This document shows, piece by piece, positions 1 through 64,000 of a DNA stretch of 64,000 bases. Both the position numbers and the translations under genes were made by a program. The stretch covers positions 15,215 through 79,214 of the forward strand of contig CAYSJW010000005.1 in the NCBI GenBank assembly GCA_964431555.1. The letters are read 5' to 3'. Numbering within the stretch: the stretch's first letter is position 1; each line of letters opens with the position of its first letter. The notes below the pieces were generated by a model. It saw nothing but the letters and a program-made list of their open reading frames with translations, ran no database searches and was not told where the DNA came from. Origin of the DNA: an uncultured Gammaproteobacteria bacterium. GTDB lineage: Bacteria; Patescibacteriota; Microgenomatia; UBA8517.

Positions 1-747
1 GATTATTACTCCCAGGGTGATAATAATTAGTGCAAGATATTTAGTAAAACGACTAAAAAACCCACCTTCCTCTAATCCAAAAACACCGCTAAAAATATGA
101 TTCAAAGTTATAAATAAAAGGGGAACAGAAAACATCAAAGCTAAATAATTACCTGAATAAATTAAATAAAAGGAAAAAATAATAAAAACAAAAACATTTA
201 ACACATGCGTCGAAAGTCGAAATTTCTCAAGTTTTTCTTCATAAAAAACAGTCAAAAGAGAAATTATTCCAGACAAAATTAAGACAAAAGGTAAAATTGG
301 TAAAATCACCCCATCAATTTCTTTGCCTAAAAAACTTGTGCTTAAAATTTTCAGAGGCTCTATTGTCAAATAAATAAATCCAACACCCAAGCAGCAAAAA
401 AATTTATAAAGTCTAAAAAAAACAATATCTTTCCAGTTCTGTAAATATCCTGCCTCCTCTATACTAGATTTATAACTTAAATCATTTATTTTATCTAAAT
501 TAATTCCTAAATTACCTTGCTTAGAAAGACTAGCTCTCCCTTTATTTACTACAGGATTATCTTCCGTAACAATTTCTTTTTCATTACTTACCGAAATAAA
601 CGGGGCTAAAGAAAGAAAAGGAATTTTAAACCTTCCTCTACCAAACCGGCGAGCATAAAGTTTATTTTCCTTAAGATATGTATAAACAGTATTTGTTGAA
701 ACATTAAGAAGCTCTGCAGCTTCTTTAACTGAATAAAATTTTTTCAT
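1..747 (-). CDS. Membrane protein with an N-terminal excisionase/MerR-type HTH DNA-binding domain. Partial: the C-terminus lies beyond the window start.
   Basis: The reverse strand reads ATG at 747..745 then MKKFYSVKEAAELLNVSTNTVYTYLKENKLYARRFGRGRF (HTH_17-like). An uninterrupted reading frame continues to position 1 and has several hydrophobic TM stretches. It is absent from the ORF track only because it runs off the edge. Confidence 0.7.
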   Translation of the reverse strand, partial: MKKFYSVKEAAELLNVSTNTVYTYLKENKLYARRFGRGRFKIPFLSLAPFISVSNEKEIVTEDNPVVNKGRASLSKQGNLGINLDKINDLSYKSSIEEAGYLQNWKDIVFFRLYKFFCCLGVGFIYLTIEPLKILSTSFLGKEIDGVILPILPFVLILSGIISLLTVFYEEKLEKFRLSTHVLNVFVFIIFSFYLIYSGNYLALMFSVPLLFITLNHIFSGVFGLEEGGFFSRFTKYLALIIITLGVII

Positions 748-1043
748 CTGGGCAGGATTTACAAAATTCTTAAACTTTTTTTATCTCAATTTTACAAACT
801 TTTAACTGTATTAATATAAATTAAATAAAAAATTGAAAATAAAGTCAACAATCAAAAATTAAAAATATGTTGTTATTTATTACTCATTAAACTAGCTTCA
901 AAATTTAGCACAGATGAACTTATATACATAATTTTATTACTAATAACTATTATCTAAAGAACAAAATACTAGAGGCTATACTTTTGAATCTCTTTGTAAT
1001 AAAATTAAACTTGCCAATAAAAGTTTGTTTACTATAGGTTCTT

Positions 1044-1736
1044 ATGTTAAAACAAAAAGGACTCTTGAGTATAGGCGAAGCGTCAGAGTATTTAGGTGTC
1101 TCCATAGACACCCTAAGAAGGTGGGAAAAGAGAGGCAAAATTGAGTCTCTGCGCTCTCCGGGAAACCATAGATACTTTTCAGTAGAAAGTTTGGATAAAC
1201 TTTTCGGCAAAAAATATCAGCACGATATAAAAAAAACCGACAAAGAAAAGGCATTTCTCAAAAATAAAATAACTCAAATTCCAGCGGTACCCCTTGAAAG
1301 ACCTCCTTCTGATTCTTCACCCACAAATAAAAATTTTTTTCTATCTGAAGAAAAAATTATCGATAGACCGGTAAGAGAGGTTAGAATACCTCAATTAAGA
1401 CTTTTAAGAGTCATTCAGGAAAAGGAAAATATAAAAGAAGAGACCAAAGTTTTTCAAGACGAAATAAAAAGAACACAAGAAATAAAAGGCGAAAGGATAT
1501 CAACCAGCATTTTAACTCCAGAAAATCTACCATTAAATCTTCCAAGGAAAATTATCGACGATACAAGGATTGCCTCCGCAGGCTTAAACAATGAAATGAA
1601 ATTATCCGCAAAAAACACAATAAAGAAGAACCTCTTTATATACGCTGTAATAACGATAACAATTCTTATTGTTATAGCTACAATTTTCTTTATCATCGGA
1701 GCTTCATCAAGAGGTCTTTTGTCTCCAATTCCCTAA
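1044..1736 (+). CDS. Membrane-anchored MerR/excisionase-family HTH transcriptional regulator.
   Basis: N-terminus LLSIGEASEYLGVSIDTLRRWEKRGKIESLRSPGNHRYF is a MerR-type HTH motif. The C-terminus has a hydrophobic anchor LFIYAVITITILIVIATIFFIIGA. The gene is transcribed divergently from the 1..747 HTH-membrane gene. Confidence 0.7.
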   Translation: MLKQKGLLSIGEASEYLGVSIDTLRRWEKRGKIESLRSPGNHRYFSVESLDKLFGKKYQHDIKKTDKEKAFLKNKITQIPAVPLERPPSDSSPTNKNFFLSEEKIIDRPVREVRIPQLRLLRVIQEKENIKEETKVFQDEIKRTQEIKGERISTSILTPENLPLNLPRKIIDDTRIASAGLNNEMKLSAKNTIKKNLFIYAVITITILIVIATIFFIIGASSRGLLSPIP

Positions 1737-1770
1737 ATTTCTTTTAACGCCAATTTTTACACTTTATTTG

Positions 1771-1841
1771 TGGACTCAGCCAGAATCGAACTGGCGACTG
1801 GTCGATGCGAACGACCCGGTATACCACTTACCTATGAGCCC
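1771..1841 (-). tRNA. tRNA-Ala (anticodon CGC).
   Basis: Reverse complement GGGCTCATAGGTAAGTGGTATACCGGGTCGTTCGCATCGACCAGTCGCCAGTTCGATTCTGGCTGAGTCCA folds as a cloverleaf. The anticodon loop is TTCGCAT, and the acceptor stem has a G3:U70 wobble with an A discriminator, the alanine identity element. CCA is not encoded. Confidence 0.85.
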
Positions 1842-2023
1842 TTAAAAACTTTTAGCTCTTTCACCCCATTAAAAATAATATTAAACTATAACACTTTGAT
1901 TCCACTCCTATTCGAGGTTCTATCCAAGATCTCACAATAAACAAATTAGATTACAAAAAAACTTTTTTTTCTAAATTTAAGCTCAATTTTTAAGTTAAAG
2001 TTTTAGACTCAAATTATAATAAT

Positions 2024-3298
2024 TTATTTAAGAACATTTAAAGGATTTAAATAAGTACCATCTTTGATAATTTCGAAGTGCAAATGTGTACCTGTTGACC
2101 TTCCTGTCGAACCCATCTTCCCTATAGCTGAACCTCTGGTAACAGTTTGCCCTGCAACAACATAAATACTAGAAAGATGAGCATACAATGTTTTATATCC
2201 ATTCCCATGATCAATAACCACCCTATTTCCATAACCATAGTTATCAGGCCATCCTGCCACAATTACCTTTCCCGAGTCAGCGGCAAGAACATTAGGAGCT
2301 GATTTATTAGCTATATCAACACCCTTATGATACCAAGCAAAGTACTGTGAAATTGATCCGCTAGCCGGCCAAACAAAAGTACCGGAAGCAACAACCGTAC
2401 CAGCATCCGGAGTAATTTGTCTTACTCTCGGAGCAGTCTTTTGACTGGGTTTAACTCCATCAGGAACAATTATTGTTTGACCTATTGCCAACTCAAACGT
2501 CTCGTCATTAACAAAGGTATTGAAGGGAAAGTCAACAATTGACTGGGGAGAGGTATCATATTTTTTGGCAATAGAATAAACAGTATCCCCTTTTACGACT
2601 CTATGAGAAATACCAGAAACAGGTAAAATCTCCAAAATTTGTCCGGGTTTAATTTTATCCTTTTCATTTAGGTTATTCTGCCAAAGAATTGTGTTTGCTG
2701 AAACACCAAATTTATTAGCAATAGATGATATTGTATCTCCCTCCTGAACTTTATATTCAATGATTTTATCTCTAGTTTTTTCTGAAATATCAGTAGATAT
2801 CCCCGAATTTTCAACCGAAGCTGATACAACAGTAAAAGATGGAGCAACATTCCAAGGGTCTATTTTTTCGCTGGGAAATTCATTGGCAACAACCGGAGCT
2901 ATCATTACACCGAAGGCAGCTAAAAATGCCATACTCGAATGCACAAAACGTTTTGCATACTTTCCCCTCTGACGGTACAAAAGTGCTGCCAGAATACTTT
3001 TTCCGTTTTCAAACCTTATAAAAGTAAGGTGAAGAATTTTCAAAAGATAATCTGTGAGCTCAGATAAAAAAAGATTTAGATAATCAAAAAATAAAGCTAT
3101 TATTTTTGAAAACTTAGAAAGTTTAGCCAAAAGCTCGTAATCAGAAGCAAGCCCATTTAAATTTAAGGTCTTCTTTTTATCAACCAAAAAATTTCTATTT
3201 GAAAATAGTTGAGCCTTAGCTTTCTCACCCGAATTTAACTTAACCATAAAAGCCAATTTACAGCTTTTGACAATAGCACATATTGAGTCAGAGGTCAA
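2024..3298 (-). CDS. Peptidase M23 family metalloendopeptidase with two LysM domains. A later start near 2932 (MAFLAAFGVMIAPVVA signal/anchor) is plausible.
   Basis: The C-terminus GYGNRVVIDHGNGYKTLYAHL...GSTGRSTGTHLHFEI is the M23 (LytM) catalytic core. LysM-like segments are YKVQEGDTISSIANKFGVS and HRVVKGDTVYSIAKKYDTS. The first ~120 codons are low-complexity and may be non-coding. Confidence 0.85.
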   Translation of the reverse strand: MTSDSICAIVKSCKLAFMVKLNSGEKAKAQLFSNRNFLVDKKKTLNLNGLASDYELLAKLSKFSKIIALFFDYLNLFLSELTDYLLKILHLTFIRFENGKSILAALLYRQRGKYAKRFVHSSMAFLAAFGVMIAPVVANEFPSEKIDPWNVAPSFTVVSASVENSGISTDISEKTRDKIIEYKVQEGDTISSIANKFGVSANTILWQNNLNEKDKIKPGQILEILPVSGISHRVVKGDTVYSIAKKYDTSPQSIVDFPFNTFVNDETFELAIGQTIIVPDGVKPSQKTAPRVRQITPDAGTVVASGTFVWPASGSISQYFAWYHKGVDIANKSAPNVLAADSGKVIVAGWPDNYGYGNRVVIDHGNGYKTLYAHLSSIYVVAGQTVTRGSAIGKMGSTGRSTGTHLHFEIIKDGTYLNPLNVLK

Positions 3299-3348
3299 AT
3301 TTCTTTGAGGATAAAATTATTTACTCAATTACATTCAGCAAGTCTAGT

Positions 3349-4731
3349 TCAGATAACCTTCAAACTTTCAAGAAACTCTTTATTGTTTTCAGTTTTTGAA
3401 AGCCTCCCAAGCAAAGTTTCTGTTCTTTCATCCTCTGGTACCATATCAAGCATCCTCCTTAAGGTATATATATTTTGTAAAATATCCTTACCATATAAAA
3501 GCTCTTCCTGACGAGTACTACTTCTTGTTACATCAATGGCAGGAAATATTCTCCTCTCTGCAAGTCTTCGTATTAAGTGAAGTTCCATATTGCCTGTACC
3601 TTTGAATTCCTCATAAATTAGATCATCCATTCTACTTCCTGTATCTACAAGGCATGTACCAATAATCGTTAAGGAACCGCCGTTTTCAATTTTTCTAGCA
3701 GCACCAAAAAATTTCTTGGCGGGATATAAAGCTGCCGGATCGAAACCACCCGTCAATGTTCTCCCGGAAGTCGGAAGAGCAAGATTATATGCTCTTGCCA
3801 TACGGGTGATCGAATCAAGAACTATTACCACATCAAAACCATTTTCTACCAACCTCTTTGCTCTTTCCAAAGCTACTTCTCCTACAGCTGTTTGAGCTTC
3901 GGGAGGTTCATCAAAATTACTGGCTGCAACCTCGCCCTTTCCACCCGTAACGCTCCTCATGTGCATATTTATATCGGTTACTTCCTCCGGTCTCTCACCA
4001 ATAAGCACTGCCATTAAATGAACAGATCTTTCCTCCTTTCTTTTAATCCTACCTTCAATATAATTTTTAGCTATACCTGCAATAATATCCTTAATAAGCC
4101 ATGTTTTCCCAGCTTTAGGTGCCGAAACAATAAGCCCTCTTTGTCCAAACCCAATTGGTGATATAAGATCAATTACTCTGGTTGTCAAAGTTTCTTTATC
4201 AGTTGACAAAACAATATGCTCATTCGGATAAATTGCAACCAGATCGTCAAAAAAAGGTCTATCCCCGATCTCTTCAATAGGAACGCCATTGACTTTTTCG
4301 ACTTTTAAAAGCCCCCAGTAACGTTCATTTTCCTTTGGGCGACGGGCTTGACCTCCAACCCAATCACCCACCCTCAAACTAAATCTCCTTATCTGACTAC
4401 CAGAAATATATATATCCTTATCCGAAGAATGAAATTTAGGTCTCAACAAACCTGAACCCTCATTTGCTATATCCAAAACACCCTCCACATATTCAGTTGG
4501 AAGTCCAGAATCAGGCAAAACTCTGTCGTCCACCACTAAAGAACCTTTGTTTGAAGAGCTATACACCAAAGGTTTTTGTTCTATCTGAGACAAACTGTTA
4601 TCAGGTTGAGACAAAGAAACAGTCTTCTCCTCATTATTATCTTGGCTTTTCTCGACAAGTTCGCTATCTTCTTTACTAGCCTTAATATCCTTTATCCTGC
4701 GAGAAACCCTTTTGCTAGTTCTTATCGGCAT
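3349..4731 (-). CDS. rho: Transcription termination factor Rho.
   Basis: Motifs RFSLRVGDWVGGQARRPKENERY (RNA-binding CSD-like), GQRGLIVSAPKAGKT (Walker A) and DSITRMARAYN; 460 aa. Confidence 0.95.
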   Translation of the reverse strand: MPIRTSKRVSRRIKDIKASKEDSELVEKSQDNNEEKTVSLSQPDNSLSQIEQKPLVYSSSNKGSLVVDDRVLPDSGLPTEYVEGVLDIANEGSGLLRPKFHSSDKDIYISGSQIRRFSLRVGDWVGGQARRPKENERYWGLLKVEKVNGVPIEEIGDRPFFDDLVAIYPNEHIVLSTDKETLTTRVIDLISPIGFGQRGLIVSAPKAGKTWLIKDIIAGIAKNYIEGRIKRKEERSVHLMAVLIGERPEEVTDINMHMRSVTGGKGEVAASNFDEPPEAQTAVGEVALERAKRLVENGFDVVIVLDSITRMARAYNLALPTSGRTLTGGFDPAALYPAKKFFGAARKIENGGSLTIIGTCLVDTGSRMDDLIYEEFKGTGNMELHLIRRLAERRIFPAIDVTRSSTRQEELLYGKDILQNIYTLRRMLDMVPEDERTETLLGRLSKTENNKEFLESLKVI

Positions 4732-4998
4732 AATCTAATACACATAAACAAAAAAAAGAAGCAGATTAAACTCTTGATAAAATTTTAATTAAAAATAAAC
4801 TTGAACATTTAAAATCCTGCAAGGAAACCTTTCTTAAGAAGGGAACAAGTGTATTTTATATACCTTTCATCCCTTTTGTCAACAAGATTATTGTCTAAAG
4901 TATATTTTTTGAAAAAATCCAAGAAAAATAACGGCATTTTTTTGCTTTTATAAGTAAATTTTTTAAATAACCTTTTTCAAAAATAAAGACAAAAAATA

Positions 4999-5724
4999 TC
5001 AAACAGGTTTAGCAAATACAAGTAATCTATTCCAATTTGTACCAGGCGGATCGCAAGTCATTAAAATCAATCTTTCCTGATTACTTCCGGTTTGAAGCCA
5101 AGAGGTGTCTGAAGGCTTGGCGATTAATTTTTCCACCACCTTATATTCATATTTATTGTCGGCGAAAAAAATAATAATTTCATCCCCACTCTCAAGTTTG
5201 TTAAGGAGATAAAAAATAGCATTAAAACGAGCAAAATTTAAGGGAGAATTGGTAGAATGAGAAAATAAAAAAATATCAGCTCCTTGGCCGGGAAAATAAG
5301 AACCTTTGGCATGAGCTACTCCCTTTTTTAAGGCGTCAAGATACTCTTTCTCATTTGCCGTATCAACATTGGCAATTATATTAGATACTGCCCCAATTTT
5401 GGGCACAACAATGGAAAAATAGGAGGAAACTCCATATGATAATGCCTCCTTTTGGATTTTAGCTCTTCTTTCTTCGTCTGCATCCACAGAGACAGGCAAC
5501 GAGTTACTATCCTTTAAAGTGTTTTTACCCAGTTTATATTCCAATTCTTCTTTAATAAGAGGTCCAAAGGACAAAATCATTAAAATTAAAACAAAAGACA
5601 ATATTACCACTCCCAATAACCTCACAAGATGATAAAAAAGCCTAATTAACGCAGGAAGAGTTAAGATTAAATCACCGTGCTGTTTGAATCTTTTTTTACT
5701 GTATATTGTCCCTTTGGGTCGCAT
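4999..5724 (-). CDS. Sortase family transpeptidase.
   Basis: N-terminal TM anchor, His-region LFSHSTN, catalytic LILMTCDP (TLxTC motif) and C-terminal conserved Arg (NRLLVFA). It lies immediately downstream of an LPXTG-bearing gene on the same strand. Confidence 0.7.
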   Translation of the reverse strand: MRPKGTIYSKKRFKQHGDLILTLPALIRLFYHLVRLLGVVILSFVLILMILSFGPLIKEELEYKLGKNTLKDSNSLPVSVDADEERRAKIQKEALSYGVSSYFSIVVPKIGAVSNIIANVDTANEKEYLDALKKGVAHAKGSYFPGQGADIFLFSHSTNSPLNFARFNAIFYLLNKLESGDEIIIFFADNKYEYKVVEKLIAKPSDTSWLQTGSNQERLILMTCDPPGTNWNRLLVFAKPV

Positions 5725-5780
5725 TTTAAAAAATATTAATCTAACAACACAAAAACCTAAACCCGGTTATTTCTAGGTTT

Positions 5781-6659
5781 TCAAACCAACCTGAAGCGTT
5801 TATAAAGATAATATCCCAAAGGTAAAAGACCAACAATCAAAAATAAAACACTTCCTGTCGAGGGTAGTTTACTTGTAGCTCCGAGTACCGCTGGTACAGA
5901 ATTACCACAAACAGCATCTCCACAATCTCCAATACTACAAACTTTAAAATAAATATTACCCTTGGGAACAAAATTAATTACCACTTCAGTAGTATCATGT
6001 CCATACACCTCTGTGTACCATAGCAAATTATCAGGACTTGTGCCATAGTGAATACCATATTTTTGCGAATGGCCATCTGTGACAATCCAGGTAATCTTAA
6101 TCGAATCATCATCAATTCTCGTTAGATTTCCGGCAGAATACAAAGGAGCTAAAGAAACAGAAGGAGAATTACAAACAGGAGCCGATGGTGGAGTAAGACC
6201 TCTAGTTGGCGTGGGAGTTGGAATTAAAGTTGGAGTTGGATTAGCGCAAACAGATTCACTATTTTTAGCCAGATACATGTGATCACCCAAATTCCAGACA
6301 AGACCATTCTCATAAAACCAACCCTTTGAAATATAATATTCAATATCAGATTGATTCAAACCATCAGCCAACCACCAATTAGTCTGAATTCCCGAAACAC
6401 CCTCAACCGGACAATAACATTGGATATAATTTCCGCCCACCTGAGAATATACGTTATCCGAACCCTCCAAAAGACCATCTCCCAATATTTGATGAGTACC
6501 AAATTCATAACTTGCAACATCACCTGGAGTTCCATATAAAGACTGACAAGTTGCAAATGAAGGAGGATAAACTGTTTGCGCTAAAACCAATCTTGGAAAC
6601 AAATAAAAAAACAACTGAAAAACTAAAGCTACAAAAAGGGATGATCTCTTAATATTCAT
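5781..6659 (-). CDS. Secreted cell-surface protein with a C-terminal LPXTG sorting signal (putative sortase substrate).
   Basis: N-terminal signal peptide (MNIKRSSLFVALVFQLFFYLFPRLVLAQT) and a PTPTLIPTPTPT linker. The C-terminus is KLPSTGSVLFLIVGLLPLGYYLYKRFRLV: LPSTG, a hydrophobic stretch and a basic tail. Confidence 0.7.
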   Translation of the reverse strand: MNIKRSSLFVALVFQLFFYLFPRLVLAQTVYPPSFATCQSLYGTPGDVASYEFGTHQILGDGLLEGSDNVYSQVGGNYIQCYCPVEGVSGIQTNWWLADGLNQSDIEYYISKGWFYENGLVWNLGDHMYLAKNSESVCANPTPTLIPTPTPTRGLTPPSAPVCNSPSVSLAPLYSAGNLTRIDDDSIKITWIVTDGHSQKYGIHYGTSPDNLLWYTEVYGHDTTEVVINFVPKGNIYFKVCSIGDCGDAVCGNSVPAVLGATSKLPSTGSVLFLIVGLLPLGYYLYKRFRLV

Positions 6660-6831
6660 TATTAATGGGGCAGATCCAAATAACTTTGAAGCGATTATAT
6701 ATCACATGCTATAAGTTGTCAATTATTCATAATTTAATTTCATTTTTGAAAATTATAGGAGATATTTATAAGAAAAAATCCGATATGCTATTACAAAATT
6801 TCTAACTATTAAGATTACAAATTTATCTAAT

Positions 6832-6899
6832 CCTTAACAAACAAAAAATCGGCTTCAAAAGGAACGGGTAGAGCGCCTGCCCTACACTCCACCCGTCCC
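6832..6899 (-). terminator. Long hairpin followed by a T-run on the minus strand; intrinsic-terminator-like, or the 3' end of a small RNA.
   Basis: Plus-strand caaaaaatc-GGCTTCAAAAGGAACGGGT-(21 nt loop)-ACCCGTCCCTTTCAAAGCC. On the minus strand the ~19-bp stem is followed by GATTTTTTG. It lies 330 nt downstream of radA in a 570-bp AT-rich intergenic region. Confidence 0.4.
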
Positions 6900-7229
6900 T
6901 TTCAAAGCCGAAATAAACTCTTGACAAAACGGGTTAAAAAGTTCTAGTCTTTAAAAGTACTGTTTGTCTTATCTTTAGCCTGCTCTTAAGACAAGCCTCT
7001 GCCTTTAATTCTTCAAAAGAAAATTTTTTCTTTTTAACAGTTCACCTAAAGTTTATCATTGTTTGTCAATCATGTCAAATCCCATAATATTAAAATAATA
7101 AAATTATCATAGACCTATAGTATAAATGAGATAAAATTATGCCTATAATTCGGGATTAATTAATATCATTAAAAATGAAAAAATAAATGTGGATAAAATG
7201 TTATCAATAAAAATACGCCGCCTCTTTAA

Positions 7230-8627
7230 CTACTTTAATCGAAAATATTTTCTTATTGCATCCTGGAGGTACTTTATATTATTACTCGAAATTACATTAT
7301 TATAACCCAACCTTTTTGCCTCCCTTATTCTCTTTTCCTGAGCAATAACTTCTCTTACATCACCCAAAAGTCCCAACTCTCCCAAAGCGAGTAATCTTGA
7401 AGGTAACGGTCTATCAAAAAATGAGGAAGCACAAGAAAGAGCGATAGCCAAATCAATGGACGGGTCATTCTTTACCGTTATACCGCCTGCCAGATTTACA
7501 AACACATCCTGTTCATAAAATGGAATACCACATCTTTTCGTCAAAACTGCCAAAATAAGTTCAAGTCTTTTTAAATCAAATCCCTGAGAAATCCTTTTAG
7601 GAAATGCCATTTTTGTTGAAACAATCAAGGATTGAACTTCTATTAAAATCGGTCTTGTCCCCTGGATGATACAGGATGTTATATTTCCTGCGAAGTTCCC
7701 TTTTTGACTGCCAATAAATATTTTTTCAGGATCAACTACCGAAATAAGTCCCTTGTCCTCCATATAAAACACCCCAACTTCATCTGTTGGACCGAAACGA
7801 TTTTTGACAGCTCTAAGTAGCCTAAAAGTTAAACTTTTGTCACCCTCAAACCACAAGACTGTATCAACGATATGCATCAAAACAGATGGACCTGCAACGG
7901 TACCTTCTTTGGTAACATGACCAACAATAAAAACAGGTACATTCTTTTCCTTAGCCAATCTAACCAATCTGTAAGCGCATTCTCTCACCTGCCCGACCGA
8001 TCCCGCCATTCCTGATAGATCATCCGTTGTCATTGTTTGAATAGAATCTATAATAACTGCCTCTAGCTTCCTATCATTTGAAGAGAGATTATTGGCAGTC
8101 TCTATTATCAAATCTATATCTGTCCCCTCGAGAAGTTTTAAATTGCTATTTTCAATACCCAACCTATCGGCTCTAATCTTTACCTGAGTAACAGATTCCT
8201 CCCCAGAAACATACAAAACCTGAGAAAATGAACTTATAGACTTTTTTTTAGATCTAGCAGTTAAACTTTTTGTATGACTACTTAACTTATCGGCTACCTG
8301 AAGCAAAAGCGTAGACTTTCCTATACCGGGCTCACCTGCTATTAAAATCACCTGACCAGACACCAAACCTCCTCCCAAAACTCTGTCAAGTTCCGGAATT
8401 TTCGTTGAAATTCTCAAAGTAGATTTAGTAGCAATAGACGATAAAGAGACTAATTTAATTTCCCCTTTTGATATACTTGATTTTTCACTTTTTATTTTTG
8501 ATTTTTCTGAAACAATACTTTCAACTGCCGTATTCCACTTGTTACAGGAAGGGCATCTTCCAAACCAACGAAGCTGTTCGTAACCACACTGCTGGCACAC
8601 ATAGTTGGAAACAACTTTAGCCATCAA
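7230..8627 (-). CDS. radA: DNA repair protein RadA/Sms.
   Basis: N-terminal C4 zinc finger CQQCGYEQLRWFGRCPSCNKWNT, Walker A GEPGIGKSTLLLQ, KNRFG motif and a Lon-like C-terminal domain. It contains an in-frame low-complexity insert KSKIKSEKSS encoded by (ATCAAAA)-type repeats near 8466..8505. Confidence 0.95.
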   Translation of the reverse strand: MMAKVVSNYVCQQCGYEQLRWFGRCPSCNKWNTAVESIVSEKSKIKSEKSSISKGEIKLVSLSSIATKSTLRISTKIPELDRVLGGGLVSGQVILIAGEPGIGKSTLLLQVADKLSSHTKSLTARSKKKSISSFSQVLYVSGEESVTQVKIRADRLGIENSNLKLLEGTDIDLIIETANNLSSNDRKLEAVIIDSIQTMTTDDLSGMAGSVGQVRECAYRLVRLAKEKNVPVFIVGHVTKEGTVAGPSVLMHIVDTVLWFEGDKSLTFRLLRAVKNRFGPTDEVGVFYMEDKGLISVVDPEKIFIGSQKGNFAGNITSCIIQGTRPILIEVQSLIVSTKMAFPKRISQGFDLKRLELILAVLTKRCGIPFYEQDVFVNLAGGITVKNDPSIDLAIALSCASSFFDRPLPSRLLALGELGLLGDVREVIAQEKRIREAKRLGYNNVISSNNIKYLQDAIRKYFRLK

Positions 8628-8668
8628 CTAGGATTTTAGACAGAAAAACAAAAATTGTAAACTGAAGG

Positions 8669-9880
8669 TTATTTATAACCTACCGGCTTTGCGGTCAAAA
8701 CAAGTCCTAATGAAAGTTTTTTAGTTTTATCATCTATATCCTCCACATAAACTCTAATTTCCTCACCTTTCTGCAACTTTCTATCGGGAGGAATTTTGGT
8801 AATATGAACCAAACCTTCAACACCAGGCTCAAGTGCAACAAAAACTCCAAAATCAGAAACCTTTACCACCCTCCCCTGATATTCTTTCTCTTTTTCATAC
8901 TTTTCCTTTATTTTATCCCAAGGATCTTCTTGAGTCTGTTTTATAGAAAAAGCAAGCTTACCATCCCTTTTTCCAATTAATCTTACCTTTACCTTATCAC
9001 CGACATTCATAACATTTGAAACTTTTTCAATCTTAGACCAACCAAGCTCAGAAACATGCACTAACCCCTCAATAGGTACTTTCTTCTCTCCTTTGCCGAC
9101 CTGAATTTTTACAAAACAACCAAAATCATAAATCGTCGTGACTTCCCCTTCAAAAATATCACCTACCTTCAAATCCTTAATTACATTTCTTATCCTATCA
9201 AGTTCCTGCTTTTCAGAAACTTCTTTCTCTGAAAAAACTACCTTCTTAAACTCTCTGTCAAAATCAATAACCGCCACCATTATTTTTTTCCCAATAAGTC
9301 CTTGAGGATTTTTTGCGGCTTCTTTACCTAATTGAGTCAGCGGTACAAACCCCATTAGTCCCAAAAAAGTTACAGTCAAACCCGATCCAACAACTCCCTT
9401 AACTTCAACTTCCAGAGGTGTCAAATCCTCTTTAGCTTTTTCAATCTTTTTCCATAGGGCGTCTTCAGCTGAATGTCTTAAAGATAAGATTGTATAACCA
9501 TCGGGAGTTTCTGGAACAAGAACAGTTCCCTCAACCTCATCCCCTAAAGAGAGAGTTTTTATATAATCTTCAGCTTCTTTATATGCTCTTTCGGCAACCA
9601 AACCTTCGGTTTTAGCTCCAATATCCAAAATGAGCTTGCCTTTTGACTTTTCTTTGACTATTCCTTTGATTTTATTTCCAACACCAATACTCGTGAACTT
9701 CGCTCCGTAAAGAGAAAGAAGCTCTTCCATTGTCTGAGGTTCTTTCTTGGAAGATTTAGAAACTTTTAACTTTTTGTTATCTTCTTTAGCTTTTTTTACT
9801 ATTTTTGGCTTCCTTTCCGCCACCTTGCATAACCACCTTTCTAAATTAACTATAACTATTATACCTCTCAAACATATCAC
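8669..9880 (-). CDS. rpsA: 30S ribosomal protein S1, a short form with ~4 S1 domains. The true start may be the internal MEELLSLYGAKF.
   Basis: Repeated S1 RNA-binding domains (e.g. GDKVKVRLIGKRDGKLAFSIKQTQEDPW; GEEIRVYVEDIDDKTKKLSLG). It lies directly downstream of 5S rRNA on the same strand. Confidence 0.85.
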   Translation of the reverse strand: MICLRGIIVIVNLERWLCKVAERKPKIVKKAKEDNKKLKVSKSSKKEPQTMEELLSLYGAKFTSIGVGNKIKGIVKEKSKGKLILDIGAKTEGLVAERAYKEAEDYIKTLSLGDEVEGTVLVPETPDGYTILSLRHSAEDALWKKIEKAKEDLTPLEVEVKGVVGSGLTVTFLGLMGFVPLTQLGKEAAKNPQGLIGKKIMVAVIDFDREFKKVVFSEKEVSEKQELDRIRNVIKDLKVGDIFEGEVTTIYDFGCFVKIQVGKGEKKVPIEGLVHVSELGWSKIEKVSNVMNVGDKVKVRLIGKRDGKLAFSIKQTQEDPWDKIKEKYEKEKEYQGRVVKVSDFGVFVALEPGVEGLVHITKIPPDRKLQKGEEIRVYVEDIDDKTKKLSLGLVLTAKPVGYK

Positions 9881-10004
9881 TCACAACAGGCATTATTTTA
9901 TTCAGAAAACATAAAAGATTTGTAAAATTTAAATTAAAAAATTAAAACCAGCACGCTGAATCAAGTAAATATTATTCATAAAACTTTCTGGGAGTTAAAT
10001 TTAT

Positions 10005-10140
10005 GCTTACGATTCCGGCCTTGACCTATTTTCGCATAGGGTTGCCCCTACACTATCGTCGGCGCTGGAGCGTTTTACAGATCTTGTTCGAAATGGAAAA
10101 GTGTAGTCCCACTCCGCTCACAAGACCGGAATCCTAAGCA
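10005..10140 (-). rRNA. rrf: 5S ribosomal RNA.
   Basis: Reverse complement contains CGAACAAGATCTGTAAAACGCTCCAGCGCCGACGATAGTGTAGGGG...CCCTATGCGAAAATAGG (compare E. coli CCGAACTCAGAAGTGAAACGCCGTAGCGCCGATGGTAGTGTGGGG...CCCATGCGAGAGTAGG). Helix I pairs TGCTTAGGATTCCGG with CCGGAATCGTAAGCA. Ends are approximate. Confidence 0.85.
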
Positions 10141-10297
10141 CAAACAACTTGCTCCCTGACAACTAAAGAGGAGGTCGTAAAAGAATTTTTTCGACCTATT
10201 CGTAGAAGGTAAGCTTAACATCTTACGATGCTTCCACTTCCTTTCGAACAATCTGGTATTCTGCCAGAGGTCTATGACGAGTTCTAATCTTGGGGTG

Positions 10298-10330
<33 letters not shown>

Positions 10331-10535
10331 CTTAGGAATGTAGCTACCCGGCGATGCCGCTGACGCGACAACCGGCACACCAGGGATTCCTCCAGCCTGG
10401 TCCTCTCGTACTGAGGCCAGCTCCCCTCAAAACTCATAACGCTTCCACCGGATAGAGTCCGACATAATTGTTACAAAGGCCGGGTTTTTATACCGGCTCC
10501 CTATGTCGCCATAGGGGTCCGACTATATCTTCTCT

Positions 10536-11304
10536 ACACAAAGTATAGAGTCTGGCGTATAGTCTGTGAGGATTCCAAACTAGAATGATTTTAACATCTG
10601 TCGCTTAGAGTACTTTCTCTTCCGAGTATTCATTGAATAAGAAATATCTAAGATATTCTTCATTCCTTCCCTAGTAAGATGCTTTCCTGACTCAACTAAC
10701 TTTAAAACTTGTTTAAATTTATAAAAAGCATCTCTTTTAATAAAAAGTCTTTTATCAAAGAAAGGAATAATTTTATGCAACAGACTAGATAAATCCCTTA
10801 CTACAAAAGCAAGTGATTTATCGTTTTTATCTGATGAACTATTTTGTCTTATGTAACCACATTGTAATCTATCCTTAAGAGATTCCAAAACCTTTCTGCC
10901 GGAAGGGTTCTGTGAAACCTTAAAAAAATAGATTACCTGCCAGCCATATTTTGTTTCAGAAGAAGGGACAACTCCTATATAAAACATTCCCTCTCCTTCA
11001 ACAAAACCAATAAAATAGTCGTCAGAAAAATACATATCTAGCTTGGTCTTTCCTGCTGGTTGACTCAGAGTTAAGATTTTCACCAGTACATAGATTATAT
11101 ACTAGTACTTAACTATTTAACGAGTGTTTCCAGCATACAGTGGCAAACTAAAATAAATTCAGTTCACCATCCCGTACTTAATAGTACTAGGACCAGATTT
11201 ATCTCAAACTGGGGGTTTGAGCCTGTAGAATACAACAGAGTCCTCAAGATCCAGAACCTCTACAGGAAAGACAGCTCGGTCATCTTGATATGTCTAACAA
11301 GATC
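10536..11304 (-). mobile_element. Group I intron in 23S rRNA domain V carrying a LAGLIDADG homing-endonuclease ORF.
   Basis: 23S collinearity breaks immediately after ...CGTCGCGAGACAGTT (plus coordinate ~11305). It resumes at ~10535 with the GTCGGACCCCTATGGCGACATAGGG region (compare E. coli GTTCGGTCCCTATCTGCCGTGGGCG). The intervening ~770 nt contains ORF 10580..11083. Confidence 0.85.
10580..11083 (-). CDS. LAGLIDADG-family homing endonuclease (intron-encoded).
   Basis: [39 protein letters not shown] carries the LAGLIDADG-type motif [10 protein letters not shown]. 167 aa, embedded in the 23S intron. Confidence 0.9.
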
Positions 11305-11362
11305 AACTGTCTCGCGACGTTCTGAACCCAGCTCACGTACCGCTTTAATGGGCGAACAGACC

Positions 11363-11393
<31 letters not shown>

Positions 11394-11968
11394 CGGTGAG
11401 CCGACATCGAGGTAGCGAACCGCACCGTCGATATGGACTCTCGGGTGCGACTACTCTGTTATCCCCGGGGTAGCTTTTATCCGTTAAGCTCCGCCCACAC
11501 CCATTGTGGATCGGAGGATCACTAAGACCTGCTTTCGCACCTCAAGGCACCATTCAGTGCCCTGCCAGATACCAAATGGCATCTGGGCTCCTGCCGTCAC
11601 AGTCGCAGTCAAGCTGGCTTATGCCTTTGTACATAAAGCACGATGTCCATCCGTGCTAAGCCAACCTTTGTACCCTTGCGTTACTCTTTGGCAAGGTACC
11701 GCCCCAGTAAAACTGCCCATCTAGCACTTTCCCCTGATTCGTTTGCAGAACCATAAGGTAAGTCTTGCCACGCTCCAAAGGGAGGTGTTTCACTTTCCCA
11801 GATACCATAGAGTACCTGGTCCCTCCTACTCTAAACAATTGGTTCGCACAAAACAATGCCAAACTGCAGTAAAGCTCCACGGGGTCTTTTTGTCCGGGTG
11901 GAAGTAGGCCGCGTCTTCACAGCCATCGCAATTTCGCCGAGTAGAGGCTCGAGACAGTTGCTAACTCG

Positions 11969-12002
<34 letters not shown>

Positions 12003-12933
12003 GAGGGACTTCGCTACCGTAGAACAGTTATAGTTACTGCTGCCGTTTACCGGAGCTTGAGTTCGGTGCACATAGCACACAACCATCAACTTCCACACCA
12101 GCCTTATTAGTCGTTAGCTGATTGTCGGTTGTTGAAAGTTGTGCGCTATGCACACCTCCCCTTAACTTACCGGCACTGGGCAGGCGTCAGCCCATATACC
12201 TTACCTTTCGGTTTTGCATGGACCTGTGTTTTTGTTAAACAGTCGGTTAGCAATCGTTAGCTGCGCCCTGAAGCCAGCTTGCGCATGCTTCAGGGAGGAC
12301 ATATCCCTAAGTTACGTCCAGCTTTTTTGCCGAGTTCCTTGAACCTCTTTCTCTCGCTCGCCTTAGTATTCTCTACCAGCCCACCTGTGTCGGTTTGTGG
12401 TACGGCTTGCTTTGAATCTCACTGCGAGCCTTTTTTGAAAGACTGAATAGGATGAAATTGCCCCGCTTTCGCAAGACTTTGCATAACTGCTTGATTAATC
12501 GTTTCAGCGGATTTCCCAACTGCCACTATCTCACAGCTTACACCGGACTTCACGTACCGGCTTCAACTATCCAACCTTGTCAGCCCCCAGCTAGTGTGCG
12601 TTGCACACTTGGGCGATTCAAAACAAATACAGGAATTTTAACCTGTCATCCATCAGCTACCCCCGCAATGCAGGGCTCACCTTAGGTGCCGACTAACCCG
12701 TCGCGGACGAACCTCCCGACGGAAACCTTGGGCATTCGGCGGAGGGGATTCTCACCCCTCTAGTTCGCTACTCATACCGGCATTCTCACTTCCAAACGCT
12801 CCACCACACCTTACGGTATGACTTCACCGCATTTGGAACGCTCCCCTACCGGGGATACCAAACGGTACCCCCCTCTGGCTTCGGTATCATTTTTAATCCT
12901 CGATAAATCTTCGGCGCCGTAAACCATCAACCA

Positions 12934-12992
<59 letters not shown>

Positions 12993-13505
12993 ATGATTTT
13001 CGACTTCCTTTCAAACTTAAAATGAATTTAGAGACCTTAGCCGAGAGTCTGGGTTGTTTCCCTCTCGTCTTATCAGCTTAGCCCGATAAGACTGTCTAGC
13101 AAGTTTTCGCACATCATTATTCGGAGTTTGGTTGGAATAACTCGGTTGCCCTCGCTATCCCATCCAGTAGCTCTACCACTAATGTACCTACCTTGCCACG
13201 GTGCCTATACACCTTTCGGGGAGAACCAGCTATCTCCAGGCTCGATTGGCATATTACCCCTATCCACAAGTCATCCGAGCTTATTGCAACAAACACCGGT
13301 TCGGGCCTCCCCCTAGATTTCTCTAGGGTTCACCCTGCTCATGGATAGATCGCTCTGGTTTCGGGTCTCGCCACACTTTCTAGGGCACTATTCGTACCCA
13401 TCCAAAATGGAATTCGCTTTCGCTACGCCTCCGTTCTTTAAAGAACTTAGACTTGTGAAAATGAGGCGAACTCGCCGGTTCATTCTTCAATAGGCACGCT
13501 ATCAC

Positions 13506-13640
13506 ACCTCGCTTCACTCGGTGTTCAAAAAATCAAAATGAAAAAGAATAAATATTAAAGAATTAATAAACTTTTATCTCTTAAATACTCATCTTACACT
13601 TTTCATTTTGAAGTATGAATTTGAGCGTCGAGTGAAACGA
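13506..13640 (-). other. AT-rich hairpin insertion (intervening-sequence-like expansion) inside the 23S rRNA 5' half.
   Basis: ~130 nt of ~20% GC inside otherwise ~50% GC rRNA, with an inverted repeat CAAAATGAAAAAG...CTTTTCATTTTG. It is flanked by conserved 23S sequence. Confidence 0.5.
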
Positions 13641-13709
13641 GATGCTCTAGCGGTTTGTCCGCAAACAGTTTCAGGTTCTATTTCACTGGGCGTCCCGCCC
13701 TTCTTTTCG

Positions 13710-13741
<32 letters not shown>

Positions 13742-14650
13742 TTTCAAGCATATTTAGCCTTGGAGGATGGTTCCCCCAGATTCCCACAGATTTTAGACCG
13801 TGGTACTTAGGATACTTCTAGAGGTTGGTTTAGTTTCACATACGAGGCTTTCACTCTCTATGGCCTTCTATTCCAAGACGTTCTGCTACCAAACCAACTC
13901 CCACAATGAAGTCCTGCAACCCTCTTTCGTTCCCGAAGAAACAAAAGAGTTTAGGCTATTGCCGTTTCGCTCTCCACTACTAAGGCAATCACTATTGTTT
14001 TCTTTTCCTCACCCTACTAAGATGTTTCAGTTCGGATGGTTCCCTCCTCGCACCTTATAGGTACTCACAACAATCAACAATCAACCAACAGATATTGTAA
14101 GTTCCGCGGAGCGGAACACGTCGACTGTTAACTGTAGAGAGTACCTCTTAGGGTACGGGTAGTCGCTTTTGAAAGCAACTGGGTTTCCCCATTCGGACAC
14201 CGCCGGATCACTGGATCGTGGCTCCTACCCGGCGATTATCGGAAGCCTTGCCCGTCCTTCTTCGGTGCTTGAAACCAAGGCATCCACTGTCTGCGTTAGT
14301 AAAAGACTTTTACGACCTTGTCCGTAATAGCTTGTACAAAGTACACGCATACGGACCTACTTCCCCAAATTAAAAGATCAATATTGGGGATATCTTTCCT
14401 CTTTAGTTGTTAAGGAGCAAATCAATTTTAGATATAAGATCTAAGATACAGGATACAAGATTTAAGATTTCAGTTCAAAAAATCTTACTTCCTACTTCCT
14501 TCATCTTACATCCTAATTCCAACAACTAACCACTCACAACCCACAACTCACCACTTATTTCCCACTACCCATATATTCTTGATTCTTGGTAAACGGAGAC
14601 TCGTGATCAAAAAGCCAAATCACCAATCTCCGATTAGCAAAAATCAAATG

Positions 14651-14724
14651 TGGACCCGGAGGGAATCGAACCCTCTACCTCCTCATTGCAAATGAGGTGT
14701 TCAAACCTTGTAAACTTCGGGCCC
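14651..14724 (-). tRNA. tRNA-Ala (anticodon UGC).
   Basis: Reverse complement GGGCCCGAAGTTTACAAGGTTTGAACACCTCATTTGCAATGAGGAGGTAGAGGGTTCGATTCCCTCCGGGTCCA. The anticodon loop is TTTGCAA, with G3:U70 and an A discriminator. It lies upstream of 23S as expected for a spacer tRNA. Confidence 0.88.
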
Positions 14725-14954
14725 TAACCCCCACGGATCTTTTAATTTTTTTAATCTGCAAAACAAAAAAACCCGCTCATTAAGGCGGGTTGACTAAACA
14801 AAAGGAAACCTCTTTCACCCACAAAAGGGGGTATTAAGATTGGTTTCTTTGTGAATTTTCATTATTTTCATCAAGCAACTCGCCTTAAGGCAAGGACAAT
14901 TATATTACACTCTGTCAAGACAAGTCAACCACAATTTTTTTCAAAATATCTCCC

Positions 14955-15839
14955 CTAATTGATTGATTCTTGAATAATTTCTCTGGCTTGATTAATAGGT
15001 AATTTTTCGTTTTTTACATTAACCTCATCAGGCAAATTCTTTCCCCAAATTTCCAAAATTCTTTGTCTATCATTTTCATCCGTAACTAACTGCTTAAATC
15101 TCTCCCTTACAAAATTAACGAAAAAGTATGGATTAACTTCTGCAAAAGGATTTTCAATCCCATTTTCATATATCAATCCTAAAAGTCTCCTCTCATTTTG
15201 ACTAAATAAATCATTACCAATCTGATCCATGACTCTCATAAAAACACTAAATGGAGATTTTTGGTCTTCAGGCATGTATTTCGTTTCGTTTATAAGATGT
15301 TTGACAAATTGATTATACCTTTGCTTTTTTTCCTCGCCCAAATTGGAATTATTAATTAAAAATTCAGCAATAGCTTGACTCCTTTCTTCCGCAACTTTGC
15401 CTGTAAAAACATCTTTACCAGCAGTATAGTTGGGAAGGAAAGAAGGTTTAATATTGCCACTTCTTACCGAGAGAAAACTTATTATATTACCAGTATCGTG
15501 GGTATAGATTGCAAACATTATAGCTTCAGACAATTCATCTTCCGGAATAATTAAGTCTGGATGAGAATTATTCCACAAATCCAACGACTTATACAATTCT
15601 AACGGATCATCATCTCTAGAACATCCATCCATATACTTTTTTACAGCACCCACTACTGCTTCAATGTGGCGTCTATTATGAAAGGAGTCTTTATTATTCC
15701 ATACCTCGCTATCAAAAGTATCATGCCACGTAAGACATTTTTCCCAAATTTCCTGGGGCGATAATTGCTCCTTTAATCTACTAGTCTCATTCTCAACAAT
15801 TACAGTTTGAATTTCCTGATTTTCAAGAACATCTGTCAT
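14955..15839 (-). CDS. HD-domain (metal-dependent phosphohydrolase superfamily) protein encoded between tRNA-Ile and tRNA-Ala of the rRNA operon.
   Basis: A 294-aa ORF with H...HD motifs (FHNRRHIEAVV; AIYTHDTGNI) and later acidic residues. It is on the same strand as, and between, the two spacer tRNAs. Confidence 0.55.
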   Translation of the reverse strand: MTDVLENQEIQTVIVENETSRLKEQLSPQEIWEKCLTWHDTFDSEVWNNKDSFHNRRHIEAVVGAVKKYMDGCSRDDDPLELYKSLDLWNNSHPDLIIPEDELSEAIMFAIYTHDTGNIISFLSVRSGNIKPSFLPNYTAGKDVFTGKVAEERSQAIAEFLINNSNLGEEKKQRYNQFVKHLINETKYMPEDQKSPFSVFMRVMDQIGNDLFSQNERRLLGLIYENGIENPFAEVNPYFFVNFVRERFKQLVTDENDRQRILEIWGKNLPDEVNVKNEKLPINQAREIIQESIN

Positions 15840-15939
15840 TTAATAACCCTTGATATATATGATATATACTTCATTTTACCAACCTGGAAAATAAAATTAA
15901 AACAAATCTCCTTTATTTATAAAAATAGTTCAGTTTTTG

Positions 15940-16012
15940 TGGGCGGCCATGGAATCGAACCATGCACCTCTTACTTATCAGGTAAGCGTTCTAACCGATG
16001 AACTAGCCGCCC
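15940..16012 (-). tRNA. tRNA-Ile (anticodon GAU).
   Basis: Reverse complement GGGCGGCTAGTTCATCGGTTAGAACGCTTACCTGATAAGTAAGAGGTGCATGGTTCGATTCCATGGCCGCCCA. The anticodon loop is CTGATAA and the cloverleaf is canonical. Confidence 0.9.
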
Positions 16013-16181
16013 GAAAATATACTAAACTGTTTACTACAAATAAAATTTTACATTTATTTTTTTCCAAAAACAACCCACCACCCACTACTCACAACCCACA
16101 ACTCACTACCCACCACTCACAACCCACAACTCATATCTCACCCCCCCTTCTTTTACTCTGACTTAAATGTATAATTAGATT

Positions 16182-16880
16182 ATGGAAAAACTAACCACAC
16201 TTGCCCTCAAGCTTCCCAGAAACACTCAGGTTACGCCGGAAGCGGCAAAAACCTTCCTTTCTGCACTCATCCAAATTAACTTTATCTCTACCTTTAAAAA
16301 ACTTTTCGGCACTAAAAGAAAACCTTTAGCTTTAGAGATTGCTCTTATTAATCAACAAATCTACTTTTTGATAACTACGGATAACGAACTTATTCCCTTT
16401 ATAGAAACACAGATTACCTCAAATTACCCCTTGGCGATAATCGAAAAGACAAAAGACCCTCTTGAAGTAATTTCTTACAATTTAGTCAACATTTTCCTTC
16501 AAAAAGGAAACTATTATCCAATTGCCACATTTGAAAATTTTCAAGAGGTTGACCTACTCTCTTCAATACTTTCTGTTCTTGCGAAATCCGATCCAGACGA
16601 AGTCACAGTCATTCAATATGCACTTGAATCAACAAATAATTCTTGGCAAACAAAAGGAGCGGGCTTTGCAAAAAAAGGAACAAAAAACCCCGATGGTACT
16701 TATTCCCCAAGATTTGATTTAAATATCATAAACGAAAAAATTTCTTACCCAGGTTTCAGATGTAGCATCCGAATTATTAGTAATGCAAATAAAACCCTAA
16801 ATGAATTGTCAAGTGCCTTTGGTGTCTTTAATAGATCCGACGGAAATTACTTTATTTCTCAAAGACCTAATTTTTTTTAA
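16182..16880 (+). CDS. Hypothetical protein.
   Basis: A 232-aa ORF with ordinary composition for this genome; no recognisable motifs. Confidence 0.45.
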   Translation: MEKLTTLALKLPRNTQVTPEAAKTFLSALIQINFISTFKKLFGTKRKPLALEIALINQQIYFLITTDNELIPFIETQITSNYPLAIIEKTKDPLEVISYNLVNIFLQKGNYYPIATFENFQEVDLLSSILSVLAKSDPDEVTVIQYALESTNNSWQTKGAGFAKKGTKNPDGTYSPRFDLNIINEKISYPGFRCSIRIISNANKTLNELSSAFGVFNRSDGNYFISQRPNFF

Positions 16881-17027
16881 TAATAGGAGTATAAAAACTA
16901 AACCAACCGGAAAGTAAAATATACTCAGAACCTTCATCTATTACCAGCTTTTATCAGAGGTAATAATATAACACAAGGCAACTTCATCCCAAAAGGAAAA
17001 TGTTAACAAATTTTACCTTCTTATCCT

Positions 17028-18317
17028 TTATTTCCCACCCCTACCTTTTCCTCGCTCGGAACGAGGGGGATGGTTTCCTGGAGTCTGTCCACGCTCATCG
17101 TTCGAGGGGTTTCTATTATTACTATTTCCTGGATCGCACCCTTCAGGACCATTACCAATACCTTGATTACATTTTCGCTTATTTTCCCCAGGAGTTTCCG
17201 GTGTTGGCTCTAATGTTGGCTCCGGTGTTGGCTTAGGAGTAGACTCGGTAGTTGGAATGCCCTGTTGCGGACCATATTCCTCGCCTCTAGGGACCTCTCG
17301 CACAACACCACCTACAGGGACAAATCTCCCACCATCAACACCACAAGGACTCCCATTTGAATCCCCACTATCTTGATCTCCAATAACTTTTTCTAGCCCT
17401 CGGTTATAAAGGTCTGGAGTATTGGCAAGAGAGAAGACCTCAACCCTTAGACCTTGACCGTCAGTAACCGCCGCTAATAAAACGGGGTTTCCGGAATCTT
17501 TTCCACGAAAAATTTCTTCTTCCCTTCCGTTACCCGGTTTTTCCACACCTCCTCGAAAACTAACTCTTGCCACATTCTCAAGCTGAGGACCAAAAAGAGG
17601 ATAGCCCAGATATGTTTCATTGGTATCAAAGTCAGGACCAATAGTCCACCATTTCCCATCAACATTCTGGGGTTGAATAGCAAGATCGTCATAGGCTATC
17701 CTTTCAAATAATCTCCTTCTTTCTTCCTGAACAGCAGGATGAAAAGGATCTTTACCTTGTAAACTCAAGAAACCATCAACATAAGCAAGAAGCGCTTTAT
17801 CAATCTCTTTTGCTTCTACAATTGCCCAGCCTCTACTGTAACCGTCATTACCTTTTCTTAGCAAGTCACCTCTACCTAGCAAATCCGAAGTTCTCAAATT
17901 CGCCAAATCGTTAGGAGTAAAGCCAAGACCCTGCCCATCATTTTTAAGATCAAAATCCAAACCTCTTTCCCACAAAGCGCCCTTAACTCCCTTAGGACCT
18001 CCAACAGGAGCGGTTAATTGGTGAAACATTCTATCATGCATATTAATCCTAGCATCCACGGCTTCCCTCAGAGGATTCTCTCGGAGTTCCCCATTAAGAT
18101 CTTCTAGTCTTCCCCTAAGATATTTTCCAAACGTTTCAGGAGTTACAATATTTATACCACCATTTTCTACTGCTGCAAAATTAACACCCGCTGGATGGCT
18201 TGAAATCGGATATTCGCGAGACGCTTCTGGACCTTCAACGAATAGAGCACCACCAGCCACAGCTGCTAGTCTTAAAAAATCTCTTCGTGATAATCGTGGT
18301 AATCTGTCGACTGCCAT
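17028..18317 (-). CDS. Tat-signal (twin-arginine) exported hypothetical protein with a Pro/Thr-rich C-terminus, compositionally atypical (~48-50% GC).
   Basis: N-terminus MAVDRLPRLSRRDFLRLAAVAGGALF (S-R-R-x-F-L motif plus h-region). The C-terminal tail is TPKPTPEPTLEPTPETPG-rich. Local GC is clearly higher than the flanking ~33%. Confidence 0.6.
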   Translation of the reverse strand: MAVDRLPRLSRRDFLRLAAVAGGALFVEGPEASREYPISSHPAGVNFAAVENGGINIVTPETFGKYLRGRLEDLNGELRENPLREAVDARINMHDRMFHQLTAPVGGPKGVKGALWERGLDFDLKNDGQGLGFTPNDLANLRTSDLLGRGDLLRKGNDGYSRGWAIVEAKEIDKALLAYVDGFLSLQGKDPFHPAVQEERRRLFERIAYDDLAIQPQNVDGKWWTIGPDFDTNETYLGYPLFGPQLENVARVSFRGGVEKPGNGREEEIFRGKDSGNPVLLAAVTDGQGLRVEVFSLANTPDLYNRGLEKVIGDQDSGDSNGSPCGVDGGRFVPVGGVVREVPRGEEYGPQQGIPTTESTPKPTPEPTLEPTPETPGENKRKCNQGIGNGPEGCDPGNSNNRNPSNDERGQTPGNHPPRSERGKGRGGK

Positions 18318-18567
18318 ACCTTCCTTTTAATTGTCTTTACTATACCAAAAAGGAGGCTTCTTGTCAACTACAGGATGTTTTTTACTCAAAACAAGTATAA
18401 CTCACAACATGATATCTCTTAGGCATTTGCACAAGAGGTAGTACAAACTGCTCTTACCTCCTTGTCTTGCTGTTAAATCTTTACCCACCCTCCCCCAAGC
18501 TGTTTTTTATTTTCTTCCGAGAGGCTAGGCTATTTTCAGGCAAAAGTGTTATCATAAATAAAGCCCA

Positions 18568-19332
18568 ATGAATAACCACAAAAAGTTATTTATCTACACA
18601 ATTCTAATAACTACAGCCTTCTTTCTAACTCGACTAATAAATCTGACCTTACAACCTATTTTTTGCGATGAAGCTATTTACATAAACTGGGCCCAAAAAA
18701 CAGAGAACAATTTTAAGCTAAACGCTTTTTTGCCTTTAACAGATGGTAAAACTCCACTTTTTATGTGGGCAACTTCATTAAGCCTTAAAATTTTCAAAGA
18801 TCCTCTTTTTGCTGGAAGAATAGTCTCAGTTCTTGCCGGTTTTTCTTCTCTCATCGCCGCTTTTTTTCTCGGAAAAGAAATTTTCAAAACAAAAACAGGA
18901 ATTATCTCTGCTATTCTGCTAACTTTTCTGCCGTTTACTCTGTTTTTTGACAGAATGGCCCTAGTTGATTCAATGCTTGCCACTTTTTATCTTTGGTCCT
19001 TAGCGCTTGCCTTAAAAATATCTCAAAAGCCCAAGGTCAAAACAGCCGTTCTTTTAGGCTTAAGTTTGGGAGGAGGGATATTAACCAAAACCCCGGGAAT
19101 TTTTGCTTTTATCTCTTTACCCTTCATACTCATTGCAACCAACTTAAAAGATCTTAAAAAGGTAGCACTTAATCTTGGTCTTTCCGCTTTTATTGGTTTC
19201 TTTATTTTTAACCTGCTTAGAATTAGCCCCTATTTTGAAAACTTGTCAAAAAGAGACTCTGGGTATTACTTTCCCATAAGACATATCCTAGAAAACCCCA
19301 CAAATCCACTAACTGGAAATACAATAGGGTAA
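18568..19332 (+). pseudogene. N-terminal fragment of a GT-C fold (GT39/GT83, ArnT/PMT-like) membrane glycosyltransferase, truncated by IS insertion.
   Basis: Polytopic membrane N-terminus with FCDEAIYINWAQ (DE..Y loop motif of PMT/ArnT-type transferases). The ORF ends after 254 aa with a TAA lying inside the IS inverted repeat (GGGTAAAGT), whereas family members are ~450-550 aa. Confidence 0.5.
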
Positions 19333-20184
19333 AGTCTAATTATTCGGACCTTAAATGTTGATTTAATAACATAAATAAGCGTTTTTCTTGCTCTTTGAAA
19401 TTTTAATTTCTGTGATTGTATCGCCAGATGTATTCTCCAAGATATAAAGGCAGTCTTTGTTGACAAATTCCACCTCTAGCCGCTAGTTTCCTTTTCAAAT
19501 ATCCCCAAAATCCTTCAAGGCCATTGATGTGATTTCCTTTTTTATTAGAATACTCTTTTTTACTATGATCAACAAGTCGATGGACATAACCTTTGGATGC
19601 TAATCCAGTGTATCCTCGCCAAGTATCAGAACAGATGGTTGAACCTTTGCTAACTTGTTTTTCAATTAAGGGTTGTAAATCTCTGGCTTCTGTATCAGGA
19701 ACAATCTCAGCGAATATCTTTCCTTCCCGGCACAAAATACCAAAGACTGGTTGTTTAATAGTCCCAAAACCCCTGCGATTTTTACCATATTTTATGCAGT
19801 CTTTTTGCTTTCTATTCTTCATTTGACCACCCAAGTAAGTCTCATCTACTTCTACTATTCCCGAAAAGATGTCTGGCACATCTTTAGTCATTACTATTCT
19901 TAACAGAATTAATAATTTCAGAAGTTTGTATTTGGAAATGTTAACCCTTTCAAGGATAGTGTTGGTTGAATGTTCTAACACAAACTCAGAAATTACTTTT
20001 TTAACAACCCTTTTATTAAGTCTTAGAAGCTTCTTTTTCAGAGTAAATGACTTTCGACAAACTAAACAACGAAGACGTCCATCTTTTAATCTCCAGAACC
20101 TTTTGGTATTACTACATTGTAAACATTTCGTCATATTCCTAATGTGATTTTATCCCATTAGGTCTGAAATATTGAACTTTACCC
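19327..20184 (-). mobile_element. IS1595-family insertion sequence (~858 bp) with ~24-bp terminal inverted repeats.
   Basis: Left end GGGTAAAGTCTAATTATTCGGACC (19327..19350). The right end reverse complement is GGGTAAAGTTCAATATTTCAGACC (20161..20184). It encloses transposase ORF 19403..20134. Confidence 0.8.
19403..20134 (-). CDS. IS1595-family (ISXO2-like) DDE transposase.
   Basis: N-terminal zinc ribbon CLQCSNTKRFWRLKDGRLRCLVCRK and a C-terminal region ...HINGLEGFWGYLKRKL...YLGEYIWRYNHRN typical of DDE_Tnp_IS1595. Confidence 0.85.
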   Translation of the reverse strand: MTKCLQCSNTKRFWRLKDGRLRCLVCRKSFTLKKKLLRLNKRVVKKVISEFVLEHSTNTILERVNISKYKLLKLLILLRIVMTKDVPDIFSGIVEVDETYLGGQMKNRKQKDCIKYGKNRRGFGTIKQPVFGILCREGKIFAEIVPDTEARDLQPLIEKQVSKGSTICSDTWRGYTGLASKGYVHRLVDHSKKEYSNKKGNHINGLEGFWGYLKRKLAARGGICQQRLPLYLGEYIWRYNHRN

Positions 20185-20446
20185 TATATTATGAAAGCTT
20201 TCTAGTCAATGATAACTAAAATATTCAAAACATATCTTCAAAGCACCCCTTGTTAGAAGAGAAAAAAATTTCAAGCGGGATCGTGGGACAAAAAACCTCC
20301 TTGTAAAACTCTTGGTGGAGGGTACAGAGATGGTAAAAAATAGCAGTTAGCAATTAGCAGTTAGTTGTTAGTTGTTAGTAGTTAGTAGTTAGCAATTAGC
20401 AGTTGGCGGTTGGTAATTAGCAGTTGGTTTTTAGTAAAATGCAAAT

Positions 20447-20719
20447 ATGAGCGGTTTTGAGGATTTGAGGATTTATAGACTTTCTTTGGAGGGCTGCAAG
20501 ATAATTTACAAGATTATTTTAAAAGACCCTATTAAAAAAGATTACTCTTTAGTTGATCAAATAAAAAGGGCAGTTATGTCGATTGTCGCTAATATTGCTG
20601 AAGGTTATGGACGCTACACTAAAAAAGACCGCTCTCAGTTTTTAACATATTCAATTGGATCTTGTAATGAAGTACTAGCCTTTTTGGATATAATCAATAC
20701 TATTTGTAATATTGAATAA
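20447..20719 (+). CDS. Four-helix-bundle protein (TIGR02436, '23S rRNA intervening-sequence protein' family), short form.
   Basis: LRIYRLSLEGCKIIYKI...AVMSIVANIAEGYGRYTKKDRSQFLTYSIGSCNEVLAFLDI has the NIAEG signature. It is a paralog of the ORF inside the 16S IVS. It is flanked by inverted heptamer arrays at 20341..20427 and 20811..20880. Confidence 0.75.
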   Translation: MSGFEDLRIYRLSLEGCKIIYKIILKDPIKKDYSLVDQIKRAVMSIVANIAEGYGRYTKKDRSQFLTYSIGSCNEVLAFLDIINTICNIE

Positions 20720-21109
20720 TATTGATGTATCAAAAGAAAAGAAAGTTTTTCTTTCTCTAGGAAAACAAATCTATTCATTCCGTAAAGCCCTTCAGAATTC
20801 ATAGTATTAACTCACTGCTTACAACCAACTGCCTACTACCTACTACCAACTACTTTACTGCTATCTGCCCACTGCCTAACGTATTACCGTTTCTCTACCC
20901 TCTATCAAGGGAAAATTACGCCAAGGTATTGGCGAATCAATCCAACAAAGCCCTACGGCGGAGTTGGAAAATACCCGGAGCTGGCCGAACCAGTTTTAAA
21001 TCCTCTTTCTGTTTGCCAAGAGCTGGCACCAAGGTCGCTAAGCGATCGCGCAGCTCCCCACTAGTAAAGTGGCAATTGAAAGAAGAAAACCAAGCAATAG
21101 GAGGTTTGA

Positions 21110-21531
21110 TAATGAACACCAAACGGATGTTTTTACTGGGTATAGTTGCCCTGTTGGTGGTCGCATTCGCGACCGGTACGGCATTGTCAAGCGGAGCCGC
21201 CGACATTACCGTTGTTTATGAGGACGACTATATGGTCGTCTATCAAGACGGTGATTTCGGTAACCGTATTGCGCTGAATAAAGCGGGAGGCGTGGATGCC
21301 TACTGTCCGTGCGAGGACGTCTGTCCTTTAACCGCACAGGGTGCTCCGGCAACCGCAACGCAACCGCCGCAGACAACGGCAACCAGCCAACCCCCATATA
21401 ACGGGGTGTGGATTCATCACGAATCCCAGGGCGTTGGCGACCAAAGCTGGACGCGCTGCATGCCACCGAGTGCCTGGAATGGACACAGTCCCCACGAAGG
21501 GGACTGGCTCGGTGGAGGTTGCTACCGCTAA
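21110..21531 (+). CDS. Secreted Cys-rich hypothetical protein in a GC-rich islet.
   Basis: MNTKRMFLLGIVALLVVAFATGTALSSGAAD signal peptide, then PATATQPPQTTATSQPP and several Cys/Trp. The region 20880..22080 is ~52% GC, and the tracked ORF begins further upstream at 20929. Confidence 0.5.
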
Positions 21532-22185
21532 TCGTCATTCGGGGTAACCCCAACACTAAGTCAGTTGGAAACTGACGACAAGGGTTACCCCACCCCCTCT
21601 CCCTTGTACCAAGTTTTACTTGGTGAGAGGCTCATCGATCGATCGAAAGATGGGTAAAACAAGGAAAGCGGGGCTCGCGAAATGGTAATTTTGCCCTCAA
21701 GACGCTTGCGTCTTTCGTCTTACGCAGACGATTAATGAGTGGCGATTTAGCCAATTTGCGAGTATGCGGACTGTTTATGAGTTGTGTTTTGATTTTAGGA
21801 CGAAACGATAACCGTAAGGTTATCAAATCAAGTAGCCAAAAAGCTACAAATCCAAAAAATCAAATCCAACCCCCAAAATAGTCCCCCCGCAATAGTTAGT
21901 TTTCGACCAACAGTCGAACTGAAGAGATCTTGTCCGATAATTATCGGAATGCGATCGAAACTATTAAACAAATTAATTAGTGTGTCGTAACTGATCCCAG
22001 CACAGAACTTACTTGCTCCCGAGTACTACGTGCTCGCGTCACAAGAGCGTTTATGCGGGACAAGTGAGACCGAAAGGTTGAAACTAAAAAAATAGTTTAG
22101 TATTTAGTTATTAGTGGTTAGTATTTAGTTTAAATTACACCTTAACAATTTATTCATTGACCAAAAATCACGGAAGTGGTTTAAT

Positions 22186-22671
22186 GTGGATATGGGAAAA
22201 GGCAAAGTGTTGACCAAAAAAGATGCTGAATTTTTAAAACAGGAATTCAAAAGTGTCTTTGCAACCAAAGAAAACCTTAAGATTTTAAAAAAAGAAATCG
22301 CCAACAGGGTGACAAGGTCTGTTGTTCCTCAAGTTACAAGGTCAGTGGTTCCTGAAGTTACAAGATCTGTCGTCCCTGAAGTAGCTAAGGCTGTCGTTCC
22401 TGAAATAGCGAAGGCTGTTGTTCCTGAAGTAACTCAAGCAGTTATCCCTCAAATTAAATCCGTCGTAAAGCTTGTAATTTCTGGGGAGTTAACAGAACAA
22501 GAAGAAAAGTACGAAAAGAAACTTGAAGAATTTAAGAGCGAGTTCTTTGACAAGGTTGACCTGATTTTAAAAGAAATAACAACGGTACAGGAAGAAAGAC
22601 CTTTGATTGAAAGTCGACTTGAAGCCCTTGAAAAAATTCATCCGCAAGGTAAACACGTTCTTTCATCCTAA
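22186..22671 (+). CDS. Tandem-repeat / coiled-coil hypothetical protein.
   Basis: Seven tandem 27-bp (9-aa) repeats VTRSVVPQ/VTRSVVPE/VAKAVVPE..., followed by a charged predicted coiled-coil C-terminus. Confidence 0.55.
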   Translation: MDMGKGKVLTKKDAEFLKQEFKSVFATKENLKILKKEIANRVTRSVVPQVTRSVVPEVTRSVVPEVAKAVVPEIAKAVVPEVTQAVIPQIKSVVKLVISGELTEQEEKYEKKLEEFKSEFFDKVDLILKEITTVQEERPLIESRLEALEKIHPQGKHVLSS

Positions 22672-23028
22672 TCACCCTTTAAAACCAAATCCCGTGTGTT
22701 TTCCTACCCGCAATGCCTGAAGCATAGCCAATGAAAACTGTCTGTGCAGGATTTGAAAAACGATTTTAATGGACCTGCACTAATTATTCAACTTGCTACA
22801 AATAAAAAAATTATTTAAATTTGATTGAGTAGGTTTATAATTAAAACATAGCTACCCAAAAGCGTGGGGGTAACCAAAGGTAAAAAACATAACCTAAAAA
22901 ATTATGTTACCTCTAAAGCAAAGTCCTGTACCGAATGGTATGGGACACTCCGCCGTCCTTGGGTAAAATCAAGGAAAGCGGAGAAACCAAAGGTTGCCTC
23001 CACACTTTTGGGGATCCAAGATTAGGAT

Positions 23029-23679
23029 TTAGTTTTGCGAAGATAAAATTGACTCAATTTTATTTCTGTTTTTTTCATTATCATCAGCATTAACTACTAA
23101 AATTACTTTTTCTATTTTTGAATCAGGTCTATCTTTAAAATAGTCTTTGATACCTCCAATAATTGATAATAATCGCGGCCTAAAAGTTTCCGGAGTAATC
23201 TCTCCAAATAAAGGAACTGCCACCGTCTTCACTTCAGCAGTACTTTCAGCCACCTCCAAAGAATTTCCAACTGCCAACCTCACTGGATCTTGACTTTTAC
23301 TTTCTCCAGTATTTGATATATTTGTATGAATTATTTTCTTAACCGAAGATCCTTCTAATCCCACCCCAGTTGCCACCGAATATCCCGGAGGAATATGAAC
23401 TTCACCTTTTAAGCCTATTTCTCTTAAACTTCCTTTAAAATGACTTTCTGCCTCTTTCGCCTTTCTAAATGGATCATCCCCAAATTTGATAATCAGTAAT
23501 TCTCCTTCCAAAGAAGTACTAAAAAAACTCCCATCATACGGGCAAACTAAAGCATCAGCTGTAACTTCATCTATTCTTCCAAAACTAATACTAACCTTAT
23601 CCCTCCAAATAGGAGCCTCTAAACGAATTGAACCATCTCCCGTCTCTCCGTTTCCCATACTATATTCTCTCACATTCAC
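23029..23679 (-). CDS. Hypothetical protein.
   Basis: 216-aa ORF with coding-like composition and no secure family assignment. Confidence 0.4.
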   Translation of the reverse strand: MNVREYSMGNGETGDGSIRLEAPIWRDKVSISFGRIDEVTADALVCPYDGSFFSTSLEGELLIIKFGDDPFRKAKEAESHFKGSLREIGLKGEVHIPPGYSVATGVGLEGSSVKKIIHTNISNTGESKSQDPVRLAVGNSLEVAESTAEVKTVAVPLFGEITPETFRPRLLSIIGGIKDYFKDRPDSKIEKVILVVNADDNEKNRNKIESILSSQN

Positions 23680-24222
23680 CTAAATTCACAAAATCACCAA
23701 TTCCTCAACACCGGGAGTTGATCAGCTTCCAACAATGGGTCTTTTAGATAAAGTGAGTTGTTGGTTGTTAGTTGTTAGTTGTTAGTTGTTAGTGGTTAGT
23801 GGTTAGTTATTAGTTGTAAGAGGTATGGAATGAGGAGTGAGTGGTGGGTAGTGGGTAGTGGGTTGTGGGTTGTGAGTAGTGGGTGGTGAGTTGTGATAAA
23901 TAGATATAGGAAGTTAGAAGTTAGTAGTTAGTATCTGGGAGTTGAGGAAAATAAACCCAAAACACAAAATTCAAAATTGTAATAAAAATTTAAAAATTAT
24001 AATTATTAATATAAAGTAGAATCATTAACTATTAACCATAAATTAATAATAATTTACAGGTTTTGAAGTTTAGTATAAAGCTTTCAAGATTTAGCTTTTG
24101 AGACACAAATATTCTCCATAATAAAAGACCAACGCCATATAAAGATTCTGAATAGCAATTTTATTCACTACAAAGTATTTTGACTGGAAAAATAGTTCAA
24201 TACTATAATATCAAATTACAGC

Positions 24223-24792
24223 ATGAATCCGGAAAGAAAAAGGCAAACAACCTTAATTTCCACAGAGCTTGGGTTCACAGTATTATGGTTATATCTCGCA
24301 TGTTTAAGTGGTTGTGAGGAAAATCGACAACAACTCTCAACATTAACTCCTCCTCAACCACCAGGTGAATCATCCAAGGGTCGAGACCTTCTTCCAACTC
24401 TCCCATCAGTAAAGCCAGAAACAAGAATGGAAGAACTAGTCAACCAAATTGAGGAAGAAGGCTATAATTGTGAGCCGATTCCAAAAGGTAGTTGGCTAAC
24501 CCAAGAACTAAGAAAAAGAGGAGCTCCAGGGATCGATGAGGGACCATACAAAATTATCCGAAGAGGTGGTAAAGTAGAAACCTTTGAAACTTATGATCAG
24601 CTTCCTAACCTAGTTTATCCAGGTGAGCAATTTTGCATCAAAGAAAATGGCAGTTCCTCGATTATCCCCGGAAAAAATCATGGAGTTATTTTTGAATGGA
24701 ATAATATGCCTTTTGTAAGAACACAAAATAGGGCTTTCCAACAAAAAAGTCAAGAAATAACATCTAGGCTCCGCGCAAAACAAAGGTTCTAA
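24223..24792 (+). CDS. Putative lipoprotein.
   Basis: N-terminal h-region followed by the lipobox LACLSGC. 189 aa. Confidence 0.5.
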   Translation: MNPERKRQTTLISTELGFTVLWLYLACLSGCEENRQQLSTLTPPQPPGESSKGRDLLPTLPSVKPETRMEELVNQIEEEGYNCEPIPKGSWLTQELRKRGAPGIDEGPYKIIRRGGKVETFETYDQLPNLVYPGEQFCIKENGSSSIIPGKNHGVIFEWNNMPFVRTQNRAFQQKSQEITSRLRAKQRF

Positions 24793-25079
24793 AATCTCAA
24801 AAAATCCCCTAGTCAAATTTATATTTTGACATCCAAAATATGACTGGAAGCGGTCCCCGTTTTATCACAGTCAAAACGGCGAACTTAAAAACTGGGTGCT
24901 ATCACCCCTCTTTCGCAAAAAAGCAAAAAGAGGGTTCCCGTGAGAACTCCTTAGAAAGGAGGTGATCCATCCGCTCCTTCCAGAACGGATACCTTGTTAC
25001 GACTTAATCCTCATCGCTGGTTTCACCTTCCCCTCCGACTCGGAGGGTTCGGGTGCCCCCAACTTTGCTGACTTGACGG

Positions 25080-25951
25080 ATTGCACTTCATCGAAGTTAT
25101 CGTGCGTTCCCACTAAGCGAGCGGCTTTCCCGCACTTAGCGAGCCGTAATGCTTATTCATCTCCAGCTTCAATTTCCTAATAAAAGAGAGTTCTTTTTCA
25201 GAGAGCTTACGCACATCCTGCCTTCCCTTAACTATCTCGGCTATTTGGCAAAAAGCATTAAAACTTTCCGCTTTATAGCCCAAGAGTTTATGTCGTTTGA
25301 AAAAGGGTATTATGACATTGTAAATATCATCCCTTTTTGTAAATTCAAAGACCCAAGCAGGAAGACGACCCACGCGCCTAGCACTCTTTTGATAAACAGT
25401 CCCTACGTTGAAAAATTGCTGGACCTTTAAAAGCAATGGTTTATTTCCTTCAGCTTGAGTAATGAAAAATCGTAAATCGATTCTGTTATCAGCTCGAATA
25501 GATACAAGGAAACATCCCTCACCTTCTGTCAATCCAACAACATATGAAGCTGGAAGCATTACGTATTTCCCTTCGATAATGCCAGTATACGAATGTTTTC
25601 AATATACTGTCAATTATCTACTATGGAAATGCTGACTTCCTAAAAGGCAATTACTTCGTTCCTTTTAGGATCTCCGTGGGTCATCATATATTCTATTCCC
25701 GGCATGAACAAATTGCTTTTACAAACTGGCTTCCTTCTGACCGCCCAGCAGAAGTCGCCAAGCATTTTCATTTTGTCCCTGCCGTTTGCCTCAGGCCCTC
25801 CGTTCTATCGGTTACCCGTAAAAGCAAAGTTTATACTTTGCAATAGAACTGCCAATTTTTTGGCTACATTTCAAGTTGGTAAAGGTTAACCATCAAGAAA
25901 TGGTAAGATTTTAACTTACTAGAATATATGACTGCCACGCGCGCATTTATT
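25080..25951 (-). mobile_element. Group I intron in the 16S rRNA 3' domain, inserted after GTACACACCGCC, carrying a LAGLIDADG ORF.
   Basis: 16S collinearity stops after ...GGGTCTTGTACACACCGCC (plus 25952) and resumes at CGTCAAGTCAGCAAAGTTGGGGG (plus ~25079). The ~870-nt insert contains ORF 25113..25559. Confidence 0.85.
25113..25559 (-). CDS. LAGLIDADG-family homing endonuclease (intron-encoded, in 16S).
   Basis: MLPASYVVGLTEGEGCFLVSIRADN carries the LAGLIDADG-type motif VVGLTEGEGCF. 148 aa. Confidence 0.9.
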   Translation of the reverse strand: MLPASYVVGLTEGEGCFLVSIRADNRIDLRFFITQAEGNKPLLLKVQQFFNVGTVYQKSARRVGRLPAWVFEFTKRDDIYNVIIPFFKRHKLLGYKAESFNAFCQIAEIVKGRQDVRKLSEKELSFIRKLKLEMNKHYGSLSAGKPLA

Positions 25952-26414
25952 GGCGGTGTGTACAAGACCCGAGAACGTATTCACCGCGACTTTGCTGATT
26001 CGCGATTACTACCAATTCCGCGTTCATGAGGGCGAGTTGCAGCCCTCAATCCCCACTGAGAAGCCGTTTGATGGGATTAGCTCCGCGTTACCGCTTGGCA
26101 ACCCATTGTCGGCTCCATTGTAGCATGCGTGTAGCCCTGGACATAAGGGCCATGCTGACTTAACGTCATCCCCGCCTTCCTCCAAGTTTAACTTGGCAGT
26201 CCCGTATGAACAATCTAACATACGGCAGGGGTTTCGTTCGTTACCCCACTGAAGGGAACACCCCACGGCACGAACTTACGATAGCCATGCAACACCTGTC
26301 CTACCATCCAACTTTCGAAGGATCTGCTACTATTTCTAGTAACATAAACGGTAGGATGTCAAGTCCAGGTAAGGTTCTTCGGTCCGTCTCGAATTAAACC
26401 ACATGCTCCACTGG

Positions 26415-26446
<32 letters not shown>

Positions 26447-27359
26447 TAAACTTGCGTTCGTACTCCCCAGGCGGCTCGCTTAACGCGTTAGCTTGCGCCC
26501 CACGCCCAAAGGCGTAGGGCTAGCGAGCATAGTTTACGGCTAGGACTACAGGGGTCTCTAATCCCTTTCGCTCCCCTAGCTTTCGTTCCTCAGCGTCAAA
26601 CAGTTCATAGTTACCTGCCTTCGCCCTCGGTGTTCCTTGCGATATCAACGGATTTCACCCCTACACCGCAAGTTCCGGTAACCCCTAAATGTTTCGATTT
26701 CTTCAGTATTACCTCCCTTTCCGAGGTTAAGCCCCGGTCTTTGAAAGATAACTTAAAGAAACGCCTACGAACTCTTTACGCCCAATAAATCCGGACAACG
26801 CTTGCACCCTCTGTATTACCGCTGCTGCTGGCACAGAGTTAGCCGGTGCTTATTCTCCGTTCGGTCTCCCTCACGGCAAAAGTGGTTTACAACCCGAAGG
26901 CCTTCATCCCACACGCGGCGTCGCGGCGTCAGACTTTCGTCCATTGCGCACGATTCCCAGTTGCTGCCACCCGTAGGTGTATGGGCCGTGTCTCAGTCCC
27001 ATTCTGGGGGGTCACGCTCTCACGTCCCCTACCCGTCGTAGCCTTGGTAGGCCATTACCCTACCAACTAGCTGATAGGCCGCAGGCTCCTCCTTCGGCGG
27101 ACAGTTACATCCTTTGCTGCGTAGCAGCCAACCATCAACTAACAACAATCAACTCACAACTCTTATATTAGTTGTCTTTTAATTGTTGAAGCTCACAAGA
27201 TGAGCGTGTTGAAAGCTCGCTGCTGCGCAGCGTATGCGGTATTAGCCCCGCTTTCGCGGGGGTATTCCCCACCAAAGGGTAGATTCCTACGTGTTACTCA
27301 GCCGTTCGCGACTATCCGCAGGACAGAACATTCAACAATAAACAAGTAACTGGTTACAA

Positions 27360-27722
27360 CTAACTCTTCTTAAGATACTTCGAAAAACCTCCAAGTTGAT
27401 CAGCAATCTGCTTAGTTTCCTTTATCAACTCATTTTTTAAAGTAGAACTTATAAGTTTAGATTCAAATGCTATATCAATTCCAGCAGTAGTTTCATTTAT
27501 AGAACCTAATGAGTTGTTTAAATACATATTCAATTCTTTATCAGAGTCTTTGCCAGATCCTTCTGCGATATTAAGAACTACAGAGAGACTACTCCTTCTT
27601 ATCTGATCCGCTAATTCCCTATGTTCTCTCGGGAAAGTTTTACTTATCTCAACAACTGACAAATAAAATCTTTTTGCATCTTTATAAACTTTAAACCTCA
27701 TAAATCGAAATGTTTTATCCAT
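27360..27722 (-). CDS. Four-helix-bundle protein (TIGR02436, rRNA intervening-sequence protein) encoded inside an IVS in the 16S rRNA V1 region.
   Basis: MDKTFRFMRFKVYKDAKRFYLSVVEISKTFPREHRELADQIRRSSLSVVLNIAEGSGKDSDKE has the family-defining NIAEG motif. The ORF sits ~70 nt into the 16S, between inverted flanks GGTCCGCAGGAC / GTCCTGCGGA that form the IVS stem. Confidence 0.85.
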   Translation of the reverse strand: MDKTFRFMRFKVYKDAKRFYLSVVEISKTFPREHRELADQIRRSSLSVVLNIAEGSGKDSDKELNMYLNNSLGSINETTAGIDIAFESKLISSTLKNELIKETKQIADQLGGFSKYLKKS

Positions 27723-28157
27723 ATTCTTTGTTAATAATTAATAGTTACCAGTCGCAAGTTACAAGTTGATCTGTTCGGTCCTGCGGACCGTCCCACTTGC
27801 ATGCTTAAGGCACGCCGCTAGCGTTCGTCCTGGGCCAGGATCAAACCCTCAAATAAGTGACGAGTTTATACCCTAGTTGCGTATAAACAGCAACCAAAGT
27901 GTAGTTCGTCTATACGCCGGGTGTCAAATGACACCCGATCAGGTACCGAATGGCACCTGACTTCCAGTCATATTTTGAATGTCAAAGAGCAAAAATCAAA
28001 AAACCCACCAGATGGTGGGTTAATTTTAAGTTCCCGAATTAACGGAAAACCATCTGGCTCTTATTTCTTCATAAACTAAACTCAAATCAACTAAATGTAT
28101 TGAGCATATATAGTATATCAAAAAAATCAAACGAGTCAATTATAAATTTTTAGAATT

Positions 28158-29225
28158 TTAAATATCACCACTTCCAAAAAGTTTCTCAATGACACCAGCT
28201 CTCCAAAGCTGATGCCTAAGCGTTGTTGTTATACTCTGACCTATACTATTAACTGAATCATCACAATTACCTATCGAGGATGTTTTTGCCTTCAAAACAC
28301 TTGTAGAATGACACAAAATTTCGGCAAAATTAGTTACAAACAAAGGTAACCCTCCAGTTAAAGCCAAAAATTCATATTCACCTTTTATTCTCTTAATAAC
28401 TTCCCGAGGAGAACAACTTTGCTTTTCTGCAATATGCAAAGCATATCCCCAAAGATTTGGAATGCCCAATTTTTTATCCAAAGGGTACCCAACTACATCA
28501 TCCCGAACTTTTAAATTCATCTCCGAAAAATGAAGAGTTGCAATTCTTGAGAAAGTTAGTACCGAACTATAACTTTCCATCATGGGACAAACAACACTTC
28601 CACCACTTATTGTAAAAAGTGAGTACTTCCTTTCAATATCTTCAGTACCTTCACACACCTTTAAAAAATCCATTCCTACCTTATCCAGCACAGAGGGCAC
28701 AACCAAAGATAAACAACCCGCAACATATATGGCACTATCTAATTCGACAAATTTTCTCCACTCATCAGAAGAAAAATCCCCTCTTTTTTGGGAAAGAATT
28801 AAGAAATCACCAATCAAAGCTTGAACTACTTTTGCTTCTCTAGAATCATCCCCATATTTCTCATTAAAATTCCTAATTTCCTTTTCCAACCAACTAGAAG
28901 TTTTTTTCTCAAGACTCAATAAACCCTCCTCTTGATTTGGCAAACAACCATTTTCTCTCCTTAATTTTGCCGACACTCCAATATCCGCATATTCATTCGC
29001 CGAAATTAAAACAGGGGCAAGATTCCCAAGCAGTTCAAGTCCCCTATTTTTCCCTTCTTTTTTTACTTCCTCCGGAAAGACCATGTTTATAGCATTAAAT
29101 ATTGCAAGCGCAGTTCTAGGTATCTCAACCTTTTTACCTTCCAAAATTAGTCTTAAATAAATTCCAATTGATTCAAACGAAGAGTTTATGGCAGATCGAG
29201 GCGAAATTTGTATTTTTCTTTCCAT
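28158..29225 (-). CDS. Hypothetical protein (355 aa) immediately upstream of the 16S leader.
   Basis: Long ORF with coding-like composition and no recognised motifs. Confidence 0.5.
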   Translation of the reverse strand: MERKIQISPRSAINSSFESIGIYLRLILEGKKVEIPRTALAIFNAINMVFPEEVKKEGKNRGLELLGNLAPVLISANEYADIGVSAKLRRENGCLPNQEEGLLSLEKKTSSWLEKEIRNFNEKYGDDSREAKVVQALIGDFLILSQKRGDFSSDEWRKFVELDSAIYVAGCLSLVVPSVLDKVGMDFLKVCEGTEDIERKYSLFTISGGSVVCPMMESYSSVLTFSRIATLHFSEMNLKVRDDVVGYPLDKKLGIPNLWGYALHIAEKQSCSPREVIKRIKGEYEFLALTGGLPLFVTNFAEILCHSTSVLKAKTSSIGNCDDSVNSIGQSITTTLRHQLWRAGVIEKLFGSGDI

Positions 29226-29321
29226 TTAAGGAAGAGGTATGTTTCATCCTCTAAAGTTCAAAATTAACTTCTCAGCCACCAATCCATCATAACTTTTTAT
29301 TAAATTAAAATAAGAAAATAA

Positions 29322-29966
29322 CTAAACAGAACTTTTCTTAAACCACCTTTTTTTAATATAACCATAAAACATCGGAATAATTGAAATCAAAATTATTACC
29401 ATAATCACAAGCGAGAAATTGTGCTTGACTTGAGGAATATTACCAAAAAAATAGCCTGAAATCGTAAAAATAAAAATCCAAGAAATACCGCCAATGACAT
29501 TATAAGAAATAAATCTGCTATAGTGCATCTTACCTATTCCGGCAACAAAAGGAGCAAAGGTTCTAACTATCGGTACAAAACGAGCAAGAATAATCGTTTT
29601 TCCGCCGTGTCTTTCAAAAAAATCCTCTGTTTCTTTAACATGCTCTTTTCTTATGGGAATTTTGGGATTTTCAATAATCTTTCTTCCAAAAAAATGTCCT
29701 ATCCAATAATTAACCGTATCTCCTAATATCGCAGCCAAACAAAGAAGAAAGACTAAAAAATAAATATTCAAAGAACCTAAAGCAGCAAAAGCACCCGCGG
29801 CAAAAAGCAAACTGTCTCCCGGTAAAAAAGGTGTAAATACCAAGCCGGTTTCAACGAAAATAATCACAAAAATTATAATATAAGTTGCCAGTCCATACTG
29901 AGAAATTAGTTCTCCAAGATGAGTATCAATGTGCAAAATAAAATCAATTATCGAAAAAATAAACAT
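29322..29966 (-). CDS. DedA-family membrane protein.
   Basis: [24 protein letters not shown] and [24 protein letters not shown] match the DedA/SNARE-associated signature. Confidence 0.8.
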
Positions 29967-30044
29967 AAACGAAATTTTATTACATTAATTGAAAAGATAA
30001 CAAGGGCAAATTTTTAATTCTAAGATCTATCTTCACATAATAAG

Positions 30045-30722
30045 TTAGACAAAAAGCTTAATAAAATAAATCGCAAGGAAATGCAAAGGATAAAAAACAT
30101 AAAACAAATATTTCGCCTTAAGACCAACTTTATGGTTGTATGACAAAATAAAAGCCAAAGAAAATAAACCAAAAATGTAACCCAGATCAACTTTAGAAAA
30201 ATTCAATCTATCACCTTCTATTCCTGAAAAAAACGATGCTAAAAATGCAAGGATAAAAAAAGACAGAATCATCTTTTTTTTGTCATTAAAGGTAAGATAA
30301 AAAAGTAAAGGAAGAATAACTCCGTAAAACCTATAATCAATGTTTAAAATACAAGAAAAAAATAAAACCGCCAGAAGCACAAATATAAACAAAGTATTTT
30401 TTTTCGCCTCTCTTACTGCAAAAATTAATAAAAGGGAAAGAAAAAAGGTAAAAAGAATGTTTAAACCAACATTTTCAAGGTTGATAGAATTATGCGCAAG
30501 ATTATAGGGAACCTGCGATAAAAAGGCAAAAATTAAAATACGGATAATATAATTTTTAATATTTTTGGTGTAGTGTGCACCGTTAGCAATCAAAAAAGAA
30601 AATAAAGGAAATGAAACACGGCCTATTATTCTCAAGAAAGTGTAATTAGGTAAGAAAAACAAACCAATGTGATCAACAACCATTGCCAAAATCGCCAAAA
30701 GCTTTATCTGAAAAAAACTCAT
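30045..30722 (-). CDS. TraX-family membrane protein.
   Basis: The N-terminus KLLAILAMVVDHIGLFFLP resembles the TraX (l.MliDHig) motif; polytopic. Confidence 0.55.
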   Translation of the reverse strand: MSFFQIKLLAILAMVVDHIGLFFLPNYTFLRIIGRVSFPLFSFLIANGAHYTKNIKNYIIRILIFAFLSQVPYNLAHNSINLENVGLNILFTFFLSLLLIFAVREAKKNTLFIFVLLAVLFFSCILNIDYRFYGVILPLLFYLTFNDKKKMILSFFILAFLASFFSGIEGDRLNFSKVDLGYIFGLFSLAFILSYNHKVGLKAKYLFYVFYPLHFLAIYFIKLFV

Positions 30723-30751
30723 CAGATAATTTTACATCAGAAAAAGAAGAA

Positions 30752-30890
30752 AAAGATAATTCCCCAGATCTTTATCGATAAAATTAAATATCCCAATTAA
30801 ATAATTAAATACCCGAAAGGTTTGAACCTATTCAACCCGTCGGGTTTGAACCTATTTTTTCATTAACTCTACGTTTAAATTCAAGAGATT
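30752..30890 (+). repeat. Direct repeat copy 1 (~140 bp) of a hairpin-containing element. It overlaps the 3' end of gene 30832..32118.
   Basis: AAAGATAATTCCCCAGATCTTTATCGATAAAATTAAATATCCCAATTAAATAATTAAATACCCGAAAGGTTTGAACCTATTCAACCCGTCGGGTTTGAACCTATTTTTTCATTAACTCTACGTTTAAATTCAAGAGATT. It is nearly identical to 32391..32539. Confidence 0.9.
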
Positions 30891-32118
30891 TTAAATATAA
30901 TGATCGTAAAAAAAGCCCAAATAACACTCTTTCTTCATCGTTAGGATCCTGTAGTACATCTGCATATGAAAGTGAAAAATCTAAATTACCTATAAAACAA
31001 ATCAAATGTAAACATTCTTCTAACCTTGCCCTATCTTCATAGTCAATATTTCTTTTTCGAAATAAATCTCTAGTATTAGCCATAATTACATTAAATAACT
31101 TTCTTCCAATACGAATATTAGTCGGTAATTTTTCAAATGCTTCTCTTAAAAATTTCTCAGCCTGAGATAATCTTTCAGCTTTTGATTTACTTCCCCACCT
31201 AGGATCTATTAACGTTGTAGCAAGCAACTCTTTGAACCTAGGATTATCTGGATCTCTATTAATTAAACTTTCTAATATTCCTCTAGCCATATTTAATCTA
31301 TTAATTGCTGATCTTTTTCCTTCCCACCTAGGATCTATTAACGTTGTAGCAAGCAACTCTTTGAACCTAGGATTATCATCTGGATCACTATTAGCTACTC
31401 CATCTAATAATATCTGTTGTGCTGTTTGAAACAAATTTGGATTATAAGACGATTGGAAAACGTGGCTTTTAGTTGTAAGTAAAAGTGCTAACACCTCTCT
31501 AACACCTTCAATTCTTACCCCTTCTATCCCCGATAATAATCTTTCTACTTGCTCTCTATGTTTTTCATTATAATAACGAACAAAATGTAAGTTTTCCATA
31601 CAAATTAGACATTCAGCCATTTCTATTACTTTTCCAGTCTCATTCCCTCTATCTCTGTTAGATCTCAAACCTTCATAAATAATATCAAATTTTCTTTTGT
31701 AATATCCTAATAACAACTGATCCAACACTAATTCAGCTGCCACTAGAAGATGAGCTTTTGCTTTTTCTTCCTCCCAAACGTCTGTCAAATATCTTATCGA
31801 AGAAAAGTTGTCTTTAATTCTTTCCAAGAATGATTCAGGATAAAATATTCTTAGATCAGAAGATAACTCTTCCAAACTAATTACTGCTACATCCTCAAAA
31901 ATAATTTCTGCCATATTTCTCCATAAGTTTTCTTCTAATGAATTTCTAGATAAAATTTCTCTCAATCTTCTTTTAGCATCTTCTGGAGGAATTTGATATA
32001 AATCTCCTATCAAATATCCTCTTTTTGAAACTAGACTATCTTCATCTCTCTCAAACTTAACAATACGAGGGGGTTCTTCTAGTCCACTTTCAACTGCTAG
32101 AGTTTCATTATCTTTCAT
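30832..32118 (-). CDS. Hypothetical protein (428 aa) with an internal ~40-aa tandem duplication, flanked by ~140-bp direct repeats.
   Basis: Long ORF with an internal repeat DPD(D)NPRFKELLATTLIDPRW(E/G)(G/S)K.S (DNA 31187..31262 vs 31307..31382). No family is recognised. Confidence 0.6.
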   Translation of the reverse strand: MKDNETLAVESGLEEPPRIVKFERDEDSLVSKRGYLIGDLYQIPPEDAKRRLREILSRNSLEENLWRNMAEIIFEDVAVISLEELSSDLRIFYPESFLERIKDNFSSIRYLTDVWEEEKAKAHLLVAAELVLDQLLLGYYKRKFDIIYEGLRSNRDRGNETGKVIEMAECLICMENLHFVRYYNEKHREQVERLLSGIEGVRIEGVREVLALLLTTKSHVFQSSYNPNLFQTAQQILLDGVANSDPDDNPRFKELLATTLIDPRWEGKRSAINRLNMARGILESLINRDPDNPRFKELLATTLIDPRWGSKSKAERLSQAEKFLREAFEKLPTNIRIGRKLFNVIMANTRDLFRKRNIDYEDRARLEECLHLICFIGNLDFSLSYADVLQDPNDEERVLFGLFLRSLYLKSLEFKRRVNEKIGSNPTG

Positions 32119-32348
32119 CTTAGTTTAAAGCCATAAAAAATCTTATAGTTTTATATTATATATCATATTTTTCTGAAAATGTCCATTCTTTGTTCTGGCT
32201 AACCACATCGGTAATACTTTGAAAAAGTTTTGAATCACACCTTAGAGGTGAAATGCCTTCACACCTTGGGTTTTTACTTTCATTTCTCTTTCTTTCATTG
32301 AATATTTTTCTTTTTAGAAGGTGAGTATGAAGTTAAACTTCGTTAACA

Positions 32349-32572
32349 CCCGAAAGGTTTGAACCTATTCAACCCGTCGGGTTTGAACCTAAAGATAATT
32401 CCCCGGATCTTTATCGATAAAATTAAATACCCCAATTAAATAATTAAATACCCGAAAGGTTTGAACCTATTCAACCCGTCGGGTTTGAACCTATTTGAAC
32501 CTATTTTTTCATTAACTCTACGTTTAAATTCAAGAGATTGAACCTATTCAACCCGTCGGGTTTGAACCTATT
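32349..32572 (+). repeat. Direct repeat copy 2 (32391..32539) plus extra partial core copies (32349..32390, 32540..32572) of the CCCGAAAGGTTTGAACCTATTCAACCCGTCGGGTTTGAACC hairpin element.
   Basis: Near-identical to 30752..30890. The core contains a small palindrome AACCCGTCGGGTT. A diverged copy is at 56738..56790. Confidence 0.9.
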
Positions 32573-32763
32573 TAAATTTGTGAGATAAATCAAATCTAAT
32601 CAACCAGTGAGGTTGGAGCTTAATTAGAGAGATATCCCATAATCTTAAAACAAGAGCCACAGCTATTTTTGTTGCCTCAGCAAAGAGCAAAACCGCTTCT
32701 TGGTTTTAAAACAATACCTACACTGAACCTGCCAAAGTGTTCACACTGAGCTTGCCGAAGTGC

Positions 32764-32832
32764 TGCGGGGCAGGGATTCGAACCCCGATAACAGCTTCCA
32801 AAGAGCTGTGTCCTACCGTTAGACGACCCCGC
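32764..32832 (-). tRNA. tRNA-Gln (anticodon UUG). Ends are approximate.
   Basis: Reverse complement GCGGGGTCGTCTAACGGTAGGACACAGCTCTTTGGAAGCTGTTATCGGGGTTCGAATCCCTGCCCCGCA has anticodon stem CAGCT/AGCTG and loop CTTTGGA. Confidence 0.75.
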
Positions 32833-33195
32833 AATGTAATTTCAATTAAGTTAAATAAGCAGGTAAATTATAACAAAAGACCAGTCCTTTTAAAACTCGG
32901 ATAACAAAAATATATTTTGTTCAAAAAGATTTCGTATAAAACATAGTTTTCCAGCAAATTTCCTAAGTCAAAGGGCTTCTAAGCTAAAACATTTGAATTC
33001 AAGTCCTCCCGAGCTTATAAATCTAGCAGGTTCAAAAAAACCAAAAATTACCCACTGTTGGAAGCTAATCAACACCCGGTGTTGAGAAATACTCACTACT
33101 CACAACTAACAACTCACTACCAACTTCTTACATCCTACATCCAATTTCCTATTGCCTTAACACTTAATAATTTGTCCTAATCTTCAATACCTAAG

Positions 33196-33267
33196 TGAGC
33201 CCAGAGGGATTCGAACCCCCAACCAACTCCTTAAAAGGGAGCTGCTCTACCATTGAGCTATGGGCCC
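33196..33267 (-). tRNA. tRNA-Lys (anticodon UUU).
   Basis: Reverse complement GGGCCCATAGCTCAATGGTAGAGCAGCTCCCTTTTAAGGAGTTGGTTGGGGGTTCGAATCCCTCTGGGCTCA has anticodon loop CTTTTAA. Confidence 0.85.
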
Positions 33268-33268
33268 G

Positions 33269-33340
33269 TGACCCCACCGGGAGTCGAACCCGGGTTTGCA
33301 CCTTGAAAGGGTGCCGTCCTAACCATTAGACGATAGGGCC
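33269..33340 (-). tRNA. tRNA-Glu (anticodon UUC).
   Basis: Reverse complement GGCCCTATCGTCTAATGGTTAGGACGGCACCCTTTCAAGGTGCAAACCCGGGTTCGACTCCCGGTGGGGTCA has anticodon loop CTTTCAA. It is directly adjacent to tRNA-Lys. Confidence 0.85.
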
Positions 33341-33401
33341 TCAAAATAATCAAGGTGTGTATATTTTATCATTTGATATCATTTAATGCTACAATTAACA
33401 G

Positions 33402-33935
33402 ATGAATAAACTAAACGCCAAACAACTAAGAGTATCCAAGCCCAATCCAGAGGAATTGAAAAAAATAAAAAGAAATCCAATCTACCTTGTCCTAGATAAG
33501 GTGGTCGACACCTACAATATTGGCTCGCTTTTTAGATTAGCCGATGCCGTTGCAGTAGAAAAAATCTACCTTTGCGGTGAAATGGAGTATCCCCCATCGT
33601 CAAGAATTCACAAAGCCGCAGTTGGTACAGAAAATTGGGTACCCTGGGAAAAGGAAGATTCAACTATCGAACTAATCAAAAAATTAAAAAGTCAAAACAT
33701 TCAAATCATCGCCATCGAACAAGATCCGCGATCTATAGCCTACTCCCAATTAAATAATTTCCTAAATTTTCCCTGCGCACTCATCGTCGGCAATGAAACC
33801 AAAGGTATAGAAAAAGAAGTTCTTGAAGAAGCAGATATTATAGTTGAACTTCCAATGCTTGGCATAAACAAATCTTTTAATACTTGGGGATCAGCCGCGG
33901 TAATTGTTTATAAAGCATTAGAAAGATTACTTTAG
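33402..33935 (+). CDS. SpoU/TrmH-family RNA 2'-O-methyltransferase.
   Basis: LVLDKVVDTYNIGSLFRLADAVAV (motif I), LIVGNETKGI (motif II) and VELPMLGINKSFNTWGSAAVIVYKA (motif III). Confidence 0.85.
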   Translation: MNKLNAKQLRVSKPNPEELKKIKRNPIYLVLDKVVDTYNIGSLFRLADAVAVEKIYLCGEMEYPPSSRIHKAAVGTENWVPWEKEDSTIELIKKLKSQNIQIIAIEQDPRSIAYSQLNNFLNFPCALIVGNETKGIEKEVLEEADIIVELPMLGINKSFNTWGSAAVIVYKALERLL

Positions 33936-34007
33936 CAGTTTTCAAAACAAATTCTTTTTTAAGTCAAATAGAAGATTCACTAAATACCAACTGCTAAATA
34001 CTAAATT

Positions 34008-34895
34008 CTACTTAAGAGCTTCATCCACTATTGGTTTCATTTGATCCCAACTATAAGCTCCAGCAAAATTAGTGGCGTTAACAAAAAAACCCGGAGTTCC
34101 TCTAACCCCTAAACTCGCAGCCAGCGCCATATCACTAGTCAATCTTTCATCATACTTACCGCTGTCCAAACACTTCTTTAACTTATCAGAATCAATTGCT
34201 GACTTTAAAAAATTAGCCAATTCCTGCGATTTAGTTTTGTCGTTTTTTACAGTGTTATTAATAAAATCATACCCAGCACTGGTCATCAAAAGATCGTGAA
34301 CCTGCCAAAACTTACCCATATCATAAGCGCAATACAACGCTTTCTGCGCCACTTCCCCTGCACCATGACCGTTTTGATAAATATAGACATACCCAGCTTT
34401 ACCGCTCTCAATCAATTTCCTCATTTCCTCAACCGGCGAAACATAGGTTCCTCCATCAGCCACCAATGTGAACCTTTGCCACTGTTCCTTATTTTCTTCT
34501 GCTTTCTTATCAGGAAAACTTTCCTGCCATCTTTTTTTGTAACTTTCATCAACTTGCTTATTAAGTTCAGAATTTTTTCCCGAAGCAATATGACAGAAAG
34601 GACAAGAAGGATCGGAGATTTCCACAAAAAGAACCTTCTTTTTTGCATCACCAAATTTGATTAAATCTTTGCTAAACAAATCCTTAATTTGCTCGATGGT
34701 GACATTACCTCCACCTTCCTGATCCTGACTTCCAGCAACCTTTGTATTAGAGCCAGTTTGTGTACCGGCTACATTCTTAGATTCTAAATTACTGACCTTT
34801 TGCCAAAGCACACCTACTAAAAAAGCTAAAACTATTGTTGCCAGAAGCAAAACCGGAACAAACTTTTCAAGAAGACCCTGCGATTTTACAGACAT
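34008..34895 (-). CDS. Membrane-anchored DsbA-like thiol:disulfide oxidoreductase.
   Basis: N-terminal TM; thioredoxin-fold active site KVLFVEISDPSCPFCHIASG (CPFC); C-terminal DsbA-like helical region. Confidence 0.75.
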   Translation of the reverse strand: MSVKSQGLLEKFVPVLLLATIVLAFLVGVLWQKVSNLESKNVAGTQTGSNTKVAGSQDQEGGGNVTIEQIKDLFSKDLIKFGDAKKKVLFVEISDPSCPFCHIASGKNSELNKQVDESYKKRWQESFPDKKAEENKEQWQRFTLVADGGTYVSPVEEMRKLIESGKAGYVYIYQNGHGAGEVAQKALYCAYDMGKFWQVHDLLMTSAGYDFINNTVKNDKTKSQELANFLKSAIDSDKLKKCLDSGKYDERLTSDMALAASLGVRGTPGFFVNATNFAGAYSWDQMKPIVDEALK

Positions 34896-35124
34896 ATTTT
34901 CTAACTATTTAAAAATCAGCTTTTTATTAGATCAAAAATCAAAGCTGCAATATCGTTTATTAAACACAAAAAAATAAATTTAGTCAACCACCAATATTTG
35001 CCTTCCCAAAAGAATAAAACAGATTTTCTTAATCCACTTAAACTTCTACACTTACTTGCCAAAGACCGCGGCTTACATTTAAATATCCAGCAAAAATACT
35101 AACTATCACTTTCAGAGTTTATAA

Positions 35125-36120
35125 TTACCAAGATGGAGTTGACTTATCAAGATATTTTAAAACATCCATACCTGCCTGACAACCAAAACCAGAGGCTGTA
35201 ATTGCCTGGCGGTATAAAAAGTCATGCACATCCCCGGCAACAAAAACACCATCAATATTGGTTGCGGTTGTAAAACCCAATTTTGGGATAGTCTTAATAT
35301 AACCTTTTTCATCCAAAGTAAGCTTATCCATGAAAATACTTGTTGCAGGCGTATGCCCAATTGCAACAAAAACTCCATCCAATAAAATCTCGCTTAATTT
35401 TCCAGTTTTCGTGTCTCTCAGCTTAACTTTTTCTAATTTATTCTTACCTATAAAACTAACTACCTCTTTATTCCAAATTATCTTTATCTTGCCTTCTTTC
35501 TCCAAAGAAAAGACTTTTTCTTGCATAGCAAAAGATGCTCTAAATTGGTCTCTTCTATGAATAATGAATACTTTATTTGCATATTTTGTTAATATTAGTG
35601 ATTCCTCCATTGCCGCATCCCCTCCCCCAACAACAGCAACTTTTTTCCCTTTGAAAAAAGGTGCATCACAGGGAGCGCATGATGAAATTCCCCTCCCTCT
35701 TAACCTTTCCTCTCCAGGAACTCCAAGCCATTTAGTTTGAGCACCCGTTGCTATAATAACAGCCTTGGCTAAATACTCCTCATCACCTACATAAATTTTT
35801 TTCGGAGTAACAGAAAAATCCACCCGGCTAACATCTTTTTCTATAAACAAAGCTCCAAATTTTTCAGCTTGCTTCCTCATCCTCTGCATTAGTTCAGGCC
35901 CCTGTATCCCTTCGGGAAAACCCGGAAAATTGTCAACTTGAGTAGTAAGCATTAGTTGACCTCCCCAACTGCTCCCCGCAAAAATAATAGTCGAAGCAGC
36001 TCCCCTAGTTGTATATATCGAAGCAGTCAACGATGCAGGTCCTGAACCGATTATTGCAACATCCCAAGGCTCACCACTTTTAGGTTTTGGAGCAGAAAAC
36101 AGTTTTTTATCAACAGACAT
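35125..36120 (-). CDS. trxB: Thioredoxin-disulfide reductase.
   Basis: FAD motif VAIIGSGPASL, redox-active SCAPCDA and NADPH motif VAVVGGGDAAMEE. Confidence 0.9.
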   Translation of the reverse strand: MSVDKKLFSAPKPKSGEPWDVAIIGSGPASLTASIYTTRGAASTIIFAGSSWGGQLMLTTQVDNFPGFPEGIQGPELMQRMRKQAEKFGALFIEKDVSRVDFSVTPKKIYVGDEEYLAKAVIIATGAQTKWLGVPGEERLRGRGISSCAPCDAPFFKGKKVAVVGGGDAAMEESLILTKYANKVFIIHRRDQFRASFAMQEKVFSLEKEGKIKIIWNKEVVSFIGKNKLEKVKLRDTKTGKLSEILLDGVFVAIGHTPATSIFMDKLTLDEKGYIKTIPKLGFTTATNIDGVFVAGDVHDFLYRQAITASGFGCQAGMDVLKYLDKSTPSW

Positions 36121-36169
36121 AACAACAATAAATATCCTTTGTTAAAGATTTCTACTGAGGAAATCAAAA

Positions 36170-36688
36170 TTATCCCGACAATCCCGAACCTACCGATCCA
36201 CCTTCACTTGCATCTTCATCATTACTAGTATCCGACACAGACGATTGTTTTCCAAATGACGGTGTTACCGACGCTTCAGGAGCTTGAGTTTCTTCATCTA
36301 AGGAAAAACTTGAGCTTCCACCCGGCGAATTATCTTCCATACTTCCCCCAAATGGACTTACTGGTTCAGTAACAGACAAAGTTGGAGACTCATCAACTTT
36401 AGGTGAAACTGTTTTCTCCTCTTCCACCTCTGGCACTTGAGATATACTTGCTTTAGAATAATCATCTGTCAAATTACTCCCTCCAACATTTGGGGTACTC
36501 CCCAAAGGCTGTGTCACCACCGGCTTTTGAGAAACCGTACTAACTAAAGATGGATCAACTGATTCTTCAGCAACCGGCTTCCCTGTTACATCATCACCTA
36601 CCGCAGTAACTGTAGTATCCGTAACAACTCCACCAGTAGCATCAGCTTGTGTAGGTTGTTTTTTATCAAAAAGACCCAAAAAACTCAC
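36170..36688 (-). CDS. Acidic Ser/Thr/Pro-rich low-complexity hypothetical protein.
   Basis: 172-aa ORF dominated by S, T, V, D, E and P, with no TM segment. Confidence 0.4.
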   Translation of the reverse strand: MSFLGLFDKKQPTQADATGGVVTDTTVTAVGDDVTGKPVAEESVDPSLVSTVSQKPVVTQPLGSTPNVGGSNLTDDYSKASISQVPEVEEEKTVSPKVDESPTLSVTEPVSPFGGSMEDNSPGGSSSFSLDEETQAPEASVTPSFGKQSSVSDTSNDEDASEGGSVGSGLSG

Positions 36689-36711
36689 CCCCTCCCAAAA
36701 ATTTAACTAAC

Positions 36712-37032
36712 CTATAAAGCTTTTTTGATCAAATTCTCAAAATTATCCCTTCCAGCAAAACCTATTTGTCTACCTATTTCCTCTCCATTTTTGAAAAGAA
36801 TTGTTGTTGGAATAGACATCACCCCATACTTCGGTGCAGTTGATTGATTTTCATCAATATTTATCTTTACCACAACAACCTTTCCTTCATACTCATTAGA
36901 AAGTTCTTCTAAAACTGGTTCTGCCATCTTACAAGGACCACACCAAGGAGCCCAGAAATCAACCAGAACAGGAGTTTTTGACTTTAACACCTTTTCTTCA
37001 AAATCCGAGTCTGTTATATCAATTGTTGCCAT
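36712..37032 (-). CDS. trxA: Thioredoxin. The tracked ORF extends to 37101, but the likely start is MATIDITDS at 37032.
   Basis: VLVDFWAPWCGPCKMAEPVLEEL is the canonical WCGPC active site; ~107 aa from the internal Met. Confidence 0.9.
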   Translation of the reverse strand: MATIDITDSDFEEKVLKSKTPVLVDFWAPWCGPCKMAEPVLEELSNEYEGKVVVVKINIDENQSTAPKYGVMSIPTTILFKNGEEIGRQIGFAGRDNFENLIKKAL

Positions 37033-37249
37033 AATAATAATTAAAACTTCTATTCGATAATATTTGATAATCTTTCGCTTCAAACTATAACCCTTTTTCA
37101 ATTAGATAGTCAATAAGCAAAGTAACAATTGATAAATCTTTTACAGGTTTTACATATAAAAAAATGAAATTTAAATTTATTCTCAAAAACTTTTCAGTCC
37201 GAGAATTGTCAAAAACAAAATGTTAATGAAGTCACCAAAAAATTATAGA

Positions 37250-37471
37250 CTACTTAGCCCTAAAAAAAATTGAAATTAAAAACGAGAGAATAATACTAAT
37301 TATTATTGAAGTCGCCAAAGGAGCATAAAAAGTAAAATTATCCTTCTTTATCAAAATATCTCCAGGCAGCTTTCCCAAAAAAGGAACTTTTTCGGAAAAA
37401 AGAAAAAACAAACCAATTAAAATTAGAAAAAAACCCAGCAAAATTGCAAATTTGCCAAAATCTTGAATCAT
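37250..37471 (-). CDS. Small two-TM membrane protein (DUF2905-like).
   Basis: 73 aa, two hydrophobic helices and a KLPGDI motif. Confidence 0.4.
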   Translation of the reverse strand: MIQDFGKFAILLGFFLILIGLFFLFSEKVPFLGKLPGDILIKKDNFTFYAPLATSIIISIILSFLISIFFRAK

Positions 37472-37638
37472 AAATCAAAAGGTTTCCTTAAACTTTAGAT
37501 ATTTTAGCAAAAGCTATAATTTTAAACTAGATCTTATTATACGGATTATCGCTAAATAAACTTCATGAATTTAAACTTGCCGAATATTCATTTTCTGTTA
37601 AAATAAAACTTCAATAATAGTATAATTAAAAACCTAAC

Positions 37639-38013
37639 ATGACAAAAAGTTCTCTCTTTTTCCTTACCGCAACATTTACTATCATAATACTGGGAACTTT
37701 TTTCTTAAGTAAAAAAGGCAATCAATCAAACACCAATGTTTCTCCAACCTCCTACGAATATTTTTGGAGTGACACATGTCCTCACTGCAGCAACGTAGCA
37801 AAGTTTATAGAAACATGGGAGAAAAAAGACACTTTTAAAATGGAAAAAATTGAAATTAACAAATCATCAGAAAACACACAACTTTTCCTAGAAAGGGGTA
37901 CACAAATCTGCAAAATATCCAGAAATAAACTAGGGGTTCCTCTTTTGGTTACTCCCGAAGGTAAATGTTTCTTCGGAGACCAGCCGATAATAGAATTTCT
38001 CAAAAGTATTTGA
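37639..38013 (+). CDS. Exported thioredoxin-fold protein with a CPHC active site.
   Basis: N-terminal TM/signal then YEYFWSDTCPHCSNVAKFIETWEK (CxxC in thioredoxin context). 124 aa. Confidence 0.6.
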   Translation: MTKSSLFFLTATFTIIILGTFFLSKKGNQSNTNVSPTSYEYFWSDTCPHCSNVAKFIETWEKKDTFKMEKIEINKSSENTQLFLERGTQICKISRNKLGVPLLVTPEGKCFFGDQPIIEFLKSI

Positions 38014-38017
38014 CACC

Positions 38018-38569
38018 ATGAGCCATAAATTAAATTTAACTAAAATTTCCGTATTATCTCTCACCTTCCTATCAATACTAATTTTTAGTCTTTTCCTGAT
38101 TGTCCCGACAGCTTTTGCCGTCTGTCCGATATGTACCGTTGCAGTCGGAGCCGGTCTTGGACTTTCCCGATACCTTGGAATAGATGATACCATAACCTCA
38201 ATTTGGATTGGAGGTCTTTTAATCTCGTCCTATTTTTGGCTTTTGGACATTTTACAAAGGAAAAAAACAAAATTTCCCATCCACAAGTATCGATACCTTA
38301 TTTTTTCAATTCTTTACGGTTTAGTCTTAATACCACTTTGGCTAGGAGGTTTTATAGGACATCCTTTCAACACAATCTTGGGTATAGATAAAATAATCTT
38401 TGGTACCTTCCTGGGAACAGTTACATTTCTAACAGGAGTTTGGTTAGACAAAAAAGTCCGTCAAATTAAAGGTAAACAACTTTTTCTATACCAGAAAGTA
38501 GTCTTTCCACTTTCAACTCTTGTATTAACTAGCCTTATTATTTATTATTACGGAGGATATTTGTACTAA
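38018..38569 (+). CDS. Polytopic membrane protein with a CPIC motif at a membrane boundary (candidate redox partner of the CPHC protein).
   Basis: IVPTAFAVCPICTVAVGAGL followed by 4-5 hydrophobic helices. It starts 5 nt after the stop of the CPHC gene. Confidence 0.4.
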   Translation: MSHKLNLTKISVLSLTFLSILIFSLFLIVPTAFAVCPICTVAVGAGLGLSRYLGIDDTITSIWIGGLLISSYFWLLDILQRKKTKFPIHKYRYLIFSILYGLVLIPLWLGGFIGHPFNTILGIDKIIFGTFLGTVTFLTGVWLDKKVRQIKGKQLFLYQKVVFPLSTLVLTSLIIYYYGGYLY

Positions 38570-38590
38570 TTCAAGATCGTTTAATAACCC

Positions 38591-39169
38591 TTGAAGAAAA
38601 TCACTTTTCTAAATATGAAAAACAAAAATGAAATCAAATTGCTTTTAGAAAAAGTAGAAAAAGTGGTTTCCAAAAAGGAACTTGATCTCTCTTCTGGCGA
38701 AGACCTATCCATAGGTATTATGAATCTTATTTCGATTGAAGAGCATCTTTTCTTCACTTCTCAAAAAACCAAAGGCAAAAAATATCTAAACTTGCTTAAT
38801 GAAGTACGCAAAATGCGCACAGAACTACTAAAAGAAATAATAAAAGATTATGAAGGTGAAGTATGGTGCATAAGTAAACATCTTCTTGCCGCTTGCATGA
38901 GAATAATGGAGGTGGGAACAAAAGAACTCAAGAAAGGCAATAAGCAAAAGGCTTGGAATCTTTTTGAAAAATCTTACAAACTTTACTCCCTCTTTTGGGG
39001 ATTAAACCTAAAAGTTGTCAAAATACCAGATACTAAACTACCAAAAACTGATGAGGAAATGATAAATTTTATTAGTGATAAAGACGACAAGATCATAAAA
39101 AACAAGGAATCCGTTTTTTCAAAAATCGAAAGACTGATCCAAAAGGCAGTTGACTGCTGCAAAGAATAA
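38591..39169 (+). CDS. Hypothetical protein.
   Basis: 192-aa ORF, charged and helical, with no motifs. Confidence 0.4.
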   Translation: MKKITFLNMKNKNEIKLLLEKVEKVVSKKELDLSSGEDLSIGIMNLISIEEHLFFTSQKTKGKKYLNLLNEVRKMRTELLKEIIKDYEGEVWCISKHLLAACMRIMEVGTKELKKGNKQKAWNLFEKSYKLYSLFWGLNLKVVKIPDTKLPKTDEEMINFISDKDDKIIKNKESVFSKIERLIQKAVDCCKE

Positions 39170-39232
39170 GTATTTCTTAAGTCTTATACTTTTATTTAAA
39201 ATAATTTTTTAAGCTGCCACCTTTTTAAAGTC

Positions 39233-39769
39233 ATGAATTTCTATATCTTTCGTCACGGTGAAACTTTCTTTACAAAACACGATCTTCCCTACTATGAAAA
39301 TTTAGCCAAAACCGCAGATATTCTTCCTGAAGCAAGGGCTCCCATTACAAAAATGGCCAAATATCTAAAAAAAATCCCAACTGACGCAAATTTTACATCA
39401 CCCTACCGAAGATGTATTCAAACAACCAAGATCATTGAAAAAATAACCGGTAAAAGATTCAAAAGGGAGAAAAATTTACGCGACTTTTATTCGGAGTCTT
39501 TTAACAAAATGCTAAAAAGAATCTCCAACTTTTTAAAAAAAATAAACAACCAAAAATACCAAAGCGTAGCAATTTGTTCTCACGGATTTCCCATCGCCAT
39601 CTTGACTAGCCTGATTACCAAAGGAAAATTCACTCTCAAGGAACTCAATTCATACCCTAAACCGGGAGTATTAATATGCATAGAAAACGGAAAAATAAGA
39701 AAAATTAACTTCAATCTAGAAGAAAAACCCAAAATAGGAAAACACCAAAAAATTAAAAACCAAAAATAA
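39233..39769 (+). CDS. Histidine phosphatase family protein (phosphoglycerate-mutase-like).
   Basis: The N-terminus MNFYIFRHGETFF (RHGE catalytic motif) and a later CSHGFPI (His) fit the family. Confidence 0.7.
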   Translation: MNFYIFRHGETFFTKHDLPYYENLAKTADILPEARAPITKMAKYLKKIPTDANFTSPYRRCIQTTKIIEKITGKRFKREKNLRDFYSESFNKMLKRISNFLKKINNQKYQSVAICSHGFPIAILTSLITKGKFTLKELNSYPKPGVLICIENGKIRKINFNLEEKPKIGKHQKIKNQK

Positions 39770-40246
39770 AATCTTTTGCTGCCGATCTAAATCTAAGGGA
39801 AACCCTTCGTACCAACCGTCAATTGATCTTTTTTCCGCTAAATCAATTGCCTGATCCAAAATCAGGTGAAGCATAAATGCCAAAACCAAACCCATAGCCA
39901 GCAGAGTACCTGATGTAACCATCCACAAAGCAAAAACTAAAAGAAGAGTCTGAAATAGTGCGGAGTGAATCAAAAGCCCCCTTTTGCCAGAAAAGTATTG
40001 AAGAAGGTTTTCATAAGCTTTCAAAATCTTTTTCTGCGAAATTAAAGACTTGATATCCAGCGAAATTTTCTCTTGGGGTTTTAATAAATAAACATAAATT
40101 AGATAGTCAGAGAAAGGAAGAAGAAATCCTATCAAACCACCCACCCAAAAAGGAATAAACGACAAATTTAACCACCTTCTATAAACCGTAAACAAAATAA
40201 AAAAGGCAAAAAAGAAAACGATTTGGCTTGCCAATATCTTTTTCAT
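39716..40246 (-). CDS. Hypothetical polytopic membrane protein.
   Basis: 176-aa ORF with 4-5 hydrophobic helices. It overlaps the 3' end of the preceding plus-strand gene by ~50 nt. Confidence 0.4.
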   Translation of the reverse strand: MKKILASQIVFFFAFFILFTVYRRWLNLSFIPFWVGGLIGFLLPFSDYLIYVYLLKPQEKISLDIKSLISQKKILKAYENLLQYFSGKRGLLIHSALFQTLLLVFALWMVTSGTLLAMGLVLAFMLHLILDQAIDLAEKRSIDGWYEGFPLDLDRQQKILFLVFNFLVFSYFGFFF

Positions 40247-40450
40247 CCTACATTAATTATTCTTGCATCTTTTTCCCCTCATTAGCAAGCCCCTTGTAAA
40301 AAAATGCCCTTTTTAAAATCCTCTTAAAAAGTAATTCAATATCAACCTTTCCTTTCTATTAATTAAATCATCGGCAAGTAATTTATAAGTCTTGATCTTT
40401 TATTTTTTCATTCTTAAGCCCCATGTAAAACTACATCAACAAACTTCCAG

Positions 40451-41425
40451 TCAATCCGTGAATATTTGCACAAACATTTTTCCATATACCCCGTTATCTA
40501 TTGCCCCAACTCCAACTTTTTTGAATTCTGGATCTAAAATATTTCTTCTGTGACCCTCGGAGTTCATTAAACCAGCATGAGCTATTTCAACGCTTGGAGC
40601 CAGAGCAAGGTTTTCACCTACTACATTAAACAGAATATTTGCCTTATTTAATCTAGCGGCGACATCTTCACCTTCCGGCGAAAAGTGCCCAAAATAACCC
40701 CTCTCCCACATATCTTTTGCATACTCTCTCGCCACAAAAACCAGTTCCTCCCTCAACGAAAATTCGCTCAAATTTCTTTTTTTTCTTTCTTCATTAATAC
40801 GCATAAACATTAACTCCTCTGAATTTTTATCTTCTGAAAGGTCAAAATCAATAATTTGCAAACTTATACTCTCCCGACTCCCCGGTTGTATAGTCAAATG
40901 GGTAAGAGAATTACTAATTAGCTCTCCGAAAATATCATCTACTCTTGCCTCCAACTGGGCAGTGTTCTTTAGAATTAATGTGCCAAATCTACTTTCATTT
41001 ACATCCTTTTTTACCTTCGGAAAAACTGGAAAACATACAACCAAAACTAAAAGAAAGGTTGAAATTATAATCCCTTGACCTAAAGCTGGAATTATAGCCA
41101 AGATATTATTCCAAGGCTTTTTCCAAAATTTAAAGGGAATCTTGTTGGCTATATCGTAAAATATATAATTTAAGATAAATTCCGAAAATCCGGCAAGAAA
41201 AAGAAAACCTAACGCATTCGACAAAGGCCGGGACAAAGAAAAATTATCTTGTAAAAGAAAGGAAATAGATGAATAACCCAAAAAAGCAACAGTCAAACTT
41301 AAAAGAAAACTAAAAAAATTTGCCAAAACTAGCCAAAAACCAAACCTTAGTGCATCGGTTAAAAAATAAATAAATATCAAAATAATAACCAAATCGACCC
41401 AATTACCCTTTAGCGATAAATTCAT
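40451..41425 (-). CDS. Membrane protein with a C-terminal CAP/SCP (PR-1-like, YkwD-type) domain.
   Basis: N-terminal multi-TM region. C-terminal YFGHFSPEGEDVAARL...GENLA...GHRRNILDPEFKKVGVGA matches CAP domain motifs. Confidence 0.7.
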   Translation of the reverse strand: MNLSLKGNWVDLVIILIFIYFLTDALRFGFWLVLANFFSFLLSLTVAFLGYSSISFLLQDNFSLSRPLSNALGFLFLAGFSEFILNYIFYDIANKIPFKFWKKPWNNILAIIPALGQGIIISTFLLVLVVCFPVFPKVKKDVNESRFGTLILKNTAQLEARVDDIFGELISNSLTHLTIQPGSRESISLQIIDFDLSEDKNSEELMFMRINEERKKRNLSEFSLREELVFVAREYAKDMWERGYFGHFSPEGEDVAARLNKANILFNVVGENLALAPSVEIAHAGLMNSEGHRRNILDPEFKKVGVGAIDNGVYGKMFVQIFTD

Positions 41426-41472
41426 AAATCTAACCTCAAAACATACGTTTTATTATTCAAGACTGAAAAATC

Positions 41473-41772
41473 TCACTTTCCAAATTTTGTTTTAAGTTTT
41501 AATTTTTTAGTTTTAAGCTCTTTTAACTTCCACATAAAAAGCTTCGGCTTTGATTTAACGTTATAAGCTTCCTTGACAAAATTCCTCGCTTCTTCCAATA
41601 AAATTCTAGGTGTTTCCTTAGCCAGCTTGATATAAAGAGATTTATGATTAAGGTCACCCAATTCTTGGGCTAAATCGTAGCCATATTTTTGAAACTCGCG
41701 AGAAATATACTTATCCTTGCCTTTCTCAAACTTTTCCAAGATATCAGAAATTTTGGTAAAATCCTTAGGCAT
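41473..41772 (-). CDS. Hypothetical protein (99 aa, basic).
   Basis: ORF with coding-like composition and no motifs. Confidence 0.35.
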   Translation of the reverse strand: MPKDFTKISDILEKFEKGKDKYISREFQKYGYDLAQELGDLNHKSLYIKLAKETPRILLEEARNFVKEAYNVKSKPKLFMWKLKELKTKKLKLKTKFGK

Positions 41773-42311
41773 ACCAATTTATTTCTTAAACACATACAAC
41801 TAACAACTATTTCCTACATCCTACATCTTACTTGCTACTTCCTAACCCCAACTTCCAATCACCTACAACTAACCCCCTACCACTCACAACTAACTTCTCA
41901 CAACCCACCACTCATTTCCCATTACCTACAACCAATATCCATAACCCACTACTTACATCATCAACTTATTTATATTTAAATTTTTTATCCACTTTGATGA
42001 TTCGAATCATAGATACAGACTATCCTCATACACTTCACTAACAACAACCTATTACCTACTTCTCACTGCTCACTACCATCTGCTAATAACTACCAACCAC
42101 CTACTTCCTACTTCCTATATTCTACATCCTACATCTTACTTGCTACTTCCTAACCCCAACTTCCAATCACCTACAACTAACCCCCTACCACTCACAACTA
42201 ACTTCTCACAACCCACCACTCACTACTCACTACCCACTACTCACTATCCACCACTCACTACCAACAACCAACTACTCACAACTCCCTACCCTCTCAAATA
42301 AATCAGGGATA
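41770..42311 (+). repeat. A 540-nt tract almost devoid of G on the plus strand, built from degenerate heptamer repeats (CYCACWA / CCACTAM). It contains a 100-bp perfect internal direct repeat.
   Basis: Only ~7 G in 540 nt. Heptamer periodicity is visible, e.g. CCACTCA CAACTAA CTTCTCA CAACCCA CCACTCA. 41814..41914 is identical to 42123..42223. A 14-bp perfect palindrome ATGATTCGAATCAT lies at 41997..42010, preceded by the DnaA-box-like TTATCCACT. Confidence 0.9.
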
Positions 42312-42853
42312 ACTTTTTCAATTACCTCTTTGAGTTTTACTTTCTCATCTTCCCTAAAATCCTGCAAAACATATTTTTCTCCCGGAATCCTTTCAACAAA
42401 ACTTCGATTATCCACCCCAATTCTTACTCTCCAAAAATCCTTTGTCTTCAGTTCCTTCTCGATAGACAAAATCCCATTATGAAGCTTCGGACCAACACCA
42501 AATTGGATTTTATAATCTCCAAGCCGTAAATCCAAATCATCATGAATAACCCAAAGATCTGGCAATATTACTTTAAAATGATTTATCAATTTATACAATG
42601 CAATTCCGGATAAATTCATAGACGTTTGGGGTTTTGCAAAAACAGTTTTTTGATTAGAATTTTCAGAATTTCTGCAAATACAAATCAAGGACTGAAGTTT
42701 ACTATTATTTTTAAATTTCAAGTCACAATTTTTATTTTTCAATTTTAAATTTTGAATCTGAAAGACCAAGGCATCCAAAATCATAAACCCAATATTATGT
42801 CTTGTACCTTCAAATTTTTTCCCCGGATTTCCCAAACCGGCAATTAATTTCAT
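42272..42853 (-). CDS. pth: Peptidyl-tRNA hydrolase.
   Basis: MKLIAGLGNPGKKFEGTRHNIGFMILDAL is the Pth signature N-terminus. 193 aa. Confidence 0.9.
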   Translation of the reverse strand: MKLIAGLGNPGKKFEGTRHNIGFMILDALVFQIQNLKLKNKNCDLKFKNNSKLQSLICICRNSENSNQKTVFAKPQTSMNLSGIALYKLINHFKVILPDLWVIHDDLDLRLGDYKIQFGVGPKLHNGILSIEKELKTKDFWRVRIGVDNRSFVERIPGEKYVLQDFREDEKVKLKEVIEKVIPDLFERVGSCE

Positions 42854-42913
42854 TGCAATAATTTTATCACGCCAAGTTTGACAAAGAAGAAGAAGAAGAA
42901 GTAATCTTTAAAT

Positions 42914-43609
42914 ATGAGTGAAGAGAATCCCAACCAAAATAACTCACCCCAATCTAACGAAAGTGGAATGAGAATACTTGAAAGAATGAGTGGTATTAAC
43001 CCTGAAATTAAAGATATGGTTGATGATCTTATAGGCTTGGGGTTAGGAAGACCAATTGCTCGTAGGATAACTCAAGAAGTTATAGCCAAAGAACTAAACG
43101 AAGGACAAGTTATTGCTAAAACCTTAGCTAGAACAGAAGGATTAGAATACACACCAAAAAATGTTAAGGAAAGTTTAGAATATCTAGGAATTATCTTACC
43201 CTGCGATCCCAATAATAATGAGCATCTTGTAATTCTTGTAGATGGAAGTATATTTATCATTCAACCAAACGAAGAAAGCGAATATTTTAAAGATTTATAC
43301 AAAAAATTCACAAGCCCAGGCGAATTTCCTCTTAAAGTCCTTAGTGAAAATACCCTACCAAAATTAAGACATGAATTATTATCAAGAAATTCATTTCCAC
43401 ACATTGAAAATAATATTTATTTCCAATTAATTGCATCCTCGGACAATCCTCAACAAAAAGATCTCATAACCTCAAAAATAAAAGATGCTCTTCAATTAGC
43501 TGTCCAAATAAAAGAAGAAAAAGAAAGAGCTCGTCAAGAGGTGGCAGATCAAACAATCAAATTATTTAGAGAATTCTTCCGTTCTTCAGAACCAGAGAAG
43601 GGCGAATAA
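42914..43609 (+). CDS. Hypothetical protein.
   Basis: 231-aa ORF with no motifs. Confidence 0.4.
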   Translation: MSEENPNQNNSPQSNESGMRILERMSGINPEIKDMVDDLIGLGLGRPIARRITQEVIAKELNEGQVIAKTLARTEGLEYTPKNVKESLEYLGIILPCDPNNNEHLVILVDGSIFIIQPNEESEYFKDLYKKFTSPGEFPLKVLSENTLPKLRHELLSRNSFPHIENNIYFQLIASSDNPQQKDLITSKIKDALQLAVQIKEEKERARQEVADQTIKLFREFFRSSEPEKGE

Positions 43610-43624
43610 CTTAAATATGAGTAA

Positions 43625-44278
43625 TTAAGAGTTTCCTTCCCTGATAAATGGCACAAAGTGAAAGTTCCCAAATTTCTCCTTCTTAAATCTTTTAATTCCT
43701 CGCTTTTTTAGTTTTACATACCTTACCATAGTCTTATCAATACCACTCCCCACCGGAGCAACCAAGACTCCGCCTACCTTTAATTGCTCAAATAAATCTT
43801 TAGGAACTTTCTCAACCCCAGCTGTTATCATAATCGCATCAAACGGAGCCATTTCCCCCCATCCCCATTCTCCACTCCCTGTCTTAACAAAAACATTTCT
43901 AAATCCTAAATCTGCAAGTACAGTTCTCGCGCGTTCTGCCAATTCTGGAATGATTTCTATCGTATAAACTTTCTTAAAAAACTTTGAAAGTATCGCAGCC
44001 TGATATCCACTCCCTGTTCCAATTTCAAGCACTTTTTGGTTTTTTAATTTTGATTTTTGATTCACCAAAAGGTGTGTCATAAAAGCCACCGTATAAGGCT
44101 GGCTCATCGTCTGACCGAAACCAATTGGCACTGGAGCATCTCTGTAAGCCTGACTCCAACTCTCTCTAGAAAGAAATTTATGCCTCGGCACCTTAAGCAT
44201 AACGGAAAGAACCTTCGGTGAATTAAGACCATATCTTTCTTTTATCAAAATAACCATCTGCCTTCTTTTTTCTTTCAT
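43625..44278 (-). CDS. pcm: Protein-L-isoaspartate O-methyltransferase.
   Basis: VLEIGTGSGYQAAILSKF (SAM motif I) and the N-terminal ...VPRHKFL... characteristic of PIMT. Confidence 0.85.
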   Translation of the reverse strand: MKEKRRQMVILIKERYGLNSPKVLSVMLKVPRHKFLSRESWSQAYRDAPVPIGFGQTMSQPYTVAFMTHLLVNQKSKLKNQKVLEIGTGSGYQAAILSKFFKKVYTIEIIPELAERARTVLADLGFRNVFVKTGSGEWGWGEMAPFDAIMITAGVEKVPKDLFEQLKVGGVLVAPVGSGIDKTMVRYVKLKKRGIKRFKKEKFGNFHFVPFIREGNS

Positions 44279-44392
44279 TAAAAATAGGGGCAGAAAACCA
44301 AAAGAGTTTAGAAATTAGAAAAAGTTATTAGTCTCCAAATACTACTAAACAAATCACAACAAAAATCCAACTTATAAACCCTGACAAAAAAA

Positions 44393-44734
44393 CTATGCTT
44401 TCTTTTCTAAATTCCTGACAAACTTCCTGGCATATGAACCCAATATGGGAACTTCCCATTCTTCTCCTTGCCAGGCTTTATAAATTAAAACCAACCACAA
44501 AACAAAACTTAGAATCGAAATTAAAGGCACAACTGGTAGTAAAATTATCGTAAGTCCAACAACCCACTGCAAAACAAAAAGTACCACAAAAACCACTATC
44601 GACTGCATTGCATGGAACCTTACAAAGGGATCTTTCTCAAGAACCAAAAAAATAAATCCTGTTATAAAAAATAGAACGTAGGAAAGTGCTCCTGCAGTAT
44701 TTTTCGGTAAACCGGTTCCTAATTTTTCTGTCAT
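44393..44734 (-). CDS. DUF4870-like small membrane protein.
   Basis: Three TM helices and a conserved-looking FHAMQS segment. Confidence 0.45.
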   Translation of the reverse strand: MTEKLGTGLPKNTAGALSYVLFFITGFIFLVLEKDPFVRFHAMQSIVVFVVLFVLQWVVGLTIILLPVVPLISILSFVLWLVLIYKAWQGEEWEVPILGSYARKFVRNLEKKA

Positions 44735-44903
44735 AATTTACTCACCTCTTTTCTCTGCTAGAAACTTTCCCAAAATCAACTTGCCAACTCCAAAGCTTCC
44801 AGCAAAACACTCATTATCATATTAACTAAAAAATCAAATTAAAAAAAGGGGTTTAATCATCTTTAAGCTTGATATAAGTAATCTTTACTCTTAAGATTAG
44901 ACT

Positions 44904-45851
44904 ATGCCAATAGGGATAAACTTTCTGATTCTAATTGCCAGTCTAATCGTTTTGGCTAAATCCGCTAGCCTAGTTGTTAATAATTTAATCAAAACCGCAA
45001 ATATCCTTCGCTTAAGTACTTTTATTGTCTCCTTCGTAATACTTGGTGTTGCCACCTCAACCCCGGAAATATTTGTGGGCATTAATTCTATTCTCGAAAA
45101 CTCGCCACAACTTTCCTTTGGAAATTTAATTGGCGCAACCATTGTTCTTTTATCTTTAATTTCAGGTTTGACAGCGCTTATCACAGGCAAAGTCATAGTT
45201 GACGCGACATTTACTAAAAAAGATCTTTTCATAATGAATTTAATAATATTAATGCCAATTCTTCTCCTTTATGACGGCAAATTAACAAAAATTGACTCAC
45301 TGACAATACTTACAACCTACCTAATTTATGTTGTCAGAATGTATCAGGAAAGACATAAACTTGCTCATCCTATAACACACCAGAATCATAATAATCTCCT
45401 TTTTAAATACTTACTTCTAATAGCCCTAGGTTTTACGGGTTTATTTATATCTTCTCATTATGCCGTTCATTCTGCCGTAAGCATAGCCAAGACCTTAAAA
45501 ATACCAGTGCTTCTTCTGGGTATTCTTCTTTTCTCGATAGGGACAAACTTTCCTGAACTGTCCATCGCCTTTTCTGCAATCAAAAAAAAGCAAAAAACAA
45601 TCGTATTGGGTAATGTTATGGGAAGCGCCACAACAAACTCTCTGATAATTGCAACAATCTCTTTCTTAAAACCCTTTGAAATACAAGATCTTAACACTTT
45701 TGTTGTAAGTGTCTTTTTTCTCGCAACTTCAGTTACATCTTTTTCCCTTTTTGTTAAGAGCAAAAATGAAATATCAAGACTCGAAGGGTTATTCCTACTT
45801 TCAATCTATTCTTTCTTTTTCATCTTTGAGATATTGAGTAAAATCCCTTAA
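44904..45851 (+). CDS. CaCA-family cation/Ca2+ exchanger (YrbG-like).
   Basis: Two alpha-repeat signatures, GVATSTPEIFVGI and GTNFPELSIAFSA (G.S.PE motifs), in a polytopic membrane protein. Confidence 0.8.
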   Translation: MPIGINFLILIASLIVLAKSASLVVNNLIKTANILRLSTFIVSFVILGVATSTPEIFVGINSILENSPQLSFGNLIGATIVLLSLISGLTALITGKVIVDATFTKKDLFIMNLIILMPILLLYDGKLTKIDSLTILTTYLIYVVRMYQERHKLAHPITHQNHNNLLFKYLLLIALGFTGLFISSHYAVHSAVSIAKTLKIPVLLLGILLFSIGTNFPELSIAFSAIKKKQKTIVLGNVMGSATTNSLIIATISFLKPFEIQDLNTFVVSVFFLATSVTSFSLFVKSKNEISRLEGLFLLSIYSFFFIFEILSKIP

Positions 45852-45853
45852 AC

Positions 45854-48319
45854 TCACAAATTATTATACGCCCTGATTAATCTTTTTTTAAGGATTTCAA
45901 AAATCAAAAAAACAAAAACACCTAGTAGTATAACCATCAACCAATACCTCAATTCCAAAATTTCAAGATTTAAAAATTCTCTTGTTTTATTAAACAAAAA
46001 TGGGAAAATCTGAAGTACAAAGCCAGAAAAAACCGCAATATTTAACCACTTATTATCAAATAATCTTAAAAACCTAGACGAACCCCTTAAGTATCTAATA
46101 GAAAAAACATAGAATAACGAAATTGTCCCTAACATCGCAAAGGCAATTGATCTTGCTAAATTTTCATTTTTCGTAAAAGTCAAAACAACCACAAATATTA
46201 AAAGTGCAAAAAACCCGCTAATTAAGGAAATAGTCAACATTAACTTCTTCATCCAAGGAGCAATTATTTTTTCGTTTGGATTTCTTGGAGGTAAGTTCAT
46301 CAAATTCTCGTCTTTCGGATCAACAGTCAAAGCCAAATGCGGAAAACTATCAGAAACCAAATTAATCCAGAGGATCTGCCCGGCAGATAAAGGTAATGGC
46401 AAATTAAAAATTAAAGCTCCAACAACCGCAGTTATTTCGGAAAAGCAGTTACTCATTAGGTAAAGTACAATTTTTCTAATATTGTCAAATATTCCTCTTC
46501 CCTCCTCAATTGCCGAAACAATCGTTGCAAAGGATGAATCAAGAAGTATCAAATCAGCAGATTCTTTGGCAACATCCGTTGCATCCCCCACCACAATCCC
46601 TATATCAGCATGTTTTAAGGCCGGCGCATCATTAACCCCATCACCCATCATCGCGACAACTTCATTATTTTTCTTCAAAGCTTTGACAATTTTGAGTTTC
46701 TGCGATGGAGTAGTTCTTGCAAAAAGCAAACTTTCATTTTTCTTCAACTTCTCTCTTAAAGAATCTAAAGAAAGTTTTTCCAGATCATCTCCTAACACAA
46801 TCTGACTCTCCTTAACTTCCAATCCGATATTTTTCAAAACAGACCGGGCTGTTTGAGCATAATCTCCGGTTATCACAATTAGCTTTACCTTGGCTTTCTT
46901 AACTTTTTCAAATGCTTCTTTAACTCCAGATCTTATCGGATCTGAAAAAGCAACCATCCCAACCCAAACCAAATCTTTCTTTACATCATTTTTTGAAATA
47001 GTCTTTTTGCCTTCATCTACTTCCTTTTTTGCCATACCCAAAATACGCTTTCCCTCGGTTGTAAGCCTGTCTATTTCAGCTTTTACTTTTAACTTTTCTT
47101 CTTTGGACAAATTACACCACTCAAGTAAAAATTCTGGCGCTCCATTAACAAAAAGGATCTTTCTTCCCAAACTTGCAAAATTGAGGCTGGCAAAATATCT
47201 TTCTACCGACGAGAAGGGAATTGAATCTATTCTCCCATGCTTTTTAAGATAATCATCAACGCTTGCTCCATTTAAATCCTTATTAGTCAATTTTTTATTC
47301 GCCCAACTCCAAAGAGTTGTCAATAAAGGATCATCTAAATCATTGGCAATTAGGGATTGTTTAGCAATCATAATCTCATCACCTAAAACATCTGTAACCT
47401 GCATCTGGCCTTGAGTCAAAGTTCCAGTCTTATCAATACAAATTGTGGTTACACCCCCAAGAGTTTCCGCTGAAACCAGATTTTTAACCAAACCTTTTTC
47501 CTTTAATATTTTTTGCATTCCTATTGCCAAAACCACCGTCAAACCAACCAGAAGTCCCTCGGGGATTGAAGAAACCGCCAAAGCAACGCTGATGGTAAAA
47601 ATTTCTAAAAGCTCTTTTCCCACAATCAATCCGATAACAAAAACAAATGTAATCAAAAAAAATACTAAAATAGTTAATTGACGGCTAAAATAGACAAGTT
47701 GTCTTCTTAAGGGAGTATCCTCTTGAAACTCCTGAACCTGCAAGGCTATTTTCCCCAGTTCAGTATTTTTACCTGTTGAATCAACCAAAAAAATTCCCCT
47801 TCCACTGGTTACAACCGTCCCCATATAAACCTTATCCCCAACTTCTTTTCCTAAAGGTAAAGATTCCCCTGTCAAAACCGCTTCAGAAATAAAAATTCGA
47901 CTAACATCTAATAAAGTTCCATCAGCGGGAACTTTGTCGCCGGTATTCAAAATACAGACATCTCCAGGAACTAATTCTTCCGCCAATATTTTTATTCTTT
48001 TACCATCTCTCACCACTTCTGCCTGAGGTTGAATAAGTCTTTTCAAAGCGTAAAGAGCTTTACTTGCTCTTCTTTCCTGAAAAAAACCGAGTATGGTATT
48101 AAGAAAGACTGCAATGAAAATTATTAACGAATCAGAGAAATCACGCAAAAGTAAAGTTACCAAACCTGCGGCAAGCAAAACATAAACAAGAGGGCTTTTA
48201 AGTTGGTTAATAAAAACTACCAAAGCAGAAGGGAGTGGTTTTTCAGGCAGTTTATTTAATCCATATTGAGCCAATCTATCCTTAACTTCAGACGCACTAA
48301 GTCCTTCTTTTTTTGGCAT
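45854..48319 (-). CDS. P-type ATPase, type IIA-like Ca2+-transporting.
   Basis: Phosphorylation motif ICIDKTGTLTQG, hinge MMGDGVNDAPALKHADIGI and a TGES-region (VLTGESLP). 821 aa. Confidence 0.9.
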   Translation of the reverse strand: MPKKEGLSASEVKDRLAQYGLNKLPEKPLPSALVVFINQLKSPLVYVLLAAGLVTLLLRDFSDSLIIFIAVFLNTILGFFQERRASKALYALKRLIQPQAEVVRDGKRIKILAEELVPGDVCILNTGDKVPADGTLLDVSRIFISEAVLTGESLPLGKEVGDKVYMGTVVTSGRGIFLVDSTGKNTELGKIALQVQEFQEDTPLRRQLVYFSRQLTILVFFLITFVFVIGLIVGKELLEIFTISVALAVSSIPEGLLVGLTVVLAIGMQKILKEKGLVKNLVSAETLGGVTTICIDKTGTLTQGQMQVTDVLGDEIMIAKQSLIANDLDDPLLTTLWSWANKKLTNKDLNGASVDDYLKKHGRIDSIPFSSVERYFASLNFASLGRKILFVNGAPEFLLEWCNLSKEEKLKVKAEIDRLTTEGKRILGMAKKEVDEGKKTISKNDVKKDLVWVGMVAFSDPIRSGVKEAFEKVKKAKVKLIVITGDYAQTARSVLKNIGLEVKESQIVLGDDLEKLSLDSLREKLKKNESLLFARTTPSQKLKIVKALKKNNEVVAMMGDGVNDAPALKHADIGIVVGDATDVAKESADLILLDSSFATIVSAIEEGRGIFDNIRKIVLYLMSNCFSEITAVVGALIFNLPLPLSAGQILWINLVSDSFPHLALTVDPKDENLMNLPPRNPNEKIIAPWMKKLMLTISLISGFFALLIFVVVLTFTKNENLARSIAFAMLGTISLFYVFSIRYLRGSSRFLRLFDNKWLNIAVFSGFVLQIFPFLFNKTREFLNLEILELRYWLMVILLGVFVFLIFEILKKRLIRAYNNL

Positions 48320-48343
48320 AAATTAATCCTATCATAAAACTAC

Positions 48344-50110
48344 CTAGTTTTTTTGCAATTTATAAAGCCTTTTCAATTCAGTTATTGTTGTTGCTTCCTT
48401 TGGAGATTTATCCTCCCTAAATCTAACCAGCCTCGGAAATCTCAAGGCAAATCCACTGGAGTGAGTCGGACTCACGGTTATTTCATCAGCAGCAATTTCA
48501 ACCACCAACGAAGGTTCAACCCAAAAATCAGGCTCTAGCAACTTATCAACCAAATAACTTTTTGGTTTTTCTTTAGCCTCTAATCCTGTTAATCTTTTTT
48601 TTAATTCATGAAATTGCTCATCCGTCAAACCTGTTCCAACCTTTGTAACAGTTTTTACTATCTCCCCATCTAAAATTCCAACCAAAAATTGACCTACTCC
48701 AAAAGAGACTCTTTTTCCACGACCTAAAGAATATCCCATTACAATACAATCGACAGTATCAGCTAATTTTGCCTTTGCTCCTTCTTCTTCCTTCATCTTA
48801 ACCCATCTCCATCCCGTTCTACCTGCAACGTATTTACTGTCATATTTTTTGACAATTATTCCTTCCATTCCTTGTTTTAACCTCTCTCTCATAAGCCGGC
48901 TAATCACTTCAGGATCTTGGGTCACTTCATAATCAACAACTTCAAGCAAACTATTTTTCTTTATCACCTCTGATAATATTTTTCTTCTTTCTTCATAAGG
49001 TAAATTCACCAAACTTTCTCCGTCCTTATACATCAGGTCAAAAACACAAAATTTTATTGAAACTTTTGAAGCAATTTTTTCTATGTCGTGCTTTCTTCTC
49101 CTAGTCATAGTTGTCTGAAAATTAGCCAATGATTTTCTCTCCTCATCCACCCCAATGCCCTCACTATCAAAAATCGCCTCCTGACAATTAATATATCTTT
49201 CGACACCCTTCAGTTCCGGAAACATCCATGAAGTCTCATTCAAATTTCTGGTAAAAGCTTTAACTTTAGTCCCATCAGAAAAACCAGACCTTTTATAATG
49301 AATTTGTATTCTAAGACCATCAAATTTAGGCTCAACAAAAACCTTTTTCATCTTCTCTATCATTTCTTTGGGACTTTTCAATCTCTGTGCCAGCATGGGT
49401 AAAATCGGCACACCGACTTCGGGCTTGATTCTTTTTACCGACTCATCTATTCCAAACTTCTTAACCTCTCTGGCCAAAAGCCCGACATCCGGATAAAGAT
49501 TATAAGCTGTTTCAATTTTTCCTCTTTTTTCCTTGCTTCCAGTTTCCATCCAAGACAAGGCATCAATAACCGTCTTATCAGAAAAACCTAATCTCAACTT
49601 ACCCAAAGGAATTCTGACAACAAAACGACATGACAAAGGATCCAAAAACGAGATAAGCTTGGACATTTTTTCTATCTTTCTTTCCTGACTTCCTTCTCCC
49701 TCATCTGAAGCTATTTCCAAAAGCTTTTCATGAACTTCCCTAACACTGAGTTCGTAAGAATTACCTTTCCTTTTACGCTCATTTGCCAGTCTAAAAGCAA
49801 CCTCCCCCAAATCTCCTTCCTTTTTATACATTTCAACTACCAAGGCAACCTCAATTGAATAAGCCCCTGCCAAAGCCCTAACTAGCATTTTTTCAGCCAA
49901 ATTAAAAACCACACCTGAATAAATAGGTGCTAAATTCCCCAAAATCAAATAGACCACTTTATCTATTTCGCTTTCATTTGATTTTGCAAAAAGTTCGGCA
50001 AGTATTTTTGTAATTTCTATTCTGGATGAAGTTTTTTCCAGTCTTTCTAAATATCTTGCGAGATTTCTAAATGTCATAAGTTTAATCAAACAAACCTTAT
50101 ATAGACCCAA
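48344..50110 (-). CDS. ATP-dependent DNA ligase. The probable start is the internal MTFRNLARYLERLE (~50077).
   Basis: Adenylation motif I KFDGLRIQIHY (KxDG), plus N-terminal DNA-binding and C-terminal OB-fold regions typical of archaeal/eukaryal-type ligases. Confidence 0.85.
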   Translation of the reverse strand: MGLYKVCLIKLMTFRNLARYLERLEKTSSRIEITKILAELFAKSNESEIDKVVYLILGNLAPIYSGVVFNLAEKMLVRALAGAYSIEVALVVEMYKKEGDLGEVAFRLANERKRKGNSYELSVREVHEKLLEIASDEGEGSQERKIEKMSKLISFLDPLSCRFVVRIPLGKLRLGFSDKTVIDALSWMETGSKEKRGKIETAYNLYPDVGLLAREVKKFGIDESVKRIKPEVGVPILPMLAQRLKSPKEMIEKMKKVFVEPKFDGLRIQIHYKRSGFSDGTKVKAFTRNLNETSWMFPELKGVERYINCQEAIFDSEGIGVDEERKSLANFQTTMTRRRKHDIEKIASKVSIKFCVFDLMYKDGESLVNLPYEERRKILSEVIKKNSLLEVVDYEVTQDPEVISRLMRERLKQGMEGIIVKKYDSKYVAGRTGWRWVKMKEEEGAKAKLADTVDCIVMGYSLGRGKRVSFGVGQFLVGILDGEIVKTVTKVGTGLTDEQFHELKKRLTGLEAKEKPKSYLVDKLLEPDFWVEPSLVVEIAADEITVSPTHSSGFALRFPRLVRFREDKSPKEATTITELKRLYKLQKN

Positions 50111-50297
50111 AGTACGACGAGAAGAATAAATAAGCGAAAATCACCACCCCTATAAAGACAATACCAAAAACAACACTTATCATACCGCCAGATTCTTCAT
50201 GGATCATCTTATTAAGACCATCCCCTATTAATGTCAAACCAAAAAGGCTTGGAAGAATCAAAATCATATATAAAAACTGAGGATCGGTTGCCGACAT
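50097..50297 (-). CDS. Small membrane protein (66 aa).
   Basis: Two hydrophobic helices; compact spacing between the ligase and Fic genes. Confidence 0.3.
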   Translation of the reverse strand: MSATDPQFLYMILILPSLFGLTLIGDGLNKMIHEESGGMISVVFGIVFIGVVIFAYLFFSSYFGSI

Positions 50298-50326
50298 ATC
50301 TTATAAGATTTTAAAACTAATTTAAA

Positions 50327-51397
50327 TTAATTACTACTTGAGATTATATACCTTGCCGCTTTTGTTTTTCCTTCCTTTTTTATTATATTCTTTTCCAGAA
50401 GATAGTTAATATCCCGTAAAATTGTATCTTCCGAAACCATAGGCAAAACATTTCTCAATTCATACATACCGGCCGAATTGTTTTCCGAAAGATATTCAAT
50501 AAGTTTCATCTGCCTCTCGCTCAAAGCAATCTGTTGGCCAAGCTTACCTTTTAATTTGGAATCAATTGAAAGTTTTCTAACCTTTTCCTTGACCTTCCCC
50601 AATTCAACAGCCACCACTTGAGTGAAATACTCCAGCCAAGGAGTCAAATCTCTTAAGGCTAAATTAGGAGACTGTTTATCAACTTGAGCAAATGCCTCAT
50701 AGTAAGAGACTAAATCCTCATCGAAATGTTCTTCAATTGAGAAGAATCTCTTCATATTGTATCCTTCCTTCATCAAAATAAGATTAGAAAAAGCGCGAAC
50801 TGTCCTCCCATTACCCTCAACAAAAGGGTGAATTGCAACCAAAATGTAATGAGCAATACCAGCCCTTAATATAGGGTGAATTTCCTTGGACTCATCTGAA
50901 TTAAGCCACTCAAAAAAGTCCTGAATCAAATAGGTAACCTCTATAGCAGGAGGGGGAGTTAAAATAATCCGTCCGCTTCCTTCTTCCTTGATAACAACCT
51001 GAGTTTTTCTAAAAACCCCAATTTTATCTTGAGGAACAATTTTATTCACAGTTTCTTTATGTATCTCTTTTAAGTCTTCTTCCGAATAACCTCCTCTTTT
51101 AGCCGATAAATCATCCAAAAGTTCCATCACATTTCTATAATTGATAACCTCCTGAATATCCCTGTCATGAGCGATTACCTCCTCCCCCTCCAAAAGTTTT
51201 TTCACCTGATCCAAATTATCTAAACCCACTCCCTCGATATGAGTTCCGTGGTGAATTGTGCGAGCCAAGGCGTCCGAAGCAAATTGTTTTTCGTAATAAG
51301 GTACAAGAGGGGCGTTTTCAATAACTTCACGCGATGCTTCTATTGAAGCTATATTTTTAAGAATTTTATTGGTAATTGTAAATTTTGGGATATACAC
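50327..51397 (-). CDS. Fic-family protein (putative AMPylase).
   Basis: Canonical Fic motif HPFVEGNGRTVR (HPFx[DE]GNGR). 356 aa. Confidence 0.85.
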   Translation of the reverse strand: MYIPKFTITNKILKNIASIEASREVIENAPLVPYYEKQFASDALARTIHHGTHIEGVGLDNLDQVKKLLEGEEVIAHDRDIQEVINYRNVMELLDDLSAKRGGYSEEDLKEIHKETVNKIVPQDKIGVFRKTQVVIKEEGSGRIILTPPPAIEVTYLIQDFFEWLNSDESKEIHPILRAGIAHYILVAIHPFVEGNGRTVRAFSNLILMKEGYNMKRFFSIEEHFDEDLVSYYEAFAQVDKQSPNLALRDLTPWLEYFTQVVAVELGKVKEKVRKLSIDSKLKGKLGQQIALSERQMKLIEYLSENNSAGMYELRNVLPMVSEDTILRDINYLLEKNIIKKEGKTKAARYIISSSN

Positions 51398-51437
51398 TTT
51401 AGCTTAATATTACGGATATTCTGCGGTAAATACAAGA

Positions 51438-53021
51438 CTAAATTTTAATTAGAATGTGGTTTGAATCATTATATAGAAAGGTATCGTAATATTTTTCAAC
51501 CTTATCTAACCTTTCCTCATCAATCAATCCCTTCCAAATAAGAAGATAATCAACTCCCGTATTTTTAATACGATCATCAAACTCTTTACTTGGAAAGTTT
51601 TGCCAATATAAACTTCTAAGTTCATTAATACTCTCCGGCTCAAACCCGCTGACTCCGCCTAACAAATACTTCCCATGATAAAGAGAATAAACCATTCTGT
51701 GTGTTTCCAAAACCGCAACTTCACCAAACGCCCAAGAGAAAATCGGAAGTTCCAAAAGCACACCTTGAGGTAAACCCTTTATATAGGTATAAACTTTTGG
51801 ATACTCACTAACTTTGCCAAATACAAAATAATTAGCCCTTTGGGTCAAAGGAAAAAATACAATCGCTAAAATGATAAAAAACAAATAAATTTTATCTAAT
51901 TTTTTACCCTTAATTACCTTTGCCAACCCCAAAGAAAGCAAAAAAGCCGATGAAAAAAGCGCCAGCCAAATCCACCTTCCCGGCGCCCTAAAAGCCGAAA
52001 AACCGGGAAGTAAATAATATAAAATCCCGTATGGAAGAGGAAGAAAAAATTTATTAAATAACTTTAAAGTAAAATCTCCAATCTTTAAAACAGGACCTAA
52101 ACTTAAAATTAACCCCGATAAAAAAAGAAGTAAAAGCCACCTTTCTCCTTTATGACTTAATTTTATCTTTTTGAAAAACACCAAAAGCAACATCGCCAAA
52201 AACACTCCATCGGAAAATACACTTTTTAAAAGCTCATCAATCCCAGGCGAAAAGTTAGCCGCATCACGAATTGACCTTGCCAAATGATACTCTTTCGCAA
52301 CCAGCCAATAAATCCTTGCGGGTATAAACACAATTGAGACTGAAACCAGAAAAAAAATTAAAAAGTAAACTCTTTTCTCCCAAAATGCTTTGAAGTTATC
52401 AATAATCAAAAAAAGTATTATCAATCCCGCAAAATAAACCCCTAAAGGACTTTCCCACATTTGAGCTCCAAAAAATATGGCTGAAGTAATTAAATACCAG
52501 AAAACTTTTTTTCTAAAATACTTCCAGATTAAATACACTGAAAAAAGCCACCACTGATGATTCCACATCTGAAGGTGTGCAATAAAACCCATTCTCGTTA
52601 CCGATATTCCCAAAGCCAAAGAAGAGATAAGGGCTGCGGTTTTACTTTTGCTTGCCTCCCAAAACCACAGATAACAAATTATAATTGTCGTTATTTGTCC
52701 GAAAAGCAAAGAGGTACTTATTGCAACAAGAGGCTCCTTGGTTAGTAAAACCGGAATATAGGAAATAATTGCCGAGGGGATATGCATATCCGAAAACGCC
52801 ATAACATTTTTATAAGAATAAAAAATATTCGCCTGAAATAAATTAGAAAGATCGAAGGGAATCTTTTTAATAGTCTGGTTTAAATACCAAACCATCAAAA
52901 CACCATCCCATTTTTCCGCAACGCGCTTTTCCGGATCCTGAATTATCGGCCAAAGGCTAAAAATCGAAATCAAAAATATCACTGCAAAAGGCAGAAGATG
53001 GCTTTTTAAAAAAGCTTTCAT
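51438..53021 (-). CDS. Large polytopic membrane protein, possibly a GT-C-type glycosyltransferase.
   Basis: 527 aa with more than 12 predicted TM helices. Family assignment is uncertain. Confidence 0.45.
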   Translation of the reverse strand: MKAFLKSHLLPFAVIFLISIFSLWPIIQDPEKRVAEKWDGVLMVWYLNQTIKKIPFDLSNLFQANIFYSYKNVMAFSDMHIPSAIISYIPVLLTKEPLVAISTSLLFGQITTIIICYLWFWEASKSKTAALISSLALGISVTRMGFIAHLQMWNHQWWLFSVYLIWKYFRKKVFWYLITSAIFFGAQMWESPLGVYFAGLIILFLIIDNFKAFWEKRVYFLIFFLVSVSIVFIPARIYWLVAKEYHLARSIRDAANFSPGIDELLKSVFSDGVFLAMLLLVFFKKIKLSHKGERWLLLLFLSGLILSLGPVLKIGDFTLKLFNKFFLPLPYGILYYLLPGFSAFRAPGRWIWLALFSSAFLLSLGLAKVIKGKKLDKIYLFFIILAIVFFPLTQRANYFVFGKVSEYPKVYTYIKGLPQGVLLELPIFSWAFGEVAVLETHRMVYSLYHGKYLLGGVSGFEPESINELRSLYWQNFPSKEFDDRIKNTGVDYLLIWKGLIDEERLDKVEKYYDTFLYNDSNHILIKI

Positions 53022-53025
53022 TTTA

Positions 53026-53931
53026 CTAACCCAAGAGGTTTTTCAAAGTTTCCGGTATTTTGTCAGCCAAATCATCCGAATTAAAATTAACTCCCACCTT
53101 CTCATATAGTTCATCAGCTGCCTTTTTAATAATAAATGAAGCGCTCGCGGCAGCCAGAAATGGCTCATTTTTGGCCAAAAGAGCAACCGTTAATCCCGCC
53201 AAAATGTCACCGGTTCCTCCCTTTGTCAATCCTGCATTACCGCCTTTTACCAATGCACAATCATTTGGTGAGGCAACAATTGTTTCCGGACCCTTCAGAA
53301 CTATCGTACAACCATATCTCTTAACCATCTCCCCTACAATTTTTGAGTTTTGATCTGTCATTTTGATATTTGATTTTTGAATTTTGACTTTGAACAACAT
53401 CTCAAATTCCTTAGTATTTGGTGTCAGAATCGCTTTTTCCGGTATCCATTCTACATCCATCACCTGCAAACTTCCCGCGTCAATTACCCAACGCTTTTCT
53501 GGAAATTGCTTTAATAACCTTTGAGTTATATTCCTTGTCTTTCTCCCCTCAGAATCATAACTTCTTATTTCAGAACTTCCATTTTGATTTTTGATTTCTG
53601 ATTTTTGATTTTCCCTCCTGTATCGCATAAATCCCGGTCCTATCAAAACAGCGTCGGATTTTTTAATATATGCATCAACATCCTCCCAAGGTACCCAGAT
53701 AAAAGACATTAACTCTGACTTAATCCGATTTGTAACTTCTCGAAAGCTTTCTTCAGGTGATGCAAAAAAAACCATATCCACAATACGCGAGGCTACTTTT
53801 AACGACAAAATCGGCGCTCCATGGAAAAGTTTCGACCCACCAATAATTGTTACCTGTCCATTTTGTTCACCAGATGATAAAGGATGAGGTTGATATAATT
53901 TTTTTAATTCATTTGGATCAAAGGTTCTCAT
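53026..53931 (-). CDS. nnrD: ADP-dependent NAD(P)H-hydrate dehydratase (YjeF C-terminal domain).
   Basis: GGSKLFHGAP...VIDAGSL...KGGNAGLTKGGTGDILAGL matches the YjeF_C carbohydrate-kinase motifs. It contains two in-frame low-complexity inserts encoded by TTTTGAT repeats (53341..53392, 53582..53612). Confidence 0.8.
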   Translation of the reverse strand: MRTFDPNELKKLYQPHPLSSGEQNGQVTIIGGSKLFHGAPILSLKVASRIVDMVFFASPEESFREVTNRIKSELMSFIWVPWEDVDAYIKKSDAVLIGPGFMRYRRENQKSEIKNQNGSSEIRSYDSEGRKTRNITQRLLKQFPEKRWVIDAGSLQVMDVEWIPEKAILTPNTKEFEMLFKVKIQKSNIKMTDQNSKIVGEMVKRYGCTIVLKGPETIVASPNDCALVKGGNAGLTKGGTGDILAGLTVALLAKNEPFLAAASASFIIKKAADELYEKVGVNFNSDDLADKIPETLKNLLG

Positions 53932-54003
53932 AAATAAAATACTAAACTATTTTCAATTTTCACTCTTTATCTTATACTATAACCTAACATAACAATTAAA
54001 AAG

Positions 54004-54321
54004 ATGGCAAAAAATCAAAAAATTTTCACCAAAAAGAAAAAGAATGAAATTCTAAAACATACCTTGCTTAAAGAAGCCAACCAATTCAAAAAAGAGTTTG
54101 CCGACAGACTCCTGAAACTTGTAACAAGTGGTTTCGGGTTGGTTTCTGCCCTTGCTTGGAATGAGTTGATAAAAGAAATCATTAAAAAATATATTGAACC
54201 TCTCTTTGGAAAAGATTCAGGATTAGTATCCTTGCTAATCTATGCTCTTGCCGTAACCTTCTTGGCAGTCTTTGTAACCTATCAATTAAGCAAATTCACT
54301 GAGAAAGAAAAGGAGGATTAA
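54004..54321 (+). CDS. Small hypothetical membrane protein.
   Basis: 105 aa with a basic N-terminus and one or two TM helices. Confidence 0.35.
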   Translation: MAKNQKIFTKKKKNEILKHTLLKEANQFKKEFADRLLKLVTSGFGLVSALAWNELIKEIIKKYIEPLFGKDSGLVSLLIYALAVTFLAVFVTYQLSKFTEKEKED

Positions 54322-54607
54322 TTAGTGATCTTCGTTGTCCTTATCATGTCTGGTCTGACTCATCTCAATAAAAGTTGGAAACCACCTCTCGCGCCTACCA
54401 CCAATAGGAAATTCTTGTCCCCCAACTTGACCTTTAGATGGTTTTTCTCTAGTTAAACAAACCCCCCTCTAGTCCCGGAGGAGGCAATTCATCTATTGAT
54501 GGAGGTTGCCCATCCACCGCATTTCCCACTTCTTCAAACTTAAAATACCTTTTTCCCGTATAAGGGTTCCTACCTTTAAAGACACATTTTTTTTGGCATA
54601 TTTTATT

Positions 54608-55738
54608 TTAAACTTTCAATTTAATTTTTTCCACTTTCTCAAATCTTTCTACATAATGCGGGTCAGCTGTTGTGATTATCGTTTGTTGCCCCTTTGTAGC
54701 TTCAAAAACAATATCTCTGTGCTCATGGTCAAGTTCAGAAAAGATATCATCAAGCAGAAGCGTTGGCTTTTCTTTGGTTACCGACTCAATGTAAGATAAT
54801 TCCGCCAGTTTCAGCCACAAAACTCCCATTCTTTGCTCTCCCCTACTTCCGTATCGCGCAAGCTCTCTTTCTTTCTTTCCCGCACTTGTTTTCTGATTTT
54901 TGATTTTGAAAATCATATCATCTCTGTGCGGCCCAACCAAAGTTGAAGCAGCGGCTACTTCTTCTTCAGCGTACTGATTTAAGCGAGCTTCAGAAATTGC
55001 ACTTGGATCGTATTCCAAACTAAACCTCCCGTTTATATCGGATTTTAAAATTGGAATTTCTGACTTATTCGCAAATTCTATAAACTCACGCCGTTTCCCG
55101 CTTAAATAATCGCCATTCTTAATAAGAAGCTGATTCCAAAAAAGAAGTTGCGTACGGGATATTCCCTCTTCTCTTATTCTCCAAAGAAGTCTATTTCTTT
55201 GACGCAAACCTTTCTCATAAGAAAGCAAAGCACGCCTATATTCCCTATCCACCTGCGATAAAACAGTATCCAAAAATTTTCTTCTTTTAGAAGGCTCCTC
55301 GGTAACCAGTTCCAAATCCCACGGTCCAAAAAGAACTACCTTTAAATTTCCGGTGAAATCAAAAAGTTTTTTGCTAACCCCGTTTAACAATAATTTTTTT
55401 CGTGTAACTTTGGAAATTTTTCTCGGATTAGCTCCAACCGTAATCTCCCCTCTTGTTATAATAACTTCTAAATTAGTGCCAACTCGTTTTCCCCCTTCTT
55501 CTTTAACAATGCTTCCCTTAATTCTTGTTATCTCTTCATAATAATTGATCATTTCCTCTTCAATTCTTGCCCGAAAACTTTTTCCTGTTGAAAGGACAAA
55601 TAAACTTTCCAATATGTTTGATTTACCTGATGCATTCGGTCCAACAATAAAGTTCACATATGGTGAAAACTTGAGAAGTTTATCTTTAAAGTTCCTGAAA
55701 TTTTTTAGTTCCAACTTTGTAACAATCATTAGTTTCAA
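54608..55738 (-). CDS. recF: DNA replication and repair protein RecF.
   Basis: N-terminus KLELKNFRNFKDKLLKFSPYVNFIVGPNASGKSNILESL (Walker A) and C-terminus LLLDDIFSELD (Walker B / signature). Confidence 0.9.
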   Translation of the reverse strand: MKLMIVTKLELKNFRNFKDKLLKFSPYVNFIVGPNASGKSNILESLFVLSTGKSFRARIEEEMINYYEEITRIKGSIVKEEGGKRVGTNLEVIITRGEITVGANPRKISKVTRKKLLLNGVSKKLFDFTGNLKVVLFGPWDLELVTEEPSKRRKFLDTVLSQVDREYRRALLSYEKGLRQRNRLLWRIREEGISRTQLLFWNQLLIKNGDYLSGKRREFIEFANKSEIPILKSDINGRFSLEYDPSAISEARLNQYAEEEVAAASTLVGPHRDDMIFKIKNQKTSAGKKERELARYGSRGEQRMGVLWLKLAELSYIESVTKEKPTLLLDDIFSELDHEHRDIVFEATKGQQTIITTADPHYVERFEKVEKIKLKV

Positions 55739-55772
55739 ATAATAAATCTAATTTACCAGAAATAATTTCACA

Positions 55773-56645
55773 TTAACTTTGACAATTGGGGCAAAAATAG
55801 GTTCCTCTTCCTCCAATTTTTATTTTTCTAATCGCAGTTTTGCAATTTTTGCAGGATTCTCCTTCCCGACCGTAAACTAAAGTGAAATCCTGATACTTTC
55901 CTTCGCTCCCGTCAGGAGTAACAAAAGCTAATTCGCTCGCTCCTCCTCTTTTAATCCCCTCCTTTAAGACGTCAATTATCGATTTAAAAAGTTTTTTGAC
56001 CTCATCTTCCCTCAAATCTTTTGCTTTTCTAACCGGTTTTATTCCAGCCAACCATAAGGCATCATTAGCATAAATATTTCCCACTCCGCTGATTTTTTCC
56101 TGATCCATCAAAACAATCTTAATAGCCTGACTACTTTTGGATAAAATTTCCCGGAATTTGTCTAAAGTCAAGGGATTTTCAGGAGGGTCATTTGCATTTA
56201 TTAAAGGTTCTGGCCCTAATTTTCCTATAAATTCAGTTTGATTCTTAAGTTTGGATTTTTGAATCACTTTCATCCAACCAAATTTTCTGACATCGTTAAA
56301 ATAAAGTTTTCCCCCTTTATCCAGATGAAAGATAATATGAGTATGTTTTCCACCCAAACCGCCAATAACTTTTTTGGAAAGTTGATGTCCTTTTTTAAGA
56401 TTCGGCCCTTCGTAGATAAGCTGGCCAGTCAACTTTACATGGATAACGATTGAGTAAGAATTAGACAAATCAATAACCAAAGCTTTTGCAAATCTTCTGA
56501 CATCTTGTATTTTTGCACCTTCCACTTTACCCTTTTCCCCCTCAAACTTTTTACCATAACGGATTTCAATATTTAAGATTTTATGTCCGACGATAAACTT
56601 TTTTAATTGTAATTTAATACTTTCAACCTCCGGAAGCTCTGGCAT
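55773..56645 (-). CDS. mutM: Formamidopyrimidine-DNA glycosylase (Fpg/MutM). The start is at MPELPEVE; the tracked ORF extends to 56708.
   Basis: N-terminal PELPEVE catalytic Pro, H2TH region and C-terminal zinc finger CKNCKTAIRKIKIGGRGTYFCPNC. Confidence 0.9.
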   Translation of the reverse strand: MPELPEVESIKLQLKKFIVGHKILNIEIRYGKKFEGEKGKVEGAKIQDVRRFAKALVIDLSNSYSIVIHVKLTGQLIYEGPNLKKGHQLSKKVIGGLGGKHTHIIFHLDKGGKLYFNDVRKFGWMKVIQKSKLKNQTEFIGKLGPEPLINANDPPENPLTLDKFREILSKSSQAIKIVLMDQEKISGVGNIYANDALWLAGIKPVRKAKDLREDEVKKLFKSIIDVLKEGIKRGGASELAFVTPDGSEGKYQDFTLVYGREGESCKNCKTAIRKIKIGGRGTYFCPNCQS

Positions 56646-56737
56646 AGGGATATTATAAAGCAGAAAGTTGAATGTAGAAAGTAGAAAGGAGGTTTTCTGG
56701 TCGACCAAATTGTTAATTGTTAAATCTTGGAATCAAA

Positions 56738-56790
56738 CACCCGAAAGGTTCAAACCTATTCAACCCGTCGGGTTGGAACTTATTAGAACT
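56738..56790 (+). repeat. Diverged copy of the CCCGAAAGGTT..AACCCGTCGGGTT hairpin repeat.
   Basis: CACCCGAAAGGTTCAAACCTATTCAACCCGTCGGGTTGGAACTTATT matches the core of the repeats at 30811..30852 and 32350..32490. Confidence 0.8.
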
Positions 56791-57143
56791 TACTATTTTC
56801 CGACACATCGAGGACAACTATCAATCCATTTCACTGCTTCTTCTCTATTATTAGTTTCCCTCACATCAGAACCAAACTCATCTTTTACCCATGTTCTATC
56901 TGTTTCCAGTTCATCTGGGTCAGTTATTCCCTGTTCATTAAAATCAGGGCTAGGAAAGGCAAATCTATGTCCAGACGTATCCGTATACAAGAAATATGTT
57001 TCCTTAACTCCTTTATTCATGAAAAAAACATTTTATATCAACACTGTCTTTCGCAATCACACTGTACTTATCCAGTTTAAATGCATACTTTCTTCCCTTT
57101 TTCCCTTAATTTCTCAAAAACATCAACGAACAAAGCAAACTTG

Positions 57144-58280
57144 TCAATCCAATAGCTTTCCATTCCCCGAAACTTTCTTTACTAACCTTTTGATACTCTC
57201 TACGAATCTTTCTTTAGAAAATTTTAATGCATTTTTTTGGAGAGTTGCTTTACTCCATTTTTTAGTTTCAACTCTTTTAATTGCATCACGAACTGCTTTC
57301 TCACTTACCTCATTAATCAAAACACCCGTCACTCCGTCAATAACTGACTCTCTAAATCCCCCTCCGTTAAAGGCAATAACTGGTGTTCCCGCGGCTTGAG
57401 CTTCAACCACAGTCATACCAAAATCTTCATCTTGTGCTAAAGCAATAAACCCCTTTGCCTTTGCGTAAAGCTCATATAACTTGTCATCAGATACTCTTCC
57501 AATCAATTCGATATTTTTTGATCCTTGATCTTTAATTTTTGATAAAACATCCGAGTATCCTGCCGCTTCACCAACTATTTTAAGTCTGTAATTACAACCC
57601 AATTTTGAAAACACTTTCACTGCCTCCTCCAAACCCTTAGCACCCACTAATCTGGAAACTATTAAAAAGTAGTCCTCTTTACTTTTGATTTTTGATATTT
57701 GATTTTTGATTTTATTTACGTCCACCGGCGGATAGATTACAACTGAATCTCTTCTATAAAATTTCTCAATTCTTGATGCTACGTTTTTGGAATTAGCGAT
57801 CCAGAAATCAACACTTTGAGCAGTTTTGAAATCATAAAGCCTCATAAAATGCCCAACAATTGCAGCATAAACCTTGACAGGTAAATATTTGGTAAAGCCA
57901 ATCGAAGTTTTATAACCATAAAGCCACCTTGGAGGTGTATGACAATAGGCAATCACTTTAGTTCTAGAACCTATCTTAAAACCTCGGGTTATATACCAAC
58001 TACAAGAAGTTATAATCAAGTCATACTTTGAAAGATCAAAACTTCTCCAAATTAATGGAGTTAGAAAACGCAAGGGAGAATAAAGTTTACCAATCTTTAA
58101 AAGGGGCGCCAAAAAACTTTCGTGAATTCTCCTACCCCTAAACACCTTTTCAGCTGTACTTCCTTTTACCGAAAATGCCGTATAAATTGGAGCTTTTGGG
58201 TAAATTTCTGATAACACTTTAAGCACCCTTTCTGCACCGCCAAACTCCCTCAAATAATCGTGTAACAACGCAACTTTCAC
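57144..58280 (-). CDS. Glycosyltransferase family 4 (GT-B).
   Basis: The C-terminal domain with EDFGMTVVEAQAAGTPVIAFNGGGFRESV is a GT4 signature. It contains the in-frame insert NKIKNQISKIKSK from (TTTTGAT)4 at 57683..57713. Confidence 0.85.
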   Translation of the reverse strand: MKVALLHDYLREFGGAERVLKVLSEIYPKAPIYTAFSVKGSTAEKVFRGRRIHESFLAPLLKIGKLYSPLRFLTPLIWRSFDLSKYDLIITSCSWYITRGFKIGSRTKVIAYCHTPPRWLYGYKTSIGFTKYLPVKVYAAIVGHFMRLYDFKTAQSVDFWIANSKNVASRIEKFYRRDSVVIYPPVDVNKIKNQISKIKSKEDYFLIVSRLVGAKGLEEAVKVFSKLGCNYRLKIVGEAAGYSDVLSKIKDQGSKNIELIGRVSDDKLYELYAKAKGFIALAQDEDFGMTVVEAQAAGTPVIAFNGGGFRESVIDGVTGVLINEVSEKAVRDAIKRVETKKWSKATLQKNALKFSKERFVESIKRLVKKVSGNGKLLD

Positions 58281-58629
58281 AATAGTATATAGGTTATAAT
58301 AGATAGCATATGAGTTACTTGTTTCTCAAAATTTTTATTAATGCATTTAGCATTTTATGAACTGTTACACTCTGGTTCCTAAACCAAATTATACTTCTTC
58401 TTTTCTAAATACCCCACATCTTTACAAATAAGCAACTGATTCTGAAGTTTACTTAATGATACTTTTGTCATTGTATAAAACTGAATTTTCTTTATTTGGT
58501 AAGTTTTTCTATTATTGCATAAACAAAAAGAACAAGCCTATGTCCTTCTCTCCAAACATTCAAATTATAAAAATGGGCAATCTTTCTTTCTGACACATAT
58601 CCTATTCCCCACCCACTATCTACTAACTA

Positions 58630-59586
58630 CTAAAACAAACTTCCTTGGTTTTCCGAAACAATAGATCTACCAACCTCTTTCACTCTTTTTGCCAAGGACT
58701 TAAAACCATATTCGGAAAATAAATCTAGCACCTTTTGACTATCCACTCTCCAATTCTTCAATTTTCCCAAATCCACCTTAAATTCCATATCTTTTACAAT
58801 TCTGGCAAGTTTTTGAAACCTAAAAGCATTTTCTTTATCCTTTTCTAGTTTTTTTCTTGTTGATTCATCTAAATCCTTGAGGTGTTTATAAATACTCTCT
58901 AAACTCTCATATTTAGCCAAAAGTTTAACTGCAGTTTTTGGACCAATTCCAGAAACTCCCGGATAATTATCCGATGGGTCTCCCACTAAAGCTTTAAAAT
59001 CGGGAATCTGCTTTGGTTTTACCCCAAGTTTTTCAACTACATCCTCTTCCTTCATTAACTTAGCAGCCGATAAGCCTTTCACAGGCATATAAACACTGAT
59101 ATTTTTTCCATCATCAACGAGCTGCAGGATATCTCTATCTCCCGTAACAACAACAACCTCATCAATTCTTGACTGATTGAGCTGTTTAGAAGTCCCCGCC
59201 AATTGTAAGGCAAGCGTACCGATGATATCATCCGCCTCATATCCGGGAGCTTCAAAAATAGGTATATCCATTGCCGAAAAAACATCTTTAGTTTTCTCAA
59301 TTTGAACCTGCAAATCATTTTCCAAAGGAGGTCTTTGCGCTTGATAATCAGGAAACTCTTTTCGTCTGAAAGTAGGTTCTGGCCGATCAAAAGCAACAGC
59401 CAAGTGTGTTGGTTTTAGGTCTTGAATCACCCTTAAAAGCATTGAAACCAAACCATAAACGGCATTTATCGGTTCTCCTTTCCTTGTAGTTAAAGGAGGA
59501 AGAGCATGATAAGCGCGGTGCAAAATTGCGTGGCCGTCAATCAAGATAAGTTTGCGATTTGCTGATTTGGATAAAGATTCATTCAT
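58630..59586 (-). CDS. Stand-alone 5'-3' exonuclease / flap endonuclease (Pol I N-terminal-domain-like).
   Basis: KLILIDGHAILHRAYHALPP...AVAFDRPEPTFRRKEFPDYQAQR...GDRDILQL...IPGVSGIGPKTA (H3TH). 318 aa. Confidence 0.85.
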   Translation of the reverse strand: MNESLSKSANRKLILIDGHAILHRAYHALPPLTTRKGEPINAVYGLVSMLLRVIQDLKPTHLAVAFDRPEPTFRRKEFPDYQAQRPPLENDLQVQIEKTKDVFSAMDIPIFEAPGYEADDIIGTLALQLAGTSKQLNQSRIDEVVVVTGDRDILQLVDDGKNISVYMPVKGLSAAKLMKEEDVVEKLGVKPKQIPDFKALVGDPSDNYPGVSGIGPKTAVKLLAKYESLESIYKHLKDLDESTRKKLEKDKENAFRFQKLARIVKDMEFKVDLGKLKNWRVDSQKVLDLFSEYGFKSLAKRVKEVGRSIVSENQGSLF

Positions 59587-59880
59587 AGGAGAAATTCTTT
59601 AGTATTTAGTATTTAGTATTTAGTAGTTAGTGGTTAGTGGTCAGTGGTTAGTAGTTTATAGTTGATCATTAGCAATAAATTTTCCTTCCACCTTTCAACC
59701 AACCACCAACAACTTATAACTTATAACTTATAACTTACTTCTCACTACCCCCCTCTTACTTATCATCACTCACAGCTCACAATCCACTACTTATTTCTCA
59801 CTTCTCACAACCCACTACTCATAACTCACTACACGCTATCCACTTCTCACTATCTACACAATCTACGACTAACCTACCTT
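59587..59880 (+). repeat. Back-to-back inverted heptamer arrays: (TTAGTRG)n at 59590..59680 (C-free) switching to (CYCACWA)n at 59690..59880 (G-free).
   Basis: AGTATTTAGTATTTAGTATTTAGTAGTTAGTGGTTAGTGG... is followed by ...CTCACTTCTCACAACCCACTACTCATAACTCACTAC. The two halves are imperfect reverse complements. An 18-bp near-palindrome CGATAATTCGAATCATCG follows at 59899..59916. Confidence 0.85.
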
Positions 59881-60061
59881 TTAATGACTTATCCACTTCG
59901 ATAATTCGAATCATCGATGTAATTTAAGATTTACTAATTGTCAAGAACAATCCGATAATAATTTAAAATTAGCTACAATATTAATCGTATATATAAAGAA
60001 AATTTTTCCTGTATTAACTATTAACTAAAGTTTACTCCATACAGGCTAATACATAATTCTG

Positions 60062-60304
60062 AACTTTTATTCTATTTCAAATTCTCTTTACCTAACTACT
60101 CACAACTCACCACCCACCACTCACTTCCTACTCCCTAATCCCTACATCTTACTTCTTACATCCTATTCTTACTTCCTATAACCAACTACAAACAACCAAT
60201 AACTAACAACTTACCACTCACTACTCACCACCCACTACCCACCACTCACTTCTTACTTTATATTTCCTTTCTTTCCAACTATTTTTTCAAAATCATCTCT
60301 ATCT
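60062..60304 (+). repeat. 243-nt G-free heptamer-repeat tract spanning the ftsH stop and 3' flank.
   Basis: No G between 60062 and 60304. Repeats are of the form CTACTCA CAACTCA CCACCCA CCACTCA. Confidence 0.85.
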
Positions 60305-62130
60305 AGTGTTTCCTTCTCCAAAAGTGCATCCACAACTTTATCAACCAATTTCCTTTTTTCCGTAATCAATAATTTAGCTTTTTTATAACAACCATCAACT
60401 ATTCTAGATACTTCCGAATCGATTTTCTCCTGCATTGCTGGAGAAACTTGAGCTGGTTCATACCATTGTGCTTTTCCCATTTCGTCATAATCATATTGTG
60501 GTCCCAAATTTACCGGCCCCAAAGAACTCATTCCAAAATCAACCACCATTGCTCTCGCTAAACGCGTTGCATTCTCTATATCATTTGATGCACCAGAGGT
60601 CATTTCATTAAAAACAATTTCCTCCGTTGCTCGTCCCCCCAGAAGTGCCGTTATTTGCTGAAGAATTCTACTCTTAGTTTCATGCGTCCTGTCAGCCGCA
60701 GGAGGTATTAATGTATGACCTAAACTCATTCCCCTTGCAACTATTGATATTCTATGAACAGGATCCATCTTAGAGAGAAAGTGAGTTACAATTGCATGTC
60801 CGGCTTCATGATAAGCAGTAAGCTTTTTATCCTCCTCGCTTTGAAGTTTTTTCTTTGCCGGACCCAATTTAACCTTTGTAGCAGCTTCTTCTATATCACC
60901 TTCATCTATTAAGGTCTTATTCATACGAGCTGCCAAAATAGCCGCCTCGTTGAGCATATTTTCAATATCAGCTCCCGAAAATCCAACCGTCCTATCAGCA
61001 ACTCTTCCCCAGTTTATCTTTTTTGTAAATTTTTTACCCCTCGCATGTATTTTAAGAATCGCCAATCTTCCCTCCTTATCAGGCATATCCAAAACAACAC
61101 GTCGGTCAAAACGTCCAGGCCTTAAGAGAGCCGGATCTAAAAGATCTCCCCTATTGGTCGCCGCCAAAACGATTACATTGTCATTGGGTGTAAATCCATC
61201 CATCTCAACAAGTATTTGATTTAGTGTTTGTTCTCTTTCATCGTGTCCACCAATAAAACCTCTGCCTCTTTGTCTGCCAATTGCATCTATTTCATCAATA
61301 AAAATAATAGAAGGGGATGAAGCTTTCGCCTGCGCAAATAAATCTCTTACTCTTGACGCGCCAACACCAACGAGCATCTCCATAAATTCACTTCCCGCCA
61401 TTGAAAAAAACGGAACGCCAGCCTCACCTGCCACAGCTTTAGCCAGCAAGGTCTTTCCAACACCAGACGGCCCAAAAAGTAAAACCCCCTTGGGAGTTCT
61501 TGCTCCAATTTTTCTATATTTCCCTGGGTTTTTCAAAAAATCTACAACCTCTTCCAATTCCTTCTTAGCATCATCTACCCCTGCTACATCATCAAAAGTT
61601 ACACTCTGTTTACCTTTGGCAAAAAGCTTTGCCCTACTTCTCCCAAAAGAAAAAATATCTTGGGCTCCTCTTGTTTGGGCACGAATTATAAAGAAAAAGA
61701 AAATTGCCATTAAAACAATAGGCAATAAAACACCAATTATATCTCCAATAGATTTTGCTAATGTCTGATCTACAACTTTGTATTTAACATCCACTGGACT
61801 AATTCCAGCTTTGTCCAAAAGATCCGCCAAACTATCACCTGGTTCCTTTATTGCAGTTTTAACATCTCCGTTTTCGTAATTGATTATCAATCTCTCATTT
61901 TGAACAATTATTTCTTTTACCTTTCTTTCCTTTATATCCGAAAGAAGTTTGGATATCTCTACTTTACTTTCCGTTGACTGAAGCTGAAAAAGAGAAACAA
62001 TAAAAGGAGCAAAAAACATTATAATAAAAATAGTGACCAAAGCCTTCCAAAGATTAATTTTGAGTCTGAACTCAAATCTCTTTTCCTTTTTAACTGGATT
62101 TATTTTTCTAATTTCTTTCAAAGGATCCAT
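60253..62130 (-). CDS. ftsH: ATP-dependent zinc metalloprotease FtsH.
   Basis: Walker A GPSGVGKTLLAKAVAGEAGVPFF, SRH region and zinc site HEAGHAIV. N-terminal TM pair. Confidence 0.95.
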   Translation of the reverse strand: MDPLKEIRKINPVKKEKRFEFRLKINLWKALVTIFIIMFFAPFIVSLFQLQSTESKVEISKLLSDIKERKVKEIIVQNERLIINYENGDVKTAIKEPGDSLADLLDKAGISPVDVKYKVVDQTLAKSIGDIIGVLLPIVLMAIFFFFIIRAQTRGAQDIFSFGRSRAKLFAKGKQSVTFDDVAGVDDAKKELEEVVDFLKNPGKYRKIGARTPKGVLLFGPSGVGKTLLAKAVAGEAGVPFFSMAGSEFMEMLVGVGASRVRDLFAQAKASSPSIIFIDEIDAIGRQRGRGFIGGHDEREQTLNQILVEMDGFTPNDNVIVLAATNRGDLLDPALLRPGRFDRRVVLDMPDKEGRLAILKIHARGKKFTKKINWGRVADRTVGFSGADIENMLNEAAILAARMNKTLIDEGDIEEAATKVKLGPAKKKLQSEEDKKLTAYHEAGHAIVTHFLSKMDPVHRISIVARGMSLGHTLIPPAADRTHETKSRILQQITALLGGRATEEIVFNEMTSGASNDIENATRLARAMVVDFGMSSLGPVNLGPQYDYDEMGKAQWYEPAQVSPAMQEKIDSEVSRIVDGCYKKAKLLITEKRKLVDKVVDALLEKETLDRDDFEKIVGKKGNIK

Positions 62131-62300
62131 AATTAAATTAATATTTTTCTAAAAAATAATTTACAAACGTATTTTATATCAAAGCTATATTATCAGAAAA
62201 TTAGGATAAATAGTAGTATGCAGAATATAAATTGTAAAAAAAGAAATTTACTTTAGATAATCTTCGCTCCTTCTTCTCCAAATTCGCTTTTTACTAACCT

Positions 62301-62696
62301 TTATCTTACTTTAGCTCCATTGGGCAGACTCTCCGAAAGATGAAATAAAACCGGATATTCATCTATTTCCTCCCCACCAATTTTTAAAGGTTCAAGACCC
62401 TTTTCTTTCCTACTTCCCACCGCTGCCAATAACATACCTTCACTGAAATCACCTTCAGGTCCCATCTTTTTCCTCTCAATATTTATAACAAAGGGGAATT
62501 GTTTGCCTTCCAGATCTTGTGATTTATAAAAGTGCATTATTCCCGCAAATATAGTCCGCTTACCAATTTCCGTACCAAAGTCAACCGTAAGTTTCATCAC
62601 CCAATGGCTCCACTCGGGAACTTCAGCTTTTATAACTGTTCCTATCCGAATATCCAACTTCTGGAAATCTTGAATTGTTACTTTGTCTATACTCAT
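62301..62696 (-). CDS. tRNA-binding domain protein (CsaA/Trbp111/EMAP-like).
   Basis: FQKLDIRIGTVIKAEVPEWSHWVMKLTVDFG resembles the OB-fold tRNA-binding domain found at the MetRS C-terminus. Confidence 0.7.
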   Translation of the reverse strand: MSIDKVTIQDFQKLDIRIGTVIKAEVPEWSHWVMKLTVDFGTEIGKRTIFAGIMHFYKSQDLEGKQFPFVINIERKKMGPEGDFSEGMLLAAVGSRKEKGLEPLKIGGEEIDEYPVLFHLSESLPNGAKVR

Positions 62697-62733
62697 AATA
62701 AATTTTTACTTCTTACTAAGACCCATCTGGGGA

Positions 62734-63771
62734 TTAAACTCCAATACTTAATTTGTTAGTAATCCCTATCACTTCATAAACCTCTTTCATTGTTTTTTGC
62801 GCAACTACCCTTGCTTTCTCTGCACCAATCTTTAATATTTTTTTTGCCAAATTAATATCATTCTCAAGTTCTTTTCTTCTCCTCCGAGCTTCAGCAAATT
62901 TCCTCTTATGTGCTTCAAACAGCCTTTGTTTAACTTCTACATCGCCAACCTTTCCTTCTCTATATCTTCTTTTTAGATCTTCAACTTCACTTTTATCATC
63001 ATTCACTATATCGTGATAAATAAAAATAGGGTTACCTTCTACCCTTCCCGGATCATCCGCATGTTTCCTGTTAGGATCGGTGTAACTTCCCATAATCTGT
63101 TTTCTTATAATCTCCTCATCATCAAAGATACTAATAATATTACCCAGACTTTTACTCATCTTACGTTGACCATCAGTTCCAATAACTCTTCCAAAATCTC
63201 CCTTTTGAACTAAAACCTGCGGTACAGGAAAAGTTTTGCCATGAACCTTGTTAAAATTCCTCGCTGTCTCACGCGCAAATTCAACATGTTGTCTTTGATC
63301 CTCCCCCACCGGTACTCCATCCGGCTTATAAAGTAAAATATCGGCAGCCATAAGTATTGGATAGTTGAAAAGTCCCATATTAATATTTTCTTTTGCAACT
63401 CCTTTTGCCAATTTATCTTTAAAAGCATGCATTCTGTTAGCCAAACCAAATGGTATATAATTTGCCAAAACAATTGCCAACATACTATGCTCCGGCACAT
63501 CCGACTGCCTAAAATAAATCCCCTTGTCCGGATCAAGACCCAGCGCAATGTAATCAAAAACGTTATTCATAATATATTTTTCAAGAAGATCCCTATTTTG
63601 GATCGTGGTTAAGGCGTGAAGATCAGCAACAAAATAGTAAGACTCGACACCTTTCTCCAACAAATCAAACTGCGGCTTAACCGCTCCCGCATAGTTTCCA
63701 AGATGAAGTGTTTCTCCACTTGGTGTTATTCCTGATAAAACTCTTTTAATCTTCTCATTAGATTTTCTCAT
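62734..63771 (-). CDS. trpS: Tryptophan--tRNA ligase.
   Basis: HIGH-class motif SGITPSGETLHLGNY and KMSKS motif RKMSKSLGN. 345 aa, a typical TrpS size. Confidence 0.88.
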   Translation of the reverse strand: MRKSNEKIKRVLSGITPSGETLHLGNYAGAVKPQFDLLEKGVESYYFVADLHALTTIQNRDLLEKYIMNNVFDYIALGLDPDKGIYFRQSDVPEHSMLAIVLANYIPFGLANRMHAFKDKLAKGVAKENINMGLFNYPILMAADILLYKPDGVPVGEDQRQHVEFARETARNFNKVHGKTFPVPQVLVQKGDFGRVIGTDGQRKMSKSLGNIISIFDDEEIIRKQIMGSYTDPNRKHADDPGRVEGNPIFIYHDIVNDDKSEVEDLKRRYREGKVGDVEVKQRLFEAHKRKFAEARRRRKELENDINLAKKILKIGAEKARVVAQKTMKEVYEVIGITNKLSIGV

Positions 63772-63881
63772 TTTTTAAGTTTAAATAATATTTTAACAAA
63801 TTACCGAAGAAATCACATAAGTAGGTTATAAGATTTATTAAATCTTTTTTGAAAAATTAATAATTTATACAATATACTAAC

Positions 63882-64000
63882 CTACATTCTAGATCGAATC
63901 GCAACCTTTTGATTATTTAACTTAGCAAAGAATACCTCATTAGGAGTGGAATATCCAAGACATTTTCTGGGACGGTTATTTATTTCGTTAACACAATCGT
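63882..64000 (-). CDS. C-terminal fragment of an IS30/IS481-like DDE transposase. Partial: the gene continues beyond the window end.
   Basis: The reverse frame reads ...DCVNEINNRPRKCLGYSTPNEVFFAKLNNQKVAIRSRM*, matching the N.RPRK.LG(Y/F).TP.E.F C-terminal hallmark of these transposases. Confidence 0.6.
   Translation of the reverse strand, partial: DCVNEINNRPRKCLGYSTPNEVFFAKLNNQKVAIRSRM

Follow-up and report, generated by a model that had tools for sequence, protein, structure and literature searches.

Heptamer arrays in the genes of a Woesebacteria genome

The contig derives from an uncultured Candidatus Woesebacteria genome (Microgenomates, CPR), of which ~68 kb was covered by our analysis; the stretch of DNA examined here, hereafter the window, is 64 kb long. 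The genome has a G+C content of ~36% and frequent A-rich codons. In at least seven housekeeping proteins, repeats of the heptamer ATCAAAA (coding strand; TTTTGAT on the plus strand) are found in frame within flexible loops. The original prediction listed five such arrays, in the genes for RadA, NnrD (two sites), RecF and a GT4 glycosyltransferase. Tandem Repeats Finder (TRF) located all five at the positions given, and translation reproduced every peptide quoted for them. The list was incomplete, however, since it overlooked in-gene arrays in the genes encoding PCMT and Pth and in a 99-aa ORF. Reading frames are unbroken, as had been proposed: no array-bearing ORF is disrupted, and the sequence flanking each array on both sides aligns with orthologues. 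All genes and genic arrays described below are on the minus strand, with gene assignments from Pfam except for the 99-aa ORF.

The gene for NAD(P)H-hydrate dehydratase (NnrD; 53026-53931) carries two arrays. Site 1 (53581..53613; TRF 53582-53612, 4.4 copies, 91% matches) is a clean array that encodes ENQKSEIKNQN and adds 7 aa to a modal segment of 16 aa; residues 110-121 at this site have pLDDT values <50 in the AlphaFold model. Site 2 (53339..53392; TRF 53339-53391, 7.7 copies, 70% matches) is degenerate, encodes KVKIQKSNIKMTDQNSKI and exceeds by 14 aa the segment length most often seen in 80 orthologues (17 aa). It is modelled by AlphaFold as coil (181-190) followed by the beginning of a helix (191-206), and the array, with its AATATCA variant unit, is common to two relatives (L007 and L009). 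The RecF gene (54608-55729) contains ~3 units at 54886..54912 (TRF 54886-54907, 3.1 copies, 80% matches; marginal), which encode KIKNQKT in the hairpin preceding the ABC signature motif and amount to 9 aa more than in the shortest orthologues and in PDB 5Z67, where there is a gap. Protein-L-isoaspartate O-methyltransferase (PCMT, PF01135; 43625-44278) has an array of the TTTTGAT family at 44033..44062 (TRF 4.3 copies), including a perfect two-unit match at 44048-44061, that encodes NQKSKLKNQK and adds 4 aa relative to the modal orthologue. In peptidyl-tRNA hydrolase (Pth, PF01195; 42272-42853), 7.3 copies of ATTTTCA on the plus strand (42707..42757; TRF) encode IQNLKLKNKNCDLKFKN, and the segment measures 29 aa compared with 5 aa in the shortest orthologues. 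The conserved 99-aa ORF (41473-41772) bears GTTTTAA repeats on the plus strand at its 3′ end (41489..41517; TRF 4.1 copies, 81% matches), encoding a Lys/Leu-rich C-terminal tail, LKTKKLKLKT; tails differ among its orthologues.

The two remaining arrays do not lengthen their proteins appreciably. In the GT4 gene (57144-58280), the array at 57681..57714 (TRF 57683-57713, 4.4 copies, 91% matches) encodes NKIKNQISKIKSK at the junction of two Rossmann-like halves. Since this segment has 24 aa against a modal 23 (+1 aa), the array replaces the ancestral EKIIKATxDLKKE. The RadA gene (7230-8624) carries a degenerate array of ~6 loose ATTTTTC/TTTTGAT units on the plus strand (8466..8507) that encodes SEKSKIKSEKSSIS in the linker joining the zinc ribbon to the ATPase domain and is marginal by TRF (8480-8507, 4 copies of ATTTTTC, 76% matches). 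At 57 aa, versus a modal 55 in 120 homologues (+2 aa), this linker is likewise a case of replacement rather than net insertion. The suggestion that each array adds a loop is thus borne out for RecF and both NnrD sites, and alignments indicate net insertion in PCMT and Pth too, whereas the GT4 and RadA arrays overwrite an ordinary loop at near-equal length.

Orthologue alignments and AlphaFold pLDDT place the arrays in variable, disordered loops, as expected from the original prediction: the encoded segments are poorly conserved, length-variable, low-confidence loops or linkers, which most orthologues lack and which solved RecF structures do not contain. They are not private to this genome, as period-7 arrays, often built from other units, occupy the same loops in 6-30% of other Woesebacteria orthologues.

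A DNA-level, clade-wide repeat habit

Within the window, the motif TTTTGATTTTTGAT (two units of TTTTGAT, allowing at most one mismatch) matches 17 times, versus 0.34 ± 0.54 in dinucleotide-preserving shuffles, and there are 26 period-7 arrays, compared with 0.69 ± 0.81 in local shuffles and with 10 and 1 arrays of periods 6 and 8, respectively. The arrays recur unchanged in contigs from ENA ERZ27245602, JGI 3300022548, JGI 3300010284 and Logan SRR5216256; the contigs of these 3-4 independent assemblies are 99.98-100% identical to the window and align without gaps, and the arrays are not assembly artefacts.

Codon choice within the arrays tracks the heptamer and hence identifies them as repeats at the DNA level: Lys is encoded by AAA at 28 of 28 positions (70% genome-wide), Ser by TCA at 8 of 11 (20%) and Ile by ATC at 5 of 12 (13%). 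The coding orientation, ATCAAAA, is stop-free and translates as I-K-N-Q-K-S-K, while the reverse orientation, TTTTGAT, presents TGA in all three frames. Among 214 arrays, 63% lie within ORFs, although ORFs cover 82% of the DNA; arrays inside ORFs contain 47.5% A on their sense strand, and AAAAATC is their most frequent unit. The earlier view of selection-filtered repeat invasion of coding sequence holds insofar as these are DNA-level 7-nt repeats kept where selection permits, but the GT4 and RadA arrays overwrite loops, and the pattern is mostly intergenic.

The majority of the window's period-7 arrays are indeed intergenic, and some lie inside rRNA expansion hairpins. A 650-nt spacer (59594..60250) is packed with degenerate arrays of the intergenic family whose units are G/T-rich on the sense (minus) strand (AGTGAGT, AGTGGGT, AGTAGGA); it includes an inverted match of 32 nt and an opposed TTTAGTA/TTAGTGG block immediately upstream of the exonuclease start codon. 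The spacer separating Pth and the 99-aa ORF (41807..42289) is also heptamer-built, and a 126-nt sequence within it is directly duplicated (41807-41932 and 42115-42240, 94% identical). Both rRNA hairpins were delimited on the minus strand by Rfam alignment. The 23S expansion hairpin spans 91 nt (14056..14146) where the model has 5 nt, and its 3′ arm is a GUUGAUU/GUUGGUU array (14067-14090; fold energy −47.5 kcal/mol, z = −6.7); that of the 16S rRNA spans 93 nt (27127..27219) where the model has 3 nt and includes an array at 27129-27161 (−45.2 kcal/mol, z = −6.1).

Period-7 density drops with phylogenetic distance: the window has 4.06 arrays per 10 kb, relatives whose NnrD identity is 62% or more have 3.19, those at 55-62% have 1.25 and those below 55% have 0.56, whereas the period-6 control is near-flat across the same groups (1.5, 1.5 and 0.9). 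The repeats are therefore a clade trait, and the genic arrays are the coding fraction of a genome-wide, clade-wide 7-nt repeat habit.

Proposed origin and comparison with known heptanucleotide repeats

The repeats are real and clade-specific, reside in permissive loops, to which they add or which they overwrite, and are stable in length. We consider it probable that they are heptanucleotide SSRs of DNA-level origin in a Woesebacteria clade prone to 7-nt repeats, and that they are tolerated passengers rather than switches. Arrays may have begun at A-rich seeds, of which AAAATCA in the GT4 loop before its replacement is an example, and grown either through slippage during replication or through microhomology-mediated template switching, with occasional re-patterning through short-patch copying between arrays. 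Persistence in coding DNA would require an orientation that is stop-free in all three frames, a net length change that is a multiple of three, and a loop or linker tolerant of a hydrophilic, disordered Lys/Asn/Ile/Gln/Ser segment. It had been argued that frame is kept only in multiples of three units, but none of the arrays has a length divisible by 21 nt, and it is just the net change in length that must be divisible by 3. As slippage by 7 nt in either direction would frameshift a housekeeping gene, simple stepwise slippage cannot build the genic arrays, and three-unit, compensated or patch-copying events would have to be invoked. Once established, the arrays would decay slowly, with no dedicated function.

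Heptanucleotide SSRs of the STRR or LSSR kind are already known, and what is new is the Woesebacteria case. The STRRs (short tandemly repeated repetitive sequences) are, like the present arrays, 7-bp tandem units with several families per genome, intergenic and hairpin-capable, although STRRs are defined for cyanobacteria with specific units (CCCCAAT, TTGGTCA and CAACAGT) and both units and host differ here. To our knowledge, STRRs have not been described in frame within the loops of enzymes. Intergenic STRR copies form hairpins (PMC2670836), and heptamers inside the RNase P RNA gene of heterocystous cyanobacteria (Vioque, 1997, as cited in PMC2858038) lengthen a helix of a structural RNA in that account, as do the 16S and 23S expansion hairpins.

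Heptanucleotides are the commonest class of long SSR in the survey of Mrazek, Guo and Shah (2007), for which polymerase slippage was proposed, at least as summarised in PMC4679880. According to the same summary, these LSSRs share with our arrays a dispersed, above-chance occurrence, a sporadic phylogenetic distribution and the avoidance in coding DNA of units whose length is not divisible by three; going by that summary, the CPR lineage Woesebacteria was unsampled in 2007, and it differs in its short, degenerate arrays and in a sizeable in-frame subset within conserved enzymes, at recurrent orthologous loops. The TAACTGA heptamers of Beggiatoaceae, cyanobacteria and Bacteroidetes follow the same orientation and stop-codon logic (MacGregor, 2015; PMC4679880): they are 7-nt direct repeats, chiefly intergenic and often adjoining start or stop codons, one orientation stops all frames, the translatable one alone is found inside ORFs, and a few ORFs have repeat-encoded peptides. 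The Woesebacteria units differ and are far more heterogeneous, with no single heptamer favoured clade-wide, and they occupy internal loops of housekeeping enzymes, unlike genic TAACTGA repeats, most of which belong to hypothetical ORFs or to the ends of proteins (PMC4679880).

Alternative explanations

An active, genome-specific process might instead write or copy heptamers, for example ectopic short-patch gene conversion between arrays or the activity of a templated polymerase or a retroelement, installing and homogenising arrays at microhomologous sites, whether these lie in protein loops, in rRNA expansion segments or in spacers. Evidence that arrays have been copied from one another is circumstantial. 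The window and the JGI contig L002 differ by three substitutions over 20.9 kb, all confined to an 11-nt stretch of the RecF array, which consists of three perfect units in the other population, and this cluster suggests patch-wise turnover. Variant units are included in both the 20-mer TCAAAAATCAAATATCAAAA common to GT4 and NnrD site 2 and an 18-mer common to RecF and NnrD site 1. One unit is common to 6 of ~8 genic arrays here, while orthologous loops elsewhere use others, and unit pairs agree within one mismatch more often within genomes than between them (16% versus 8.9%; exceeded in 0 of 2000 permutations), a roughly two-fold effect for which base composition could partly account. Short-patch copying would explain the RecF patch, the variant units shared across genes and the same-length replacement of loop sequence. 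However, the common strings are short and of low complexity; the 11-mer across the RecF differences has a single other occurrence, within the RadA array, and a match of this kind turns up in 17% of shuffles; and no candidate enzyme was found, the window having no Pfam reverse transcriptase and its PF05635 gene being isolated. We regard a dedicated process of this kind as unlikely, although occasional copying forms part of the passenger model favoured above.

Similarly unlikely is adaptation at the protein level, whereby flexible Lys/Asn/Gln-rich loops were selected, perhaps because they contact nucleic acids or membranes in a symbiont with small cells, with repeats as the cheapest mutational route to loops that are now functional. 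Such segments recur at the same loops in many species, and the length and pattern of NnrD site 2 are conserved among several. Borg elements offer a precedent, in that tandem repeats within ORFs yield new disordered, hydrophilic segments under selection, as far as the account in PMC9879509 goes; the Borg repeats described there are perfect and recent with units divisible by three, in contrast to a degenerate, partly old 7-nt unit read in three frames. Against selected function, the segments are wholly missing from most orthologues and are predicted by AlphaFold to be disordered, the repeat dictates codon choice, the proteins have unrelated roles (repair, metabolite repair, glycosyl transfer, protein repair and translation), and the 7-nt habit also fills spacers and rRNA hairpins that encode no peptide.

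The arrays had also been proposed as a contingency or slippage substrate, in which one-unit slippage would toggle RadA, RecF, NnrD or GT4 and generate, for example, transient mutator or surface variants. This we consider very improbable. A unit whose length is not divisible by three would shift the frame upon slippage, as in the contingency loci of Haemophilus and Neisseria (PMC2651432, PMC8262952), two of the genes function in DNA repair, and the RecF array is the sole difference between two assemblies over 20.9 kb. That difference, however, preserves length and frame. In contingency loci the tracts are long and perfect, their copy number differs between strains and within them, and the genes concerned are surface or host-interaction genes (PMC2651432, PMC8262952), whereas these arrays, in housekeeping genes, are short and degenerate, none having more than 2-3 perfect units. 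In comparisons of four near-identical assemblies over 4.7-20.9 kb, no indel was detected in the 8 genic and ~17 intergenic heptamer arrays, although a 12-nt repeat differed by 48 nt in the same comparison; since the populations are nearly clonal and the assemblies are consensus sequences, low-frequency length variants would stay hidden. Length polymorphism was thus not seen at these arrays, and the NnrD site 2 array with its AATATCA variant has been retained since the split from species only 65-68% identical in protein.

Chance low complexity or misassembly can scarcely account for the arrays, for although A-rich codons are common at this G+C content and TRF gives marginal scores to two arrays, those of RadA and RecF, the excess of two-unit matches and period-7 arrays over shuffles, the excess of period 7 over periods 6 and 8 and the identity of four independent assemblies refute this reading for the clean arrays, the RadA array alone being arguable as chance.

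Heptamer arrays within conserved genes

The original prediction placed runs of the heptamer TTTTGAT (ATCAAAA on the coding strand) in frame within radA, recF, a GT4 glycosyltransferase gene and, twice, nnrD, which encodes NAD(P)H-hydrate dehydratase. Their presence at these places is borne out by a two-unit TTTTGAT probe allowing at most one mismatch, which gave 17 matches in the window against 0.34 expected, and by TRF, which reports period 7 at all of the sites, at or adjoining each predicted coordinate, in agreement with a lag-7 detector. The arrays at NnrD site 1 (53582-53612) and in GT4 (57683-57713) are clean, each with 4.4 copies and 91% matches in TRF; that at NnrD site 2 (53339-53391) is long and degenerate, and those in radA (8480-8507) and recF (54886-54907) are marginal, also as an excess over chance when taken alone. 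Although the predicted sites are present, genic arrays had been under-counted, with three more found in the genes for protein-L-isoaspartate O-methyltransferase (PCMT; 44033-44062) and peptidyl-tRNA hydrolase (Pth; 42707-42757, unit ATTTTCA) and in the tail of a 99-aa ORF (41489-41517). Pfam confirmed the gene identities, and the peptides quoted in the prediction are correct. The arrays are not an assembly artefact, since contigs of JGI 3300022548, JGI 3300010284 and Logan SRR5216256 bear them unchanged. Querying 5.8 billion proteins with (IKNQKSK)x6, an approach to which short arrays are inaccessible, found no long ATCAAAA arrays in real proteins; the 14 matches were short hypothetical ORFs (44-71 aa), which are probably spurious calls over intergenic arrays of other bacteria.

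The arrays are DNA-level repeats, in which codon choice is set by the heptamer and not by the usage of the genome. Lysine is encoded by AAA in 28 of 28 cases (70% genome-wide), serine by TCA in 8 of 11 (20% genome-wide) and isoleucine by ATC in 5 of 12 (13% genome-wide), and Lys, Asn, Ile, Ser and Gln make up 80% of array residues compared with 31% elsewhere. A coiled-coil heptad, that is, a 21-nt repeat at the protein level, was rejected because the identity lies at a lag of 7 nt and the codons track the repeat. On the coding strand (ATCAAAA)3 reads ATC AAA AAT CAA AAA TCA AAA and is stop-free. Since TGA arises in all three frames of the complement, TTTTGAT, every genic ATCAAAA array has the sense orientation. 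Codon choice, orientation and the variability of the loops in orthologues together uphold the proposal that these are selection-filtered DNA-level repeats in permissive loops. They provide a natural experiment, in which a non-triplet repeat in coding DNA passes selection with a single orientation, a net in-frame change and in loops only. For annotation, such K/I/N/Q/S-rich stretches should not be taken for functional motifs or frameshift-prone sites.

Array sites in orthologous protein loops

We aligned synteny-based orthologues of NnrD (79), RecF (73), GT4 (60), Pth (43) and PCMT (18), together with 120 RadA homologues that were aligned separately, and every array site proved to be a length-variable loop. 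The view that the arrays are insertions holds where there is a net gain in length, namely at NnrD site 2 (+14 aa), NnrD site 1 (+7 aa) and PCMT (+4 aa) relative to the modal orthologue, at RecF (+9 aa relative to both the shortest orthologues and PDB 5Z67) and at Pth (+24 aa relative to the shortest orthologues). It does not hold for GT4 (+1 aa) and RadA (+2 aa relative to the modal orthologue in each case), in which the alignments indicate that the array overwrites an ordinary loop. The ancestral GT4 loop, EKIIKATxDLKKE, has become NKIKNQISKIKSKE, and one AAAATCA was already there in the ancestral loop DNA. NnrD site 1 is heptamer-periodic at ordinary loop length in several relatives. A rule that gains come in multiples of 21 nt was rejected, as it fits the NnrD sites but not RecF, PCMT, GT4, RadA or Pth. 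In the AlphaFold model of NnrD (mean pLDDT 86.9), pLDDT drops below 50 at residues 110-121, corresponding to site 1, and site 2 forms a coil at residues 181-190. The repeat-encoded segments are hydrophilic and are predicted to be disordered and to lie outside the conserved fold, NnrD being the one protein whose structure was modelled.

When at least 12 of 14 lag-7 matches were required, a strict criterion, period-7 arrays were found at NnrD site 2 in 8 of 80 sequences, at NnrD site 1 in 5 of 80, at the RecF loop in 13 of 74, at the GT4 loop in 10 of 61, at the PCMT loop in 6 of 19 and at the Pth loop in 6 of 44. The units at these six loops in other species are mostly unlike those of the window and include AAATTCC, AAATTCG, AAATACG, AAATCAC and TTCAAGR, among others. 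At NnrD site 2 the arrays of the window and of the loci L007, L009, L022 and L036 are clearly orthologous, with equal length and the same interruption, and this array is therefore old and fairly stable; its AATATCA variant is retained in L007 and L009, relatives whose NnrD is 65-68% identical. RadA also has a second low-complexity, lineage-specific insertion, KLSSHTKSLTARSKKKSISSFSQ, at 8249-8286 (residues ~113-126), that is missing from 42 of the 120 homologues.

Length constancy and signs of patch-wise change

It had been suggested that the arrays may serve as contingency or slippage substrates. However, all heptamer arrays, whether in genes or between them, align without gaps among four assemblies of 99.95-100% identity, one of which includes an ENA contig (ERZ27245602:k141_228336; 67,956 nt) with 100% identity to the window. 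A 12-nt tandem repeat (TGTTGGCTCCAA on the plus strand) at 17197-17233, located in an ORF of 429 aa without a Pfam match (17028-18317), is longer by 48 nt (16 aa) in the JGI contig Ga0212092_1000892 (L114), in which the gene encodes 445 aa. The copy number of this repeat genuinely differs, in frame, between populations that are nearly identical, and the same comparison is therefore able to detect repeat instability. The heptamer arrays contain at most two perfect units in the window and three in the RecF allele of L002, a near-identical JGI contig, and RadA, RecF, NnrD, PCMT and Pth are housekeeping proteins, leaving only GT4 as possibly envelope-related. Neither a long perfect tract, nor copy-number polymorphism at the assembly level, nor a surface, restriction-modification or host-interaction gene was found. 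With so few perfect units, lengths that are constant across assemblies and a housekeeping role for the genes, phase variation is not supported, and at this level of comparison the arrays do not qualify as contingency loci. The flank-gap-flank pattern TCAGAACTTCCA N{10,40} CCCTCCTGTATCGCATAAATCC matches the window and the loci L001-L004, yet had 0 matches in a collection of metagenome contigs, which evidently does not include these contigs; a protein-seeded search of metagenome contigs for strain-level relatives gave a best match of 68% identity and no strain series.

Over 20,906 nt the window and L002 show only three differences, all confined to 11 nt of the RecF array, where AAAATCA-AAAATCA-GAAAACA is replaced by three perfect units in L002 with length unchanged. 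Over 17 kb, three of the eight substitutions that distinguish the window from L114 are within 38 nt of one another, in the RadA insertion KLSSHTKSLTARSKKKSISSFSQ (S115T, K126E and one synonymous change). A 20-mer is common to the NnrD site 2 and GT4 arrays and an 18-mer to those of NnrD site 1 and RecF, variant units included, and unit agreement within a genome is approximately twice that between genomes. The clustered substitutions, shared strings, within-genome unit agreement and same-length replacement are circumstantial evidence, suggesting that sequence passes from one array to another by short-patch copying or template switching. When we searched for a donor of the RecF patch, the 11-mer AAAATCAAGTA was found once elsewhere, in the RadA array; since 17% of shuffles also give a match, this is a lead only. 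Copying between arrays, if confirmed, would imply that something in the replication or repair of these reduced genomes is unusual.

Under a more far-reaching reading, which we consider improbable, 7-nt arrays specific to each genome are written and homogenised at any tolerant site by a process active in one subclade of Woesebacteria. Such a process could work by short-patch ectopic conversion or templated polymerase activity, with protein loops, spacers and rRNA expansion hairpins among its targets, and orthologous loops would be overwritten again and again with the unit currently used by each genome. If true, this would be a mutational mechanism not described before and a source of disordered protein and rRNA expansion segments in CPR. 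A diversity-generating retroelement, considered on account of an Avd-like PF05635 gene, was rejected because the window has no reverse transcriptase and the arrays do not correspond to C-terminal variable regions.

Intergenic arrays, rRNA hairpins and the wider clade

Under one detection rule the window contains 26 arrays of period 7, compared with 0.69 ± 0.81 in local shuffles, ten of period 6, one of period 8 and none of periods 9-12. Seventeen of the 26 are intergenic, and the intergenic arrays form a separate unit family that is G/T-rich and C-free on the sense strand of neighbouring genes (AGTGAGT, AGTGGGT, AGTTGTT, TAGCAGT). [quoted passage not shown] Arrays of the family often lie immediately past stop codons or a few bases ahead of start codons; some are in opposed orientation, with pairing possible, and inverted arms were found. 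A conserved 26-nt motif, TTATCCACTTYGATRATTCGAATCAT, which includes the perfect palindrome ATGATTCGAATCAT, occurs exactly twice (41985-42010 and 59889-59914), in both cases midway along a spacer rich in heptamers; the former copy is flanked by the two halves of a direct duplication of 126 nt (41807-41932 and 42115-42240, 94% identical). Candidate identities for the motif are operator, promoter element and small RNA.

Expansion hairpins of ~90 nt, in place of 3-5 nt in the bacterial model, are present in both 16S rRNA (27127-27219; fold −45.2 kcal/mol, z −6.1) and 23S rRNA (14056-14146; fold −47.5 kcal/mol, z −6.7), and in each the 3′ arm is a GUUGNUU-type heptamer array. The proteins and rRNAs of CPR (Patescibacteria) are known for lineage-specific insertions that lack an explanation. 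One DNA-level 7-nt habit feeds enzyme insertions, rRNA expansion hairpins and intergenic spacers in a single clade.

We compared the window with 80 syntenic loci from other species, grouped by NnrD identity to the window. The density of period-7 arrays per 10 kb is 4.06 in the window and falls with phylogenetic distance, to 3.19 in relatives with at least 62% NnrD identity, 1.25 at 55-62% and 0.56 below 55%, whereas the period-6 control is nearly flat (1.56, 1.5, 1.5 and 0.9, respectively). The propensity to form heptamer arrays is a lineage-specific trait of this clade. The window and the 80 loci contain 214 arrays, 63% of which are within ORFs; ORFs constitute 82% of the DNA and arrays are therefore depleted from coding sequence. 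On the sense strand the genic arrays of this set are A-rich (47.5% A), with AAAAATC as the commonest unit.

Among the long SSRs of prokaryotes with 5-11-nt units, those with heptanucleotide units form the commonest class, and polymerase slippage is their proposed origin (Mrazek et al., 2007, summarised in PMC4679880). The arrays agree with the LSSR class (Mrazek, 2007) in having head-to-tail 7-nt units, an excess over composition and many dispersed loci, and the 26 loci in 64 kb display its lineage-specific propensity. They resemble the STRR sequences of heterocystous cyanobacteria in that the 7-bp units are mostly intergenic, hairpin-capable and also found in structural RNA genes (16S and 23S). 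However, the host is not a heterocystous cyanobacterium, the NnrD and RadA homologues carrying the names Candidatus Woesebacteria, Microgenomates or Patescibacteria, and ATCAAAA, AGTGAGT, AGTTGTT and others are used instead of the canonical STRR units. As with the TAACTGA repeats (MacGregor, 2015), to which MacGregor applied the same orientation and stop-codon logic (PMC4679880), the stop-free orientation alone occurs in ORFs and the stop-containing one at ORF ends and in spacers; neither TRF nor the lag-7 detector reported TAACTGA arrays in the window, which instead has many different units. We found no paper on heptamer repeats in CPR or Woesebacteria, the STRR and TAACTGA analogues not being from CPR. 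The arrays fit the general heptanucleotide-SSR class, rather than STRR or TAACTGA repeats sensu stricto, and within this known class it is the lineage and the units that are new. The repeated appearance of arrays in orthologous enzyme loops and in rRNA expansion hairpins is worth following up, as are the hints of patch-wise re-patterning.

The window has a G+C content of 36-37%, nearly all genes are on the minus strand and the rRNA genes are unlinked (16S 25898-27399, 23S 11235-14310, 5S 10013-10130). A distance of 11.5 kb separates 16S from 23S, and the gap (14311-25897) contains tRNA-Ile(GAT), an IS1595-family transposase (19403-20134), a LAGLIDADG ORF (25113-25559), several ORFs without a Pfam match and a fragment of a PMT-family gene. 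Another LAGLIDADG ORF (10580-11083) is located between the 23S and 5S genes. The gap also includes a 90-aa '23S rRNA intervening-sequence protein' gene (PF05635; 20447-20719), bracketed by nested inverted arms (20311-20434 and 20818-20909) that are 76-81% complementary and composed mostly of heptamer arrays; the region 20311-20909 is an IVS-like stem-loop cassette, situated in the 16S-23S gap instead of within 23S. Immediately upstream of 23S, in the place usually taken by tRNA-Ala, ARAGORN calls at 14650-14740 a 91-nt tRNA-Pro(AGG), of which the Rfam tRNA match covers 14651-14724 only, and this gene may be mis-typed or insertion-bearing. A 24-nt repeat (8 aa) is present in five copies at 22312-22430, within a 161-aa ORF (22186-22671) with only weak Pfam similarity. 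Directly downstream of nnrD, a 527-aa ORF without a Pfam match (51438-53021) is retained in all near-identical contigs.

Follow-up and report, generated by a model that had tools for sequence, protein, structure and literature searches.

Unlinked rRNA genes are reported to be common in Patescibacteria (Brewer et al., bioRxiv 10.1101/705046) and have also been described in Rickettsiales and Deinococcus-Thermus (10.1101/705046). The locus analyzed here, located in a 64,000-nucleotide stretch of DNA (the window), shares with them a distance between the 16S and the 23S-5S genes that greatly exceeds 1500 bp, with unrelated genes in between. It differs in that both spacer tRNAs have stayed with the 23S gene, in that tRNA-Ile is a separate unit that is often inverted in relatives, and in that a gene slot has opened between the two tRNAs. 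The rRNA genes of CPR bacteria can also carry ORF-bearing insertions (LAGLIDADG introns and IVS proteins), as reportedly described by Brown et al. (2015). Compared with these, the locus is similar in having three ORFs embedded in rRNA genes, and different in that the HD-like ORF discussed below lies between genes and has no endonuclease domain. A third group of related systems is that of the leader-ORF attenuators, which include the trp and leu leaders and the ribosome-mediated attenuation of bmrCD, vmlR, and erm (PMC4191407, PMC9226507); their promoter, short ORF, and intrinsic terminator all have counterparts in a leader found in front of tRNA-Ala.

Organization of the rRNA locus and its variable slot

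A 294-amino acid ORF is found between tRNA-Ile(GAU) and tRNA-Ala(UGC), upstream of the 23S gene, and it is co-directional with both tRNAs, 23S, and 5S. An earlier note on this DNA had described this location, and both coordinates and strands agree. The features of the locus are listed below.

24958..27855, minus strand: 16S rRNA, true extent, with two ORF-bearing insertions (end motifs)
16045..16073, minus strand: promoter-like site of tRNA-Ile, TTGTTT (16073..16068), 17-nt spacer, TG-TAAAAT (16052..16045) (sequence reading)
15940..16012, minus strand: tRNA-Ile, anticodon GAU (ARAGORN; Rfam tRNA 64.6 bits)
15873..15881, minus strand: candidate extended -10 element TGGTAAAAT, possible own promoter of the ORF (sequence reading)
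14955..15839, minus strand: 294-amino acid protein gene, probably a divergent HD-superfamily metal-dependent phosphohydrolase (ORF call, ATG start)
14899..14928, minus strand: near-consensus sigma-70-type promoter, TTGACT-18-TATAAT, 11/12 (promoter scan)
14761..14898, minus strand: conserved leader of about 130 nt with 5' hairpin, short ORF, and intrinsic terminator (terminator scan, alignment, nhmmer)
14651..14724, minus strand: tRNA-Ala, anticodon UGC, G3:U70 (Rfam tRNA 59.1 bits; sequence reading)
14397..14420, minus strand: 5' arm of the 23S processing stem, with the boxA-like TGCTCCTTAACAA inside (14419..14407) (exact boxA-like match)
10190..14310, minus strand: 23S rRNA, 3' end approximate (Rfam LSU match 11235..14310)
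10013..10130, minus strand: 5S rRNA (Rfam 5S 63.2 bits)

ARAGORN assigned 14651..14724 to a 91-nt tRNA-Pro(AGG). This call was an error; the anticodon UGC and the G3:U70 pair, both read from the sequence, identify a tRNA-Ala, as the earlier note had it. The 294-amino acid ORF lies between genes, outside any rRNA or tRNA gene.

The 16S gene extends from a 5' end with GAGGGTTTGATCCTGGCC at about 27855 to a 3' end with GGATCACCTCCTTTCT at about 24958, is interrupted by insertions whose ORFs match 23S_rRNA_IVP (E = 2e-25) and LAGLIDADG_1 (E = 6e-17), and has a processing stem of its own, formed by 27986..27961 and 24850..24825. It is located on the upstream side of tRNA-Ile, and the approximately 8.9 kb between its 3' end and tRNA-Ile contain genes on both strands, including six opposite-strand ORFs of at least 90 amino acids, and an IS1595 transposase. 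The 23S gene is interrupted at approximately 11235..10440 by an insertion with a LAGLIDADG ORF (11083..10580, LAGLIDADG_1 E = 1.6e-15), and the sarcin-ricin loop AGTACGAGAGGACC is found past this ORF, at 10412..10399. The 23S processing stem is the inverted repeat I21, formed by 14397..14420 and 10149..10172 (24 nt, 92% complementary). The 294-amino acid ORF is thus not part of one uninterrupted co-directional 16S-23S unit, and its site is not a contiguous 16S-23S spacer because the 16S gene ends about 8.9 kb upstream of tRNA-Ile. The rRNA locus appears, judging from its sequence, to consist of three separate units: 16S; tRNA-Ile; and tRNA-Ala-23S-5S. The proposal of a gene within the spacer of an rRNA operon holds as far as the two spacer-type tRNAs are concerned, but not for the 16S gene, which is unlinked.

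The 294-amino acid ORF is a real, conserved gene. The region 14300..16200 of the window was found in contigs from three other assemblies (ENA ERZ27245602, JGI 3300022548, and JGI 3300010284) with 100%, 100%, and 99.95% identity over 1901 nt. Since the assemblies are independent and the identities are 99.9-100%, the arrangement of the ORF and the tRNAs is not an assembly artefact.

The slot between the two tRNAs was compared in 35 distinct Ile/Ala architectures from relatives. In the closest relatives, whose 16S identity is about 88-91% in the segments compared, the Ile-Ala spacer measures 212 nt and contains no gene. By this comparison the 294-amino acid gene is an insertion relative to that spacer. 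ORFs of at least 116 amino acids are found in the slot in 9 of the 35 architectures and belong to at least seven unrelated families, the HD-like family not being among the slot ORFs of these nine. Examination of synteny across relatives, as had been suggested, showed the gene to be absent from the spacer of the closest ones and unrelated genes to occupy the slot elsewhere; a scan of GTDB genomes with the tRNA-Ala 3' end returned mostly unrelated phyla and no useful synteny. A gene in this position had been considered very unusual, a view that does not agree with the nine clade architectures with some gene in the slot, nor with the three ORF-bearing insertions that the 16S and 23S genes of the window themselves hold. 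In addition, tRNA-Ile is on the opposite strand in 11 of the 35 architectures, and fragments resembling the 5' half of tRNA-Ile are found upstream of tRNA-Ile in several related loci. The recurrence of unrelated genes in exactly this slot could mean that the position is more than tolerated and is under selection, e.g. because genes there are highly expressed or coupled to the synthesis of rRNA.

Promoters and the leader upstream of tRNA-Ala

The tRNA-Ile promoter-like site scores under the threshold of the consensus scan, and the same motif, TTGTTT-N17-TGnTAAATT, precedes tRNA-Ile in most of the related loci. The element TGGTAAAAT, located between tRNA-Ile and the ORF, is of the same type as the conserved tRNA-Ile -10 element of relatives and could act as a promoter of the ORF, which is preceded by an SD-like AGGG at 15847..15850. 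The earlier note had suggested looking for promoters and terminators on both sides of the gene. On the upstream side (15840..15940) this yielded the candidate extended -10 element but no terminator between tRNA-Ile and the ORF. On the downstream side (14725..14955) both a strong promoter, at 14928..14899, and an intrinsic terminator, at 14791..14770, were found. The scan detected no terminator between the ORF stop and this promoter, and some read-through from the ORF into tRNA-Ala-23S may be possible on sequence grounds.

The promoter at 14928..14899 begins 27 nt past the stop of the ORF and is the only promoter-like match in 14200..16400, where shuffled sequences lead one to expect 7.2. The same promoter recurs in 27 distinct upstream regions of relatives, at -164 to -224 with respect to tRNA-Ala. 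It is followed by the leader, which consists of a 5' hairpin (14894..14879), an 18-codon ORF with an invariant AUG (14871..14815), and a terminator with a 7-bp GC-rich stem (14791..14770) and a U-run. In an alignment of 25 sequences the ATG is invariant and all 25 have an ORF of 14-20 codons. A profile of the leader searched with nhmmer has exactly one match in the window (14895..14766, E = 2.5e-16). The promoter and the leader are conserved directly in front of tRNA-Ala, with 43 nhmmer matches. All complete matches lie 2-61 nt upstream of tRNA-Ala(UGC), or 192-425 nt upstream when a small ORF lies in between, and in some genomes the terminator is 2-8 nt from the tRNA. The element at 14761..14898 and its promoter thus combine the parts expected of a leader-ORF transcription attenuator: behind the promoter come a short ORF and an intrinsic terminator, all upstream of the genes that would be regulated and conserved across relatives. 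A promoter and a terminator, both conserved in relatives, are thus present between the ORF and the downstream rRNA genes, and since the promoter and leader follow the ORF stop, the 23S unit appears to start downstream of the ORF. An analogous leader with promoter and terminator is found ahead of the unlinked 16S gene.

Rfam searches of the 230 nt after the ORF, in the window and in seven relatives, produced no family match; the nearest sub-threshold matches of the leader were the Trp and Leu leaders. Substitutions in the leader ORF are distributed over the three codon positions without bias (29/37/33), with 55 nonsynonymous versus 15 synonymous changes. RNAalifold on six close leader copies predicted a pairing between the 5' region and the 5' arm of the terminator in which all pairs are kept, and this duplex reaches z ≤ -2 in about 15 of the 25 leaders, while about 7 lack it. 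RNAalifold found no structure in the MAFFT alignment of 25 sequences, in which the hairpins do not line up. The leader may resemble the known attenuators also in having alternative pairings, a 5' hairpin as opposed to a duplex between the 5' region and the 5' arm of the terminator, but it differs from them in that it precedes tRNA-Ala-23S-5S instead of a protein operon, and in that it has neither a run of regulatory codons nor a sign of selection on the peptide. This attenuator-like leader is previously undescribed and is a more interesting result than the ORF. A tentative reading, which we consider less likely than not, is that the recurrent Ile-Ala cargo slot abuts a clade-wide leader with alternative antiterminator and terminator folds that gates transcription of tRNA-Ala-23S-5S. 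Synthesis of large-subunit rRNA in these CPR bacteria would then be under attenuation control, for instance by sensing free ribosomes via translation of the leader, or by sensing a ligand or a protein, and the genes in the slot, the HD-like one among them, would share their 3' end and any read-through with this switch.

The 294-amino acid protein and its family

The protein has eight close homologs (37-47% identity), and its N-terminus is shared with one homolog, P0008. About 201 representative clusters are homologous to it at E ≤ 1e-3; they form an unannotated family whose members come mainly from CPR bacteria of the Microgenomates type. A second, word-indexed search with a 124-sequence profile added a single protein, P0154, which has no Pfam domain or name. 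The only informative domain fusion in the family is one example, P0058, in which a histidine kinase is joined to a domain of this type. The AlphaFold model (pLDDT 89.3, pTM 0.86) predicts an all-alpha fold with one beta-hairpin.

The HD-domain superfamily of metal-dependent phosphohydrolases (Pfam PF01966) was reportedly described by Aravind and Koonin in 1998. The H...HD residues that had been noticed in the ORF were found as H54/H58, H114-D115, and D205, and the metal-ligand signature H...HD...D is present in the family. Invariant or near-invariant positions are H39, H54, H58, D78, H114, D115, and D205: among 124 representatives H114 is invariant and H54, H58, D115, D205, and also H39 are kept in at least 90%, and in the eight close homologs H58, H114, D115, D205, H54, and H39 are all invariant. 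The family has in common with the superfamily the residues H58, H114-D115, and D205, a predicted, mostly alpha-helical fold with a core of comparable size, and a weak similarity, across whole profiles, to PF01966, HD-CE, and Cas3_HD. It differs by a beta-hairpin insert and by the additional invariant H39, H54, D78, N90, a block E151-R153-S154, and a DQIGN motif, and in that no member reaches a curated cut-off or significantly matches a solved structure.

A curated HD-family match, whose absence the earlier note had named as a refutation, was not obtained: neither the protein nor its family reaches the threshold of an HD profile in Pfam or NCBIfam, and only sub-threshold similarities to HD and Cas3-HD families were seen. 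With the protein as query, Pfam and NCBIfam at E ≤ 1 gave no matches, nor did PADLOC and PDB-sequence searches with the protein alone. Among the 124 representatives, PF01966 is the Pfam family matched by most members (8, best E = 5e-4, under the gathering cut-off), followed by Cas3_HD and HD-CE. The family consensus aligns with positions 4-112 of the 116 of PF01966 (E = 0.55, 11 bits, the cut-off being 22) and with the PADLOC Cas3 HD models (Cas3a2, E = 2.8e-5), and NCBIfam HDIG and cas3_HD match the family only at E of about 0.005-0.08. PDB-sequence profile searches with 8 or 124 sequences returned only a Cas3-HD stretch at E = 1.8; the Cas3-type HD domain of PDB 8wth aligns over the HD motif of the family, below significance. 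The Cas3 HD nuclease domain gives the best sub-threshold profile similarity (Cas3a2, 8wth), but it is restricted to the N-terminal third of the family, which has no helicase partner and no CRISPR/cas context in the window or in the homolog loci.

We consider the protein to be probably a very divergent HD-superfamily metal-dependent phosphohydrolase, no substrate being predicted. Membership is called probable because neither the curated HMMs nor the PDB folds gave a significant match. The putative assignment as a hydrolase, and with it HD-type catalysis, is inferred from the motif and the sub-threshold similarities. It is unlikely, in our judgment, that the protein has another all-alpha fold in which the H...HD...D pattern is superficial, reflecting a different metal site or a non-catalytic role. 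Such a protein would agree with the lack of any Pfam, NCBIfam, or PDB sequence match above threshold, with Foldseek results for the model in which the best match has E = 0.41 and TM-scores are no higher than 0.38, so that no PDB chain is significant by sequence or fold, and with ten divergent members that were scanned one by one and gave no HD match. It would not agree with the four residues that define the HD metal site being the most conserved positions across the 124 representatives, with HD-type families heading the weak matches in each of Pfam, PADLOC, and NCBIfam, which are independent libraries, or with the weak PF01966 alignment extending over the full profile, the first His and the last Asp included. 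Among the weak Foldseek matches, dGTPase, phosphodiesterases, the HD domain of the CCA enzyme, and PPX are overrepresented.

Origin and significance of the gene in the slot

Since the rRNA operon appears to be split into separate transcription units, the gene most likely lodges in the slot and is not a part of the rRNA precursor. Our preferred reading, with a probability of about 0.6, is that it is an ordinary functional chromosomal gene that came to lie in the variable slot of an rRNA locus that has broken up, and that it has no dedicated role in rRNA maturation. In one lineage the gene would have landed between tRNA-Ile and the leader promoter of tRNA-Ala-23S-5S. Either the tRNA-Ile promoter or the extended -10 element of the gene itself would probably drive its transcription, and its transcripts would enter the leader and either stop at the leader terminator or read through. 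Its position would then reflect decay and rearrangement of the locus and not a dedicated function in rRNA maturation.

The earlier note had offered a mobile insertion and an RNA-processing-linked phosphohydrolase as possibilities. It seems improbable to us that a mobile or selfish insertion targeting the tRNA-Ile/tRNA-Ala region brought the gene in as cargo. Its absence from the spacer of the closest relatives, which is homologous in other respects, the unrelated cargo families in the slot of others, the inverted tRNA-Ile genes and the fragments resembling the tRNA-Ile 5' half, an IS1595 transposase 3.5 kb from the gene, and the abundance of homing-endonuclease introns at the locus all point in that direction. 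Inserted as it is relative to the 212-nt spacer, the gene nevertheless has none of the hallmarks of mobility: no transposase, integrase, or homing-endonuclease domain was found in the ORF or its flanks (Pfam, NCBIfam, PADLOC), no second copy of the tRNA-Ile 3' end was detected that might represent an att-like site, and no flanking repeats are specific to the ORF. G/T-rich heptamer repeats flanking the module were considered as insertion scars and discarded, as similar arrays are a genome-wide intergenic feature and the window has them at 12 or more places between genes. The G+C content of the gene (33.2% vs 35-37% for the neighboring genes and the window) looks native, and homologs are found in ordinary, non-conserved housekeeping neighborhoods. 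A conserved small partner gene downstream of the homologs was also discarded, the small ORFs there being mutually unrelated.

We regard as very unlikely the possibility that the gene encodes a partner in rRNA or tRNA maturation, a phosphohydrolase or nuclease that would share a transcript with tRNA-Ile, tRNA-Ala, and 23S and be freed from the precursor by processing of the RNase P/RNase Z type. The shared direction of transcription and the lack of a terminator from tRNA-Ile to the ORF and from its stop to the next promoter would be compatible with it. Several enzymes of the HD superfamily, such as RNase Y, the HD domain of the CCA-adding enzyme, and Cas3, act on RNA, and the CCA-adding enzyme is among the weak fold matches. 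Against this, none of seven homologs from other genomes has a tRNA or rRNA on the contigs examined, their neighbors include Nudix, HIT, and nucleotidyltransferase genes that indicate nucleotide metabolism, and the slot is empty in the closest relatives and occupied by unrelated genes in others. Also speaking against co-transcription with the rRNA precursor, as had been assumed, are the unlinked 16S gene, the genes on both strands that separate it from tRNA-Ile, the conserved promoter of tRNA-Ile itself, and the strong promoter and strong terminator that stand between the ORF and tRNA-Ala.

The implications of the ORF itself, understood as an ordinary gene lodged in the slot, are modest, and the context of the locus carries more weight. 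The unannotated family that the ORF defines comprises about 200 clusters and combines a confident model and an HD-like metal site with a lack of recognisable relatives. In a fragmented operon, the location of a gene between spacer tRNAs is no evidence of a function linked to rRNA. The clade shows the decay of an rRNA operon into 16S, tRNA-Ile, and tRNA-Ala-23S-5S, with a slot in between that accepts genes. A strong intrinsic terminator separates the 23S gene from the only good promoter; if this terminator is conditional, it would represent a direct and testable control of rRNA transcription in organisms in which growth-rate regulation is essentially unknown.

The open reading frame and its flanking tRNA genes

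The 294-amino acid ORF lies on the minus strand between tRNA-Ile(GAU) and tRNA-Ala(UGC), upstream of the 23S rRNA. The features of this region, with the source of each, are:

15940..16012, minus: tRNA-Ile(GAU) (ARAGORN and Rfam)
14955..15839, minus: ORF of 294 amino acids with an ATG start (ORF listing)
14651..14724, minus: tRNA-Ala(UGC) (Rfam tRNA match and manual reading)
14310, minus: start of the 23S rRNA (Rfam)
10013..10130, minus: 5S rRNA (Rfam)

Manual reading of the window sequence showed that the tRNA at 14651..14724 spells GGGCCCG...CCUCAUUUGCAAUGAGG...CGGGUCCA. The anticodon UGC and the G3:U70 pair identify it as tRNA-Ala, which bears out the assignment made in the earlier note; its acceptor stem, GGGCCCG, is unusual. 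The 91-nt tRNA-Pro(AGG) called by ARAGORN at 14650..14740 was rejected, since Rfam and the manual reading agree on a normal 74-nt tRNA-Ala. ARAGORN gives the same 91-nt call for the tRNA-Ala(UGC) of the related loci L004-L006. Contigs of three other assemblies match nucleotides 14300 to 16200 at 99.95-100% identity and therefore the arrangement tRNA-Ile, ORF, tRNA-Ala is real; the coordinates of the gene and its H...HD motif had been described correctly, and the ORF is a genuine gene, placed reproducibly. An extended -10 element, TGGTAAAAT at 15881..15873, which matches the conserved tRNA-Ile promoter type, and an SD-like AGGG can be read 5′ of the ORF, and for this reason the ORF may also have a promoter of its own.

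The fragmented rRNA locus and a variable slot

The earlier note had placed the ORF inside an rRNA operon, co-transcribed with the rRNA precursor. The Rfam coordinates of both large rRNAs mask insertions. The corrected 16S rRNA and the neighboring features are:

24958..27855, minus: 16S rRNA, true extent about 2.9 kb (25898..27399 in Rfam)
about 27780..27330, minus: 16S intervening sequence, with ORF 27722..27360 of the 23S_rRNA_IVP family (E=2e-25)
about 25951..25075, minus: 16S insertion of about 870 nt after CACACCGCC, with LAGLIDADG ORF 25559..25113 (E=6e-17)
19403..20134, minus: IS1595-family transposase ORF (E=2.7e-33), within the 16S/tRNA-Ile gap

The 5′ end of the 16S rRNA is near 27855 and its 3′ end is at GGATCACCTCCTTTCT, near 24958; the gene is bracketed by a 26-nt processing stem with 96% complementarity (27986..27961 with 24850..24825). 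The 23S rRNA runs on past a LAGLIDADG ORF (11083..10580, minus), with the sarcin-ricin loop at 10412..10399, and is bracketed by a 24-nt processing stem (14420..14397 with 10172..10149); the boxA-like TGCTCCTTAACAA is part of the 5′ arm of this stem. Placement of this LAGLIDADG ORF between 23S and 5S was rejected because it is inside the 23S (10190..11235 region), with the sarcin-ricin loop beyond it. About 8.9 kb with ORFs on both strands separate the 16S 3′ end from tRNA-Ile. The transposase in this gap is flanked by 33-nt inverted repeats with 79% complementarity (19319..19351 and 20160..20192). The rRNA locus of the window is thus not one operon; it is fragmented, a known trait of Patescibacteria, in which unlinked rRNA genes have already been reported to be common (bioRxiv 10.1101/705046).

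Arrays with a 7-nt period (GTTAGTN / GTGGGTN / ACTCACN) are found in at least 12 intergenic regions of the window, including 14498..14571, 16049..16147, 20312..20452, 22096..22130, 23747..23908, 33090..33120, 41879..42289 and 59598..60250. The tRNA-Ile-ORF-tRNA-Ala module lies between two of them; such arrays appear genome-wide, often sense-upstream of the following gene.

A metagenome scan with a 21-mer from the tRNA-Ile anticodon arm yielded 60 loci, the layouts of which were established using ARAGORN and blastn against the window rRNA; collapsing near-duplicates left 35 architectures including that of the window. The two tRNA genes are co-directional in 24 of the 35. In the other 11 tRNA-Ile(GAU) is on the opposite strand (loci L034, L036, L041, L042, L058, L061, L063, L065-L067, L072, L074, L078, L080 and L087), and in those organisms it is therefore outside the 23S transcription unit. 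The closest relatives (L035/L073 and L082/L085), with 16S segments about 88-91% identical to that of the window, have a 212-nt gap between the tRNAs and their 16S about 6 kb away. In nine of the 35 architectures the gap measures 880 nt or more and holds ORFs of 116 amino acids or longer. The contents of this slot in relatives include a DUF7736 protein, a LuxR-like protein, several orphans and a 5.7-kb block, and neither tblastn nor hmmsearch revealed any kinship of the ORFs in these nine architectures to the HD-like family. All seven homolog-bearing contigs from other genomes lack tRNA and rRNA genes. The slot thus takes different genes in different lineages, and the ORF is one lineage-specific occupant.

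tRNA-Ile has a conserved promoter of its own, TTGTTT-N17-TGnTAAATT (window copy 16073..16045, minus), different from that ahead of tRNA-Ala. In several relatives (L028, L041, L051, L052, L055, L057, L072, L075 and L080) a fragment resembling the tRNA-Ile 5′ half (GGGC...GCTTACCTGATAAG...) is found directly upstream of the intact gene, at about 40-110 nt; this may be the scar of a duplication or reflect an unusual structure of the gene.

A consensus scan of nucleotides 14200 to 16400 detected a sole promoter-like site, TTGACT-18-TATAAT (14928..14899, minus; 11 of 12 matches), which begins 27 nt past the ORF stop codon, and an intrinsic terminator followed by U7 (14791..14770, minus). The 23S unit thus appears to have its own promoter and a terminator-containing leader downstream of the ORF. 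Taken together with the fragmented operon, the empty or unrelated slots of relatives and the unlinked homologs, this means that embedding and co-transcription are not supported. A mobile insertion, also proposed, is possible, although the ORF carries no hallmarks of one. The ORF finding itself is therefore of modest weight.

A divergent HD-like protein family

The ORF protein has eight close homologs (37-47% identity), one of which bears just the name "hypothetical protein, Microgenomates group bacterium". When 1.84 billion representative sequences were searched with a profile, 201 clusters were returned at E≤1e-3; for 117 of these, E was 1e-30 or lower. Among 124 family representatives H114 is invariant, and H39, H54, H58, D78, N90, D115, G117, N118, Y138, E151, R153, S154, T186, D205, G221, L222 and E225 are at least 90% conserved; the HD pattern is H58...H114-D115...D205. 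The AlphaFold model, built with an 8-sequence alignment as input (pLDDT 89.3, pTM 0.86), is helical with one beta-hairpin and disorder limited to residues 1-22.

The protein itself has no match in Pfam, NCBIfam, PADLOC or PDB sequences, and similarities of the family are all sub-threshold. The Pfam family matched by most members is PF01966 (8 of 124, best E=5e-4), followed by Cas3_HD and HD-CE; the family consensus aligns to positions 4-112 of 116 of PF01966 (E=0.55) and reaches the PADLOC Cas3-HD models at E=2.8e-5, while NCBIfam gave isolated HDIG, cas3_HD and dGTPase matches only. The 124-sequence profile reaches a PDB Cas3-type HD domain over the HD motif (E=1.8). A Foldseek search of the model against PDB gave no significant match; about one third of the 50 weak matches are HD or PDE proteins (dGTPase, PDE1B/4/7A, SdeC PDE domain, CCA-enzyme, PPX). 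The conserved motif fits the proposed HD-domain assignment. The protein represents a new, unannotated family and is probably a highly diverged hydrolase of the HD superfamily.

Homolog neighborhoods differ, with Nudix (L008, L003), HIT (L089) and nucleotidyltransferase (L088, L089) genes. A single representative, P0058 (649 amino acids), has HisKA and HATPase_c histidine-kinase domains N-terminal to the HD-like domain, possibly a gene-calling fusion; it hints at a signaling or phosphodiesterase role. Neighbors and fusion together are faint hints of nucleotide or signaling chemistry.

A conserved leader ahead of tRNA-Ala and 23S

The leader unit, located at 14761..14928 (minus) in the window and in related loci within L029-L087, opens with a promoter, TTGAC(T/A)-N17/18-TATAAT. 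The leader itself, of about 130 nt, has a hairpin at its 5′ end and an invariant AUG in (U)UAUGAGAA; an A-rich segment and a short hairpin come next, and a GC-rich terminator hairpin with a U-run closes the unit. Across copies, the terminator stems comprise at least five different, fully complementary sequences. A profile of 25 copies found 43 matches in 645 kb, exactly one of them in the window (14895..14766, E=2.5e-16), and the leader has no counterpart in Rfam. All complete matches are co-directional with tRNA-Ala(UGC), 2-61 nt upstream of it, or 192-425 nt where a small ORF intervenes. The unit is kept where tRNA-Ile is inverted and where the slot holds cargo genes, whose stop codons are only 2-60 nt ahead of its -35 element. 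The intervening ORF (L041, L057, L061, L063, L065, L067 and L080) is Lys/Glu-rich, encodes about 60-80 amino acids, and lies between the leader terminator and tRNA-Ala, with its end directly at the tRNA gene; these ORFs are related, with 36-72% identity between lineages.

A frame of 14-20 codons from the invariant AUG is open in all 25 copies. Substitutions are evenly spread over codon positions (29/37/33), with 55 nonsynonymous and 15 synonymous codon changes. Should the leader be translated, it is translation as such that would matter rather than the peptide. Minimum-energy folds switch between two states: one with the 5′ hairpin, a long hairpin around the small ORF and the terminator, the other with the 5′ region paired to the 5′ arm of the terminator. 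RNAalifold picks the latter on six close copies (12 of 12 of those pairs kept), and for about 15 of the 25 copies the cognate pairing outscores shuffled sequences (z≤-2), whereas about 7 copies do not have it.

The U-run is 2 nt from tRNA-Ala in L038/L043/L081 and 8 nt in L069 and L086, and the 23S starts within tens of nucleotides after the tRNA. These loci have no space for a second promoter, and 23S synthesis there depends on read-through of the terminator; a conditional terminator (attenuator) is the most economical reading of these sequences. Alternatively, it could be a leaky terminator belonging to an independent small RNA gene. An analogous arrangement precedes the unlinked 16S, where a promoter at 28139 (minus; TTGACT-16-TATACT with TG) and a terminator at 28021..28002 (minus; AACCCACC-AUCU-GGUGGGUU and a U-run) both lie ahead of the processing stem's 5′ arm, and the apical CCAUCUGG of the terminator has its complement in an upstream CCAGAUGG; a similar 16S leader is found in L052 (7558..7667). 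The leader ahead of tRNA-Ala may attenuate the transcription of large-subunit rRNA, and this conserved attenuator-like element before tRNA-Ala-23S-5S merits separate study.

Follow-up and report, generated by a model that had tools for sequence, protein, structure and literature searches.

In the window, by which we mean the whole 64,000-nt stretch of DNA that was analysed, the 16S rRNA gene and the tRNA-Ile gene lie 8.9 kb apart on the minus strand, and genes on both strands lie between them. This raises the question whether an intact 16S-tRNA-Ile-tRNA-Ala-23S operon was broken here by serial insertion of mobile or foreign DNA, as the initial annotation had proposed, or whether the split is older than the DNA that now fills it. 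We consider it quite likely that the 9 kb represent a swollen, partly decayed state of a pre-existing spacer, in a clade of ultra-small, Woesebacteria-like Patescibacteria with an ancestrally split rRNA locus.

Layout of the rRNA locus

All rRNA genes and tRNAs of the locus are encoded on the minus strand according to Rfam and the tRNA calls (Table 1), and 10.6 kb separate the 3' end of the 16S gene from the 5' end of the 23S gene (14310), which agrees with the distance and strand noted before. The items that had been listed for the interval on both strands (ORFs, IS1595, heptamer arrays, and a GC-rich islet) were all found. The 16S 3' end was identified by GGATCACCTCCTTTCT at about position 24956, in agreement with its earlier placement, whereas the Rfam edge at 25898 was rejected, as it is the border of the ~860-nt intron. 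Likewise, the ARAGORN call Pro(agg) at the tRNA-Ala position was rejected, as its TTGCA anticodon loop aligns with tRNA-Ala(UGC) of the related loci L005, L007, L093, and L115. As described earlier, the 16S gene is flanked by its own processing stem (26 nt with 25 Watson-Crick pairs and one G-U on the rRNA strand); the 23S stem comprises 24 nt (22 Watson-Crick and two wobble pairs), and both have homologous counterparts in L128. Since three independent assemblies, which stem from different samples and different assemblers, match one another at 99.9-100% identity over the full interval, including ORF G, the arrangement is not an assembly artefact.

Table 1. Features of the rRNA locus and of the interval between tRNA-Ile and 16S (window positions; 4HB, four-helix bundle; T4CP, type IV coupling protein).
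Feature	Position	Strand	Basis or description
5S rRNA gene	10013-10130	-	Rfam RF00001, 63.2 bits
23S processing stem	10149-10172 (3' arm) / 14397-14420 (5' arm)		inverted repeat
23S rRNA gene	10191-14310	-	Rfam; exons by blastn with 23S of L005 and L018
23S intron, 842 nt	10463-11304		holds LAGLIDADG ORF 10580-11083 (Pfam PF00961)
tRNA-Ala(UGC)	14650-14724	-	Rfam tRNA, 59.1 bits
ORF A, 294 aa	14955-15839	-	between tRNA-Ala and tRNA-Ile, just outside the interval
tRNA-Ile(GAU)	15939-16012	-	Rfam / tRNA calls
Heptamer array (ACAACCC/ACAACTC)	16070-16134		left arm of 65-nt inverted repeat; TRF
ORF B	16182-16880	+	T4CP remnant by homology (residues 1-231, DUF8128 part)
ORF C, 429 aa	17028-18317	-	Tat-signal secreted protein, PT-rich tail; TIGR01409
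ORF D, 254 aa	18568-19332	+	5' fragment of GT-C / PMT_2 glycosyltransferase gene; PF13231
IS1595-family element	19319-20192	-	transposase 19403-20134; 33-nt terminal inverted repeats
4HB cassette	20341-20854	+	array 20341-20437, ORF F, inverted array 20818-20854
ORF F	20447-20719	+	PF05635 4HB gene, frameshifted; Pfam
GC-rich module	20884-21600	+	conserved 230-nt non-coding leader, ORF G, conserved terminal hairpin
ORF G, 139 aa	21112-21531	+	secreted Cys-rich protein; GC3 0.593
ORF H, 161 aa	22186-22671	+	24-nt tandem repeat, five copies (octapeptide repeats)
ORF I, 216 aa	23029-23679	-	small family, ~10 clusters
Heptamer arrays (AGTTGTT, AGTGGGT)	23756-23933		right arm of 65-nt repeat at 23830-23894
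ORF J, 189 aa	24223-24792	+	lipobox protein (LSGC), convergent with 16S; ~12 clusters
16S processing stem	24825-24850 (3' arm) / 27961-27986		inverted repeat
16S rRNA gene	24956-27856	-	three insertions; Rfam and mapping
16S insertion, ~860-nt intron			LAGLIDADG ORF 25113-25559
16S insertion, 93 nt
16S insertion, helix-6 intervening sequence			4HB ORF 27360-27722

Gene order in related genomes

About 45 relatives, counted at a T4CP identity of at least 58%, have the order 5S-23S-tRNA-Ala-tRNA-Ile-T4CP (opposite strand)-spacer-16S. Of the 49 relatives whose upstream sequence extends over 400 nt or more, 46 have tRNA-Ile before the T4CP gene; the 23S gene is present in 30 of the 31 that reach 3 kb or more upstream, and the 16S gene lies on the rRNA strand in 12/14 with at least 8 kb downstream. 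Among 83 more distant T4CP loci, rRNA genes adjoin only L010 and L018. The gene next to tRNA-Ile in the window, ORF B, had been called hypothetical; it is present, but it is a truncated T4CP, aligning to residues 1-231 and 60-76% identical to the N-termini of T4CPs of 704-843 aa. A tblastn search of the window with P0106 matched these residues only and yielded no match for the ATPase part (residues 232-708). Judged by this homology, ORF B is the remnant of an ancestral T4CP gene of ~708 aa. No intact 16S-tRNA-Ile-tRNA-Ala-23S operon was found among the relatives at the 58% threshold. On the grounds of gene order, the split of 16S from tRNA-Ile/23S is ancestral in the clade, because about 45 relatives keep the T4CP gene between tRNA-Ile and 16S.

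The recent breakage of an intact operon by a series of mobile or foreign insertions is very unlikely. It would account for the IS1595 element, the two gene fragments, the frameshifted cassette, and the single GC-rich islet, as well as for cargo that is unlike between lineages. However, every relative at the 58% threshold already has T4CP at this place, ORF B is what is left of that resident gene, ORFs I and J show synteny with L007, and GC3 (GC content at third codon positions) is native in eight of the nine interval ORFs. This claim of the initial annotation was thus not borne out. Its integration hotspot fits insofar as both spacers vary in length and content, but not as a fresh break of an intact operon.

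The T4CP-to-16S spacer runs from 150, 150, 154, 186, and 253 nt up to 6669 nt and exceeds 8.5 kb in two loci, and the tRNA-Ala-to-tRNA-Ile spacer of the relatives measures 212-6386 nt. In the window the latter holds ORF A, which is without a Pfam match and belongs to a large family (more than 100 matching clusters, the best at 49% identity). In a rough neighbour-joining tree of 232 residues, on which the direction of gain or loss rests, L005 and L007/L089 form the sister group of the window, and short spacers are found on the deep branches L010, L018, and L133; a compact spacer looks ancestral. Cargo common to the non-sister lineages L007 and L110, whose shared 4HB gene (82%) and shared 139-aa gene (72%) are about as similar as their T4CPs (76%), would also be compatible with a spacer that was once larger and underwent repeated deletions. 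The nearest relatives, L007/L089, have homologs of ORFs F, I, and J, whereby order and orientation are preserved for I and J and the 4HB gene is oriented opposite to ORF F. ORF I is 49% identical to a 211-aa gene of L007/L089 in the same orientation, and the ORF J homolog stands at the contig end of L007, in order and orientation as in the window. An I-J-16S adjacency in the L007, L005, and L089 lineages is an extrapolation, as these loci, as sequenced or retrieved, end before the 16S gene.

The ancestral order of the clade would accordingly read 16S, T4CP on the opposite strand, tRNA-Ile, tRNA-Ala, 23S, and 5S, and the T4CP-to-16S and tRNA-to-tRNA stretches would act as two cargo bays with a turnover of content from one lineage to the next. 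The 9 kb of the window would be one expanded, decaying state of the T4CP-to-16S bay. Four kinds of material would make up this state. The first is what remains of the 5' part of the ancestral T4CP gene; I, J, and probably a 4HB cassette would be an inheritance shared with the nearest relatives; C, H, and the GT-C fragment beside IS1595 would be lineage-specific and native in composition; and the atypical GC-rich secreted-protein module (G) would be one of a class of surface-protein cargo with elevated GC that other lineages have at this locus.

Content of the interval

The data support that the interval is plastic, partly mobile or decayed DNA, with three degraded genes: the T4CP gene, the GT-C gene ending in the IS, and the frameshifted 4HB gene. 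ORF D matches PF13231 with an E-value of 4.6e-19 (profile positions 2-147 of 160); its stop codon falls within the left inverted repeat of IS1595 and no continuation was found beyond the element, in line with the truncation reported earlier. The transposase matches PF12762 (E 2.7e-33) and NF033547 (140 bits). IS1595 occurs as a single copy within the window and, where its ends were read, has no recognisable target-site duplication; it probably caused an adjacent deletion or rearrangement. ORF F does lie between inverted heptamer arrays, as had been noted, but is itself frameshifted, whereby helix 4 resumes in the +1 frame and extends to 20804.

The heptamer arrays near both ends of the interval form a 65-nt inverted repeat (88% complementary), whose 57/65 Watson-Crick pairs and nearly perfect first 33 nt would suit the view that the 7.7 kb between the arms are one mobile or invertible element, inserted whole. 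The arms also enclose the IS and every degraded gene. We regard such an element as highly unlikely: the genes just within the arms (the T4CP remnant by tRNA-Ile, and I by J) are at ancestral positions, integrase and direct repeats are absent, similar arrays are found at other places of the window and within the 16S gene, and only one orientation is present in 3/3 assemblies.

The arrays could alternatively pair in the RNA of a still intact operon, so that the cargo is looped out of a long 16S-to-5S precursor in the manner of a giant intervening sequence. Indeed, 16S and 23S share a strand, a transcript of the minus strand would let the arms pair, and the same type of array borders 4HB cassettes and is found within rRNA insertions. 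Nevertheless, this is extremely improbable, as six of the nine interval ORFs would be antisense to this precursor, 16S and 23S each come with a separate processing stem, the mismatches of the repeat have no G-U bias on the rRNA strand (3 vs 2), and the nearest relatives have no heptamer arrays at these positions. Most likely, 16S and 23S are transcribed as separate units, because opposite-strand genes lie between them. A promoter and terminator scan was no richer than shuffled sequence.

Foreign-looking composition is confined to a ~0.9-kb islet around ORF G. Its GC3 (z 7.7) and tetranucleotide usage (module z 4.7) substantiate the GC-rich islet as such, but profiling gave this one outlier only, since the other eight ORFs among B-J, as well as ORF A outside the interval, are native in composition. 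The Tat protein ORF C had also been called GC-rich. Its overall GC is 0.450 and its Tat signal scores 21.6 bits (cutoff, 16.7), but its GC3 of 0.277 is native and GC is raised at codon positions 1 and 2 only. ORF C is lineage-restricted, with one true homolog (P0002, 51% identity), and contains a 12-nt repeat whose copy number varies between samples. A common gene order, uniform composition, and vertical inheritance among relatives, which had been named as arguments against insertion, thus apply in part. The GC-rich module, the leader of which was folded computationally, is 70% identical to L142 DNA over 794 nt, with differences by codon position of 0.25/0.23/0.54. In at least seven lineages, GC is raised in cargo that encodes secreted proteins on the T4CP strand, and ORF G has a motif in common with a cargo protein of L093. 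That the interval or the islet is an assembly chimera from another organism is hardly conceivable, although the GC3 of ORF G lies 7.7 sd above the window's other genes, as the three assemblies agree here and the L142 homolog is likewise a GC-rich gene within a low-GC contig.

Comparison with known systems

In these bacteria, the Candidate Phyla Radiation (CPR), rRNA genes are typically unlinked (Brewer et al., 2019/2020, 10.1101/705046; PMC8172020), and opposite-strand genes between them were documented as "type D" by Lui, Nielsen & Arkin (2021; PMC8172020). A split rRNA locus with opposite-strand genes is already known in these bacteria. In the described cases, as in the window, 16S and 23S-5S share a strand at a distance of more than 2 kb, protein genes of the opposite strand lie in the gap, the rRNA genes contain homing-endonuclease ORFs, and the state is conserved within the clade. 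The window differs in that its first resident gene can be named, a T4CP kept there in about 45 relatives, and its clade in that the cargo beside T4CP ranges in length between 150 nt and over 8.5 kb; our literature search found no paper describing a T4CP resident gene with variable cargo between rRNA genes.

With tRNA-linked islands and hotspots the locus shares conserved flanks (tRNA-Ile, tRNA-Ala, and rRNA), variable content, an IS element, one compositional outlier, and, in L005, serine recombinase remnants beside tRNA-Ile. Unlike such islands, the window is without an integrase, an att-like direct repeat, or a single island boundary, and most of its content is native in composition and part of it vertically inherited. 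Intervening sequences of 23S rRNA with a PF05635 / TIGR02436 four-helix-bundle ORF are known from Leptospira and Coxiella. ORF F is similar in being bracketed by an inverted repeat, and a second copy is present in 16S helix 6; however, ORF F lies outside the rRNA genes and is frameshifted, and its arms are heptamer arrays instead of an rRNA-helix extension. Split rRNA loci are also found in the reduced genomes of Rickettsia, Borrelia, Buchnera, and Helicobacter (PMC8172020; 10.1101/705046), which have 16S apart from 23S-5S in a small, probably host-dependent genome as here, whereas in the window the distance is only ~10 kb, the broader order is kept, and the anchor gene is the same clade-wide.

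A truncated coupling protein gene at a conserved locus

ORF B, which had been listed in the initial annotation as a hypothetical gene, is present as an open reading frame but is not merely hypothetical, since it matches residues 1–231 of type IV coupling proteins (T4CPs) of 704–843 aa with 60–76% identity. The matched T4CPs, several of which are named Candidatus Woesebacteria, carry the domains DUF8128, TrwB_AAD_bind, DUF87, and TraG-D_C. Compared to residues 1–231 of the full-length T4CP protein P0106, the identity is 76% and the N-terminal DUF8128 region is present. Residues 232–708 of the T4CP, including the P-loop ATPase/TrwB_AAD_bind/TraG-D_C region, are encoded neither in ORF B nor anywhere else in the window. 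Judged from its sequence, ORF B is the remnant of a T4CP gene and not a functional member of the family. The T4CP identity surfaced from a chimeric protein query (A+B+I+J+G), in which the matches of B swamped everything else; matches for the remaining ORFs came from a chimera lacking B that was compared with a representative library. A Patescibacteria genome is reported to carry about two T4CP homologs, which are mostly distant from virB4, and one such T4CP gene is non-essential in a cultured strain (PMC12102498); a loss of the window's copy is therefore plausible. In annotation, a T4CP gene truncated in this way will receive the label of a hypothetical protein.

Relatives of the locus were found by scanning an alignment of the N-terminal 232 T4CP residues over metagenome contigs, and the loci were annotated with blastn, ARAGORN, and tblastn. 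The contigs of the two closest full-length T4CPs present the order Rho-RadA-S1-5S-23S-tRNA-Ala-(2.6–2.8 kb)-tRNA-Ile-T4CP; here the T4CP gene occupies the opposite strand. Among loci with a T4CP at least 58% identical, tRNA-Ile is located in front of the T4CP gene in 46 of the 49 whose upstream sequence spans ≥400 nt, the 23S gene is present in 30 of the 31 with ≥3 kb of upstream sequence, and the 16S gene lies on the rRNA strand in 12 of the 14 with ≥8 kb of downstream sequence. The matches listed also included 83 more distant T4CP loci (Levy-, Shapiro-, Roizman-, Gottesman-, Saccharibacteria, and others), of which only L010 and L018 adjoin rRNA genes, in the same order as in the closer relatives. 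With an alignment of the full T4CP over a genome collection, the matches listed came mostly from distant Patescibacteria in which the T4CP gene has no rRNA genes nearby. The gene order further out is preserved as well, with the tRNA-Glu/Lys/Gln cluster upstream of the 16S gene both in the window and in three relatives (L104, L128, and L130). In one large clade, a conserved opposite-strand T4CP gene is the element around which the split of the rRNA genes is organised.

The initial annotation had read the interval 16013–24957 as a 16S-Ile-Ala-23S operon that was split by serial insertion of mobile or foreign DNA. The gene-filled interval is real and comprises 8.9 kb, the 16S 3′ end lies at ~24956 as it had been placed, and the separation of 16S and 23S (24956 to 14310) amounts to 10.6 kb; most of the gene labels were borne out by Pfam and NCBIfam. 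An assembly artefact is excluded, since contigs from three separate samples are 99.9–100% identical over the interval, the sole difference being how many times a 12-nt repeat occurs in ORF C. That an intact operon was broken recently is contradicted by the relatives that were checked, none of which has an intact 16S-Ile-Ala-23S operon. The observation is confirmed and its interpretation partly supported, and the appealing reading of an operon captured at the moment of its disruption has to be corrected.

Unlinked rRNA genes (spacer >1500 bp) are common and phylogenetically conserved in Patescibacteria (Brewer et al., 10.1101/705046) and occur in 27 of 34 closed genomes of the group (Lui et al., 2021, PMC8172020), where the “type D” layout describes same-strand rRNA genes >2 kb apart with opposite-strand genes between them. 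The window, with its 10.6 kb, with every rRNA and tRNA gene of the region on the minus strand (Rfam, ARAGORN), and with ORFs B, D, F, G, H, and J on the plus strand, fits this published kind. Three aspects go further than those papers, namely which gene serves as the anchor and how well it is conserved, how widely the cargo varies (i.e., the variable genes in the T4CP-to-16S and tRNA-Ala-to-tRNA-Ile spacers), and the decayed state with three degraded genes and an IS element; we found no publication on the T4CP anchor, the cargo range, or the decayed state of such loci. The window shows what the decay of such a locus looks like.

Coordinates of features in the window and, where a locus is named, on contigs of relatives or homologs
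Feature	Position	Strand	Remark
5S rRNA	10013–10130	−	Rfam
Inverted repeat flanking 23S	10149–10172/14397–14420		24 nt
23S rRNA	10191–14310	−	Rfam; 5′ end 14310
23S intron	10463–11304		842 nt
tRNA-Ala(UGC)	14650–14724	−	alignment with relatives
ORF A	14955–15839		294 aa
tRNA-Ile(GAU)	15939–16012	−	Rfam/ARAGORN
ORF B	16182–16880	+	
12-nt repeat in ORF C	17197–17233		
IS1595 element	19319–20192		33-nt terminal inverted repeats 19319–19351/20160–20192, 26 Watson-Crick pairs
G leader	20884–21111		
Terminal hairpin of G module	21535–21600		
Inverted repeat flanking 16S	24825–24850/27961–27986		26 nt
16S rRNA	~24956 to ~27856	−	
LAGLIDADG ORF in 16S intron	25113–25559		PF00961
Heptamer repeats in 93-nt 16S insertion	27129–27160		
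Four-helix-bundle ORF in 16S gene	27360–27722		PF05635; 120 aa
Heptamer arrays	14430–14565, 16070–16134, 20341–20437, 20818–20854, 22096–22129, 23756–23933, 42100–42289, 59598–60250		
65-nt inverted repeat	16070–16134/23830–23894		7.7 kb apart
Counterpart of G module	L142 3987–4754		
High-GC3 signal-peptide cargo genes downstream of T4CP	L007 8588–10531 and 13928–15199; L093 13639–15363; L100 8782–9687; L110 15627–16208; L117 12374–13555; L118 12372–13271; L130 13810–14550		
ThiF-family gene and following gene, Ala-Ile spacer	L093 4667–7693		
Split large serine recombinase, Ala-Ile spacer	L005 8411–9494		
Loci compared for tRNA-Ile(GAU) orientation			L018, L098, L100, L103–L105, L107, L108, L114, L117, L118, L127–L130, L138, L140 versus window and other loci

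Variable spacers and their cargo

The distance from the T4CP gene to the 16S gene is 150–190 nt in five loci and extends over 0.25–1 kb, 2–3.6 kb, 5.3 kb, and 6.7 kb to >8.5 kb in L007/L089, and the tRNA-Ala-to-tRNA-Ile spacer ranges from 212 to 6386 nt. The spacer content is mixed. L093 has a ThiF-family gene followed by a gene that weakly matches RWD (E2-like), L124 has glycosyltransferases, and in L005 a large serine recombinase, which is split, adjoins tRNA-Ile. L007 encodes Tat-signal proteins as well as large surface proteins of the SpaA_2/SdrD_B-like type. Since unrelated ORFs occupy the space between the same conserved flanks in the relatives, the earlier view of the interval as an integration hotspot holds in this respect. 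The DNA adjoining the T4CP gene turns over quickly and often encodes surface proteins, with a GC content above that of the adjoining T4CP gene. Unlike genomic islands and integration hotspots, the window interval deviates in composition only over the ~0.9 kb of the ORF G module, and serine recombinase fragments occur in L005 but not in the window interval, where Pfam and NCBIfam revealed no integrase or recombinase, only a DDE transposase. Flanking direct (att) repeats were not noticed at the interval boundaries.

In a rough neighbour-joining tree of T4CP N-termini, the window is placed beside L005 and L007/L089. As short spacers are found on the deep branches L010, L018, and L133, the ancestral state was more likely the compact 16S-T4CP-Ile-Ala-23S arrangement, which was expanded in several subclades. 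L007/L089 contain homologs of ORFs I (49%) and J (36%) in the order and orientation of the window, and a homolog of F (48%) that is reversed. Furthermore, L007 and L110 share a four-helix-bundle gene (82%) and a 139-aa gene (72%), values close to the 76% identity of their T4CPs. Not all of the cargo is recent.

tRNA-Ile(GAU) retains its location between tRNA-Ala and the T4CP gene, whereby its orientation differs by lineage; on the T4CP strand it usually lies 15–102 nt upstream of the T4CP gene (~0.3–0.85 kb in L103, L104, L105, and L114). The rough tree needs several independent flips of this tRNA gene.

Composition of the interval and the ORF G module

For composition, 35 ORFs elsewhere in the window served as the reference (GC 0.358 ± 0.028, GC3 0.294 ± 0.039). 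GC and tetranucleotide profiling, which had been proposed as a check for foreign DNA, singled out the G module, while the other interval ORFs look native: GC3 is within 2 sd of the reference in every interval ORF but G (GC3 0.593, z 7.7), and 21001–22000 is the only 1-kb tetranucleotide window above all 91 background windows (z 4.7). ORF C was rejected as foreign DNA, since its GC content of 0.45 is high only because the protein is rich in Gly, Pro, Arg, and Ala; its GC3 of 0.277 is native and its one true homolog also has a low GC3.

ORF G shows 62% amino acid identity to one close homolog on L142, an unrelated low-GC contig on which the gene stands in a context without rRNA genes; about six protein clusters are related to G. 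ORF G is a real gene, with differences to this homolog of 0.25/0.23/0.54 at the three codon positions. The homology to L142 reaches 230 nt upstream of G, where the sequence is 75% identical and non-coding in L142, and a two-sequence fold of this leader yields seven compensated pairs. No Rfam match to a known RNA family was found in the GC islet at E up to 5, and neither viral contigs nor the other 138 loci contain the leader motif. Based on two sequences only, the G leader is a candidate for a new cis-regulatory RNA. The leader holds a 35-nt near-identical block, and the terminal hairpin is conserved with compensatory changes.

On the T4CP strand of at least seven other lineages, the cargo includes signal-peptide proteins with a GC3 0.12–0.24 above that of the adjoining T4CP gene; many of these proteins have PT-rich linkers, and some are anchored at the C-terminus. 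In addition, the motif W..CMP..AWNGH is common to G and a 574-aa cargo protein of L093. With such GC-elevated cargo in other lineages and the shared motif, the islet seems to belong to a class of cargo that recurs at this locus rather than to be random foreign DNA. A wider reading, which we regard as rather unlikely, would be that the rRNA spacer of Woesebacteria is a clade-wide anchored cargo bay, whose conserved flanks (16S, T4CP, tRNAs, 23S) serve as homology arms and in which lineages swap GC-elevated surface or secreted genes, four-helix-bundle cassettes, and other cargo; the G module, with its conserved, apparently structured 230-nt leader, would then be an imported cassette under RNA-level control.

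Degraded genes, repeats, and rRNA gene ends

ORF D is a 254-aa fragment of a PMT_2 (GT-C) gene with its stop codon within the left inverted repeat of IS1595, and no continuation was found downstream of the element. The transposase matches PF12762 with 115.6 bits (cutoff 27) and NF033547 with 140.3 bits (cutoff 75). The IS1595 family is expected to generate an 8-bp target-site duplication. On reading both flanks no matching 8-mer was found, which fits a later neighbouring deletion or rearrangement. ORF F, located between inverted heptamer arrays, is a PF05635 four-helix-bundle gene (81.7 bits, cutoff 33.8; TIGR02436 75.4 bits). It is frameshifted, with its last helix (helix 4), DVSKEKKVFLSLGKQIYSFRKALQNS, in the +1 frame and reaching to 20804. 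It therefore differs from the PF05635/TIGR02436 “23S rRNA IVS” cassettes, which have an intact four-helix reading frame; moreover, it is intergenic and not in an rRNA helix, yet flanked by inverted repeats.

Among the other ORFs, C carries a twin-arginine signal (Pfam/NCBIfam), and its PT-rich tail is encoded by the 12-nt repeat, so that its length varies by sample (429 vs. 445 aa). ORF H contains five 24-nt repeats and ORF J a lipobox. For the function of ORFs A and I, PDB and NCBIfam gave nothing but a non-significant macro-domain hint for I. ORF A, which lies just outside the interval, has no Pfam or NCBIfam match, and its family comprises >100 clusters at 50% identity; owing to its H...HD-like motif (RRHIEAV...YTHDTGN) it may represent an uncatalogued HD-type hydrolase family.

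Arrays of degenerate heptamers (ACTCACA/ACAACCC and complements) fill much of the intergenic space at many sites, frequently in inverted pairs. Among the relatives, they immediately precede four-helix-bundle genes in L110 and L125, and in L007 the array is ~170 nt upstream of such a gene. A 65-nt inverted repeat with 57 Watson-Crick pairs, the first 33 nt being nearly perfect, is made up of two arrays that are more alike than other array pairs (70–82%). This repeat could drive inversion of the enclosed segment, but a single orientation is seen in the three assemblies. Neither its role as an RNA bridge nor that as a mobile-element boundary is supported. Looping of a giant 16S-to-5S precursor via the arrays finds no support, given that the repeat has no G-U bias on the rRNA strand and most cargo genes would be antisense to such a precursor. 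A single element bounded by the arrays is contradicted by the genes just inside the arms, which hold ancestral positions, by the lack of arrays at those positions in the nearest relatives, and by the one orientation in all assemblies.

The 16S gene is flanked by an inverted repeat with 25 Watson-Crick pairs and one G-U pair on the rRNA strand, and the 23S gene by a repeat of its own; L128 has homologous 16S and 23S processing stems. Gene orientation and these separate stems suggest that the 16S and 23S units are transcribed separately. A scan for consensus promoters and terminators performed no better than on shuffled sequence. Amplicons across 16S to 23S will fail in this clade.

Automatic annotation places both 16S ends wrongly. 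The Rfam 3′ end at 25898 was rejected, since an intron of ~860 nt starts after CACACCGCC (about E. coli position 1400) and the 3′ exon terminates in GGATCACCTCCTTTCT at ~24956; the Rfam 5′ end at 27399 was likewise rejected in favour of ~27856. An ARAGORN prediction of a 91-nt tRNA-Pro(agg) at 14650–14740 was discarded because the alignment with relatives yields an ordinary tRNA-Ala(UGC). LAGLIDADG ORFs are present in the introns of both large rRNA genes, and a 93-nt insertion in the 16S gene contains heptamer repeats. With the 16S 5′ end at ~27856, the second four-helix-bundle ORF is not part of the 16S leader but lies within the 16S gene, in an intervening sequence of ~450 nt at helix 6, and the 16S gene of L093 carries a homolog at the equivalent position.
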